This document shows positions 1 to 64,000 of a DNA stretch of 64,000 bases, piece after piece (position 1 is the stretch's first letter; every line of letters begins with the position of its first letter). The translations under genes and the position numbers were made by a program. Below the pieces are notes generated by a model. The model made no database searches. It was given only the letters and a program-made list of their open reading frames with translations, and had not been told where the DNA came from. The DNA comes from Chiloscyllium plagiosum. Its lineage: Eukaryota. The DNA lies in contig NC_057728.1 of the NCBI RefSeq assembly GCF_004010195.1, positions 26,936,699 through 27,000,698 on the forward strand, in the 5' to 3' direction.

Positions 1-195
1 GGTTCTTTACACAGAGTTGAGAGAGCATGGAATGTGTTGCCAGCAGCAGTTGTGGAGGCAGGGTCATTGGGGACATTTAAGAGACTCCTGGACATGCATA
101 TGGTCACAGAAATTTGAGGGTGCATACATGAGGATCAGTGGTCGGCAGAACATTGTGGGCTGAAGGGCCTGTTCTGTGCTGTACTGTTCTATGTT
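1..195 (+). mobile_element. CR1-clade LINE 3' end fragment
   Basis: Degenerate RT C-terminal-type sequence (ttctttacacagagt...tggaat...gcagttgtggaggca) followed by a typical 3' tail gggctgaagggcctgttctgtgctgtactgttctatgttct. Confidence 0.75.
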
Positions 196-199
196 CTCC

Positions 200-442
200 T
201 TTCTAAGGGACAACCATTTTATAAAGAGTGGTTCGTATGTGGAATGAACTGCTAGAGAAATTGGTGGGTGCAGGCACAGTTACAACATTTAAAAAACATT
301 TGGATAAGTACATGAATAGGAAAGATTTGGGGTGGTGTGGGCCAAATGCAAGCAGGAGGGATTAGTTTAGTTTGGGAACATGGTCAGCATGGATTGGTTG
401 GACCAAATGGTCTGTTTCCATGCTGTATGACTCGATGACTAT
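200..442 (+). mobile_element. HER1/CR1 LINE 3' end fragment
   Basis: Matches the 3' end of the long LINE at 16350-16610 (tggaatgaactgc...ggttggacc...ctgtttccatgctgtatgactc). Confidence 0.8.
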
Positions 443-1013
443 GGCTGATGAACACTTTCTGAAGAATAAATAATCTGCAAAACGCTATGGGATCATCAAC
501 TGTACAGACTAAAAAAGGAATTTCTGACTCAATTTTAAAGACAATGACAGTTTCATGACATACCAAAAATATTCACAGCAATTGTTATCATGAAGTGCAG
601 TTATGTTGTTTTGCATGGATATGCTAAAGATTATTATTTGAAAAAGGTTTTTCATGGTCTCACTCAGCCTAAACCCTGAAAGCCCCTTTGAAACCTCTTC
701 AACTCCCCTTACCTTTCTCTCCACCTTTTGAAATGTTCATTAAAATCTAACTTTTGATTGACTTTGCCTAGGTTACACACAAGATCCTTATCAGAATCTC
801 GTTAACTGTACTTAAAACAGGGTTAAATCAGCATAACCAAAGAAAGTACATTCACACACCGTACATGTCTTAGTTCACTGTGGAAAAGTTTCAACTCAGT
901 TAGCCATTCTTCAAGAATATTAGATACTGCATATTTTGGAACAGGCCAAGGAGAAACTTATTCTACAAAAGAAAGAAACAGCTAATGGATTACATAATTA
1001 AATAGATACATAC

Positions 1014-1195
1014 CCCATGCTTGTGTACAAAGTTGTCCATACGGGACCAAAAACCCAGTTAGGGGGGCACCAAGATGGTTTTTTGAGAGTTGCATACCAA
1101 CCAGCAATTTCTTTCCGTGTTATCCGAGAACCAAAAATTCCTCCCACGTTTGGCAATAAAGTGAAACCAAAAGCATGTACCCAAGTTGATGGCAT
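1014..1195 (-). CDS. TSPO: Translocator protein (peripheral benzodiazepine receptor), first coding exon; downstream exons lie left of the window
   Basis: Translation MPSTWVHAFGFTLLPNVGGIFGSRITRKEIAGWYATLKKPSWCPPNWVFGPVWTTLYTSMG carries the TspO/MBR signature WY..L.KPSW.PP.W.FGPVW..LY..MG. The 182-bp coding part ends in phase 2 at GG|GTATGT, as I recall for vertebrate TSPO exon 2. Acceptor tgtctcacttag lies at 1205-1206, so the exon starts at 1204 with 9 nt of 5' UTR. Confidence 0.96.
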
Positions 1196-2204
1196 GTTGT
1201 TAATCTAAGTGAGACAAACAGATGTTATGACTTTAAATGTTTTGTTTTCACGTCTTCAAATCTTGGACTAAATTCATGTTTTTCTTTGCAAATGTAGGTT
1301 TTGTGTTTACAGCTGATACTCTTGGCAGGTAAATCATAAAAGCAATATTAAAATGCTATATTAATTAATATTAATGTTTAATGAAAATTACTTTGTTCAT
1401 AGTGTGCATCTATGATCTCTATTCTTCAAAGAAGAATTTGATTGCTGATCTGTGTTTTTCCATATCTTTCCATTTAGCAACAGGAATTATTAAAATGAAG
1501 AATTTGAACTCAGTTATACTGAACACCTATCTAATAGAATCTTTCAGAGGGCTCAGAACTTCATGAATACATTTTGTAACCATGTTCCATTCTAACAATT
1601 CAACATTACATGCAACAATATAGCAAATTTCCTTCAAGTTGCAAAATGGACCAGCTGAAGGTCAGTTTCTACAGTAAACTGAATAGTTTGTTCAATTTTT
1701 TTTCCAGTTATGCTAATGTATCTTTGAATACATGACATATGTTCAATCAATGTTTCCAGTACTACAAATGTATTTGCAGGATGCAAAACCATTATTAGGG
1801 ATCTCTTGTTGTCTAGTGATATTGTCCCTATCTCTGAGCCAGTGGGGGCCAGTTCAAATCCCACCTGCTCCACAGGTTTATCATAACATCTTTGAATAGG
1901 TTGATTAGAAAATATCTCCAAGATGAGACCAAAGAGTCTGTTTCCTTGCTGTATGACTCTAACACCATTATTCAACAAAGGTGCATGAAGGAAAAAGAGC
2001 CCACAGAAATAATTTAATCACACATGTTAAAAAGGATTTGGTTTAAAGTGTGATCTCCAGTGACTTTATTAATAAACATATTAATAAAAGGTTAAAACTA
2101 ATAAACTCCATTTGCTTGAAATTGTGTGATGTGTAAAGGGAAAACACCAACTTGGATTTCTGATGTATTTAATTGACATCTCAAAAATGGAAGCTTAAGT
2201 TCGA

Positions 2205-2925
2205 GTCATTGAGTCATAGAGATGTACAGCATGGAAACATACCCTTCAGTCCAACTCGTCCACGCTAACCAAATATCCTAACCTAATCCAGTCCCATTTG
2301 CCAGCACTTGCCCCACATCCCTCTAAACCCTTCTTATTCATATACCCATCCATATGTCTTTTAAGTGCTGCAATTGTACCAGCCTCCACCACTTCCTCTG
2401 GCAGCTCGTTCCATGCACGCACCACCTCTACATGAAAAAGCTACACCTTAGGTCCCTTTTATATATTTCACCTCTCACCCTAAACCTATTCCCTCTGGTT
2501 CTGGACTCACCCACCCCATGAAAAAGACTTCGTCTATTTATCCTATCCGTGCCCCTATGATTTTATAAACCTCTGTAAAGGTCACTGCGAAGCCTCCAAC
2601 TCTCCAGGGAAAACAGCCCCAGACTAGAATTGCACACAATATTCCAAATGTGGTCTAACCAATGTACAGGTGCAACATGACCTCCTAACTCCTATACTTA
2701 ATGCTCTGACCAATAAAGGACAGCATACTAAACACCTTCTTCACTATCTTATCTACCCATGACTATACTTTCAAGGAACTATGAACCTGCACTCCAAGGT
2801 CTCTTTGTTCAACAAGAATCCCTAGGATCTTACCATTACATCATGCTCTGATTTGCTTTTCCAAAATGCAGCACCTCACATTTATCTAAATTAAACTGCA
2901 TCTGCCACTCCTTAGCCCACTGGCT
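2205..2925 (-). mobile_element. HER1/CR1 LINE 3' portion in TSPO intron
   Basis: Reverse complement of the RT C-terminus and 3' UTR seen at 15770-16610, with an internal deletion; starts with the gagtcatagagatgtacagc tail. Confidence 0.85.
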
Positions 2926-3184
2926 GAAGTCCTTATTGATCTTTCTCTTTGGCTAAGGGAAAATATGGGAAAACAAATTAGTTAGGTTTCTGGATAATCC
3001 AGGCTGAATTTGTATTCCTAATCTGAGGAGCACCACACCTGTCCAATATATTTCTAGTATCAGTTAGTCAGTCAAAGTCAGAATTGGATGGACTCTGAAG
3101 CTGCTGTTCAGGCTCAGGCAGGAGAATAGTTGAACAAATAAGGCCATGAAGATCAGACCAGAACCACTTCTGCAGGAGAGACAA

Positions 3185-3840
3185 TAACTTACATTTATAC
3201 AGCATCTATAATATAGAATAAAATGTCCCTAGTCCCTTCTTAGAAGTATAATCAAAATTACTGCCAAACCATAGGAAGATATATTAAGGGGTTTACTCAG
3301 GTTTTAATCAGGGACAGCTTTCAGAAAGTATTTTAAAAGGGAGAGAAATGCAGAGACAGAAGTGTTGAGGGAGGGAATTTGAATGTTTAGGGTTAGGTGG
3401 CGAGAGGAATGGCTGAAACAGTTTTGCAAAAAAAGGATGCAAACAAGGCCACCGAAGGGCTGAAGAAATTTGCAATGTGTTCAGGGATGAGGATGTGAGG
3501 AATTTATTTGCAAGGATGGACATGAAAGGGCCAGGAGCCAACAGCAAGAATTTGATGATGAGTGACAGGCCTTGCAATGGCTGGAATATGGACAGCAGGG
3601 TTTTCAATTTACTGAGGTTTACGTAGAATGGAACTGGGAGGCTGCATTGGAGAAACTGAATCTGGAGGTGACATAAGCATACAGGTACATTTTAATGTTA
3701 TGTAGATTGAAAAAGAGATGTGAAATGTGGTTGATGTAATGGAAGGAGTAAGTGGTGTATGTGATGGAGAGGTGGTGTTGTCAAAAGCTCAACTTGCTGA
3801 AATAGAACAACTAAAACAGTGGTTTGGGAGAGAGATGGAA
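3185..3840 (-). mobile_element. Old degenerate L2-like LINE remnant
   Basis: Purine-rich degenerate sequence resembling the antisense of an L2 3' region; a similar tract lies at about 50090-50350 and 50630-51300. Recognised by eye only. Confidence 0.4.
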
Positions 3841-5479
3841 TCTGACTTCTTAATTGCTTGTGTAAACCTCTGCTTCACAATTCAGTTTCTATAAAATATA
3901 AGCTAAATTTCTATTTTATTCAACACAAAGATACTGACTGATGCAGAGGAGTCGTGCTGATCACTGGTGCTCCAGCTGATACCCTTCTAAAGTGCACAGC
4001 AGTAAGTTTTTCCTTTTTCCTGTGAAGTTGGTTATTCAATTTTGAAGCTAAGATAACCATTTAGCTTCAGAGTTGTTGCCACTAATGACTATCTATTTTA
4101 GCTGGCTATTCTCTTCATCTGCTGTTAGATGGCCTGCTGACATTCATCATCCAGGTATGAATATGAATAATCTTCACATGGGAGGAACTGACCTTTGGTA
4201 AGGACAGAAGAGAAGAATATTGTTGAGCAAAGGAAATAGACACAGTCTTTACTTTTAGGGAAAAAGAAGCTGTATTTGTACAATACTACAACTGATACAT
4301 AGGTTTACTCGGAGTAGCATGTAAAGCAGTTTCTAAAGGCAGCATCTAAGCAACATGGGTTATGGCAAGATTTGTGGCAGAATCATGTGAAAAGTTTGGT
4401 GAGGCCAATCTTCACCTAAGGAGCATGTTGCATTACCTTTTATGCTTTTACTAAGTGGTGGGACAAGTTTTGCATCAAATATTCAGCTTCCTATTTTACC
4501 CAATGTGCTGAAAAAATTCAATATGGAAATCTGAGCGGGTACCAGGCGACTTCAGCTCACCACTGGCTGCAAGGGGCCTCCATGTTGCTCAGGAGCGAAC
4601 AGCCTCTCAGGGCATGATTCATGGGCTCCAGCCACATTCATCCCTCTTCTGACATTTGCCAACCCCTCACACTATCATTACGTTATACCATGTTCGACTT
4701 GTAGGGAGCTCTGGAAGCACAGATTTGCACTGTCATGTGTACCCTGATACACTGATCAAGCAACCAGTTCACACTTGGACCAGGCTGGTTTTCAGAGTGC
4801 TCACCTGCTCTCTGTGCTCAGTCAGCACCTATCTTCATGCCCACAACATCGAAGCCTCAGTTTGCCTTGTTGTGGAAATTAGAGTAGTCACAAGGTGGTC
4901 AGCAGTCCTCAGACAAGAAGGTGGACACATTGCTGTGTAGCAGTGTGATACGGCACTCTTACAAATACGCATGTACCTGTAGTTTATGTGGCAAACACAC
5001 TGCACATGCAGCAAGCAAGTAGCACCTCTCAAAGTCTTAGGGGAGCAGTTCTCAACAAAGTCCATGGAATCACCTGTCAGGCGATTGGCCAGTCTATTGG
5101 GGTGACATTGGTCAGGGGCCTTGTGCCTCTATGCAGTCTGAGAAGTGGGTCATGCTCAGTCCTGTGGCTCCTCAGCAGCCAAGCCAGGCGGTAAGGCTAA
5201 CATGGTGGGAGGAGGTGATGTACACTGATCAGTCAAGGGGACAGACAGATTAGTGAAAATGGCAGACACAAGTCAGATGAAATTTACTGCAGAGAAGTGT
5301 GAACATATTTCATCTCACAGAGGCAACATAAATAAATGGATATAATATTAAATATAAGTAAAATTTTGTAGATGCTGAAAATCCAAATAAATTATTTCTA
5401 ATAACAGAACAGGGTATAACTCTGGGAATTCATTAAAACAAAGGTGCAAGACCTTCATGGATCATTTATTAAAACTCTA

Positions 5480-5770
5480 TACCTAAGAACTTTTTAAATT
5501 AGCTTTCAAAACTTGGGACGGTGGTTCATTTCTGGGACTGCAATGCACACACTACAATAAGAGTTAGGATCGTTACCATTACCCAGGTGCCATAACTCAC
5601 ACTGCAATATTTCTGTGATTCTACACAGAAGTACTCCCATAAACTATTTGAAGTGACTACATTGCAGATGGCGTGGACTGGGCTTTTGTTATAACAAATG
5701 AACAAAAGGAGTTGCCACATACCAAATCTTGTGTTACACAAGGCTGGTGCAACCAGCTTGACCAATCACA
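5480..5770 (-). mobile_element. SacSINE1/AmnSINE-like (Deu-domain) SINE remnant
   Basis: Contains degenerate Deu-like segments (gaagtgactacattgcagatggc; aacaaaaggagttgccacat) similar to the copies at 21290 and 38840. Confidence 0.35.
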
Positions 5771-6097
5771 GGCTACACCAGACAGAAAGTTATGCAACTT
5801 CAAAAACAGCATAAATATCTAAAAGTTCCATTCATTAGACAGAGGGTTTTACATTGTTAGCCCCTGGGGGGGGGAACTAATTCTCAGCAGTTTAATTGTA
5901 TAAACTGACATAAAATATCAAGAAATAAAGAATAAGGCGTAATGAAGACAACACAGTAAATAAAGATCTAAATGTAAAATTCACCATCTTTTGCTCTTAC
6001 CGGAGACGTGAAGCACACTTTCTCTACACCTTCTCACTCCACAGCCTAGTGCTGTGACCTCGCTCCTAAACCTGCAACTCAAATTCTGGGCACTTAC

Positions 6098-6140
6098 CTC
6101 CACACTGTCCGCTTGCCTCGCCGCCTGTCAATCTCCAGAC
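6098..6140 (-). other. TSPO: Candidate TSPO non-coding first exon (5' boundary unknown)
   Basis: Strong minus-strand donor GAG|GTAAGT (GT at 6097-6096) at the edge of the CpG-rich promoter; an alternative donor CCG|GTAAGA lies at about 6000. Vertebrate TSPO has a non-coding exon 1. Confidence 0.55.
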
Positions 6141-6600
6141 TCCGCCCACCCACGGTCAAGCTCCAGACTCCGCCCACGGGCAGATAGCCCCGCCAGTACC
6201 ACACCGCCAACAGTCAAACACCAGACACCACCCAACGGCAGTTACGTTCCAGACTCCACCTACCGGCAGTCAGCCTCCAGTACCAAACCCACCAATCTAT
6301 TCACTAGATTCCGCCTTCCAGTTGTCAATCACCAGACTCCACCCACCTGCTGTCAATCTCCAGTCCAACCCCTCCAACTGACAATCACCAGACTCCGCCC
6401 TCCAAGGGGCCTTTTGCAGCCCCGTGCCATCACCAGACCCCGCCCACTCACTGTCAATCACCAGACTCCGCCAATCAGTTGTCAAGCATAACACGCAGCT
6501 ACCAATCCCCAGTCCCAGAGCTGGTTCCGCCCGCCCCCTCCGTTGATCTGAATGAAGTGGTTTCCAGAGTCCACTTCCTGTGGAAGTGTCAATAGAGAGA
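6100..6600. promoter_or_regulatory. CpG/GC-rich candidate bidirectional promoter for TSPO and MCAT
   Basis: Most CpG-rich non-transposon, non-coding stretch in the window. It has multiple CCGCCC GC boxes, CCAAT boxes (about 6292, 6471, 6502), an exact CTGTCAATCA at 6451-6460 and an inverted ETS pair CACTTCCTGTGGAAGTG at 6572-6588. Splice donors point outward on both sides. Confidence 0.7.
6125..6490. repeat. Degenerate ~28-bp tandem repeat, consensus about TGTCAATCACCAGACTCCGCCCAC (~12 units)
   Basis: Units start near 6126, 6154, 6212, 6241, 6269, 6323, 6351, 6379, 6425, 6452 and 6480. Confidence 0.8.
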
Positions 6601-6645
6601 GTTACTGTAAACACAGTCCTCGGTGAACAACCCAAACACATTCCT
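6580..6645 (+). other. MCAT: Candidate MCAT non-coding first exon (5' boundary unknown)
   Basis: Plus-strand donor CCT|GTAAGA at 6646, paired with a polypyrimidine acceptor cttcctcctcgtgtcccactccag ending at 9963, 17 nt before the MCAT ATG. Confidence 0.45.
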
Positions 6646-6890
6646 GTAAGAAAAGCAGAAAGTGAAAATAGTTGATGTCAATTTTTTTATGGATTCTATG
6701 GTATTAAAAATAATTGGTAGCGAATCAAAAGTGAGAGTCATAGCAACACATTGATCAACACTGAATGTCTATTTGTCAAAGCTCAGATACATAGGAGGAA
6801 GTGTTTACCTTATTGGGTCTATTCTGTCAGTTATAGAAAGACATAAAACAACAAGTTACAAAAAAATGCAAAAGCGATACTAATTATAAT

Positions 6891-7076
6891 GTAAACCGAA
6901 AGAACTGCAGATGTGTAGATCAGAAACAAAAATAGAAATTGCTGGAAAAGCTCTGAGTTCTCAAGAGGTCTCCTCAGTTCTGAGGAAGGGTTACTTCATC
7001 TGGAACGTTAACTCTGATTTCTCTCCACAAATGCTGCCAGGCTTGCTGATGTTTTCCAGCAATTTCTGTTTTATTG
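6891..7076. mobile_element. Penelope-derived palindromic non-autonomous element (family with gaaattgctggaaaagctc ends)
   Basis: Inverted arms gaaattgctggaaaa / ttttccagcaatttc; degenerate hammerhead core CTGAGGA...GGAACGTTAAC; flanking near-direct repeat ctaattataat / ctaattgtaat. Confidence 0.65.
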
Positions 7077-7250
7077 CTAATTGTAATAAGGCGGGTGCTC
7101 GACTTTAATTGTCCTAATCTAAACTGAGATACTAACAGTCTAAAAGCCTTGAGGGGAAGAAGAGCTTTTAGAAGTTAGAATTTATTGCCGTGTTATGTTT
7201 TATTGTCATGTATACTAAAGTACAGGGATACATGAGTACAATGAAGAGTG

Positions 7251-7471
7251 AGGAGAAAGTGAGGTCTGCAGATGCTGGAGATCAGAGCTGAAAATGTGTT
7301 GCTGGAACAGCGCAGCAGGTCAGGCAGCATCCAGGGAACAGAAGAATCGACGTTTCGGGCGTAAGCCCTTTTTCAGGCTTCCTGAAGAAGGGCTTATGCC
7401 CAAAACGTCGATTCCCCTGTTCCTTGGATGCTGCCTGACCTGCTGCGCTGTTCCAGCAACACATTTTCAGC
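7251..7471. mobile_element. Penelope-derived hairpin element with two mutated hammerhead cores and a 14-bp TSD
   Basis: About 90-bp inverted arms at 7286-7377 and 7381-7472; TSD tacaatgaagagtg at 7237-7250 and 7472-7485. Confidence 0.85.
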
Positions 7472-7524
7472 TACAATGAAGAGTGTACAAAGTCACCATT
7501 TCTGGCGACATCTTAATTGCAAAG

Positions 7525-7870
7525 ACACAGTGGCTCAGTGATTAGCACTATTGCCTCACAGAACCAGGGATGTAGATTCAATTCCAACGTTAGGTGAATG
7601 TCTGTGTGGAGTTTGCACATTCTAGCTGTGTCTGTGTAGGTTTCCTCCTGTTGCTCTGGTTTCCTCCCCCAGTCCAACGATGTACACATTAGGTGAATTG
7701 GCCATGCTAAATTGCCCATAGTATTCAGGGATATGCAGGTTAGATGCATTAGTCTGGGGTAAATGTAGAGTAGTAGGGGAATGGGTCTGGGTGGGTTACT
7801 CTTTAGAGGGTCAGTGTTGGCTTGTTGGGTCAGAGGGCCTGTTTCCTGTAGGGATTCTATGGTTCTATGG
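7525..7870 (+). mobile_element. HE1-type tRNA-derived SINE (V-SINE)
   Basis: Box A/B-like head (tggctcagtgattagc...agattcaattcc), V-domain gtctgtgtggagtttgcacattct...ggccatgctaaattgccc, and LINE-like tail. Confidence 0.85.
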
Positions 7871-7954
7871 GAACTATGGTGTCCAGATACAAAGTCTTTG
7901 GTATAAATGGGAAGAATAAAATTAAAAGTTCAGGATTACAGACCTTCTATAGCA

Positions 7955-8440
7955 GGGTCATAAAGATGTACAGCACAGAAACAGACCTTTCAATCAAACT
8001 CATCCATGCCAATCAGATATCCTAACCTAACCTAGTCCCATTTGCAAGCACTTGGCCCATATCCCTCCGAAGCCTTCCTCTTCACCTACCCAGCCAGGTG
8101 CCTTTTAAATGCTGTAATTGTACCAGCCTCCATCACTTCCTCTGGCAGCTCAGTCCATACACACACTATTCTCTGTGTGAAAAAAGTGCCCCTTTGGTCC
8201 CTTTTATATTTTCCCTCTCTCACCCTAAACCTATGCCCTCTAGTTCTGAACTTACCCACCTCAGGGAAAAGACCTTGTCTATTTACCCTATCCATGCACC
8301 TCATGATTTTATAAACATCTATAAGGTCACCCCTCTGCCTCTGACACTCCAGGGAAAACAGCCTCAGCCTATTAAGCCTGTCCCTATAACTCAAACCCTC
8401 CAACCTTGGCAACATCCTTGTAGTTTTTTTCTGAACCTTT
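7955..8440 (-). mobile_element. HER1/CR1 LINE 3' end
   Basis: ORF 8086-8478 contains the CR1 ORF2 C-terminus (RMLPRLEGLSYRDRLNRLRLFSLE...GDLIDVYKIM...FFTQRIV..W..LPEEV). Confidence 0.9.
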
Positions 8441-8512
8441 TTAAAAGAGAAAAATAATATAAAAGCAGACAAGTCCATGCTGGGTTCACTTGGAGGTCAG
8501 GAGTCCTGGAGT

Positions 8513-8696
8513 TGGGGGCAAAAAAACCTGCAGATGCTGGAATCTAAAGTTGACAGGCAGGAGGCTGTAAGAACACAGCAAGCCAGGCAGCATCAGGAGG
8601 TGAAGAAGTGGATGTTTCAGGTCCAAAACAATGACCTCTCCAACTCCTGATGCTGCCTGGCTTGCTGTGTTCTTACAGCCTCCTGCCTGTCAACTT
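8513..8696. mobile_element. Penelope-derived hairpin element with 53-bp perfect inverted arms
   Basis: Arms 8547-8599 and 8644-8696 are exact reverse complements; degenerate 14-bp TSD aggagtcctggagt (8499-8512) / aggcgttctggagt (8697-8710). Confidence 0.8.
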
Positions 8697-9980
8697 AGGC
8701 GTTCTGGAGTCAGCATTTTTCAGTAATTCAAGAAAAGGCTAGTGAGCCAAATGGATCGAGTGTCAGGGAACATTTTTGATGAACAAATAAAAAGATCAGT
8801 GATTATAGAGTCGTAAAGTTTAGATTAGCCAATGGGAAAGAATAGAAATATTAATTGACAAAGGGTCAACTTCAGTTGAGAATAAATCTGGTGTAGATAA
8901 ATTGGATTAAAAAAAGACAGACAAAACTGTACTGGAAAAATAATTTGTCTTTAACAAGCAGATATTTCAAGTACAGTTGAAGTACATTTCCACAAATGGG
9001 AAATGTAAGGGTTAATGATGATGGAGCAGATAACCACGAGACTGGACATATTAATCCCACAGTAGCAACTAGTAGTATTTAATATTCAATCAATTAATTC
9101 ATCATTAAAAATAACCATGAAATGATTGGATTATTAAAAACACCCATCAAATTCTGCAGGGTTGTCAGGGCAGGAAATGTGGACCCAGTCGGTCTCCAGA
9201 TTCACAGCAGTATGATTGACTCTTAATTGCTCTCTGAAATTGGTTAAGAAAACATTCTGTTGTATAACGCTGTTGTTTAAGGCCCATTCGAATAATGGGA
9301 ACAATGACAGGATGGTATCCGGGGTAGAAAGTTGGTTGATTGACACGAGGAAATGATGGTGAATGATTTCTTTTCTCGCTGGAACAAGTGGAGTTCCCCA
9401 GAGGTCAGGACCACGGTGCTTTTTTAAAAAAAAAAATCATATGAACGACCAAGACTCGAGTGTGCACTGGATAATTTCAAAATTGCAAGTAACCCAAAAC
9501 TTGGAAGTATTGTGAACTGTGAGGCAGGTAGCGATAAACCCAAAACAGAGGCGAGCAGGAGGGTGGAAAGAGTGAGCACCATGCATTTGGCTGATGCAGG
9601 AAATGTGCAGTGAATACAATTTGAGGACAGGCAATGTGAACTAGAAGGCAATGCCGAATAAACGGTGTCGAAATAATTCAGGCTGAAGCTGACTAGGGTT
9701 TTTAGCAGACTTAAAATTCAGCTGGATTTATTCAGTCAGCGGAGGTAATTTCCTCCAAAGGGTGTAGAGGAGCGGTGTGCAGGAACTGAGCTGTACTGAG
9801 CCTGGTTTCCCCTGTGATGAGCAGTGTGACACTGGTAGGAGAAGCATGTGCCTGGTTTGTCTCTGAGCAGATAGTGCTGTTGGTTACTGCCTGCCTGCAC
9901 TTGAGGGAGTTAGAGAACGCTTTGCAGGAAGGCTGTTCACTTCCTCCTCGTGTCCCACTCCAGGAGAAGGCGCATTTAAA

Positions 9981-10454
9981 ATGTTCCCTTCCTCTGTGGC
10001 CATGAGACTGGCTGCGTTTGGCTATAGACCGGGACACTGGCTGCAAACCCGGCTGTCAGACCTCACCCAGTGCAGGCAGCTGGCTACCTCCCGGCCCCAG
10101 AGTCCTCCAGGCCCTTCCGTGGACATCTCGGCAATGTTAGGGCCAGGGCCGGAGCCGGAGCCGGAGCCGAGTGAAGCTCGGCTGAAAGAGCTGAGCAGGA
10201 GGCAGCCCCGGCAGAGCTCACTGCTGCTGTTCCCCGGCCAGGGCACCCAATTTGTGGGAATGGGCGAAGGGCTCCAGAAATACCACAACGCCAGGCAAAT
10301 GTTCGCAGCAGCCCAGAAGATCCTGGGCTATGACCTGCTGTCTTTGTGTATGAATGGACCGGAGGGAGAGCTAAATAAAACTGTTCACTGCCAGCCAGCA
10401 GTTTTTGTCACGTCCTTAGCTGCAGTGGAAAGGCTGCATCTTGAAAACCCTGAA
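9981..10454 (+). CDS. MCAT: Mitochondrial malonyl-CoA:ACP transacylase, coding exon 1
   Basis: Arg/Ser/Leu-rich presequence-like N-terminus, then FabD motifs LLFPGQGTQFVGMG and CQPAVFVTSLAA. 474 bp, phase-0 donor GAA|GTAAGT. A second in-frame ATG lies at 10002. Confidence 0.95.
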
Positions 10455-10699
10455 GTAAGTACAACTTGGGTTAGCTACCCACGTTTCAAATCCCTCTCCT
10501 GTTTGACATAAGCTTTTTATAAATGTTTCAAGAAAACTCAAGGATCACAAACAAGTTGATTACACCTCCAGTCCATTTAAAATTTAAAGAAAAGTGCTAC
10601 ATTATATTTCTGTAGGCAGTGTGACATTTACAGGATGGTACTATGAACTGAAAACTGAACTGAACTGAACTGGCCATATAAATACTGGGACTATAAGAG

Positions 10700-11210
10700 G
10701 CTGGGAACTGTTCAGTGAGTGACGCGCCACCTGTCTCCTCAATGTCTGTCCATCTTCCATAAGGCACCAGTCAGGATTGGGATGGAATACTCTCCACTTA
10801 ACTACAGTTCTAGCAGTACTTACCAACTTGACACCATCCAGGACAAAGTAGGACACTGCATCCATTACCTTCAACATTTACGCCTTCACCACTGACACAC
10901 ATCGGCAACAGTATGTACCATCCACATGATTCACTGCAGCAAATCATTCAGGCTCCTTCAACAGCAATTTCCAAACCTAAAACCTCTACTAACTAGAACA
11001 GTAAGAGCAGCAGATCCAAAGGAAAATGACCACCTTGGAGTTTCCCTCCAAGCCACACGTCATCCTCTTATTCACTGTCACTGAGTCAAAATTGTAGAAC
11101 TCTGTTCCTAACAGCACTATGGTTGTTACTAACACTAGATAGACTGCAGTTCACAAAAACATTCCAAGGGCAATTAGGGCAACAGCTGATGGCCATGCCA
11201 GCAATGCTCA
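10700..11210 (+). mobile_element. CR1-like LINE 3' remnant (second family, same as 39720-41310)
   Basis: Shares segments with 40900-41310 (acaccatccaggacaaag...ccaaacc...ccaagccacac...caagggcaattaggg). Confidence 0.65.
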
Positions 11211-11215
11211 CATCG

Positions 11216-11246
<31 letters not shown>
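11216..11246. repeat. (GT)n microsatellite
   Basis: Direct reading of the gtgtgt run. Confidence 0.95.
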
Positions 11247-11249
11247 TGG

Positions 11250-13075
11250 GGGGTTCGTTAGAACAGAGATAGACTTGAATGAATTGCTATTGAAAGAGAG
11301 AGGAGGTATTAGCAGACTTGAAAGGGGATAATTTCCCCAGGGCCAGATGAGGTGTATCTCAGGCTGTGGTGGGAAGCAAGGGAGGAGATTGCAGGGGCTC
11401 TGTCTCTTGTTTGTTTTCAAATCCCCTCTGGCTGCAGGAAGGGTGACAGAGGACTAGAGGACACATAATGTACTGTTATTACTCAAGAAGAGTAGTAAGG
11501 ATACTCTGGGAAGTCCAGAGATGTATAGTTTAGGTGGTTTGGCCATGCTAAATTGCCCGTTGGGTCCAGGGATGTGCAGGCTAGATGGATAAGCCTTGGG
11601 ATTTGCAGGTATGGGGTGGGTCTGGGTCGGATAATCTTTGGAGGGTCGAGGTGGACTTGATGGGCCGAATAACCTGCTTCCACACTGTAGGAGTTCTATA
11701 AATCTAGAAGTACAGGTCAATGAATCTAACATCTGTGGTAAGGAAGCTATTAAGAAAAAAAGTCTGAGGGAATTAATCCCCATTTTTAGAGAGGTAAGAA
11801 TTAATTAAGGATCATCAGCATGGCTTTGTAAGGGGGAAATCTTATCTAATAAATTTGATTGAATTTTTTAAGGAGTTCACTAGGTGTGTAGATGAGGGTA
11901 GTGCAGTTGATCTAGTCGATATACACTTCAGTATGGTTGCATGGCAGACTGATTAAGATGTCGAAAAGTGTGGTGCTGGAAAAGCACAACAGGTCAGGCA
12001 GCATCCAAGGAGCAGGAGAGTCAGCGTTTCAGGAATAATCCCTTCATCAGGATTCCAGATGACTTAGTGGCAGGAAGCAAATGGTGCTGGTTGAAGAGTG
12101 ACAAAACAGTGATGTACCAGTGTTTGGTGTTGGGCCCTTTGCTGTTTGTAATGCACATTTAATGATCTAGACATGGACATAGGAGATATTATCATTCATT
12201 TTGCAGATGACATGAAAATTGGTGATGTAATAAATCCTGATGACTGTTAAAGCCTTAGACTGCAGGATGATACTGACAGGCTCATTGGATTGGCTGAACA
12301 GTGGCAAGTGGAATTTAATCTTGAAAAGCACTTTGGGAGGATTATCAAGGCAAGAAAGTACACGTTCAATGGTAGCACCCTTGGAAGTAAAGAGCATCAT
12401 GGGGACATTGGTTTGCTCATCTATAGATCCTTAAGCCAGCAGAGCAGGTAGATAAGATAGTTAAGAAGGCATAGAGGAAACATCTTTATTAGTCAATATT
12501 CTGAAAATGAGAGCAAGGAGGTTATGATGGAGCTGTGTATATTGTTAGTTAGGCCACAGCTGGAATAGCATTTGCGATTCTAGTGGAAGAGATTCACCAG
12601 AATATTACCTGGGCTGGAGAGAAACAGCTGTGGAGAGAAACTAGCCAGGCTAAGCTTGATTTTTTTCAAAGCAGTGAAGGCTGAAGCAGGTGGGATCTTT
12701 ATTGAAGTGAACAAAATGATGAGCATAGACAGGAGAGTTTCAGAGAAGCTTTTCCCAATAGTAGAGGGATCAGCAACCTGGGGGCACAGTTTTAAGGTAA
12801 GATGCAGGAGGTTTAGAGTGGAGTTGAGCAAGAACATTTTCACTGACAGGTGGATATCTGGAGCTCACTGCCTAAAATGGTGGATAAATTGATAGAGACA
12901 GGAACCCTCAAGATATTGAAGAACTACTTGGACAAACACTTGAAATACCATGGTATATACAGCTGTGGGCCAAGTGTTTGAAAATGGGATGAGGAAAGGT
13001 TGATATTTGATGACCTGCATGGAAGCTATGGGCTGTGGGGTCTCTTTTTGTGCTGTAAAAACTCAACTCTCTATG
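11250..13075 (+). mobile_element. Degenerate CR1 LINE ORF2 remnant with a nested HE1 SINE piece (~11510-11700) and a Penelope terminal fragment (~11960-12056)
   Basis: RT motifs recognisable in broken frames (QHGFV.GKS.L.NL..FF; VLGPLLF; FADD.K); nested SINE V-domain and gtggtgctggaaaagcac...cccttcatcagg. Confidence 0.75.
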
Positions 13076-13390
13076 GACATGAATTAATAAATAAAATAGA
13101 TTATATAGTGGTTGAACACCACTTTGGAGAACCACCCCCTCTTCTGTCATAATGTTTGTCCAACTTGAAGCATTGGCTGAGCACACATACTCACCAATTA
13201 AATATTGGTTCTCCACCACAGACCCTATTCTTTAACAATGAACATTGTTCATTTCCCTGCCCACAGTCTGAAATAGAATCACAGAATAGTTATAGCAGAG
13301 GAGGAGGCCATTTAACCCATCATGTCTGCACTGACTCTGCATAAACACTTCAATTTGTGCTATTCTCCTGCCTTCTCCCTGCTATCCTAC

Positions 13391-16300
13391 GGTACAGGTG
13401 ACCTATACAAGAAGGATGGGTTGCATTTGAATTGGAAGGGAACTAATATGCTGGCAGAGAGATTTGCTACAGTTGTTCAGGAGGATTTAAACTAGGAAGG
13501 TGGAGGGGGGTGGTGTGGGACCCAAGGAGATGGAGAGGAAAGAGATAGTCTGAGACTGGATCAATTGGGAAAAGGAGGGACTCAAACAGTCAGGACAGGC
13601 AGCAACAAAGCTGTCGTGGGCGGCACGGTGGCACAGTGGTTAGCACTGTTGCCTCACAGCGCCAGAGACCCGAGTTCAATTCCCGCCTCAGGCGACTGAC
13701 TGTGTGGAGTTTGCACGTTCTCCCCGTGTCTGCGTGGGTTTCCTCTGGGTGCTCCGGTTTCCTCCCACAGTCCAAAGATGTGCAGGTCAGGTGAATTGGC
13801 CATGCTAAATTGCCCGTAGTGTTAGGTAAGGGGTAAATGTAAGGGTATAGGTGGGTTGTTCTTCGGCGGGTCGGTGTGGACTTGTTGGGCCGAAGGGCCT
13901 GTTTCCACATTGTAATGTAATCTAAAAAAAAGCAGAGAAGAAGGTAGGACTAATAAATTAGACTGTATTTACTTCAATGCAAGAGGCCTAACAGGGAAGG
14001 CAGATGAACTCTGGGCATGGTTAGGAACAGGGACTGGGATATCATAGCAATTACAGAAACATGGCTCAGGGATGGACAGGACTGGCAGCTTAATGTTCCA
14101 GGATACAAATGCTAAAGGAAGGACAGAAAGGGGGGGACAAGAGAGGAAGGAGAGTGGCCTTTTTGATGAGGGATAGCATTACAGCTGTACTTAGGGAAGA
14201 TATTCCTGGGAATACATCCAGGGAAGTTATTTGGGTGGAACTGAGAAATATGAAAGGAATGGTCACCTTATTGAGATTGTATTATAAACCCCCTACTAGT
14301 CAGCGCAAAATTGAGAAACAGATTTATAAGGAGATTTCAGTTATCTGTAAGAATAATAGGGTGGTTATGGTAGGAGATTTTAACTTTCCAAACATAGACT
14401 GGGACTGCCATAGTGTTAAGGGTTTAGATGGAGAGGAATTTGTTAAATGTGTACAAGTTTTAAGTTGGAAGAAAGCTAATTTTGACAGAATTAGGCAAGA
14501 ACTTTCAAAAAACTGATTGGGAGCAGAAGTTCGCAGGTAAAGGGATGGCTGGAAATGGGAAGCCTTCAGAAATGAGATAATGAGAGTCCAGAGACAGTAT
14601 ATTCCTGTTAGAGTGAAAGGAAAGGCTGGTAGGTGTAGGGAAAGCTAGATGACTAGAGAAATTGATGTTTTGGTTAAGAAAAAGAAGGAAGCGTAGGTCA
14701 ACTATAGACAGGAGAGATTAAATGAATCCTTAGAGTATAAAGGCAATAAGAGTATACTTAAGAGGGAAATAAGGAGCGCAAAAAGTGACATGAGATAGCT
14801 TTGGCAAACAGGGTTAAGGAGAATCCAAAGGGATTTTATTAATACATTAAGGACAAAAGGGTAACTCGGGAGAGAATAGGGCACCTCAAAGATCAGCAAG
14901 GCAGCCTATGTGTGGAGCTGTAGGAGATGGGGGAGATACTAAACAAGTATTTTGCATCAGTGTTTACTGTGGAGAAGGATATGGAAGATAGAGAATGTGT
15001 GGAAATAAATGGCGAATCTTGAATAATGTTCATATTACAGAGGAGGAGGTGATGTGATAAATCACTAGGACCTGATCAGGTGTACCCTAGAACTCTGTGG
15101 GAAGCTAGGGAAGTGATTGCTGGGCCTCTTGCTGAGATATTTGTATCATCGACAGTCACAGGTGAGGTGCTAGAAGACTGGAGATTGGCTAACTATTTAA
15201 GAAATGTGGTAAGGAAAAGCCAGGAACTATAGACCGGTGAACCTGACTTTGGTGGTGGGCAAGTTTTTGGAGGGAATCCTGAGGTACAGAAATTACATGT
15301 ATTTGGAAAGGTAAGGACTGATTAGGGATAGTCAGCATGGCTTTGTGCATGGGAAATCATATCTCACAAACTTGATTTAGAATTGTGAAGAAGTAACAGA
15401 GGATTGGTGAGCTTAAACATGATCTGTGCTGTCTTCAGTAAGGTGTTCAACAAGGTTCTTCATGGAAGACTGGTTGGCCAGGTTAGATCTCATGGAATAC
15501 AGGGAGAACGAGCCATTTGGATACAGAACTACTCCCAGTGGGGGAGTAGACAGAGGGTAGTGGTGGAGGGCTGCTTTTCAGACTGGAGGCCTGTGATCAG
15601 TGGAGTGCCACAAGGATCGGTGCTGAGTCCACTGCTTTTCATCATTATATAAATGATTTGGATGTGAACATAGGAGATATAGTTAGTAAATTTGCAGATG
15701 ACACCAAAATTGGATGTGCAGTAGACAGCAAAGAAGATTGCCTCAGAGTACAATGGGATCTTGATCAGATGGGCTAATGGGCGGAGGAGTGGCAGATGGA
15801 GTTTAATTTAGATAAATGCGAGGTGCTTCATTTTGGAAAGACAAATCAGGGCAGGACTTGTACACTTAAAGGTAAGGTCCTGGGGAATGTTGATGAACAA
15901 AGAGACCTTGGAGTGCAGGTGCATAGTTCCTTGAAAGTAGTCGCAGGTAGATAGGATAGTGAAGAAAATGTTTGGTATGCTTTCCTTTATTGGATGGAGC
16001 ATTGAGTATAGGAGTTGGGAGGTCATGTTGCGGCTGTACAGGACATTGATTGGCCACTTTTGGAATGTTGCATGCAATTCTGGTTGCCTTCCTATTGGAA
16101 GGATGTTCTGAAACTTGAAAGGGTTCAGAAAAGATTTACAAGGATATTGCAGGGTTGGAGGATTTGAGCTATGGGGAAAGGTTGAATAGGCTGGGGCTGT
16201 TTTCCCTGGAGCACTAGAGGCTGAGAGGTGACCTTATAGGGGTTTATAAAGTCATGAGGGGCATGGATAGGATAAATAGGCAAGATCTTTTCCCTGGGGT

Positions 16301-16610
16301 GGGGGAGTCAGAACTCGAGGGCATAGGTTTAGCGTGACATGGGAAAAATATAAGGACCTAAGGGGCAACATTTTCATTCAGAGGGTGGTACATGAATGGA
16401 ATGAGCTGCCAGAGGAAGTGGTGGAAGTTGGTACAATCACAACATTTAAAAGCCATTTGGATGGGTATATGCATAGGAAGGTTTTGGAGGGATATGGGCC
16501 AAGTGCTGGCAAATGGAACTAGATTAGGTTAGGATATCTGGTCAGCATGGACAAGTTGGACCGAAAGGTCTGTTTCTGTGTTATACATCTCGATGACTCT
16601 ATGACTATGA
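13391..16610 (+). mobile_element. Long HER1/CR1 LINE (ORF1 esterase tail, APE endonuclease, RT, 3' UTR), decayed, in MCAT intron 1
   Basis: From about 13400, DLYKKDGLHLNWKGTNMLAERFA (SGNH-esterase end of CR1 ORF1). Endonuclease motifs YFNARGL, IAITETW and VMVGDFNFPNIDW; RT motifs SGVPQGSVL.PLLF and FADDTK; 3' tail at about 16600. Many frameshifts and an internal deletion near 14456. Confidence 0.92.
13618..13924 (+). mobile_element. Young full-length HE1-type SINE inserted in the LINE
   Basis: gggcggcacggtggcacagtggttagc (box A), gagttcaattcc (box B), retained CpGs, taatgtaatct tail; nearly identical to the copies at 55017 and 62321. Confidence 0.93.
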
Positions 16611-16611
16611 C

Positions 16612-17990
16612 ATTTCCTTTTATAACTCAATTTTAATGCTTCAATTGAATTTGTTTTCACCACATTATCTGGCAGTGCATTCTAGATCTTAACCACTTGT
16701 TGAAGCAGAGGGTGTTTTTTTTTCTTTGCAGTCTTGTTTCTTTTCCCAATAAATCTGTTTAGAAAATGCTGGAGAAACTCAGCAGGTTTGGCAGCATCTA
16801 CTTTGAGTCCAATGTAACTCTGGTTCTGAAGTTTCTGTTTCTAATGTTGGATCTCCAGCATCCATAGTACTTTGCTTTCAATTGATAATTTTCCAAACGG
16901 GAACAATATCTCCCTATCTGCTCTGTCTAGGCCCTTCATGATTTTGAATAATTACATTAAAGTGCCTCCAAGGAAAGGAGTCCCAACTTCTACAACCTGT
17001 CAACATAATTGAAGTTTCTGGCTCTTTGTGAATCTTTTCGCTACTGTCTCCAATGTTTTCACATCCTTCCTAAAATGCACCTCCTAATACTGCAGCTGAG
17101 GCTGAATTAGTGACTTATACAGATTTGAACATAACTTCATTTGTACAGTTTGCTGCTATTAACAAAGCCAAGAATGCTGTATGTTTTATTATTCGCTCAG
17201 TATCAATCCTGCCACCTCTAATGTTTTATGTACATACGCACCCAGGACCCCTCTGCTTCTGCGCCCCCTAGAGGGTTATATTCTTTACATTTTCTTTCCA
17301 TGTTCTACCTAACAAAATGAATCACTTCTCCACATTGAACTTCATCTCCATCTATCCATCCACTTCATCAAATTGTCTATGTCCTGTTTGATGTTCTACA
17401 CTATCTTCCTTACATTTCACACTGCTACCAATCACAAAGTGTGAAATTATACCTTTTGCAATAAACTTTAGGTCATTAATATATTATCAAGAAAAGTAAG
17501 AGTCTCGACACTGAATCTGGGAACTCCATTACAGATGTTCCTCCAGTCTGAAAATTATCCATTAACTGTTACTATCTTCTTCCTGTCACTCAGCAAATCC
17601 TTGTTGTTAATGTCCACTTTATTCCATGAGCTGTAACTTTCCTCACAAATCTGTGTGGCACTGTATCAGACACCTTTTTGGAAATCCGTGTACACCATAT
17701 TTCTTTGAAAAAACTCTCAACTAGTTAATTAAAAATAATTTTCCCTTATAAATCCATGCTGGCTTTCCTTAATTAACTGACTACATGAGTATAATTTTGT
17801 TCTGAATATTCTTTCTACAAGTTTCCCCACACTAAAGTTAAACTGACTGGCCTGTACTTCTGGGCTGATCTTTACAGCCTTTTTTCAACAAGAGTGTAAC
17901 ATTTGCAATTCCCTTGTCCTCTCACACCACCTCTGAGTCTAAGATGGAAAACAATAGTCAGTACCTTCACAAAAAAAAACTAGATTGTTT
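16612..17990 (-). mobile_element. Old CR1 LINE remnant (antisense) with a nested Penelope-type hairpin at ~16762-16880
   Basis: Degenerate antisense RT segments (aatccatgctggctttcc, aaactgactggcctgta); nested aaatgctggagaaactcagcagg...tctccagcatcc. Confidence 0.6.
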
Positions 17991-19936
17991 GGAATTTTGG
18001 CAAATTTCTGCTTGTCTCTGTGCTATACATTTGGTCCCATTTCTGCTTAAACACCAAGGCTGTCAATTTCAACCTCGATAACACTGTGTCTTGATGCTAT
18101 CTGCTACTGAAATCCTCACTGATACCTTTGTGACCTCTCAGACCAAACTATTCCATTGCTTCCATAACTAGACTCTCACTGTGCACCGCCTGTAAAATTG
18201 AGCGTATCCAAATCTGTGTGGCTCCTGTCTTAGCTCTCATCAGTCCCCATTCTCTTCTTGCACCTTGCTTACCACCCTACATTATCCTGCAGTGTGATGA
18301 AGCCTCCACTGTTTTTAGCTCTCTCCTGCTTTTCCCCCTCCGTATCTGTATAAACTCCGTAATTTCATCACTATTGTCCTCCATTTCTGGCCTTTTACCC
18401 ACCAAGACCAATCTATTTCTACTCTGACACACCTGACTCACTTTATTTCTCTACTCACATGTTCCATTCTCTTTCTGTTCATGTACATTCCAACATACCT
18501 CTCCCATTCACATTCAGCTTTCATTATTCTGGTTGTACCTCTCCTCTATTTCTGTGCTCTCTCCTTGCACATATCCTACTTGAATTCTACTTTTACATAG
18601 GCTCATTATAACTCTTTGTTCACTGGTTGCACTCTCTCTACTCATAAGACCCACTCTTGAACTGTTAACGCCTCTTTCCTGACATAATGAAATGTGAAAG
18701 GAGATCGGGAAAGTTGTCCACCTTGAAAATCTAGGGTCAGATCATAAACAACATTTCATCTCACCAAATTGTGAAACTATATTCTCAGAATCTGGTTTCT
18801 CACCCATTACTACTGACTAGGTTAGAAATAGTTTGCAGGCTGGGATATGTGGTTCATTCAATGCTATATATGTGCAATGATGAATCCAATCTATGCCCTA
18901 AGCATACCCAACAGAAAGCATTAGTTGCTCATTGAGAGTAAACCCCTTGATCATCTTCTTCATAGGTTGTGTGTCTATTTGGACTTGATATGTTGAGGTA
19001 ATTGGGTTTATGACCTTTAATTGCTGTTGACTTTTTTTCTGTCTCACCTACACCCTCTGCTGCACCAATTGCAGATTCTGTCTGACCTACGTTCTCTGCT
19101 GCACAAATCATAGATTCCCTATGTCCTATGCTGTCTGATGCACCAATCACACATTCCCCTCTTTACTGCACTTACTTCTCCTAAATTCTCAGCTACACTT
19201 TACCTCAAGTTTTCTCCAATTTCTCGTACTTTTGCTCTTTAGATCTAATGCTCAGACCTGCCCCTTATTAGAGTTTGCTTTTGTTTGTGATATTTTGGAG
19301 GAAACATTGTAAAGAATGTTTTACTACATTAAATGTGCTATATAAACGAAAGGTGTGGTAGTTGTACAGAGATTCAGGTCAGAGGCAGACAGACTAAATG
19401 CAGAAAATGCAATATTGGGTGGTTTTCCATTCTCCACCTTTTGGAAATTCTGTTTTTGCATTTGGTGTGAGCGCATGCTCAGGTGGCAGTAGATCAGTAG
19501 GTTCTTTAAAAATACTGTTTGATAACTCATCCATCTTATATCTCTTCCTCCTCCTCATACTGTGCAGCATGTTAATATGGCTGCAATCAACAACTCAGTG
19601 CTGTCTATTTAGGTGGACATTCTTACTGCAGCTCTTTAGAATGTTGCGCAACCAGCAGGATATGTAACTGAGCATACTCCCATATGTTTCCTGAGGTATT
19701 TTACTTTATTCTTTGTTTATGAGCCCAGATTATGAATACCACCTGGGCTATTTGATTGTAATGAATATCAGAACTAACCCAGACAAGCACGTGTTTGATA
19801 CCCATGTTCAACAACATTACTGAAGCTCTATTAGGAACACAAACTCAAGCTCATTATTTCTCCTTTTCAAAGTCACTAATGTCAGTAAAAAAATATTTCT
19901 ATTGCTACCTTTTTGCTAAGCTTACTAACTGAACAT

Positions 19937-20132
19937 TGTTAAAAATCACACAACACACAACAGGTTTAATTGGAAGCACACTAACTTTCGGAGCGATGCT
20001 CCTTCATCAGGTGATTCAGGAGCGTCGCTCCGAAAGCTCGTGTGCTTCCAATTAAACCTGTTGAACTATAACCTGGTGTTGTGTGATTTTTAACTTTGTA
20101 CACCCCAGTCCAACACTGGCATCTCCAAATCA
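19937..20132. mobile_element. Penelope-derived inverted pLTR element with an 11-bp TSD
   Basis: Inverted arms aaaaatcacacaacac..caggtttaattggaagcac / gtgcttccaattaaacctg..gtgttgtgtgattttt; TSD taactgaacat at 19926-19936 and 20133-20143. Confidence 0.85.
19979..20013 (-). ncRNA. Minimal type I hammerhead ribozyme motif (Penelope-type)
   Basis: Minus strand reads CAC-CUGAUGA-A-GGAGC-AUC-GCUCC-GAAA-GUUA-GUG: intact catalytic boxes, 5-bp stem II, CAC/GUG stem I, NUH triplet. Confidence 0.75.
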
Positions 20133-20588
20133 TAACTGAACATAGAACTGGAGGTTTATCCTGGATCATGCTGGTCTGTGTGGATCCGTGTTATTTAGGC
20201 AGGTGAGAATAAAGTGGTGTTAGTTTATGACTTTGGAGGTGTTGGTGATGGTGATAGGAAGAGGTATTCATTTCCTTTGCTTTGTGAGGGAGACAGTAGT
20301 TAATTTTGGTGTTGGTATACTTTGTAGCCTTTCATTTCTGATAGACGTTGAAGGGATTGGAATTAACTTAATTTTCCTTTTGCTTTGTTGTTAATTTGTG
20401 GTTTATTGTTTGAGCTCCTATAAAACGCAGACACTTGTGAACTCTAACAATATTGTTGCCACCATAAGCTAAGTTAAGAGTTAATTTTTGGTTTGGAACT
20501 GTGAAGATAACTAGTGGACAGTGCACTACCTATTGTGGATTTGTATTTTTCATGTTGCTAAGTTCTAACTGTCTTTTTATGTCTATAG

Positions 20589-20676
20589 GCCATTGAGAAA
20601 TGTGTTGGAGCAGCAGGATTCAGTGTGGGAGAGTTTGCTGCCTTGGTCTTTGCAGGAGCAATGGACTTTGCTGAAG
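20589..20676 (+). CDS. MCAT: MCAT coding exon 2 (contains the catalytic serine)
   Basis: Acceptor tctatag, donor G|GTGAGA, 88 bp; AIEKCVGAAGFSVGEFAALVFAGAMDFAE with the GFSVG nucleophile motif. Too short for the ORF track. Confidence 0.96.
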
Positions 20677-20857
20677 GTGAGACTATAAAAAATAAAATCA
20701 AAACTCTGAGTAGTGCATAAATGAGATTCCCATTTACAACATTCAGGATGGGTCCTGCCTTAGCTCAGAAATTCAAAATACAGATCGGTACTGAAGAACA
20801 GATTCAATAAATCATTTTAAGTTGTGTTCTGTGAATATAAGCTAATCCAACAAAAAT

Positions 20858-20916
20858 TGGAAATATAAGAAACTGGAAAAGTTGGAAATACAAGAAACTG
20901 GAAAAGTTGGAAATAC
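20858..20916. repeat. 25-bp tandem duplication (ttggaaatacaagaaactggaaaag, ~2.4 copies) at the head of a degenerate Penelope-type fragment
   Basis: Direct reading. Confidence 0.7.
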
Positions 20917-21287
20917 ATAACAGGCCTATCACCAGCTGCACTGAGAAAAGTTAAAGGTGTGAACCCTTCAACAGAGCCTGAAACAAGTAGAAAAGAGAGG
21001 CCCTTAACAGGACTGAAGAAAATGAAGGTGGGATTATTGGGTGATCTGTGCTGATTCTTTGTCTATGCTTTGGCAAATGGGTTTTTGATAAAGAAATCAC
21101 ATTGACCACAACTATGATATTTCCTTTATTTACTCTGATTTCTTGAAAGTTTTCTACGATTAGTCAAGCCAAAGTTATTTTTTCAGAAATCTGAACTAAC
21201 TAGCTGTTATTTCTCCATTTGGTCAGGAATTGCAGTCTTTGATTGGACTTTGGTAGTTTGTAAACAGTGAAATTACCCAAGTTATGT

Positions 21288-21740
21288 GTCACTTGTGCTC
21301 AGTTGAAAGCATTCTCATTCTTGAGTTTGAAAGGGCTCTTGTGGTCCAGTGGTAGTTTCCTTATCTCTGAGCCAAGAGGCCTGCAATCAAAAGGTTGTAG
21401 ATTCAAACTCAACCTCGACATTTAAGTAAGTAATGCAGACTGACTCCCCACCATCATACTGGTGTTGCACTTTAACAGCACAGGTACCACCTCCTTTCAA
21501 GTGGATGCAAATAAATTCCATGACATTATTCAAAGAAGAGTAAGTTGATCTTTCTAGTGTGTTAGATAATATCTATCCCTCCAACAACACTTTAATTCAT
21601 CATTTTTCTCATTGCTGTATGGGGAACCTTATATTGTGTGGAAATTGGCTACTGCATTTTCCAACATTGTAACAAATATGCACAGTTCACCACCCCTTTA
21701 TAGGACTCATGAGTGGTACTATGTAAATACAAGCTTAGAA
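21288..21740 (+). mobile_element. SacSINE1/AmnSINE-like Deu-domain SINE
   Basis: tRNA-like head, ...attattcaaagaagag..., attgctgtatgggga...aaattggctactgcattttccaacatt, tail tatgtaaatacaag. Confidence 0.6.
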
Positions 21741-22282
21741 TTTTGGAACATTGTAGTCAGATCCTACACTATTTCCTGCCTTACTACACCATGATCTTTG
21801 AATATAATCTATATCCATGTAATTTGTCTGTATGTAGTTTAAGTATTTTAATTAAACCACTTCTCTTTAAATAGTACCCTGCACTGCTTGTTTTACACCC
21901 ACTTCTTTTGATTTAACATCTCAGTAACCACGCCTTTAAAATTGAGGCAATAATGTATTTAACCTCTGAATGGCCTAACTTGGATTTAATTAATGCATTT
22001 TTTGAAAATATATTCATGTGTTTATTTTGCTTAATTTTATTCAATATTTCCTGTTAAACCTTTAATCTTTATTTTTGTAACTTTGCTATATTTGGGGTTC
22101 TCATTTTCTTTTTAATATTAGCCCTGTAAATGTAAATTCTCTTCTATGAACCTTAATGCATTATCAACCACACAACTTAGACTTTTCTGTGTTCCCAATT
22201 GGTTAAATATATTTGTGAAATCAGGTGAAAATGAATAATTTGGAATTGAAGTTGTGTTTACCAGTGCTGTTCTCCACTACAG

Positions 22283-22500
22283 CTCTCTATGCTGTGAAAG
22301 TGCGGGCAGAGGCTATGCAGGAGGCATCAGAATCCATTCCTAGTGGCATGTTATCTGTTGTGGGGCAAGCTGGATCCAGATTCAAGTATGCCTGCCTGGA
22401 GGCTCGTGAACATTGCAAGACATTGGGAATAGAGGATCCTGTGTGTGAAGTGGCTAACTACCTCTTTCCCAATGGACGTGTGATTGCTGGAAATTTACAG
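22283..22500 (+). CDS. MCAT: MCAT coding exon 3
   Basis: Acceptor ccactacag, donor CAG|GTAAGT, 218 bp, phase 1 to 0; LYAVKVRAEAMQEASE..PSGMLSV...VCEVANYLFPNGRVIAGN. Confidence 0.96.
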
Positions 22501-24129
22501 GTAAGTTGAGGAAATGTGAAATGCTTTTCTTCTGGATGAATCACACATACATTCACACATACAGTGTTGAATCAGAGCATAATTCAGCACTTTCGCCTCA
22601 AATATCAGTGTGATTTTAAGGTCAAATAAAGTCATGACCAAATAATATTGTTTGGACCAAAGATGCAAATGGCTATGCAATTTATCATTATTTCACCATA
22701 TTTGATGACAAGTATAAGAAAAAATTGTTAGACATTTTAAGTCTTTAATTCACAGTGAAAAACTGTATTTAAGTACAATGTAGCATCAGATGACTTTCAG
22801 ATATATGAAGATGGCCACACACAAACTTTCAAAGAATGACATTGGTGCCCAGCTATTTCAGTCAATAGCTGACAATTATAGCTTTTGAAAGTAATTTTTA
22901 CAATGCTGTCATCATTTTCACTCCTCAGTTCAATCGTATTGATTGTCGTAGTCCAATATTTTGCTGTTAGTATCATTTATTAGTTTCTTCACTTGAATGG
23001 TGCAGGATCACCTTCCTCCTTGCTGGAAGGAACTCAGTTACTAATCTGGCCATTGACAGGAGGGCAGCAACGCCACTGGTAGTGTATAGATCTTAACTCT
23101 GGGGGAATTTAAAATTCAGATTATTTCATCATGATGAAATTGTCATAAATGCACCTGGTTCACTAATTTCCTTCAGGGAAGGAATTCACCTAATTTGGCC
23201 TCCATGTAATTCCAAATCTAGAGCAAGGAATTCAATTCTTAGCTGCCCTTTGAAATGATCGAGCAAGGCACTCCGTTTCAACCAGTGACAGAGAAAAGCG
23301 GTAGTACCCACAGAAGGTTGGTGCCCACTACATGGACTGAAGTGGTTCAAGAAGATGGCTCATCACCACCTTCTTGAGGGCAATGGAGCACATCCCAAAA
23401 ATGCTTTTTTTAAAAACCTATCTTTGGATGTGAGGCAAAGTAATTTCAGGCCCTCAACAAAACGTAGCAAATAAATTCTACAAGGCATTATTCTTTGTGG
23501 AAAAAGAAGTTATCTAAATCTACTCTTGATGCAGTGTTGCCATCTGATGATCACAAAATGTTATTACATCAGAAAACACTTGACAGAACCTAAAATGATT
23601 ACGAAGTATTTTGGTTTGCTCACTGCATTCATTTTATTCAACGGTGACCAGGTGATCTGGATTTTCAAAGAGGTTGAATGATTTGGGAGCTCTTTTAAAC
23701 TGATGAGCAGACCCGATTGTGGGAATCTCGTTTCTATTCCTATTCCTGTTTCCAGGAATGTTTGCCAGTGAAGGGTAAGGATGCGACAGTAAGTCTGCAT
23801 GCAGCACTCCTGCCCTTTCTGGTTCCATTGCAAGGCAGAGCAGGTTAAACCTACTCCTTTGCCGTTTTTATGAAGAGTCCCTACTTCCATTAGAACACAT
23901 GGGTCAGGGCCTCTCAAAGGAGCTGTGAGTCATGGAGGAGCCCTAGTCCCAAGTGAGGATACCAAAAGCATTCACCTGCAATTCTTTGCTTGATAGGCTT
24001 TGAAGTAGAAAAAACCCCAGATTTTTCCATTTCAGCAGTTGGATTCTCTATCGCAGGTTAGATATGTTTTTGTAGCTGTGGTTAATTATAGGGCTGTGTC
24101 CTCCAAAAGTAGCTTGACCATTAAATTCA

Positions 24130-24440
24130 TATCATAGAATCCATACAGTGTGGAAGCAGGCCATTCGAGTCCACACTGATCCTCTGAAGAGTGTCCCACC
24201 AAAACCCACCTCCCTACCCTGTTCCCGTAACACTGCTTTTCCCATGGTTAACCCATCTTACCTACATATCTCCAGACACTGAGGGCAATTAGACTATGGG
24301 AGGAAACTAGAGCACCCAGAGGAAACCCATACAAATATGGGGAGAATGTGCCAACTCCACACAGACAGTCAATTAATGGTGGAATTGAACCTGGGACACT
24401 GCCGCCACGAGAGAGCAGTGTTAACCACTGAGCTGCCATT
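24130..24440 (-). mobile_element. HE1-type SINE
   Basis: Antisense tRNA head (gcagtgttaaccactgagctgcc) and V-domain (actccacacagacag). Confidence 0.85.
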
Positions 24441-26114
24441 GATCAGTGTTCTGTAAATGTTGAAAGGTGTTAGGATATTTTCCAAATGAGGTAGGTGCTT
24501 TAATGCATTTGATATTGAAGGAAACATTGCTTGGGAACTCTGATCTCATAATTTGAAAATATTTAAAAATCCAAAAGTCCTTTAAATTTTGGAAGACAAA
24601 AACTATTTTGTGACTTCACGTTAGAAAAAGCAGACACTGCTTCTGGGCTGCAGTCCTTGACAGGCCACCTGGTGAAACGTAAAGGGGAAAAAACAAGGGG
24701 ATCTCTTTTTCTAGTTATAATAGAATGCATTGTTTTATTTTGAACGGTCTGTTTTCACAGTTGTGGTTATTATGAATGCTTGACTGTGTTTCAAAAGTTT
24801 AGAACAGTGTCGTCCAGCCTTCTCGCATGGGGAGCACATTTCAGTTTTCTCTCCTACAGGCTATTGAGAAAACAATAAATATGATTATAAAAAAATTCAA
24901 GTTTTACAAAAATTGCTCATTTAAATATATGTGCAGTAAATGAAAATGATCATCATATTCCAAAAAATTGCTAACTGGTAGAACCTTTCTTTGCAACCTC
25001 ATTTGAGCAGTAGAGTTACAGCGTGATAAAGATGAGGCTCCAGGTTCTGTTCCCAGGAAAGTGAGGGTATCGGGGCTGATGGTTTTTACAACACTGACAA
25101 CGTGTTCTCTTTTGGTGATGGCCACTCTGAGCTGGCATTGAGGGAATTTACACAAAAGTGGAGTTCAGAAGCAGGTTGCCATTCTGTCTTCATTTTCTTC
25201 ATCTTTCAATCTTTATGGATAGACTTTTGGGGAGGAGGTTTTTGGCTGGCTGGCTGATGCCATTTAGCCCTTTAAAAGTTTAAGTCCCGGGGGGGTAGGA
25301 AAGTGGCTGCAAGGCCACGACCTAAATTTTAGGATTTTCCCTCTACCTTTAAACCCAGCCAAAGAGGTGCATAAAATCCAGCCTATCAGTGATCTCTGTA
25401 ACTGTGGTATTTCAGATCTCTGCTTCAAAATGTAAAATAATCTACCCTGCATTTTACCAGGATGACTAGATCGCTTCAGAATTAACATCAGTATTTGGTT
25501 TTCTGATATTATTACACTTCATCTGTACTACAGGATTTCAGCTCACTCACAACACTCAATGTTTTGATTGCATATTTAATGTGATTTTTTTAAAGTTTAC
25601 CTCAAGCAGTACAAACAGGCAAGTCATTGAGAGCTGAAAACTCCCATATTCAGCCTGTAACCAGTGTTGAGTTATTTTATCTTGACCATGATGAGTGAAA
25701 GAGGAAAACTACTCTTGGTTCTTGTGACTGCTGGCTATCCAGTGACTGCCAATTGAAAGTTTATTTCTAAACATTAGATTGAGTGGGGGCAGTGCTCAGC
25801 TGTATTTCCATTCCTCCTCCATAGACAATCTTTTTCTCCTTGTTTAATCCTGCTTCCTTTTCTTTAATAGTGATTTAAAACAATCCTTCCCGCCTCATGC
25901 TCTGAACCTTCTCACAAAGAGGATTGAAAGATTATGACTTTTACTACTGTTATTTTCATCTTTGCTACTTTTAACAATCTAGGATTTATTCACAAATGAC
26001 AAACCAACTTTCCGTGATATTGATCTTCATCACCACTTTCATGGTCAGTAAAAAGTACATTCTGGGTGAAGTAACTGCAATGATGAGATTCAAAAAGGAC
26101 TTTTCTTTTGACAG

Positions 26115-26537
26115 GCTCTTAAATATTTGCAGCAGAATTGCCGTAAGTTCCACTTTCTGCGAACTAAACTGCTACCAGTCAGCGGTGCCTTCCACACTCG
26201 CCTCATGACATCAGCAACTCAGCCACTCCATGATATCTTGAAGGGAATCAACATTGAGAAACCACTGATATCTATCTATTCCAATGTGGATGCCAAAAAA
26301 TACGTGAACAGTAAACACATTCGGCAACTGTTGGTGAAACAGCTGGTGATGCCTGTAAAATGGGAACAAACTATGCATGCTATGTATGAACGAGAACAAG
26401 GGATTGATTTTCCAGATACATATGAGGTTGGCCCAGGGACCCAGCTTGGGACCATGTTGAAAAACTGCAACCTGAAGGCTTGGAGGTTCTACCGACATGT
26501 TGATGTGAAATTAAAGGATGAGACTGAGGAAGAATGA
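26115..26537 (+). CDS. MCAT: MCAT coding exon 4 (last)
   Basis: Acceptor ttttcttttgacag; ALKYLQQN...LPVSGAFHT (catalytic His)...YSNVD...QLVMPVKWEQTM...EVGPG; TGA at 26535-26537. Joined CDS 474+88+218+423 = 1203 nt = 400 aa plus stop, all in frame. Confidence 0.97.
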   Translation, partial: ALKYLQQNCRKFHFLRTKLLPVSGAFHTRLMTSATQPLHDILKGINIEKPLISIYSNVDAKKYVNSKHIRQLLVKQLVMPVKWEQTMHAMYEREQGIDFPDTYEVGPGTQLGTMLKNCNLKAWRFYRHVDVKLKDETEEE

Positions 26538-27786
26538 AGTATCTTCTGTGCAGAAAGACTGGTAAAAGAATAATTTTACTTGCGGTTAATTTCACTTTTG
26601 GCTGGTATGTTAAAGTTCCATCAAGTTGAAAGCAATTTGTACAATTTGAACTGGTAGAAATTGTTTTTTGCAGTTAAGTCGTGGACTTAATGACTTTATT
26701 GAGACAAAAAATGCACAAAGTGATCTGTGAGTTGTCAACTGTGCTGAAGGTGATGTGAAGAATTTGAATCCACAAGGAGTTATATTATCTGTCAGAAGTG
26801 GAGAAGGAATGTTAGGACATAAAATCTCTTAGATGATCAAAACAAAATAAATACAAAAATGTCTGGCTGAAAACCTAATCAGAGGAACACTGCTTTTAAT
26901 GTACACACTTATATTTCTTTAACTATGTGTTGCACACCATGTTATGTTTAAACTAGACACCAGTTTTTTTTCATGTCGAGGGAATATTTAATATTTATCC
27001 CATTTAAAAATGGGCTGTGAGGAGAAAGCTACTTGGAGAGAATTAACTTTGATTTCTGAACATTTGTTTTTTGCATTATTTCTGTCTAATAGCAAATGGG
27101 TGGTTTCTATGAACAAACTAATGCATTTCCTGTAATCCAAAACCTGAACTATTGTTAGTGGTACATCTGGGATTGTGTAGTAGTTACTCCCTCATTTCAT
27201 TATTGATCACTGGATCTCATGTGGAATGTCAGTCATGTCCCTCTCCATGCTGACTGTATGCAGCTTAAAATTAATAGATTAAATAATATGTTGAAGTAAG
27301 AAAATATTGAGGCTCCATATTACATTACAGTACATAGAACTGTTTAGTTTAAAACAGAAATAGACCATGAAGCCCTACTATTCTATGCTGTTATATCTTC
27401 CTACCCTACAACATTTCACTCTAGCAGCATAACCTTTATTCTTTCTTGCCCATGCGCTTATCTAGATTTGTTTAAAAATTTTTTACATTATTTGCCTTGA
27501 ATACCTGCTGTAGGAGTAAGTTTAACATTCCTACCACTTGTCAAAACAAATTATATTTAATATTAATGAGGCACAGCAGCTTCTGACAAAGCAAAAGGAC
27601 TATCTGAGCAAACCCTGTAGACAAGGATAATTGAACTACCTTTCCAGCCTTTCCCTCTGCTCATGACACATTTTTTGTCTGTCTGCTGTGTAGGGAGAAT
27701 TTTAAAAGGGTACTACAGCTTTAATTAAGAATTCAATGCTGACAGTTCATAATTGTTGGTTTTAAAGCTGGATTCTATTTACCTGT

Positions 27787-27792
27787 AATAAA
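27787..27792 (+). terminator. Candidate MCAT polyadenylation signal AATAAA (alternative at 26846-26851)
   Basis: AATAAA preceded by TGTA, with GT-rich sequence downstream, at the end of AT-rich sequence before a LINE. Confidence 0.4.
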
Positions 27793-27929
27793 CAGTACTT
27801 CATTTTAAAGTACAGAAGTATAGTCTGTGCTTGCCGTCATCCTGGGTGTAAAAGACTGGTAAGGTGGTGAATTCTGTCTACTTTTATAAAATCTTTAATT
27901 TTTGTAATGATTCCAGGAATAGTGGGCCT

Positions 27930-29755
27930 TAATTTCCAGCGTACCACCACAGTGAGGCGTAATAAAAAGGGAAAGAGAGGATTTTAAATATTGGCAGATA
28001 AAATCAAAGAAAACTCAAAGATCAGTGTATTAAAAGGATAAATAAGGAAGGGTACTGCTTATCAGAATATATAACTTGTGCAGAAGATGTGGAAAGGGCT
28101 CTTAATGAGTATTTTGTCTCTGTTTTTACAAAGATTGACAAACATTCCAGTGGATGAGGAGGACAAGGAAGCATAAGCTACAATAAGCATAATGCAAGAA
28201 GAAATACTAGAGGGACTGACTTCTTTGAAGTTGGATAAATCACCAGGGCTGGATGCATTGTGTCCCAGGCTGTTGAAGACGTCTGTGAGGAATTTACGTC
28301 TGCTCTGAGGATAATTTTTCAATCCCCACTCGTTATAGGTCAGGTACAGGGATTTGGAGGCCTCGTTAAAAAGGGTGTGAGGGATGCACCAAATAATTAC
28401 AGACCAGTCAGTCTAACGTCAGTGGTAGGCAAATTATTAGATCGATTCTGACAGACAAGGATGAACTGTCACTTTGTATGGTATGGATTAATAAATTTAC
28501 CAGTGCTGATACCTTCAGGGACCTGTGGGCATGTCCTCATGGCTGTAATATTCAAGTCCTGGCAACACTGGTGTAAATCCCCTTTGTATTCAAAGCAATT
28601 ATTTTCTTCCTGTATACGGTGACAAGAGTTGTTCACAAAGTTCCAGCTGTGGCCTAATCATAGTTTTGTTAATGGATAGTCATGTCTTACTAACTGAGTT
28701 GAATTCCTTGACGAATTAATAGGTACAATTGAGGGTGATACAGTGGATGTTGTCTGCATGGATTTTAATAAGTCATTTGACAAGGCCCTAAATGGCAGAC
28801 TGGTCAGAAACATGAATGCCCAGGTAGGCAGGAGAATGTCGTGAGTTGGCAACAAACATTAAGGGTAATGGAAAACTGTTTTCTGTAGTATTCCCCAGGG
28901 CTCAAAGTTTGCTATTAGTTGTAAATTAATTTTAAAGTCATAAATGTGGGAGGCATGATTGGGAACTTCACAGGTGATACAAAAGTTGGTCTGTTGATAG
29001 TGAAGAAGGTATCTGTTGACTCCAGAATTATGTTAACATTTTGGTTGAGTGAATGGAAAAGTGACAAATTGAATTCAGTCAGGTGAGGTGTTTAATAATG
29101 AATTTGGTGGGCAAAACAAAGCAGGTGAAAGTACAATAAATGGGATGATATTGAGAATGGTAAAGGAAGTGTGAGACCTTGCAGTGCATGCTCACAGGTT
29201 CCTGAAGGTGTCAGCACAAGTAGATAAGCTAGCAAATAAAGTGTGTGGGATACTTTCCTTTTTTTGGATGAGGTATACAATGCAAAACGGGGATGTGATG
29301 CTGGAACTGCATAAAATGATGGTTAGGCCACAGCTGGAACTTTGTATACAGGTCTTGTCACTCATTACAGGAAGGAAGTAATTGCTTTGAATACAGAGGA
29401 GATTTACACCAGTGTTGCCAGGACTTGAAAGTTACAGCTATGAGAACAGATTGCATAGACAAGGATTGTTTTCCCTTGATCAGAGGAGGCTGAGATTTGA
29501 TTTAGTTGGAGTGTACAAAATAAAAATGGGCATGGTCAGGGTGGGCAGGGAAAACTTGCTTCCTCCAGTGGAGAGGTCAGTTACCAAGGGGCACAGATGT
29601 AAGGTGATTGGATGGGACATGAGGAGAATGTACTGCCTGATTTTGATGGTGGAGGCAGAAACCCTGAAATTGTGTGAAAGAAACTTGTACCTGAAGCTCC
29701 ATAAGCTGAAAAATCTGTGAATGATGGACTGAATAACCTGTTCTGGTCCTATCCT
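27930..29755 (+). mobile_element. Degenerate CR1 LINE ORF2 remnant
   Basis: ORF fragments NYRPVSLTSVVGKLL, MVRPQLE.C.Q and MLPGLESYSYE.RL..LFSL. Confidence 0.85.
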
Positions 29756-32347
29756 CTTGTATTTTTTAATAGGTTCATTTTATAAGCAAAATATTTAGTG
29801 TATATGTAAGTGCAGGCACCAATAGTTGCTTTTATTTTGTGTTTCCTTCTATTACAGTGCATGCTTACAAACTCACACTGTTAAAACAACACTAACTAGA
29901 AGCACAAGGAGGAAGATACTGGTGCATCTAAATGAAGACAAACTTCAGCACTGACTGGCACTAAGCCAACTTGGCAGAGTGAATGTAATATCAGTTATAG
30001 TCTGTCAGGCCCAAGCATGATGAACTGAACAGCTTCCTTCCGAGTTCAATCAATGTGCAATTCTCTGAGGATATTCTCTCAGTCAGAGACACCAGATCAA
30101 TTGGGTCCTCCTCATCTGTGGAAAACCCAAATTGACCACTGACCGAAGCCAACATTGAAATACTCCTACCATGCACTCTGAGTACAGAATGGGCATTCTT
30201 TGTTTATGCTGCATCTGATAAGTAGGATCTGATTTGTGAATGCTTGATGCTAATACAACATGACTGCTTTTAGCAGCATGATATACACAAGGGTTATGGA
30301 TGAATCAGAATACTTTCCATGCAGATCTGCTCTCATATAACATCCAGCAGCTCTGCTGGAGGCCTGGGAGGGGCAGACCTAGGAGGACCCCATCTTCATA
30401 AAAATAAATGTTTGCCAAAAAAGAAACAAGATTCATTTCAAAATTCATATTAATAACTTGAAGATGAATTTCAATACCCCATAATGTGGAAACTAAATTA
30501 CCAAAACATGTTGAATTATTTTACATGAAAGTACCCTTTTAGAAGAGGAAAAAGACTAGCAAATTGAAAATATTTTAAAAGATGCATTTGGTCTTGTAAA
30601 CCATTGGACTGGTAATACACAAGACTATTTTTCCCAACAGCTGGTACCCATGTTTACATTTTGCTGTATTGTCTTTACACACTAAATTATTTTCTGATAC
30701 ATTATTCTCATGGGAAAATAGAACGTGGGTTTTAATTACACCACAGTAATCATGAGCAGGTCAAATGAACTGCAATTAAGTGATGACCTTCTTCACTGTC
30801 ACACTAAACACTGTTAAAGGGCTAATGAATACAAAGCATATTGTCTTTAAAATGCACCTGTTTAAAGTATTGATTACCTTAGGACCAGAGCAAGCCACTC
30901 AGCCCATCATGTTGGTGTCAGGTGAAAAACAAACTAACTATCGATTCTAATCCCGCTTTCCAGCACCTGGTGCATAGCCTTGCAGGTTACAGCACTTGCT
31001 ATTCTCAGGAACAGTAGAAAAAGTAAGAATATTAAACCAGAAAACAAACAACAAAAACTAATAAATCCGTACTTGTGACCTTGGTTGCTGAGATTCCGAA
31101 GAACATTTGTACCAAATGGACATCAGTTAACTCTTCAGTTTACAGCTTCAGATTTGATGGCAGGAAGATGACTGAAAGATCCTGATGACATCCGCTATTA
31201 TGTCAAGAAAATGATGATGTAGATGGCAAAGTTTCCATCTGGATAAACTTTATTGGGTATTAGCTGTTGGAAAATAAGTGGCTGCTGCTTGTTTGTTCCT
31301 GTTATGTGGAGTAATTGGAGTAGACATCATAGCCTCAACACTATGGCCAAGCAGCCAAGTGTTCTCTCTGTTTTGGAGCAGGCACTATGTTGTGGAAAAC
31401 TCTTCGTGTCTCTGCTGAAAACTGGGCAAACGAATAGATGTTTGACCTGGGAAACAAGTCAAACAATTGTATGTTTATGCTTCTGGGAGACATAGGTTTC
31501 CTTATAGAAACTGCATTTTACTGTAAAGATGATTTAAAGATATTGAGAGGAAGCTTGAAATCTAATGGTAACTTTCTAGATTCAACCATTATGCACTGTT
31601 TACACCCTATACTATCTCAAGTCACCGTTCATTTTCCAACTTTTAGCGCAGGAAAGCCCTCCTGTTTCTCCCTCCATTCCTCACATGACCTAAAAATCAG
31701 TCTCATGTCTTGTCTACCAGGAGGAGTGCCATGCATATAAACCCTATTTTGGGGGACAAAGAATGATATTGGTAAAAACAGAGGCGTGGGCTGCTTAACT
31801 ATGATTTCACTAAGGGATTGATGCAGTAACTGAATGAGGATGGAAATATTTAAGAAATGAGTATCATTTCCTAAATCCCATATTTGCACAGTAATTTTGG
31901 CTGCACCATTTGTTTTGAGTGGGATCTTTTTAATTTGATTGTAAAATGGTTAGTTTGCAGGTCCCAATGAATGCAGTGTAGCAATATGTCGACCTTGCTT
32001 ATGACTGAGCTTGTGCATTGGATTAGAAGCATGACACATTCTCTAATTCAACTATTGTTTTGTTGAAGAAAGTAAATCTAGTGACCCATCCAGTGTGATC
32101 AATATGCCGTGACAGTACATTAAAATTTCATTTGAAATGCTAGTTTGACTGAATAGGATTACGTTAACAGCTGTTGTAAGTGAATTTGATACGAGGAGAC
32201 TTGCTGACAGTTACAGGAGGGTTTTAATGTTGCACATCATCGTGTCCCAAGGCTCTTGGTTCAAATACATCAGGTATTAAAATTTAAAATTAGGAACCTT
32301 TTTACATTGTGCTCCAAAGTTCATTTCTGCACCAACGTAAAACCGCT

Positions 32348-32620
32348 CACAGTGGCTTAGTGATTAGTACTGCTGCCTCAAAGTACCAAGGACCCGAGTT
32401 CGATTCCACTCTTGGGTGACTATATGTGGAGTTCGCACATTCTCCCCGTGTCTGCCTGGGTTTCTTCCCACTGTCCAAAGATGTGCAGACTAGGTGGATT
32501 GGCCACGGGAAAATCAGGGTTAAAGGGATACGGTAGGCAGGTGGGTCTGGGGTGGATGCTTTTCAGAGGGGTGGTGTGGACTCAAAGGGCCAAATGCTTC
32601 CATACTGTGAGGATTCTCAC
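32348..32620 (+). mobile_element. HE1-type SINE (degenerate)
   Basis: tggcttagtgattagtactgctgcctca, gagttcgattcc, tgtggagttcgcacattctccccgtgtctgc. Confidence 0.8.
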
Positions 32621-33099
32621 AACAAAATCATAAAAGGGCTGTATCTTAATTAAGAAATCTATTAAAAACAGAGCATTTGAGTGAATTCAAATGTGAGAGA
32701 AACCATTGTCAGAATTGAACATAAAAGTAAAACCAAAAGGGTGCAGGGATCAAACATTGTCTGTTTTGGGTTAGGCCAGGATAGCATTGAAGCCCTGGAG
32801 CAAACCCTTAGGGATTAGAGTTGGAAAGTAGGACACTCGAACAGCACTTCATATGATGCTAAGTGGTGAGGGAAATCGAGTCAATGGAATATCACCAGAT
32901 GATTAGCAAAGAGCAGGAAAGGTAGGAAACCCTGTGAAACTACCCAGTATAAGGTAGTAAATACCTTACACCATGTCATAATGTAATGTGAACCTTGGGT
33001 ACTAATTACTGGCAGCTTATTGTATAGTGCAAGCACAAATCTATCTTCGTTTATGAGTCAATTGGGCTGTTCAGTACTCTATGGTGGAGAATGGACTGT

Positions 33100-33776
33100 A
33101 AGTATCAGCAAAAGAATCACCTACCTTTCAGTACAAGACAAGGCTTCCATGCTCACATGTACACATACACTCACACTCGCCCTCTCTCCTTCACACACAC
33201 AGTCTCTCTCCCTCTTTCCCTCACGTGCACGCACACACACATATAACTCTATGGGGTGAATTTGCTTTTGCAGAATTGTATTTACAGATACATTCTATTT
33301 TAAAAGCACACAATCTGTAGGTAGTCAGCCCACATGACATTTTATAAATTCCTACTTTGGAAATAGAACTAGTTTGACTCAAAATTGGAATGCAGATAGA
33401 CTCTATCCTCACACCTTTAAATCATAGTCTGAGCTGAGATGTAGCTTTTTTTTAATAAAACCTCAAGTTATCTCAGGAATGTGACTTGAGAGAAGTTCTG
33501 GGATTTACATATTAATGAATTGAAATCTGCAATCCATTCTAAAAGATGAAAGATTTAACAGCAATCTAGTTCTGTTCAATAAATCGTATCAGTTGCATGA
33601 CACTATGATCTTGTGATATAAATTCTGTGTCTTTTGATCCTGCTCCATTAACTACCTGACGAAGGAGCAGTGCTCCAAAAGCTTGTTACTTCCAAATAAA
33701 CCTATTGTACTATAAGCTGGTGTTGTGTGATTTTTAACTTTGTCCACCCCAGTCCAACACCGGCACCTCCTCATCA
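33100..33776 (+). mobile_element. Penelope-like pLTR remnant with a (CA)/(CT)-rich tract and mutated hammerhead
   Basis: 3' end matches the 19937-20132 family (ctgacgaaggagcagtgctccaaaagc...aataaacct...gtgttgtgtgatttttaactttgt...cagtccaacacc). Confidence 0.7.
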
Positions 33777-34099
33777 TATTATATCCTAGTAACTATATGC
33801 AGACTACACTAACGCTAAGGCATTTGACTATTATCAGTGAAAGGTAAAGAAGACACGTGACTCCATGAGGAGACTGTGACCAACTATTATCTGCCTGAAT
33901 TGACAGATATTCCCATCAGTGTGTGTTAAATACTTGAATGGGTGGACTTTAAGATAGCTTATAGGTTGATCCTTTTGTATCCATTACCTTTATATAACAT
34001 CTCCTTCCAAGCTATTTCTCTCTTAGTTAACTTATGAAACAATTGTATAAGCCACTACATTCCATTTATCATGACTTCTTTTCTTCTCTGACTTCACGT

Positions 34100-34410
34100 G
34101 GATGACACAGGGACCCGGGTCGATTCCGACCTTGGGCAACTATCTGTGTTGAGGTTACACATTCTCCCCGTGTCTGCATGGGTTTCTGCCAGTGCTAGAG
34201 TTTCCTCCAACAGTCCAAAGATGTGCAGGTTAGGATGGATTGGCCATGCTCAATTACCCCATAGTGTTCAGGGATTTGCAGGTCAGGTGGGCTACCCATG
34301 GGAAATATGGGGATAGGGTGGGGTGTGGATCTGGGTGGGATGCTCGTTGGAGGATTGGTGTGGATTCAGGGGCTGAATGGCCTGTGTCTGCGCTATAGGA
34401 CTTCTTTGAT
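34100..34410 (+). mobile_element. HE1-type SINE (5'-degenerate)
   Basis: gggtcgattcc box B, attctccccgtgtctgc, cagtccaaagatgtgcaggttagg. Confidence 0.8.
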
Positions 34411-34439
34411 TCACAAATTTAAACAAACTGGTGTTTGGA

Positions 34440-36120
34440 CAATTCTTCCAGAATATAATTCATTAGATATGGAGCATCCACACTGGTAAACTATTAGTTT
34501 GAGGGTGGTTGATCTTGATATTGATCTTTAGATTATTTCTCCTCTGAAGGATCCTTTATCTCATGGATATCTTTCACGGAGTAATTGGTTGATTACTGAT
34601 GATGTTGGTGGTGGTCCATCACCTTCACTGGATGACCTTTGATTCCACAAACGTCCATCATGGAAGACAGCTGATGAAAGAAGTAGTTTCATCTTTTTTA
34701 CCACGTACTGGCCATATGACTGAACTTTCTCAAGCCAATGGCTGTGTTGAATGTCTTCTGTCAGGCTATGTGTTCTTGCTTGGTGGATTAGATTATTTCT
34801 GCACTCATGCCATCAAAGGTATTGATTGTGTTATGCCACCCCTGTGTGTTGCACATACTGTGCTGTTACAATTGATAAATTAAAATTTCACCAATGATCA
34901 CAGGTTGACTGTATGTTCCGTTTCACTGTTTGGTTATTCCCATATATGCTGATGGTTATCATTTGAAAAATTTTAATAGTAACAGGGATGGAAAAACTTC
35001 CTGTAGTCCATGAATTCTGAACTTCTCCCATGCTGATAGTGTGAAATAGTTCTCAAACTCCAGTAAAATATATTTCCAATTGTTGAAGCTTCTTCTGAGA
35101 TTCAGCCATTAATCTTGGGAAGTCTATAAAGTCTTCTGTTTTGTTGGGTTGTGTTTGCTGAGGTTAGTGGCTAGTATTGAGTGACTTTATGGAGGTTTGT
35201 AAAATCAAGAGCAGCATGGATAAGGTGTAGAGTCAAGGTCTTTTTCCTAAGGTTGGAGTGTCCAAAACTAGAGGGCATAGGTTTAAGGTGAGAGGGTAAA
35301 AATTTAAAAACGACCTGATGGGAACCTTTTCATGCAGAGGGTCGTACGTGTATGAAATTAGCTGCCAGAGGAAGTGGCGGAGTCTGATACAATTACAACA
35401 TTTAGAAGACATCTGGATAGGTAAATGAATAGGAAGGGTTTAGAGGGATATGAGTCAAATGCTAGCAAAAGCAGTAGGCGAGATTGGGATGTCCGATTGG
35501 CGCAGGTGAGTTGATGTTTCTGTGCTATATGACGCAATGAGTCTAAGCTTTAGTCCAACTTTCACAAATTGCAGGATGTTGAGTGCTTCTTTACTCAAGA
35601 GTGAGGTTCATTGGTTCTAGATGCCATCCATATTCTTGAACATCTGGTATTCTTAATGTTGTCATGATACCTCTAACATTTCCTTAATATTAGTTGACAT
35701 TCCATCTGCACCATATATCTCTGGATTGGTCAGCAGTAATTTTGTGCATTTTAAGGAAGATATTTGGTTGTCTAAGGAAGTGATACTTGCTCCTGTGGCA
35801 AGCCTAACTCAAGTGAGATGCCCATGACATAAATAAATTTGGTCATTATCCGTTTCTGATGAATTACTAATTTCTCTGATGAAGGCCTCTGGAACTTTCT
35901 CAGAAGGAGAGCTACCATCAGACAAGGATATTTCTTCCAGTGATGTTCAGTCATATTGCTACTGTTCACAAACAGTTTTTGACGTCGACATATATTTTTG
36001 GAAATGGCCAGTCTTATTACAGAAGTGACATTCTTCAAACATAGCTGGCCATTGTTTTTGCTTGTAAGGTGTTCTTATATCACAACTTTGATGCTGACTC
36101 TTATAATCTGTTATATGCAC
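34440..36120 (-). mobile_element. Very old LINE remnant, possibly RTE clade, interrupted by a HER1 3' end
   Basis: Antisense translation gives faint RT-like fragments in broken frames; recognised by eye only. Confidence 0.3.
35178..35545 (+). mobile_element. HER1/CR1 LINE 3' end
   Basis: Matches 16225-16610. Confidence 0.85.
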
Positions 36121-36722
36121 AGAGAATACTGTACAAACTCAGCAGGTTTGACAGCACCTGTGGAGAGAGATAGAGTTAACGTTTCAAGTGTGGTATTCTA
36201 AGGCATAGCTTTTCTGCTCTCAGGATTTGTCTGTGATTTTCCCTGGATTTGCTTATAACAATTTGGATAGATCTTCACAAATATATATCCTTTTTGAAAT
36301 GTAAAAGCTCTGATACTGATCTGGTACTGATCAAAAGATAGTCACCTCTTCTGCAGAGACTCAATCTGTCTACCACCATAGTTGACTGAAACAGCCACTT
36401 AGAAAAGCTTAGGAAGGAGGTAGCACTCTGCACTGAACACAAGCCACCAGCGGTTTATACCTGATCATCACATCATATTATAAAATAGTGGCAGCAATGG
36501 GATGACTTTATGTAAGTATCAGCAGAAGAGTCACCTATCTCTTATAACAAGGCAAGATTACATGATTATATTAATCCTGAGGTATATCAACTATTACTAA
36601 CGAGAGATGGAAAAGACTCCTGCATCTCCATTAGTAGACTGTGACCAACTACTGTCTGCCCCAACTGCCTGTTACTCCATCCAGTGGCTGTGTTATATTT
36701 CAGAATAGGCAGCTCTCAAATC

Positions 36723-36848
36723 AGGAGAAAGTGAGGACTGCAGATGCTGGAGTTCAGAGTTGAGAGCATGGTGTTGGAAAAGCACAGCAGGTCAGGCAGC
36801 ATCTGAGGAGCAGGAGAATCAACGTTGCAGGCATAAGCCCTTCATCAG
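36723..36848 (-). mobile_element. Penelope terminal fragment (same family as 7251 and 49428)
   Basis: ggagaaagtgaggactgcagatgctggag...gcataagcccttcatcag; degenerate flanking repeat cagctctcaaatc / cagctcctcaattc. Confidence 0.8.
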
Positions 36849-37424
36849 CTCCTCAATTCAGCTCATAGATTAATCCTTGCGTATCCATTATCCATACAAC
36901 ACTATGTCAACAATGCAGAATTCAATAAGTTCTCAGAAGGTAAGACAGTTTGAAAACAAAGAACAAACTAGTCAAAGACACCAGTTGGAGTTAAGAGAAT
37001 GGTCAGCTGATTCTTTGCTAAAAAAGTTTGTAGTTATGTATATGGTAACAGCAGTCCCGAGATTTGAGAAGCCAGTGAAGAATGTGGCAGGCCAGAAAAG
37101 AGTAAGGATTGTGGCCTCAGTGTGATCTCTTGGGATATAATTTTTTTCTTATTTTTCTATCGAGAGATGATATCATGAACAACTAAATAGTTTTTTTCCT
37201 GTCACCAAATCAATCATGGTATTCTTTATATATTAACTACCACCACTAAATCACTCATGTTCCAATTGATTAATTTATATTCAAAGCCCTTTGCAGGCAA
37301 TGTAATAATGCCAAAGATGAGGGAGAGAGGGAGGGGATTAGTGAAGTGTTCACAATTAAGTCTTACCATGTTTTAAATTTAACTTTCATTTTAATCATTT
37401 AGTGCTACTACTCCCAGTGGTCAA

Positions 37425-38320
37425 TCATAGAATCATACAGCACGGAAACAGGCTATTCAGCTCATCGCTGACCAGATATCCTAAATTATTCTAGTCCTGT
37501 TTGCATGCATTTGGCCGTATCCCTCTAAACCCTTCCTATTCAAATACACTGCAAATGCTTTTTAAATGTTATAATTGTACCAGCCTCCACGACTTCCTCA
37601 AACACTACCCTCTGTGTGAAAAGGTTGCTCTTTAGGTCCCTTTTAAATCTTTCCTCTCTCACCTTAAACCTATGCTCTGTAGTTTGGACTTCCCTAACCT
37701 GGGAAAAGGACCTTGTTTATTTATCCTATCCATGCCCTTCATGATTTTATAAACCTCTATAAGGTCACCCCTTAGCATCTGATGCTTCAAGGAAAATAGC
37801 CTCAACATATTCAGCATCTCCTTATAGCTCAAACCCTCTAACCTCAGCAACATCCTTGTAAATCTTTTCTGAACCCTTTCAAGTTTAACAACATTTTTCC
37901 TATAGCTGGGCGACCAGAATTGAACACAGTATCCCAAAAGTGGCCTAACCAATGTCCTGTATAGGTGCAACATGACTCCCCAGCTCCTATGTTCAATGCA
38001 CTGACCATTAAAGACAATTGTGCCAAATGCCTTCTTCATTATCCTAACTACATGTGATTCTATCTTCAAGGAATTATGAACCTGCACCCCCAAGGTCTCT
38101 GTTCAGCAACACTCCCAGGACCTTACCATTAAGAGCATTAGTCCTGCCCTGATTTGCCTTACCAAAATGCAACACCTCACACTTGTCTAAATTAAACTAC
38201 ATCTGCTACTCCTCGGCCCATCTGATCAAGGTCCTGTTGTACTTTGAGATAAACTTCTTCAATGTCTACTACACCATAGATTCTGGTTCATCTGCAAACT
38301 TACTAACCATTCCTCTTGTG
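37425..38320 (-). mobile_element. HER1/CR1 LINE 3' portion
   Basis: ORF 37659-38093: LYRTLVRPLLGYCVQFWSP.Y.K.V.KLERVQKRFTRML...GDLIEVYKIM. Confidence 0.92.
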
Positions 38321-38839
38321 TGTTAATTGTTTTTGATAAATAATTATTTGACTGATATGGGGTAAGTTTTTTATAAAGTACAAGGGGCTGTTTATTGATG
38401 TCTATTTGCTGTCTTAAATGTGAGCTGATTTGTTTTTGTAATAGGTAATTAAATTGGTACAATGAGGTTCAATTGTCTGCTTGACAATTATCCTGGTGTC
38501 ATTGGGCCATTGTATACATTGACACAGACCGAATTCATGAAAAGCAGTAGCTGAATCTCAGAGTGTGAAGGAGTTTGGAGTTTAATCTCAACTACCAATG
38601 AGCTTTCAAGTGCAGTTGGACAGTTAATTTTGCCTTAAAACAACGTTTGCGTTTGGTGCTGAAAGCTATAAATTTTTAAAAGCTGTGCTTGCTGACACCA
38701 GGAGCATGCGCATTAACAGAGATATTTCTTACAAATGGCTTTACAAATAAGTTTGATTTGGAGTCACCGCAGCAGTGCATTTGAACTTTTTTAGAAGTTT
38801 GTTACAAAAATGAATTTATGTAATAGAAGTTCACTGTGT

Positions 38840-39230
38840 TAGCTGTGGCTGAGTTGGTAGCACACTTGTCCCTGTATTAGAATGTTCAGGATTCTGCTGC
38901 TGCTAGCCCACAGCACCTCATGGACAGGAGCACAAAGATTAAGGTTGGTATTTCAGTTCAATGTTGTGCCATCAGAAGTACTGGCAATTGAATAAGACAT
39001 TTAACTAAGGATCTTTTTGCCCTCTCAAGGAGGATATGAAAGATCTCATGGCATTATTTTGAAGAGGAGCAGGAGAATTATTTGATCATTGCCATTTGCG
39101 AGAGTTTGCAATGTATCAAATGGTTTGCTCATTGACTGCATTAATGCCTACACTTCAAGAGCACTTCACTTGCAGTAAAGCAACTTGCAATGTTCAGTGG
39201 TTGTGATAGATGCATTGTCAATTCTAGTTT
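38840..39230 (+). mobile_element. SacSINE1/AmnSINE-like Deu-domain SINE
   Basis: gctgtggctgagttggtagcac head; tcatggcattattttgaagaggagcaggag; ctacacttcaagagcacttcacttgcagtaaagc. Confidence 0.6.
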
Positions 39231-39719
39231 CTTTGTTGATTTTCTTGGATAGCTGTTAAATACACTCTGTAACATCAGAGCAGTTTCTGGATTGCTCAGT
39301 CAGTACACAGTTGCACGGTGACATTGGACTAGAAATCCAAAGCCCTGGTCAAATCCCATGATGGCCGAGCAGATGGGGAAATTCACATTCAATAAAATCT
39401 GGAATTAAAAGCTGGTCTGTGTAGGCATTCTCGATGAGAATGAACAAAAGGCAAAAACTTATTTGACCTTGCTTTCACCAAACTACCTGTCACCAAAGCA
39501 TCTGATCATGTCAGTACGGTAGGAGTGATGACTACACAATCATTGTGGATCTGGAGTGCTGTGTTCTTGCTGATGATACCCTCCATTATGATGTGTGGCA
39601 TTATCACTTTGTGAAATGGGACAAATTTCAAATAGATCAGACAACCCAAAACTGGGCATCTACGAGGTACTGTGGGCCCATGTCAGCTACAGAATTGTAT
39701 TTAGCCACAACCTGCAACT

Positions 39720-41325
39720 TCATTGTGCAGTCTATCCCCCTGTCCATTGTCACCATCAAGCCAAGAGATGGTTTAATGAAGTGTTCAGGAAGCTATGCTC
39801 GGGGTAACACCAGTCATACCTAAAAGTAAGGTGTCAACCTAGTGAAGCTGCAAAACATGAATACAGAAGTAGCAGCATGCCATAGATAGAGCTAAGGGAT
39901 TCCACAACCAAAGGAATTCCACAGATCAAGGCTCTGCAATCCTGTCACATCCAATCATGAATGGTCATGGACAATTCAACAATTCACTAGAGGAGGAGAT
40001 TCCCTATCATCAGTGTGCTGGAGCCCAGCCCATCACTGCAAAAGTTAAGACTGAAGTATTTGCAGGAATCTTCAAGCCTGAAGTACGAAGTAGATGATCC
40101 ATCTTGATCCTCCAAAGATCTCCAGCATTACCGCTACCAGTCTTCAGCCAATTTGTTACGCTCGATATGATATTAAGTGATAGCCAAAGATGATAGATAT
40201 TGCAAAGGCTATGGGCCCTGACAACATTCCATCAATAGTAATGAAAATGTGCTCCAGAACTAGATGTGCCCCTAGCAAAGCTGTTCCAGGACAGCTACAG
40301 CACAGGTATCTTCCTGACAATGTGGAAAATTGTTCATATATGCCCTTTTTGCAAAAAGCAGCGCAAATCCAACTTGGCCAGTTACTGCCCCATCAGTCTA
40401 CGCTCGATCATCAGTAAACTAAGGGGAGATGTCATCAACAGTGCTACCAAGCAGCATCTGCTCAGAATTAACCTGCTCAGTGACACCCAGTTTGGGTTCT
40501 GCCAGGGCCACTCAGCTCCTGACCTCATTATAGCATTGGCTCAACCATGAACAAAAAGCTGAATTTCAGAGGTGAGGTGAGAGTGACTGTCCTTGACGTC
40601 AAGGGTACATTTGACTAAGTGTAACATCAAGGAGGCCTAGCAAAACTGGAGTCAATGGGAATCAGGGGAGCAAAGTCTCCATTGGTTGGAGTCATACCTG
40701 ACAAAGAGGAAAATGATTGTGATATTTGAAGACCAATTGTATCAGTCCTGGGCTATCTCTGCAGGAGTTCCTCAGAGTAATGTCCTTGGACCAACCATCT
40801 TCAGCTGCTTCATCAGTACCCATTCCTCCATCATAAGGTCAGAAGTGATGCATGTTCACTGATGATTGCACAATATTTAGCACCATTCTCCACACTCAAG
40901 AAGCTCGTCAGCATCAGGAACAAAGCAGTCTGCTTGATTGGCACCCCATCCACCAATTTCAATATTCATTCCCTTTGTGTCCAATGCAAAGTGACAGCAG
41001 CATGCACCATCTATTAGATGCACAGCAATAGCTCACCAAAACTCTTTTGACAACACCTTCCAAACCCTCTACCATCTGAAGGGCAATGATATCAAATACA
41101 TGAGAATATCACCTTCTGCAAGTTTCCTTCCATGTCACACACCATCCTGACTTGAAAGCAGATCACTGTTTCCACGCTGTTGATTCATCAAAATCCTGGA
41201 ACTTCCTTCTTGACAGCATTGTAGACTTCTCTGTACACAAAAAGTGCAGTGATTCAAGAAGGAGGCTCACCACTACCTTCTCAAGGGCAGTTAGGAATGG
41301 GCAATAAGTGCTGATCTGGCCAGTG
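39720..41325 (+). mobile_element. CR1-like LINE (second family), RT remnant plus 3' tail
   Basis: KAMGPDNIP, PLAKLFQ.S...G....WK, Y.PISL.SI.SK, QFGF..GHS, GVPQ..VLGP..F, F.DD motifs in broken frames; tail ttcaagaaggaggctcaccactaccttctcaagggcagttagg. Confidence 0.85.
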
Positions 41326-41870
41326 TCCCCCACATATAATGTACAAAAAGCAACTCTAGATTGCTCTAATCCAAGAGATAGTGGCAGACAGTGCGAGAAT
41401 AGTAGAATTAAAGCAGTGGCTGACAATCTTATGGCGCAGAGACCAGATCTCACCAATGCAAGGAACCCCTCTGTTTTTGTAACTGACCATATGATAAAAT
41501 CCATTTTGTACTGTGCAAGCCTGCAATATGTGAATATCGTAACATTTCAAACAGGCAGTTTGAAAGATACTGTGAGGAACTATGGTGCGGCCTATTGCGA
41601 AGTTTTCAATTGGTCACACAGAACAATTTAAAGCTCACCGAACAGTCAATTGTAGCAATTCTGAAATTGGACAACATTTTTTGGATATTCCCGAGTCTTC
41701 AAATAATAATGCTGACAATTAATTTAGGATTGTCAGCTGGGCTGATAGTGTAGTGCTTCATAAATTAATCCACTGGGCCCTGTTCTTTGCTATAGACAGA
41801 ACATGTACACACACTGTGCCTGTTTCATGCAACAATAGGTGTCAAATATTGCTCAAGGCAATGCCCTGAC

Positions 41871-41932
41871 TAAACAGAGCCAACCTGACTGTTTGAGTAT
41901 TTAAACAGAGCCAACCTGACTGTTTGAGTATT
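41871..41932. repeat. Perfect 31-bp tandem duplication
   Basis: taaacagagccaacctgactgtttgagtatt x2. Confidence 0.9.
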
Positions 41933-42287
41933 TAAACAAAGCTCCCGTGACTTCATCAATAATCGATGCATTCTTCAAGGCAATGCCTGTATAAATTAGA
42001 GTCCATTTGCTAATCAATCAGTACTATACTCTCAAGCAATATAAATGTTGATTTTTTTCCTTGAATTTCTATTCTGGTAAATTGTCTGGATGAGTGCAAT
42101 ACTAAAACAAACTTCATAAAATGTGTATTTTTTGAGCAATGCTAAAGTTCTGTTTTACCAAGTGACCAGATTATGGTCCTAACCAATGTTGTAGCTCCAA
42201 GAGCAAACAGACTAACATGAAAGGTTGCGGGGCCCATGACTTACAGTGGACGAGCGAATAGTATACACCAAGTTGAAAATCAAGACT

Positions 42288-42441
42288 AAATAAAAACTGA
42301 AAGAACTGCGGATGCTAAAAATCAGAAATAAAAACAGAAGTTGCTGGAAAAGTTCAGCAGGTCTTGCAGCATCTGTGAAGAGAAATCAAAGTGAATGTTT
42401 CAGGTCTGGTGACTCTTCCTCAGAACTGATGTTAGTTAAGG
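42288..42441 (-). mobile_element. Penelope terminal fragment with hammerhead core and an 11-bp TSD
   Basis: TSD aaatcaagact at 42277-42287 and 42442-42452; minus strand GUU-CUGAGGA-AGAGUC-ACCA-GACCU-GAAAC at 42397-42426. Confidence 0.75.
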
Positions 42442-43597
42442 AAATCAAGACTTCTAGAAGGGGCAACTTTTGAATTACTTCTTGTGATGTCCTATGTACA
42501 AACTAAAAAAATATTAGGAAGCTTAATTGACATAGGAGTGAGTCCTTTGTATTCTTTTAGTGTGTTGAAGCAAATTCTGGAATGAGATTTGAGAAATCCC
42601 AATTGCAACACATGAAATTTAATGTGGAGAACTATAAAGTGATACATTTGTTAGAAGAGTGTGGAGAGTCATGATACACTATACAATGCAATTTTTAAGA
42701 GAATGCAGGAATGCAAAGAACTGAGAGTGTATGAATACAAATCTTTGAATATGTAAAGGTAAGTTAAGAAACCTGCTAAAGGCAGATTGAATTTTTGTTT
42801 TTATTGGTAGATACAGAGAGTACAAAAGCAAGCAAGTTATACTCAACCTTTAAACAATACCGTAATACAATCCCTGCAGAGATCAATAACTTTTAAAAAG
42901 CTATTTGAATTTCCAGGGACCTATTCAGTGAATTTCACAACAGGATTTCAAGTTTTAAGACTTTTATTGTAACAAAATAAAACTAAAAGCAACGGTTTTG
43001 AATTACTGACTTGACACTACTATCCAATTCTTCAAGGATCTTCCAATGCCTGCTGACAGAGAAGTGGACTATGTAGCACATTCTCTCTAATGTCAATTAG
43101 TGGAGTAGAAAGGGAGGAAGGAGAGGACTAGTCCTCTTATCATTGCAGCTGTACCCAGTGATGGTTTTAAAACCCTGAGTCTTTAATGAATGATTGAGAG
43201 CAGTGAATGGGTGAGTGGGTAGGTAGAGAGGTGGGCAGTTGGGTGTGGTGGGCTGATGGTTGATTTGTAGATTTATGATCCTCTAGGTGTTCATATTGAG
43301 AGATTCAGCCACGGTATTTACATCTCTAACATAGAAACAGAGTGGACAACAAAGAAGTAATTCCACAATATATTATACTGACCAATTCAATTCACAGTCA
43401 TAATTTAGGATGACAGCCCACCAATTTGCCACAGCGTGCACAGCATTGTAAGCTGCAGTCCCGTAACTTTACATACTGACCCTCATTGATAGAGCTAAGC
43501 TGTGATATGGATTTCAACTTCTGGCATTCTCCCCAAGATTCTGACTCCGATAACAAACCAGCATTGAAACTATTGAACGAGTTGTATGAAAACAAGG

Positions 43598-44120
43598 TCA
43601 TAGAGTCATACAGCAAGGAAACTGGCCCTTTGGCCCACCATGTCTATGCTAACCAACAAGCACCAAACTACTCTAATCCCATTTACCCACATTTGGTCCA
43701 TAGGCTACTATACCCTGGTATTTTAAGTACTCATCCCAATGCTTCTTAAATGTTGTGAGAGTATCTGCCTCACCACCCTCTCAGGTAGCGAGTTCCATAT
43801 TTCTACCACCCTCTGAGTGAAAAATATTTTCCTCAGATCTCCTCTAAACCACTTACTCTTCACCTTAACTTACACCCTCCAGTCTTAGATATGTCTGTAA
43901 TGGGGAAGAGATTCTCACAATCTACTTGGGCTGTGTCTCTCATAATTTTGTATACCTCAATCAGATCCCCCTTCAGCCTCTTCTGCTCCAGAAGAAAACA
44001 AACACAGCTTATCCCGTCTCTCCTCATAACTGAAACTTTCCATCCCAGGCAACATCCTGGTGTATCTTCTCTGCACCATTCCCAGTGCAAACATATCCTT
44101 CCAATAGTGAGGTTTCAGAA
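43598..44120 (-). mobile_element. CR1 LINE 3' end
   Basis: ORF 43860-44090 LEQKRLKGDLIEVYKIMR; tail tcatagagtcatacagc. Confidence 0.85.
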
Positions 44121-45699
44121 TCCTATTACATTAAAAAAATTGCAAGACAGATTCACCAAGATGATCCGAGAAAAAGAAAAGAGTAAGCTATGAAATGGTA
44201 TTCATTAGAGCAGAATATTAACAGGGGATCTGTAGAAGTGTCCAATGCTTTGAAAAGGTTTGTGAAGGTTTACAGCACAAAATTATTTCCACTGGGCAGT
44301 AAACCATTAGGAATTACATCTGAATTTAGAATTAGTATTAGAAGTAGGAGGGGAATGGAATTGTGGAATTGGAGAAGATTTTCATGTAAGTACTAATTAG
44401 ACTATAAAATACATTACCACAAGTGGCTTTTGAAAGTTCAGATTATTGGAACATTTAAGTGAAAATTAAATAACATCTAAAGGATATGGGGAAAGAGCAG
44501 AGAAATCAGATTAGACTGGAGCCAGCACTGATACAGATGTAATGGGCAAATTAGACTTGGCAACATTCCAGGATTGTCTTGAAGTCTCCAGGAATTAAAG
44601 ATTCATCTCCTGGTGACGATGCAAACAGTCCTGGAGAAAAGTCACGGGATACGAAAAAGTTTCTGAAATCTTATGGTTTCCATATTGTTGGAACAATGAT
44701 GCAGGACTGAAGCTATGGATTGGGGCTCTTTGGATTTTTGCTCATGCTGATCTTTTAGAAATGTTCCTGGAAATTTCAATTTCTGGTGGGCAATTCCCCT
44801 ACTTACTACACACACACACACCAGTGCCCATGGGTGTCTCCAACTCTTGAGTTAGAGACAGATTTCAGATAGTTCTGTAGTACTTACCCAGGTAGAAACT
44901 CAATCTTATTAGACAGACAAACCTAATTTAATATCTGACTAACTACTCAACTGACTCCTACTCACTGACTGTTACCTTGACCAAGCGATTACTTCTGACT
45001 CAAACCCCCCCCATCTCCCCCGAATCAGCATCTACCATCTGACGATTCGACTGTCCAACTACCCACAATATGATCTTTTGCTTCAACACCATTTTCCTCT
45101 ACTATCTCAAATCCATTAATTTTTTTTTTAGTATGTCAATGCCAATCCCAGTCATTAACATACTCAACGACTGAATCTCCATAGCCCTCTGGAGTAGAGA
45201 ATTCCAAAGATTCACCATCCTCTAAGTGAAGGAATTCCACCTCATCTCTAATGGTCTTCCTCTTTCTAAGACTGTGTTCCCTAGCTCTAGACCACCACCT
45301 CTCCCAACCAGAGAACACATCTTCCTGCATGTACCTTGTCAATCCCTGTAAGAATTGTATATGTATGAGTGAGCTCACTTTTCATTCTTTTAAACTCCAG
45401 AGATCTTTACTCATTGGACAATCCCTACATCCCAGGAATTAGATGGATGAACCTTTGTTGCATATCCTGTATAGTAAGTACACCTTTCCATGGGTAAAGC
45501 GATCTAGGCTATACAGAATACTCCAGGTGTTGTCTCAGCAAGGCTCTATATAATTGCAATAAGACACCTTTACTCCTATACTCAAATTCTCTTTAATAAA
45601 GGCCAACATATCATTTTATTTCCTAATTGTTTGCTCTACCTGCAAGTTATTTTCAGTGACTCATGAACAATGATATGGATCAAGTAATTTTGTTTTTTA

Positions 45700-45925
45700 A
45701 AGGGTGCAGAAAAGATTTACCAGGATGTTACCAGGTCTGGAGGCTTTAAGTTATAAGGAGAGGCTGCACAGGCTGGATTTTTTTTACCTGGAGCATATGA
45801 GGTTGAGGGGTGACCTTACAGAGGTTTATAAAATAATGAGGGGCATGGATAAAGTGAATAGCAAAGGTCATTTTATTAGCTTAGGGCAATTCAAAACTAG
45901 AGGACCTAATTTTAGGGTGAGAAGG
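45700..45925 (+). mobile_element. HER1/CR1 LINE fragment
   Basis: QKRFTRMLPGLEALSYKERL...LRGDLTEVYKIMRGMDKV. Confidence 0.88.
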
Positions 45926-45949
45926 GATTTGGGGTAAATGCTATAGCAA

Positions 45950-46382
45950 GTCATTGAGTCATATCGCATGGAAATAGATCCTTTGGTTAACTCATCCACA
46001 CTAACCAGACATCTCAATCTGACCTAGTCCCATTTGCCAGCATTTGAATACCCCTCTAAAATTCCTCTAAACCTTTCTAATTCATGTACCCATCCAGATG
46101 CCTTTTAAATGTTGTAATTGCACCCACCACTTCATATGACAGCTCATTCCATGCACACACCATCCTCTGTGCAGAAAATGTTATCCCTTAGGTCCTTGTT
46201 AAATCTTCCCCTCTCACCTTAAATCTATGCCCTCAAGTTTTGGACTCCCTTGCACTGGGAAAAAATACCTTATCCATGCCCTACAAGATTTTATAAACCT
46301 CTGTAAGGTTACCCACAGTCTCTGAGGTTCCAGGGAGAAAAGCCCCAGCCTATTCAACCTCTCGCTATAATTCAAACCCAGA
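45950..46382 (-). mobile_element. HER1/CR1 LINE 3' end (tail-to-tail with the previous copy)
   Basis: Antisense of the 16165-16610 segment. Confidence 0.88.
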
Positions 46383-46708
46383 TCTGGCACATTTGATTTG
46401 ATTTATTTACTATTGTCACATGTACCAAGATACAGTGAAAAGTATTATTTAGTGTGCTAACTAGACAAATCATATCTTATGCAGTACATTAGGGTAATGG
46501 AACAGAATGCAGAAAGTGCAGAGAAAGGTCAACTGTAATAAATGAGAGGTCTGTTCATAAGTCTGATAATAGCAGAGATGATAACGTAGGAAAGCACTCA
46601 GACCATATCATGCAGGCAATAGTGTTTGACCCAAGTCAAACACTAGGGGAAGGTAGATGGTTGAAAGCTTAGTTTTAAGTTCATCTTAAAACATGCTTGG
46701 ATGGCATG

Positions 46709-46804
46709 GTTACCATGGGAACAGAGGGGGCCAAGGTGAGACTTTCCAAGTGCAAGGTGCAAAATGTTCATTTCTGAAACAAAGGCAAGAGTAGCTATGG
46801 TAAC
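46709..46804. promoter_or_regulatory. Pair of RFX X-box motifs
   Basis: GTTACCATGGGAAC (46709-46722) and GTAGCTATGGTAAC (46791-46804) match the X-box consensus GTHNYYATRRNAAC. Confidence 0.45.
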
Positions 46805-47994
46805 TGTAGACAGACATCCTGTCTCAGAATTATTTTGTTAATGAGATGGAGCGAGAGAGAGAAACGGTGGTGGTGGGGTTTCTCTCAAAGAGAAAAACAT
46901 GCTGCAGCAAGGGGAGTGTACTGTGCTTCTCTGTACAGCCAGTCAGAATGTAGAAAGCAATGTTTCAACCTGGATTTGCCCATCTGGATAAATTAAAATC
47001 AGATCTCAAGGTGTCCCTCCAAAGAGTATTTGTTTACATCAAATATAGTTGGATCTTGCAGTAAGCAATCTTTTGCCCTAAGCCCCTCTAATTCACCCTT
47101 CTATCAGAGATTGTCTCACATGACTAATGAGATCACAGCTACATTGCAGCATACCTGTGAGGTGTACCTTTGAAGGGAACACAATCTCTGGTTGAAGAGA
47201 TATATTCTGTGACAATCTAAAGATGCTGGGTGATTTGTCCTTCACTTGCCAGGGAGAAAGGAAGCCCAAGGAGCAGGTCTGACAGCAACTAGGTGGTTTG
47301 GAACTTCTGAAGAAACTGAGGGAAACATCTTTCAACCATCATTCAGTAAAAGGAGGAGACATAAACTCATGGAAGATGGAAATGATTATGGACTGTGTAC
47401 CTTTCACATTTTAAACCTCCGGCAGCAGACTGGAAAATGTATATCAAAAGATGATCCTTCACCAGACCTGCTTTCTTCCCACAGATGCTGCCTGATCTGA
47501 TGAGTTTCACCAGCAATTTCTGTTTTTGTTTCAGATCTCCAGCACCATAGTTCTTTATTGCATTTTCGTGTCTCATTGATAATGGTTCAAATATTACAGT
47601 CTCTGGATTAACAGACACCAGACACATGATGGATGATTTATGCCAGGACCTGATGGACCTCCTGACACACAGACTAAATGGGAATTGTGTGGGAAGTTTA
47701 CAGTTCTGTAGGGCTGTTTCCCAGCTGCGTCTCTGCAAATGCTTGTGGCCTTGAACATGGGGGCAGAGACTTGGGCTGTATACACATGACTTTCCCGAAT
47801 ATCTACCAGGAAATTTAAGAAGGTTTAACACCTGGTTTAGTAGATAACTCCACAATCATCATTCCCACTCCAACTGTTTATCTGACCATTCACCCCAAAT
47901 CAGCATGAATATTCAGACCTGAAATAAAATAGAAATTGCTGGACATACTCAGCAGGTCTGATAGCATTTGTGGAGAGAATGCAGAATTAACATA

Positions 47995-48425
47995 AGTGGG
48001 TAAAGGGAGAAGAGGGCCAATCGGTGGATGTTAGGATGTCAAGCGTGGAAGGGACAAGTGGGTGGTATTGTTAGGATGCCAGGTGGGTAAGAGGTGAGGG
48101 GTCGGTGAATGATGCAGTAGGATGCTAGGTGGATGGGGACAGGGTTACTGGTTGGCAAAAGGGGAAGGTAGATGGTTGAAAGCTTAGGTTAGGTTAGGGT
48201 TCCAGTGTAAAGTAGGTTGTGGGATTGGGAGGTAGGGAGTTGGGTCAAGTTAGGACAGTAGTGGGGGGGGTTTGGGGGGGACATTGGGACCAAGGAGACA
48301 TTTGTGGGGTGTTGTTTCAATAAGGTTTGGGGGGGAATGGGATTGATAGGTCTTTGGGCATCCGGTGAGGACAGAGTTGGGAATGGGGGTGTCTGGTGGA
48401 ATTGTAGAGGTGGGACACATAGGGT
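47995..48425 (+). repeat. G-rich low-complexity tract (potential G-quadruplex)
   Basis: Many GGG to G8 runs and a short degenerate tgttaggatgcca repeat. Confidence 0.6.
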
Positions 48426-49427
48426 TTTAATCTTTCCAACATTTCCTAGCTAACTGTAAATAAGTCAGAACCATCTGAAGTCTCCCAACTCTTCAGAGTT
48501 GGGACATTTTTAGGACAGTTCCTGAAGTTGGAACCAATAGAAGTTTGAACTTCCCAGGCAACTGCCATGGAGTTAGCTGCTATGGGATTTCCACATGGTC
48601 CCAATGTATAATTCCAGTCTACATTTCCGGAATGACTGCCTTCCTATCTGAAGATCTGTGCTAATATTAAATACACCATTCAAATATCAACATCAATTAA
48701 GTTCAATCAACATTGGCACATTGAGCACCCTTTTGTTGGATGTAAACAGCAAAGCAGGCGAATTTTCTTCAGCTGGTTAGAGTAGTCCTTATTCCTGAAT
48801 CTTGCAGAAATAGATGACTGAAATAGACATGATCACTTTGAGTATTCCTGGGAAGGATATTAACTCTATGTAATGCACAAACCATATTATACTTCCAAGT
48901 GTTACAGGGACCAAAATTAAATTTCTATCTATTACTGGATCTAATATTACAAGCTCAATTACAGAATCTCATCCATACAAAGGATATTTGTCAGTGGGCA
49001 CTCCAAGTCTCGGATCAATATAAAATGTTGGTCTACCACAATTGGAGAGAATCAGAAACAGACTAAAGTTGAGACAGAGATAGAGAGTACCAGCTTATCA
49101 TGCTCTTCAGTGCTGGAATAATCCATATATAGGTTAAAAGTAGCATCCCATTAACAGGAGCCTCTGGAAGACATCCTGTGTGATTGCACTGAGTGTGTAA
49201 TTTTAAGATTGTGAAATTACAGAATGTGTGAAGCAGAACAACCTTGATCTAAGCGATATACTGTGGTGATGGGGTTACTCCTGACAACTGGAAATTATAA
49301 AGTACAAACCTGTTGTCCTGAGCCTCATTCTTGTTTTTGAAATTGAAATTTGGTAATCCCCATTCTGCACCCTATTTGCGTCCACGATTTAAATGGAAAT
49401 TGTCCTTAATTAGGGTTTTCAAATCTT

Positions 49428-49608
49428 CTAGGAGAAAGTGAGGACTACAGATGCTGAAGATCACAGTCAAAAAGTGTGACGCTGGAAAAGCACAGCCGGG
49501 CAGGCAGCTGGTCTTCCTGATGAAGAGCTTATGCTTGAAACATGGACTTTCTGCTCCTCGAATACTGGCTGACCACCTGTGCTTTTCTAACACCACACTT
49601 TTTGACCT
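49428..49608. mobile_element. Penelope-derived hairpin element with hammerhead core and a 15-bp TSD
   Basis: TSD gggttttcaaatctt at 49413-49427 and 49609-49623; CTGATGA-AGAGC-TTAT-GCTT-GAAAC at 49517-49541. Confidence 0.82.
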
Positions 49609-50399
49609 GGGTTTTCAAATCTTATCCATCACCACTGAAGTACTGTCAGACTAAAATATTGTCCAACAGTCACCCCAGACCTGTCTTTGTCTTGGTTTAA
49701 AATCAGCAAAGCAAAACAACCCTGTGTGAGAGATAACCAGCCTCGGCAATTTGCCAATTTTTATTTTAATTGTAGATTGACACTTATGACTTCATAAAGT
49801 ACATCAGTCTTGGCAGAGTAGTACACTGCATCTCATTGTCAGTCAGGACTGTTTCAGAAGCAGTTCATTGATTCAGTCTTGGAACACTTTGCTCCTATAC
49901 ATTGTAAACAATGAACAAGCAAATATAATTACTAAAAATCTTAACGGGAAACTTTGAGGGAAAAGTTTCATCGTAGACAGGGATGAGTAGGGTAGACTTG
50001 GAGGGGTTCGTGTAGGTTGCTGAAAGCCTTGCCTGAACAGTCATTTTCATGATTTGACAACAATGGTAATAATTTGTAGTTATATTATACTTTTAACATA
50101 TGGAATTACCCTAAAGCATTTCACAAGAATGATGTCAAACAACATTTTGCTACCAAACCATATGTAGTGATATAGCTCTGATATCCAAAGATTTGACCGA
50201 AGATGTATATTTTAATAGCACCTTAAAGAAATTAAAAACTGTAGGTAGGTTTTGGGAGGGAATTTCAATGCTTAAGTGTAGACAGCTGAAGGAATAGAGT
50301 GTACACATTTTCTCAAAAAGTTGTGGGATTGGAGGACGTTGCACAGATAGGGAGGAATAGGTAAGTTCATGAAAACAAGTAACTGGATTTTAAAATTAA

Positions 50400-50628
50400 G
50401 ATAATAAAACAGAAATTGCTGGCAAAAGCATCAGGTCTGACAGCATCTGTCAGGAAAAAAGGAGAGTTAATGTTGCAAGTCTGGTGACTCTTCATGATCT
50501 GCAGAGAAGTCACCTGACTCAATGTCAACTGTGTTTTCTCTCCAGAGATGCTACCCAACCTACTGATTTTTGCCAGCAATTTCTGTCTTTATTTCAGATC
50601 TCCAGCATCCGCAGTTCTTTGTTTTATC
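50400..50628. mobile_element. Penelope-derived palindromic element (6891/42288 family)
   Basis: Inverted arms acagaaattgctggcaaaa / ttttgccagcaatttctgt. Further relatives lie at about 47445-47560, 47920-47990, 58290-58430, 59470-59600 and 60775-60915. Confidence 0.7.
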
Positions 50629-50835
50629 TTAAAACGAAGGAGTTGTTTAATTAGGAACCACTGCAGGACCACAAATGTGAACTGGGTTGATATGAAGTGG
50701 GCAACAGACTTTTGGATAACCTCACATTTATGAATAGTCATTTCTGGAGTGAATAAAAGTTTTGAGGAGGATTTCAGCAGCAGGAGAGCAGAGGCAGTAA
50801 TAGGATCAGGCAATGTACTAGAAATGCAAATGGGT

Positions 50836-51038
50836 ATAGAACATAGAACATAGAAGAATACAGCGCAGTACAGGCCCTTCGGCCCTCGATGTTGCGCCGA
50901 TCCAAGCCCACCTAACCTACACTAGCCCACTATCCTCCATATGCCTATCCAATGCCCGCTTAAATGCCCATAATGAGGGAGAGTCCACCACTGCTACTGG
51001 CAGGGCATTCCATGAACTCACGACTCACTGAGTAAAGA
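50836..51038 (-). mobile_element. Young CR1 LINE 3' end with (ATAGAAC)n tail
   Basis: atagaacatagaacatagaag tail, CpG-retaining hairpin caggcccttcggccc, RT-end sequence. Confidence 0.8.
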
Positions 51039-52443
51039 TCTTAATGACATGCTGATTAAGTGTTTGGAAGTTCATTTCAGAGTCAAAAATGACACTAAGA
51101 TTGTGAACAGTTTAGTTCAGCTTCAAACAGTAGAATGACAGAGTCAATTGCTAGGGAATAGAGTTTGTTAGTGGAATTGAAGACAAAGGCATTGATCTTC
51201 CCAATGTCCAAGTGGAGCACATTTCTGACATTTTAGTATTGGATGGTAGATGCAGTCTGTCAATTTATATACTGTGGGCAGGTCAAGAGAGGCCAATATC
51301 ATGTAATCTCCGGCAGAGATAAGATGATCAGAGATAATCTGCAGCAGGATGTCTGTGAAAATTTTATGTTAATGAAAACATTACAAAGTTACTGTTACTC
51401 ATCTAACTCCAGATGAGTAGAATATTCAAGAACAATGCTAAGGTCACGTCAATCTGCAGTGCAATAAATCTGCCCAGAATCATTTTCATTTTAGTGATCT
51501 TTTTAGTTTTGATTCCAGCCAGATTTGCAGATTGAAGCAACTCCAGAGGCAGTGAACCTACATCTAAACTGTGGGTGAGCTGTGCTCAGAGACACAGTGA
51601 CTGGGTATTAGATCTCTATATCAGTGGCTAACCCAGAATCCACAACAGAAACATTGGGGGCTTACAGCATGTGGGGATGCAACAAAGCTCTGGACTGTTT
51701 CTGGGAGGCATTCCCCAGGATCACATCATACACAGTCTCTGCCTGCCAGTTGTCACAGCCTGTAAGCAGTAAGCCTTCTACTGCCTCAACTGACAAACTG
51801 AGGGACCCACATGCCAGCAGATTAAAGGCATGTAAATTAGATTATACCTCATTGCAGCTTGGATAGCTCACTGGTGAGTGGATGGGGCACTCTGCATTCT
51901 GTCTGCCACTTATATTTTTTCTCTTTAGCATTGGTACTGTAGATGGTGTCGTGCAATGTCTGGGCTAGTAAACTAGAACCCCAGCCTCATGCTCTGGGCA
52001 CATGGGTTGGAACCTCAGCATGGCAGATGATAACATTTGAATTCATTAAAAAATCTGGAATTAAAAGCTAATGTGCCCCCAGCAAATCACTTTGATCTAA
52101 GGCAATTAGACATAGACAATAAATGTTAGTGCAGCCAAGGTGGCCACACCCAAAGATTGAATGAAAGAAGGTATAAATAAGTTTGATTTGAGTCTTCTGA
52201 ACCTAAAGGGTGTGAATTCAGAATAACATATTTTGACATTGAGTGTTACTTAAATGTAACAAATGGATGAGGAAGAAAATTAATTTCAATATTTTTGGTC
52301 ACCAGAACACTATGGATAGACAACTGGAACTTATCAATTACCCATTATTTTAGGGACAATTGGAACTTGAACAGCACTGCTCAGACAAAATACTTAAGCT
52401 GTCTACTTGAAATAAGAACAAGAATTGGGATTATTTTCAGCTG

Positions 52444-52793
52444 TTGAAAAATGTGGTGCTGGAAAAACACAGCAGGACAGGCAGCATCCGAGGAGCAGGA
52501 GAATCTGGGGGGAGGGGAAATGAGGAAGCTGGAGAAATCTACATTCATCCTGTGTGGTTGGAGGGTTCCTATGCGGAAGATGAGGCGCTCTTTCTCCAGG
52601 CGTCGTATGGCCAGGGTCTGGCGATGGAGGAGGCCAAGGACTTGCATGTCCTTGGTGGAGTGGGAGGGGGAGTTAAAGTGTTCAGCCGCAGGGCGGTTGG
52701 GTTGGTTGGTGCGGGTGTCCCAGAGGTATTCCCTGAAACGTTCCTCAAGTAGGCGGCCTGTCTCCCCAATGAAGAGGAGACCACATCGGGTGC
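52444..52793 (-). mobile_element. Penelope-like element fragment encoding the GIY-YIG endonuclease C-terminal half, 14-bp TSD
   Basis: Minus frame CTRCGLLFIGETGRLLEERFREYL...AEHFNSPSH...MQVLGL...RRLEKERLIFRIGTLQPHRMNVDF; TSD attattttcagctg at 52430-52443 and 52794-52807. Confidence 0.9.
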
Positions 52794-53414
52794 ATTATTT
52801 TCAGCTGGAATTGATAGGAATTGAGAACAAAAGATGAGGAAGGTTAAAGGACTAAATAGTTTTATTGAAGAAATATGTCCTAGCTGGAACATTTGAAAAA
52901 AAAATCACAAATGTACTTTGTTGACATAAACATAATAAGTGTTATATTATAATCAGAACTAATTGAAGGATTGTTTTGAGTAAACTATTTTAATTAGAAG
53001 TTAGTGAAGATACTGATATCACCAAAAGTGACCATGAAGTTCAGCCACGAAAAGTCTGTGGATTCATTGTGCCGTGAAATGAGAGAGAAGTTCCAAATTG
53101 ACTTAAAAGAGTATAATATTAAAAGGTATTGATCTGCTAGAGTGAGTGAGACTCTATTAGTTTTTAGTATAAAATAAAAATATTGCTCATATATCTGTGA
53201 TTGAAAGCGGCCATGACAGAAACAAAAGTGGCAGATGTATTCTAACCATTGCCCTTTATGAGTCTTGAGCTGTTTGATAATAACATAGTGAATCTTGCCT
53301 TTAAACATGAGTCAGTCACGCTCCATATTGTTGAGGTGATATGGCTTTGAATAATTTAGTGTTAAAATTGTTGACTTTACAAATCCGTCATATAAGGATT
53401 CTGAGAGGTGTGGT

Positions 53415-53428
53415 GTTGTCATGGTAAC
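53415..53428. promoter_or_regulatory. RFX X-box motif
   Basis: GTTGTCATGGTAAC within the near-palindrome GTGTTGTCATGGTAACAC. Confidence 0.4.
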
Positions 53429-55016
53429 ACATCTAGCAAGCTATGTTACCATGTTTGGAAACTGGAATAGGTATATTGATGCCGTTTGGTAATGCACTGA
53501 CAGGATTGATCACGTGAATATAAATTTGCCAAGTTCAAGAATTTGATTATAATCAATTTCATTGATGTGACTGTTGTGTTGAAAGTTTATTAAACAATTC
53601 AGAAAGTAGGTACATTAAAGTGGGCTTTCAGAGCAACTGCTTCAGAAATCCGAAGGTGGGTAGTGTGAATTTGTGAAGGTAGAATTTACCAGAAGGTAGT
53701 GTGACTTAGTCAAATTAAGGGCCATGAATGTGAGAAAACTAGCAGGTGTGAATGTAGAAAACGTGAATTGATAATGTTGGTAAGCTTCAATCCAGTTTTT
53801 GTTTTCTCACAATAATGAACTGCCTTGGCCAATATGAGGAATGACTTTCTCTTTAATGGTGACCTTTGAACATTATCCATCCTTTTGCAATGCTCAGTAT
53901 GGCTGACTATGCCATTCACCGCTAATGCTTCTCCTCCATTGTGCAACTGTACTGTGTACTGGGCTTGCATGATTCTATTCCTACCTGTTTAAGTGCATAC
54001 GTGCACTTCTATGCTTTGCTTCCATCTCGTGCATTGCCATCTCTGGAAACTGCACTGCACCCTTCCAGAGATCTACCTTGATTCCCCTCCTCTTCCTTGT
54101 CTACATGCCACAATCTGATAATAATATGGGTGAACATTCAACTAGAAGATACTAATTTGAGTTAAAAGGATCTAAAATAGGAGGATTAGAATTAAAGATT
54201 CCCAACTAATCCAATAAATGAACAATGGGAGGCCTTCAAAGAGGAGATAGTTTGTATACATGGAAACAGAGAAAATTTACAACACAGAAGTATATCACTT
54301 GAACCATCCTGTCTGCCAGCCAACAATAATTACCCAGTCTAATCACACTTCCCCTTCCTTGTTCTTTCACATTATAAATTATGGCATTTCAAGTGCATAT
54401 CCAACACTTTTCTTAAATGTGATGAATGTCTCTGCCTCAAACACACCAGTCACTCAACCTCTGAGCTTGTGCAAGGTTTGTGAAGGTTTGTAGCTCAGTT
54501 GAGGTTTATGGTGTAGGTTTGCTCGCTGAGCTGTAGGTTTGATATCCAGACGTTCAGCCAGACTACTACGACCCCTCAGAATCCTAGTAGCACACAAACC
54601 TACCAACACTCTCAAACAAAAACTAACAAACTTAAAAGACCCAGTACAACCCATGGACAAAACCAACATCATCTACAAAATTCCATGCAAGGACTGCCAC
54701 AAACACTACTTAGGTCAAACAGGAAGAAAGTTAGCCACCAGGATACACGAACACCAGCTAGCCACAAAAAGACACGACCCTCTCTTCCTCGTAGCCCTAC
54801 ACACGCATGAAAAAAAACACCATTTCAACTGGGACAACACATCTATCCTGGGACAGGCTAAGCAAAGACATGCTAGAGAATTCCTAGAGGCCTGGCATTC
54901 CAACCACAACGCCATAAACAAACACATAGGTCTAGATGCCATCTATCAACCCCTCAGAAAATAAACAGGAAATGACATCACCACAAACCCCAGGAACCCC
55001 ATCCAGGGGAAAGATA

Positions 55017-55319
55017 TTAGATTAGATTACTTACAGTGTGGAAACAGGTCCTTCAGCCCAACAAGTCCACACCGCCCCGGCGAAGCGCAACCCACCCATA
55101 CCCCTACCTTTACCCCTTACCTAACACTATGGGCAATTTAGCATGGCCAGTTCACCTAACCTGCACATCTTTGGACTGTGGGAGGCACCCGGAGGAAACC
55201 CACGCAGACACGGGGAGAACGTGCAAACTCCACACAGTCAGTTGCCTGAGGCGGGAATTGAACCCAGGTCTCTGGTGCTGTGAGGCAGCAGTGCTAACCA
55301 CTGTGCCACCGTGCCGCCC
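55017..55319 (-). mobile_element. Young HE1-type SINE nested in the Penelope pLTR
   Basis: Near-identical antisense of 13618-13924. Confidence 0.93.
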
Positions 55320-55382
55320 ACTAAATATAAATATATATAAATAGAAAGCAGGAGACAACAGCTTCGCTTCACTTGGAGGTCG

Positions 55383-55422
55383 CCACTGATGATGTTATCT
55401 AGCCAGGTAATGAAACATCTGG
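55383..55422 (+). ncRNA. Minimal type I hammerhead ribozyme motif in the Penelope pLTR
   Basis: CCA-CUGAUGA-UGUUAUCU-AGCC-AGGUAAU-GAAA-CAUC-UGG with stem I CCA/UGG. The inverted copy near 54545-54556 preserves the ancestral CGUC. Confidence 0.72.
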
Positions 55423-56248
55423 ATATCAAACCTACAGCTCAGCGAGCAAACCTACACCCTCTGAGCTTGTGTTTAAGTAACCACAAGATTTCATGCTCAG
55501 CTTACAACGTAGGAAATGAGAGGCATTCTGGATTTCTCAAATAGCACAGAAATTGGAGGCAACATGTCTCATTATCCTGTCAGTTGCTCAAGAGATCTTT
55601 TACTCTAATTATTTAGGTTTTGTATGGTCATTTGACTTATTCTAAATAAAGTTCCCATTCTTGCCAAATTTCTGTAACAAGGTACACCCAGCTCTGTGCT
55701 CACATTGTACATATAAAATGCTACACAATCATTAATGAAAATAATGTCAAAAAACTGTTTTAGTGGTGATGGGCAGAACATCAGGAGTTGATGTCTTCTT
55801 GTCTTCTCAAAGTGCCATTGAATCTTTCATGTTCACCTGTACAGTTATAGTTAGAGTTATATACCAATTGTTTGTAATTGTTTACCTGTTAATATAGTCT
55901 AATTACTTGTGATAAATACCCTCACAATTTTTATTAAATGCAGAAGCCTAACTATGCTTTCATTTAATCTGAGACTGGAATTCCAATGTGCTAACCAGTG
56001 AGTCATGACAATGTGAACTTATGACAATAATCATTCTGAGTAATGGGTGATATTAATTGGCACTGTTAAAATACGTAATATGATGACAAAAGTTGTGAAT
56101 ATTAGTATTATCATTGGGAGAGAGGAAACATTTGAATTTGGACTACATGAACTGTGACAGTAAAGAAATAATTGTTATTTGCATAACATACTCTTACATC
56201 AGAAAGTGTTTCGGATTCGATGAATTGTTTTAAAATGAAGTCAATGTT

Positions 56249-57329
56249 TTTACAGCAGCACACCCAATAACTTCGATATCAAAGAAAATCTCCAGCCATG
56301 CCCTATGATGCTGAAAGACTGTCTCACATATTTCTACATTGTCTTCATATCTCACCTCTTCTGCACTATCGTCCCTGTGCCGATCTGTGCGGGAGACCCT
56401 CCCACAGTGCAGCTCTCTCCGAGCTCTTACACACTCTCATGATTGACTCATAAATATTACAGTAAATGGGCCTAAAGATCTTAGTTATAATAGAAAGATA
56501 TACAATAAACATTGGAAAAGTTGAAATAGAAATGAATTTTAAGGTATCAAATGTGATGTTGTGGTATAATACAAAGGGGGCATTTATTAAACGGTTATAA
56601 AATGACTGAGACTAACATTACTGAAGAATTAGAAAAAACACAGCCTGTCTGTATTGTGCAGCAGGTTGTAATTTCCAAACAGAAGAATGTGGGTGAAATG
56701 AGGTAGCAACTGGAAAAGAATGAGTCACCTGGGAAAACAAGAGGACAGGAACATTTAAAATGAAATCTATAATAAATCTGTGTTTCTAAACGATTAATAC
56801 TGCACAAGAGAATGATAGTAAACCTGTTTTTCCCATAGCCTAGCTGCAGGTGTCAGGTCATATTACCGGACAGCAAGGGAGAAGATGTTTTGCTTTCAGC
56901 AGTTAAATAATTGCTGGTGAGACCCAAGCAAATGGCCCAGGTTATCTTCCTGCATAATAAATAACTGTCTAGTATCTAATACGACTATGGGGAGGGAAAC
57001 ATAATTTAATTCGGTACATGTTGCAATTGGCTGATAGGCTGAAAGGGAGGGAAAGAAATGAAGTCACTGCAGACTCCCAGTTTGCACTGGGGTTTTGTGG
57101 GGTGGGGGTGTAGTACTGACAGAGAGTGTGTAAGAGCTCGGAGAGAGCTGCACTGTGGGAGGGTCTCCCGCAGAGTCCTGTTACAGTGCACAGATCGGCA
57201 CAGGGACGATAGTGCAGAAGAGGTGAGATGTGAAGACAATGTAGAAATATGTGAGACAGTCTTTCAGCATCATAGGGCATGGCTGGAGATTTTCTTTGAT
57301 ATCGAAGTTATTGGGTGTGCTGCTGTAAA
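56249..57329. repeat. Long inverted repeat: arms 56249-56438 and 57122-57329, ~680-bp spacer
   Basis: Arms are reverse complements apart from one substitution and an 18-bp indel (gagtcctgttacagtgca present only in the right arm). Confidence 0.92.
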
Positions 57330-60051
57330 TGAAACATATTTATGTGCTTTCAGAGTTTCTAAAACCTTACTGTACATGTTAAGAAATGACATGAAGTATG
57401 TTGTATCATGCAATCTAAACCTTGTGCACTGCACAGAATGCAATTTTTTCACCGCGATTTCGATTTTAATGAGGTATCTCTTTGCTATGGATACATTAAT
57501 TTTGATTTTAAAAATAACAATTTATAAGCGAATGGCCGGGAACTGGTTGAAGGAAAGACTAACACTTCTTGCAATTAGGAATATGGGCAGGAAGCTGTCT
57601 AGTTTCTGAAACGATTTGGTGGTGGAGGTTGGAAACAAGCTGTGATTGTTTTACTAGCGGTGGTTCCACTATCGTGCTTATTGCTGTTGAACATACAATG
57701 TCAGAGGCAGTACTTTGAGAAGAGTGAGCGGTGTGTTTTATTTTGTGTAGGTGTGTGTGGAGGGTTTGTAGTGTGTCTGCCCTGCTGATCATTGTCAAGC
57801 ATTGTAATCAGTATAGGACTGAACATGACAGCTTGCTGGGGATTAATGAGATGCGGCAACATTGCCCTGCAGAACGAAGACAGCAGCACTCCTCAATCCC
57901 CCCCCCACACACACAAAATGTATTTTAAGAATATTCTACTTTTTTGAAGGGCACTGCTCAAGAACTAAAGTTAATGATTTGAAGGAACCCCTTTTATTTT
58001 CTAATTGGAAGATTATCGTTGTTCAGCTGACTTTCCCTATGAATTTACAACCTGTTTGAGTTCCTCCAGTTGAGAAACAGCCAGTGATAGTGATAGTGTT
58101 GTTCCAGTGAGGGCACGACTATTGGAAATCTTACCCATTGATACAGTGCTGCGTCCACGTTCAGCAATTGCCTGGATTTGTGAATATCCCCCATGTTCTG
58201 TGGGAATGAATGAGACTTGGAGGACCTCGATCAATGGTTTTAGTTAATAATATATTGTGATCAACCATGCCAAAGGGTGAAGGAGTCTGGAGTGCTGGAG
58301 AAATTCAGCATGCCTAGCAGCATCTGTGCAGAGAGAGGTATGACTTCTTCTGAAAAGTCACAGGTGCTGCTCAGAGCTGCTGAGTTTCTCCATGTTAGTT
58401 TCAGATTTCCAGTATTCAGCAGTATTTTGCTTTTAGGTTAAAGAATTCTCTCGGCGTCCCTGCACCTGGTTGTTGACCAATGGTTGTTGGTGAACAAGTG
58501 TGGGTACCTTTGAGATAGATCTGGATTTGGCTCCAACACTGAATAGCAGCTGGACTCACACATGAGGGGAACACTTGGCTGAGGAGCCACAGCTGCCAGA
58601 AGTTGTTAGTATCAGAGAAACTCCAGGGGACTTTAAATTCTGGTGAAACAATTTTTTTAAGAATGAGACTCTTTAATTTGACTTCTCATTGCTAGTTCAA
58701 TGCAAAGGAGCCAACACAAAATATTTAGCTTCCAATTGATCCTTTTTGTATTCAGGAGACACACTGCATTTTATTCAGCACGGGTTTTCTCTAATCTCAC
58801 TAAAATCTTCCTTGGATGTCTGATAACTAACTGATAGACAGAGATCTGGGGGAAGCCGGTTTCTAATTCATTAGAAATGGTACCCTCCTTTGACTAACAA
58901 GAGGACATGAGAAAGTTTTGATGATAATCCATGCTTTCAGATTAACACCTTTCCTTGGGAAATGCCACATAAAGCATCCATGATCCCCTCGCAGTACTGT
59001 TGAGATGAAGTGTAGTGACAGACCATTGGTGTAAATCAATTTCTGAACACAATACAAATCTCATTAGAAAATGGTGGTTTAGACAGATTCCAGTATAATG
59101 CATATGGTACATTTCTAATTCTCATGCATGGTTTCAATGCAAATTGGGAACAATTTTCAGCATGAAGCACTCCCACAATTTTCCCCATTCTTGATATAAA
59201 TAGACACACTGCCAGGAAGCACTTAGAACACATTGTGGAGTATTCTTGAGTTAAAAATGGAAGCATTCCCACATATTTTGTGATACGTGAATATAATTTG
59301 TGCTTGAATGCCTGGAGTGAGGTTTCACAGTAAAACAGCTGGTGCTGCAAGCAGTCGGGCACAACCTGTTTTTGGTTTCACTGCTCTAATAAGGAACAGA
59401 CTGGTACCTGTATCACATGGCAGACTCATGGTCTTTCTGGGTAGGCTATTATTAGTATTATTCAAAACTACTGAAAGGGTCACTGGATACAAAATTTTAA
59501 CTTTGTTTTCTGAACGTAGAAGCTGCCATACCTGCTGAGTTTCTCCAGCAATTTCAGTTTTTGTTTCAGATTTCAAGCATCAGGAATTCTTTGTTTTACT
59601 CTCTGACAGGGTAGTGTCTGGCTCTTATTGTAGCCTTTCCTCTAAACATTTGGCAAAGAGGGTGACCTGTACACAGTTATCAACGTAATCTGAACACTTT
59701 GCTTGTTTGGTTAATTTCCAATGGAGCATTTTGTTTTTTGTCAGCCCAGAACTAGAGAGAAGGACAATCCTACTCTTGGCCACTATCCAGTGAGTCTCAA
59801 TGGTAACTACACTTTGTGTGGGATCAGGCAGCTTTCTTCCTTCCATTGCTGAAATGTCTCAACACTCAGTAGTTTGCAAAGGATTGAGCTAGTAGAACAC
59901 TGTCCTAACAATACCACTGCCCTTTAAGGGGGAAGGAAAAAATGGTGGAGGAGGGGGGTGTGTGAACAACATTTAATATCAGATGACGGCTTTGCAACAC
60001 CTTCTGCCCCTCCTCAGCCTTATTTCAGTGATGGTGTATCTTGCAAGGCAG

Positions 60052-60065
60052 GTTGCCATAGCAAC
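60052..60065. promoter_or_regulatory. RFX X-box motif (near-perfect)
   Basis: GTTGCCATAGCAAC. Confidence 0.5.
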
Positions 60066-61894
60066 ACTGCCTTTTTAAAATAATTCCAAATAAATGATCA
60101 GTGTGTTTGAGCAAATGAACTAAGTCAGCGAATTCTGAATCGATATTCCTTGTGTTTTGAGGTTGCAGTTTCTTCCGGGTTGTGTTTGATGGACGAACAT
60201 GTCATTAGCGCTATTAATGTAGATAAAAGATTACACACTCTGCTTCAGCTGACCCTATTGGTTCTCCTCTGGGGAGCTAGTGAAAAGAATTCTAGATTTC
60301 ACAGTACTGCTGAGGTGGGAGGGGAGTTCCAGCCATCATTCTGAATAGGGAACTGTTCATTTAGAATGCTTAAATCTGCCTGAGCTGGAGTTGTTAAATG
60401 AGGCAGAAAAACTCTGGGGAGCAAAAGTGATGCTGAGGTAATAAATGTACAGAGAAGAATTTTCCCTTATGAAATGGATATAAAAACGCTTGAGGGCTAT
60501 ATTTTTTCCTCAACAAAAAAACACAGGGAATGGCTGTTTTTAGTCAAGTTTACGTACATGCCAGCCATTGGTGCTTGAAATTGATGGTCAGTGTGTTGAG
60601 AGTTTGGTCAGTTCCAACAGTATCACATCTGGTGGCAGATGTATACAAAGACGCCTGACTTAATGCTTCTGACCAGAATGAATACTCCATGAGTCATGGG
60701 TAGATTTCTGTCAACCGTCTATGAAGATAGCAATTCCAGGTCTTGATGTTGGGTTAGGATAGAAAAAAATAGGGGCAGAAATTGCTGGAGAAACTCAGTA
60801 GGTCTGACACTTCTGTGGAGAGAGAAACAGAGTTAATGATCATGCCAGACTTGCTGAATCTGTCCAGCATTTTCCATTTTAATTTCAGATTCCCAGCATC
60901 TGCTGTACGTTGCTTTCATGACAAGAAATAGGAGTCTGACTGTACATGACCACTTAAAACTACCAAGCAACAGAGTTACCTAATGAAGCCCTTTTATTTC
61001 CCTTTTTTTGGTTAAGAGGGCAGAGTTGGAGAGAAAATAAATGATGAGACTCCAGGTCCTGATCACCAGCAAAAACAGGTGGAGACCAGCGTTGAGCTCA
61101 GGATTAACACTGATTTTGATTAATCTTTGAACAGGCATTCTTTGATCTGATTAGCATGTGAGTGGGGTGTGGAGGAAGAGTGAGTTGGTATGTCCAGTCC
61201 AGTCCAATCCAACCCACCTCTTCACCCGTCCCTTCTCGGCACTCCCTCTCCCCAGTCATTTACTCACCCAACTGCTCTCCCCCACCCCCACCCCCATTCC
61301 AAATCACCCACCAGCCCAACAACCTCTCTGACCACTGATTCTCAAAACTACCCCTCCTTCAGTCGCTCACTCACTCAAGCTTCTGTTAATCACTCACTCA
61401 TTCACCCCTCTACTCGCCAACCTTGTCCCACATTGTCTTATCCCCATATGCATGCATATGTGCAAGTTATAACCCCTGACTTGAGAGGTCTGCGGTAAAT
61501 ATTGCTGATGAGCAGTACCTGTGGTTGGAAAGGGACCTTATCCAAGCAATCCCCTGATTTAGTCGGCTGGAGCATTGTGATTGAATAGCTGATGCAAGAT
61601 TAACCAACCTAACAAAAAGCTCTTCATTATTAACAGTGCTTGAGAACGACAAAGATTTCTGGAAGAGAAAAGTTTTCTGATGGTTCCAGTCTCCCTCCCC
61701 CCCCACACACACACACACACTCCCCAACCCAACATCTGACTAGATTACTTTTGGATATTTGATCGGCACGGATGAGTTCCATGCTGTACATCTCTCAGAC
61801 TCTATGTCTGGCACCATCACCACCCTAATGGCCTACTCATACTCTGCTTCCCCTCCTGATGGCCCCAACTGTCACTGTCTTTCCCTTCCCAACC

Positions 61895-63863
61895 TGAGCA
61901 GGTACAACACATAGAGATTAAATCTTTTAAGAAAATTCTTTCATACTGTTTTGTTCATACAAAGAACAGAGAAAGGGAAATTATGTTTTTCATTCCAGTT
62001 CCCTCATTCTCAAGACAGAGTTTCACTGAAAACCTCCCAGTGCCCTTCCTGCAGACTCCTACCCTACCCACAGCCTTAAACCAATTACAGTACCCTGATC
62101 CCCTAATCAAAGGTGATTCAGATAGTGAACTAAAAAGCAGTAAATGTGGGAGAGAAGTGACCTCTGATTGGAGGAGCAGCTTCATGGAAGATTCCACAGT
62201 TGCACATGCTTATATTTTGTACAATAGCTTTTTGATCACATAGGTCCCTGCAGGCTGGTGGTTGGACAAGCCTGGTGCATATGATCCCATTGTACCATTT
62301 GAAGAGTAGATTTTTTTTTTTTAGATTACATTACAGTGTGGAAACAGGCCCTTCAGCCCAACAAGTCCACACCGACCTGCCGAAGCGCAACCCACCCATA
62401 CCCCTACATTTGCCCCTTACCTAACACTATGGGCAATTTAGCATGGCCAATTCACCTGACCTGCACATCTTTGGACAGTGGGAGGAAACCGGAGCACCCG
62501 GAGGAAACCCACGCAGACACGGGGAGAACGAGTAGTTCCCCCTCAATTAATGCTGCTCAGAAAGCATGCTTACTTAGTGGCCTCTGGGATCTTGCTGTGA
62601 ATAATTTGCTACATTGCAATCAGAACCGCATTTCAGAAAATCTATGTTGAATGTCATGCATTTCTGTTCTTTAAGAGTGCTTTATAAAGGTAAGTGTATT
62701 TATTTAAATGTTGTGCCCAATTCTAATGGTATATGGACATCAGCCAATCTGTTAAAGACCAGGCAGCAATCTTATGGAAGAAGCCTAAATGATAAATGGA
62801 GAGGTTGAAGTGAGCTGACCAGTTGCCAGAAATTAACAAAGAGACAGAACCGCAAATATTATAGACCTGAAATACAAAGGGGAAAGTAAACAACAAAAAT
62901 GCAGAAGATTCATCAGCACATTTTAGAAAAGAGATAATTGTCATAATCTGCATGTTCTCATTATAGATGTGAGGTGAATGATGGTCCAGCAATTTTTGTT
63001 TTTATCTGGATTTCAGATCCTGGAGGGATTTAAAATATGTTTTCATTATTTTCATGTGAAAATGAAACCTGCATTAGCAATTTATTTTCTTTCCTATATG
63101 GTCTATTAAAAAATTGTGCAGGACTCAACTGCACAGCATCACAGCAAATATTATCCAGAATGTCATTTATGAATAACAAATTAAAAGATTATATTTTTTT
63201 CAGCATTTTTCAGCTATTCAACAAGAGTGCCGTGAGAGCTGTTTGTTTGATACCCCGCTGTGCATTGTCACAGTTTGAGGCACTGTGAGCTTGACCTTTC
63301 CACTGATTACTGTAGAGTCAGATAAACGGGGAACAAACAGATGGCAGTGGATGGAGTGTAAACTTACACCCTGAACAACTGAAAGCATCTCCTGGTCTGA
63401 ATGGCTTTTTAAAACTCAGGTTTATGATATCTGGGTGATACAGGTTTTAAATACAAATAATAAAAACTTGCTTCATTTTAAGGATGGATTCAGTTTGACA
63501 TTGTCCTCAATAAACAGGGTGAAAAACTGCATCTAATCCAGTGAAGCTTAATCAATAAGTTACCCGACTATGTCAAAACAGACTAATGTACATAGTTCAT
63601 TTTGGAAAATTTTGTCAAGTTTTATTTTCGAAATACCCGATACTGTGTGTTGAAACTAATACAGAGCAGGGCTATAAGGATGAAGCAGGACCCGTTTTCA
63701 TTTATGTGTAGACACCATGAATACGACTTATTTTCTTTTGTGTAAATAAGGTTGTGAGGTGATGAGCAGGTACAACACAGAATTTTCTTAAAAGTTGTAA
63801 TCTCTTTCAGACTATTTTGTTAATACAAAAAAACTGAGGAAGGGAAATTATGTTCTTCATTCC
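61895..63863 (+). repeat. Dispersed ~100-bp direct repeat (61895-61996 and 63763-63863) with an internal 27-bp inversion
   Basis: Shared tgagcaggtacaacac...agggaaattatgtt.ttcattcc; the middle segment is reverse-complemented between the copies. Confidence 0.85.
62321..62530 (-). mobile_element. Young HE1-type SINE, 5'-truncated
   Basis: Antisense of 13717-13924, followed by a Deu-domain-like remnant at about 62550-62700. Confidence 0.9.
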
Positions 63864-64000
63864 TGAATTTTAGACATTGGGTAGAAATTTCCTGACAGTT
63901 TTATACATTGCTGCCAATTCTTTGGCAGGTTTTGGATGGTTTGCACTGTAACTGAGATGATATTCGTATCCTTTATGGGAAGGTTAACTTGTGCTGTGTG

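What the first reader, a model, noticed from the sequence alone, without database searches (positions are those of the whole stretch)
6891..55457. At least four families of short hammerhead-ribozyme-bearing, Penelope-derived elements with long TSDs
Seen: CUGANGA-stem II-GAAA cores with four different stem II sequences: GGGC-UUAU-GCCC (7251, 11960, 36723, 49428), GGAGC-NNN-GCUCC (19979, 33657), GAGUC-ACCA-GACC type (6980, 42397) and GUUAUCU-AGCC-AGGUAAU (55383). Many copies are 150-230 bp, non-coding, hairpin-shaped and bounded by 11-15 bp direct repeats. Two families are physically linked to GIY-YIG coding fragments (52444, 54472). Established: Penelope-like elements carry minimal type I hammerheads with a palindromic stem III thought to cleave as dimers. 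Inference: these MITE-looking shark repeats are ribozyme-containing retro-insertions, either extreme truncation products or a retrozyme-like non-autonomous class. With well over a dozen copies in 64 kb, this may be a very large, under-described ribozyme population.
Basis: partly seen in the sequence, partly recalled or inferred. Interest (0 to 1): 0.78.

Follow-up and report, generated by a model that had tools for sequence, protein, structure and literature searches.

The report
Run-off copies of Penelope mRNA start
These short repeats are mostly decayed end-pieces of four ordinary Penelope-like jumping genes that carry a known minimal self-cutting RNA motif, and their sharp edges suggest they are likely DNA copies of the capped, uncut front end of the element's RNA, a testable clue to how this poorly understood class inserts itself.

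Summary
The four families and their 11-15 bp target duplications are real. Each is the hammerhead-bearing end (pLTR) of a Penelope-like element (PLE): GIY-YIG remnants lie upstream, weakly for family B. Only 3 of the 9 named window cores keep every invariant base. A random 1.15 Mb sample gives about 2x10^5 intact cores genome-wide. Minimal hammerheads, inverted pLTRs and tails are published PLE features.

Short copies are neither random truncations nor tandem retrozymes. In families A-C their 5' ends pile up about 30 nt after a TATA-like box, just upstream of the ribozyme and not at its cut site. An extra G precedes that point (B: 94 of 100 rows, against 26 and 12 one base away; A: 58 of 100). 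In hairpins exactly one arm has the tail (136 of 153 pairs). Short and long copies share subfamilies.

Likely mechanism: reverse transcription starts inside the 5' end of capped, uncleaved mRNA on both nicked strands and runs off the cap. Family D lacks the peak. Cleavage and the start site are untested. This scan noted the same pattern earlier on other DNA.

The parts
6896..7072 (.). Family C hairpin: short inverted tail-bearing arm plus forward arm 6974-7072; core at 6980 has GGAA for GAAA; imperfect 11-bp TSD
7250..7472 (.). Family A hairpin: minus arm with tail (G8>A), plus arm without tail (G12>A); both arms start 1-3 nt before the core; 14-bp TSD at 7237-7250 and 7472-7485
8528..8679 (.). 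Old A-like hairpin without hammerhead core
11960..12052 (-). Family A solo arm, no tail, starts just before the core; U16.1>C; no TSD found
16762..16799 (-). Family C arm fragment, no core
19930..20132 (.). Family B hairpin; minus arm has an intact core (20010-19982) and no tail, plus arm has the tail; 11-bp TSD at 19926-19936 and 20133-20143
33465..33778 (+). Longer family B copy with 3' UTR, TATA-like box at 33617 (40 nt before the core at 33657), G12>A, tail
36129..36194 (-). Family C arm, core incomplete
36724..36848 (-). Family A solo arm with tail, starts at the core; GCAA for GAAA; weak 10-bp TSD
42295..42435 (-). Family C solo arm with tail; core bases intact, stem II broken; 13-bp TSD with 1 mismatch
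47468..47993 (.). Two family C arm fragments (47468-47556 +, 47936-47993 -), no core
49425..49605 (.). Family A hairpin: short tail-bearing minus arm, longer tailless plus arm; core at 49517 has G17; 15-bp TSD at 49413-49427 and 49609-49623
50416..50625 (.). Old family C hairpin, cores decayed
52444..52795 (-). Family A copy: C-terminal endonuclease coding fragment (52794-52510) joined to the pLTR 3' arm; 3' UTR and hammerhead core deleted; TSD 16 bp with 1 mismatch
   Evidence: relative L109 scores Pfam GIY-YIG E 4.4e-5
54472..55460 (+). Family D insertion: short inverted tail-bearing arm (54470-54554), GIY-YIG fragment (about 54555-54961), unrelated repeat inserted at about 55021-55330, TATA box at 55336, core at 55386 (invariant bases intact), no tail; TSD 13 bp exact, 17 bp with 1 mismatch
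   Evidence: relative L130 carries RVT_1 (E 2.6e-8) in frame with GIY-YIG
58293..60837 (.). Further family C arms outside the finding's range (58293-58392, 59475-59597, 60782-60837)

Best explanation
The repeats are short insertions of the terminal module of four endonuclease-bearing Penelope-like retrotransposons, likely made when reverse transcription starts inside the 5' end of the element's capped, uncleaved mRNA and runs off the cap. Shown here: the module order is coding end, 3' UTR, TATA-like box, minimal type I hammerhead, 45-65 nt arm, optional 35-nt tail; 3' ends fall at two fixed points; 5' ends pile up about 30 nt after the TATA-like box; an extra G precedes that point; hairpins carry the tail on one arm only; TSDs are 10-17 bp. 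From the literature: a PLE protein nicks and extends both target strands, starts at two internal RNA sites that delimit the tail, and uses uncleaved RNA (PMC11167929). Inferred: the pile-up point is the transcription start and the G is the copied cap. Initiation on the 5' copy of the module gives 95-135 nt run-off copies; initiation on the 3' copy gives long copies. Hairpins arise when each nicked strand primes its own cDNA, one from each start site, and the two cDNA ends join by microhomology. Short copies lack the TATA box and all sequence 3' of the start sites, so they would be dead on arrival and then decay.
For: Coding link: A and D long copies sit downstream of GIY-YIG or RT+GIY-YIG frames; C upstream remnants match the A endonuclease (E 3e-21). 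Cliff in the random sample: A 69 of 187 arms start in an 8-nt window, 8.6 per nt against 0.45 per nt in the 40 nt upstream; B 20 of 59 (2.5 against 0.2); C 14 of 69 (1.75 against 0.12). TATA-like motif at -35 (A, 26 of 41 long copies; rest -33 to -37) and at -38 to -40 (B, 14 of 14), against breakpoints at -4 and -8. Base before the breakpoint, counted by hand from the first 100 listed rows: B G 94 of 100, against 26 of 100 one base downstream and 12 of 100 one base upstream; A G 58, A 31, T 11; other breakpoints G 39 of 157. In 20 of 40 B junctions and 4 of 16 A junctions with G, the G is in neither the TSD nor the partner arm. Few starts at the cut site: A 6 of 187, B 2 of 59, C 1 of 69. Tail on exactly one arm in 136 of 153 classifiable pairs, 68 of 70 with a TSD. 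In 66 of 136 such pairs the tailless arm reaches further 5', so neither arm can be a copy of the other. Short and long copies interleave in a tree and share five of six stem-loop subfamilies. G12 in a CpG is mutated in 21% (A) and 41% (B) of copies, like other CpG sites.
Against: No transcription start was mapped; RNA reads of a related organism show no molecule starts or ends. Family D has a clear TATA box at -50 but few short copies and no peak (10 of 50 arms start between -33 and -2). In 18 of 40 B and 11 of 16 A junctions the G also matches the partner arm or TSD, so part of the G excess is microhomology. The C pattern excludes C at the junction; if all 696 C-bearing matches are added, G falls to about 62%. 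The A box (TTTATCT) is a weak TATA, the long copies were selected for having it, and the peak windows were set after seeing the data. The G count for family C is not usable, since that G is a consensus base. D. virilis Penelope has a TATA-less internal promoter (PMC2377424), so short copies might keep promoter activity. The tree uses 92 columns and shows slight label clustering (30 changes against 36 shuffled, 2-3 of 500 shuffles as low). The B coding link is weak (pairwise E 6e-5, no Pfam hit). No intact full-length ORF was recovered.
Confidence: 0.72

Rival explanations
1. The short copies are a self-propagating non-autonomous class (SINE-like or retrozyme-like), transcribed from an internal promoter and mobilised in trans by PLE proteins.
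For: Shared 5' and 3' boundaries; very high copy number (209,519 exact hits to a 19-mer of A); internal promoter in D. virilis Penelope (PMC2377424); non-autonomous PLE derivatives exist (PMC8557442); weak clustering of short copies in the tree.
Against: Five of six stem-loop subfamilies contain both long and short copies. The sixth showed 12 short and 0 long only after an identity filter, and its long copies are visible. No tandem arrays: 11 of 346 arms have a same-strand neighbour within 500 nt, at varied spacing. Hairpin junctions differ from copy to copy. The one studied PLE needs RNA 3' of its start sites (PMC11167929), which short copies lack.
Confidence: 0.1
2. The fixed 5' edge is a polymerase stop at the folded ribozyme or a bound protein on a longer RNA, with a non-templated base added there. 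It is not a transcription start.
For: In A and C the edge coincides with the first base of stem I; D has a TATA box but no peak; extra bases of several letters occur at some junctions.
Against: In B the edge lies about 5 nt outside stem I yet keeps the 30-nt distance to the TATA box. The added base is G at that one position only. A stop after passing a structure is unusual (own knowledge).
Confidence: 0.12
3. Hairpins form when a single cDNA folds back and copies itself, or they are MITE-like DNA elements with terminal inverted repeats.
For: Both arms belong to the same subfamily in 41 of 45 A pairs (shuffled mean 17.8); palindromic cores favour fold-back; 29 of 136 pairs have the tail arm longer.
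Against: In 66 of 136 pairs each arm has sequence that the other lacks. Ends are asymmetric, sizes run from 149 to 2992 bp and TSDs are 10-17 bp, and the arms continue into PLE coding sequence.
Confidence: 0.05

Closest known systems
Minimal type I hammerheads (min-HHR) in pLTRs of metazoan PLEs (Cervera and De la Pena 2014, PMC4209133)
   Same: Extra base before stem II, G-C first pair of stem II, palindromic 15.2-16.2, short stem I, many families per genome, mostly single motifs on truncated copies, some pairs on opposite strands.
   Different: About 2x10^5 intact cores estimated here against about 9,000 in X. tropicalis (descriptors differ). The text read does not report fixed 5' ends or an extra G. 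Their circular-RNA model is not visible in the short copies.
PAc, Poseidon from Anolis carolinensis (Frangieh et al. 2024, PMC11167929)
   Same: Two internal start sites delimiting an optional tail; both strands nicked and extended; uncleaved RNA as the template; no ends at the cut site.
   Different: Here the genomic record adds one-tail-per-hairpin asymmetry and a fixed 5' run-off point with an extra G. Three families are Neptune-like or unassigned.
Inverted-pLTR Penelope insertions (Adineta vaga Pen2a_Av, PMC3846280; PMC8557442 Fig. 2 legend)
   Same: Inverted 5'-truncated pLTR, tail on one end, TSD, TATA box plus Inr-like sequence in the pLTR.
   Different: Single-copy there, with 8-10 bp TSDs; here more than 10^5 copies, mostly ORF-less, with TSDs of 10-17 bp.
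Metazoan non-LTR retrozymes (PMC7229834; bioRxiv 10.64898/2026.07.22.740005)
   Same: Non-coding, type I hammerhead, PLE-related, reported in one chondrichthyan genome.
   Different: Defined as head-to-tail tandem repeats (canonical hammerheads, circular RNAs in PMC7229834); these are dispersed solos and head-to-head pairs with minimal hammerheads.
Untemplated 5' G of full-length L1 insertions (passage in PMC9341517)
   Same: Extra G at the 5' junction read as a reverse-transcribed cap.
   Different: In L1 it marks full-length copies; here it marks the shortest copies, because initiation is internal.

Membership tests
Endonuclease-bearing Penelope-like element | RT followed by C-terminal GIY-YIG in one frame | tested here: met
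   Family D: L130 RVT_1 E 2.6e-8 plus GIY-YIG E 0.032 in one frame. A: thumb remnant plus GIY-YIG. C and B: endonuclease remnants only, B weak.
Endonuclease-bearing Penelope-like element | pLTR in partial tandem or inverted arrangement | tested here: met
   Partial tandem in L130; 168 inverted pairs.
Endonuclease-bearing Penelope-like element | Optional 30-40 bp tail at one end | tested here: met
   Bimodal 3' ends about 35 nt apart in A, B and D, blurred in C; 136 of 153 pairs with one tail.
Endonuclease-bearing Penelope-like element | Target-site duplication | tested here: met
   72 of 168 pairs, 10-17 bp; control 1 of 834.
Neptune clade | Cys-rich linker between RT and endonuclease | tested here: inconclusive
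   Cys cluster seen by eye in A and C, absent in D (Poseidon-like), not reached in B. No RT phylogeny was built.
Minimal type I hammerhead of PLEs | CUGANGA, extra base, stem II, GAAA, NUH | tested here: met
   77 family hits in 1.15 Mb against 0-1 in controls; only 3 of 9 named window cores keep all invariant bases.
Minimal type I hammerhead of PLEs | Stem I and palindromic 15.2-16.2 covary between families | tested here: met
   Neither was in the search pattern. Stem I pair 1 is C-G, C-G, U-A, A-U and pair 2 is U-A, A-U, U-A, C-G in A, B, C, D; 67 and 68 of 75 paired against 0.59 and 0.31 cross-family. Pair 3 is U-U in most A copies (28 of 75 paired overall). 15.2-16.2 is CG or GC, 54 of 75 against 0.27.
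Minimal type I hammerhead of PLEs | Self-cleavage as a dimer or with protein help | not testable with these tools
   Energy folding did not recover the active fold; no read ends at the site.
Non-LTR retrozyme | Head-to-tail tandem units, each with a hammerhead | tested here: not met
   11 of 346 arms have a same-strand neighbour within 500 nt; no arrays in 1.15 Mb from large contigs. Arrays elsewhere in the genome are not excluded.
Non-LTR retrozyme | Monomer-length linear and circular RNAs | tested here: inconclusive
   Only poly(A) single-cell reads of a related organism were available: both strands, passenger-type reads.
MITE | Symmetric terminal inverted repeats, uniform size, short fixed TSD | tested here: not met
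   Asymmetric ends, 149-2992 bp, TSD 10-17 bp.

The most novel reading that the evidence does not exclude
Penelope-like elements place a dimer-dependent hammerhead at the very first nucleotides of their mRNA as a self-decapping switch. Only capped, uncut RNA is integrated, by a two-site twin-priming reaction. The hundreds of thousands of short inserts are a fossil record of strong-stop-like cDNAs, whose occasional jump to a second template rebuilds the pseudo-LTR tandem.
Probability: 0.25. Interest if true: 0.75.

Novelty: new member of a known kind. Interest (0 to 1): 0.48.

Why it matters
How PLEs integrate, why they form inverted ends with a one-sided tail, and what their hammerhead does are open questions; one element has been reconstituted in vitro (PMC11167929). 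This genome gives large-sample constraints. The template's 5' end is likely the cap, the ribozyme is uncut during copying, and the two cut strands likely use different start sites. Each point is directly testable. It also warns that most of the roughly 2x10^5 ribozyme motifs are by-products, not a working ribozyme population.

Tried and rejected
Rfam scan: no hammerhead model hit, only hairpin-type miRNA matches.

Cleavage-footprint idea: the 52505 junction joins the coding end exactly at the predicted cut site. But 97 similar deletion junctions genome-wide scatter from about +7 to +35 with no sharp peak (read by eye), so it is an ordinary internal deletion. A small excess of A starts at +27 to +31 (14 of 323) is mostly in hairpins (10 of 14), where a TCGA palindrome offers microhomology.

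Full-length elements: most long open frames in 20 fetched loci were assembly gaps.

Cross-family pair counting on the MAFFT alignment was out of register and was replaced by motif-anchored counts. Energy folding gave no active fold for monomer or dimer.

Selection on genomic cores: core non-CpG divergence is lower than in the arm (A 0.038 against 0.087), but this is confounded by subfamily polymorphism, base composition and alignment bias, so no claim is made.

Expression: no RNA holder listed. The second read lay used wrong coordinates and covered an unrelated repeat, so it says nothing about family B.
Full report
OBSERVATION. The window is an intron-rich stretch of a 3.56 Gb genome with acyl-transferase exons. 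All four families are present at the named places. A minimal-hammerhead descriptor found 80 hits in a random sample of 120 stretches (1,150,809 non-N bases, from contigs C1-C23). Of these 77 were family members; controls gave 0 (reversed) and 0-1 (five shuffles). Scaled up, that is about 2.4x10^5 intact cores, a rough figure since the sample covers large contigs only and gaps are ignored. Exact short patterns gave 209,519 (A arm), 39,679 (B arm), 2,749 (C arm, an old family), 9,835 (D arm) and 1,704 (one A core variant) hits, with 0 in each control. In the window only 3 of 9 named cores keep all invariant bases. In the sample plus window 67 of 123 A arms and 15 of 49 B arms that cover the core are intact. 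The 52444 copy has no core.

WHAT THEY ARE. Long copies show coding end, 3' UTR, hammerhead, arm and optional tail. L130 (family D) has RT and GIY-YIG in one frame, followed by the hammerhead, the tail and a further open frame, a partial tandem. Family A continues into a GIY-YIG frame with a Cys cluster. C remnants match the A endonuclease. B has only a weak remnant. Stem I and the palindromic 15.2-16.2 pair were not in the search pattern and still covary between families, so the motif was under selection in the active elements. After insertion G12 decays like any CpG base.

THE 3' END. Ends fall at two points about 35 nt apart in A, B and D. Frangieh et al. showed that these are two internal start sites of reverse transcription, that both target strands are nicked and extended, and that uncleaved RNA is used. 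Of 168 inverted pairs, 15 could not be classed. Of the other 153, 136 have the tail on exactly one arm, 7 on both and 10 on neither. TSDs of 10-17 bp flank 72 of 168 pairs, against 1 of 834 in a control. Only 30 of 232 apparent solos gave a TSD by script, many having short inverted stubs or being old. In 66 of 136 one-tail pairs the tailless arm reaches further 5', so each arm holds sequence absent from the other; 29 show the reverse and 41 are within 5 nt. This fits two separate cDNAs. Both arms share a subfamily in 41 of 45 A pairs.

THE 5' END. Arms were found by their 3' part and aligned to real long copies. Loci picked for a core or for coding sequence were dropped before counting. In the random sample A starts pile up at -6 to +1 (69 of 187), B at -10 to -3 (20 of 59) and C at -6 to +1 (14 of 69), 12-19 times the density just upstream. 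Only 6, 2 and 1 start at the cut site. A TATA-like motif lies about 30 nt before the peak in A and B, and in the C copies inspected; long copies were selected for such a motif anywhere in a 38-nt zone. Genome-wide, 1,330 B matches start at -8, 602 at -7 and 696 at -9. The preceding base is G in 94, 26 and 12 of the first 100 listed rows (hand counts, rows in contig order, some being two arms of one insertion). For A at -4 (10,450 matches) it is G 58, A 31, T 11. I inspected 40 of the first 42 B rows (two partner arms skipped) and 29 of 30 A loci (one duplicate dropped). The G is absent from both TSD and partner arm in 20 of 40 and 4 of 16 cases; it matches a partner in 18 and 11. An untemplated G is the accepted mark of a copied cap in L1. 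RNA reads of a related organism show 93 loose ends at the same -4 position, that is the same junction in passenger transcripts, and no molecule starts or ends. Against generality: family D has a TATA box at -50 but mostly long copies and no peak.

SEPARATE CLASS? A tree of 126 young A arms (83 short, 43 long, 92 columns) needs 30 label changes against 36 for shuffles. Five of six stem-loop subfamilies hold both kinds; the sixth lost its long copies to the identity filter. There are no tandem arrays in the sample. A short-only lineage is not excluded at this sample size.

MECHANISM. Shown: boundaries, extra G, tail asymmetry, TSDs, coding links. Published for one PLE: internal two-site initiation on both strands. 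Inferred: the peak is the transcription start; short copies are run-off products from the 5' module; hairpins come from twin priming; short copies are dead. The ribozyme begins at or near +1 and is uncut in the integrated copies. Its role is not shown.

LITERATURE SEEN. PMC4209133, parts 1-2 of 4; PMC11167929, parts 1-3 of 4; bioRxiv 10.64898/2026.07.22.740005, parts 1-3 of 5; PMC3846280, parts 1-3 of 5. Passages only: PMC2377424, PMC8557442 and its preprint, PMC7229834, PMC9341517, PMC6155905. No supplements were read; those of PMC4209133, PMC11167929 and the 2026 preprint may list shark motifs or 5' ends. Eight searches and these readings gave no report of start-site-bounded PLE copies with an extra G; subscription journals and repeat databases were not searched. 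Hammerhead numbering and the 30-nt TATA distance are recalled. This scan's own notes hold 226 findings with these words in at least 22 genomes, several with the same reading. I saw them after my analysis and they are not independent support.

VERDICT. A new, very abundant set of members of a known kind, mostly decayed, carrying a useful and testable mechanistic signature. Interest 0.48.

Noticed in passing
window 9867-10511, 22219-22509, 26112-26537 (+): Exons of an acyl-transferase gene (Pfam Acyl_transf_1 E 1.4e-8 for the first); likely malonyl-CoA:ACP transacylase (name recalled).
   Followed up: partly
window 56249-57329: Element with 142-bp inverted arms, 99% complementary, 797 bp apart, unrelated to the PLE families; looks like a young non-autonomous DNA transposon.
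   Followed up: no
window 6104-6485: Degenerate 28-bp tandem repeat, open in several frames.
   Followed up: no
window 55021-55330: A SINE-like repeat, also at 13616-13931 and 62315-62530, is inserted next to the TATA box of the family D copy.
   Followed up: no
L072, L092, L094, L153, L339, L369: PLE end-pieces of one family often sit inside or against those of another family, suggesting shared target preference.
   Followed up: no
L062:431, L354, L374, L375, L377: Junctions with short repeated pieces of the element's first 8-15 nt, as if the polymerase restarted or jumped at the 5' end more than once.
   Followed up: no
L115-L126: Long copies flanked by inverted ends mostly contain assembly gaps, so full-length PLEs may be under-assembled in this genome.
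   Followed up: partly
window 8086-8496, 14094-14516, 37659-38102 and others: Many LINE-like coding fragments, one with an endonuclease domain (Pfam E 8e-6).
   Followed up: no
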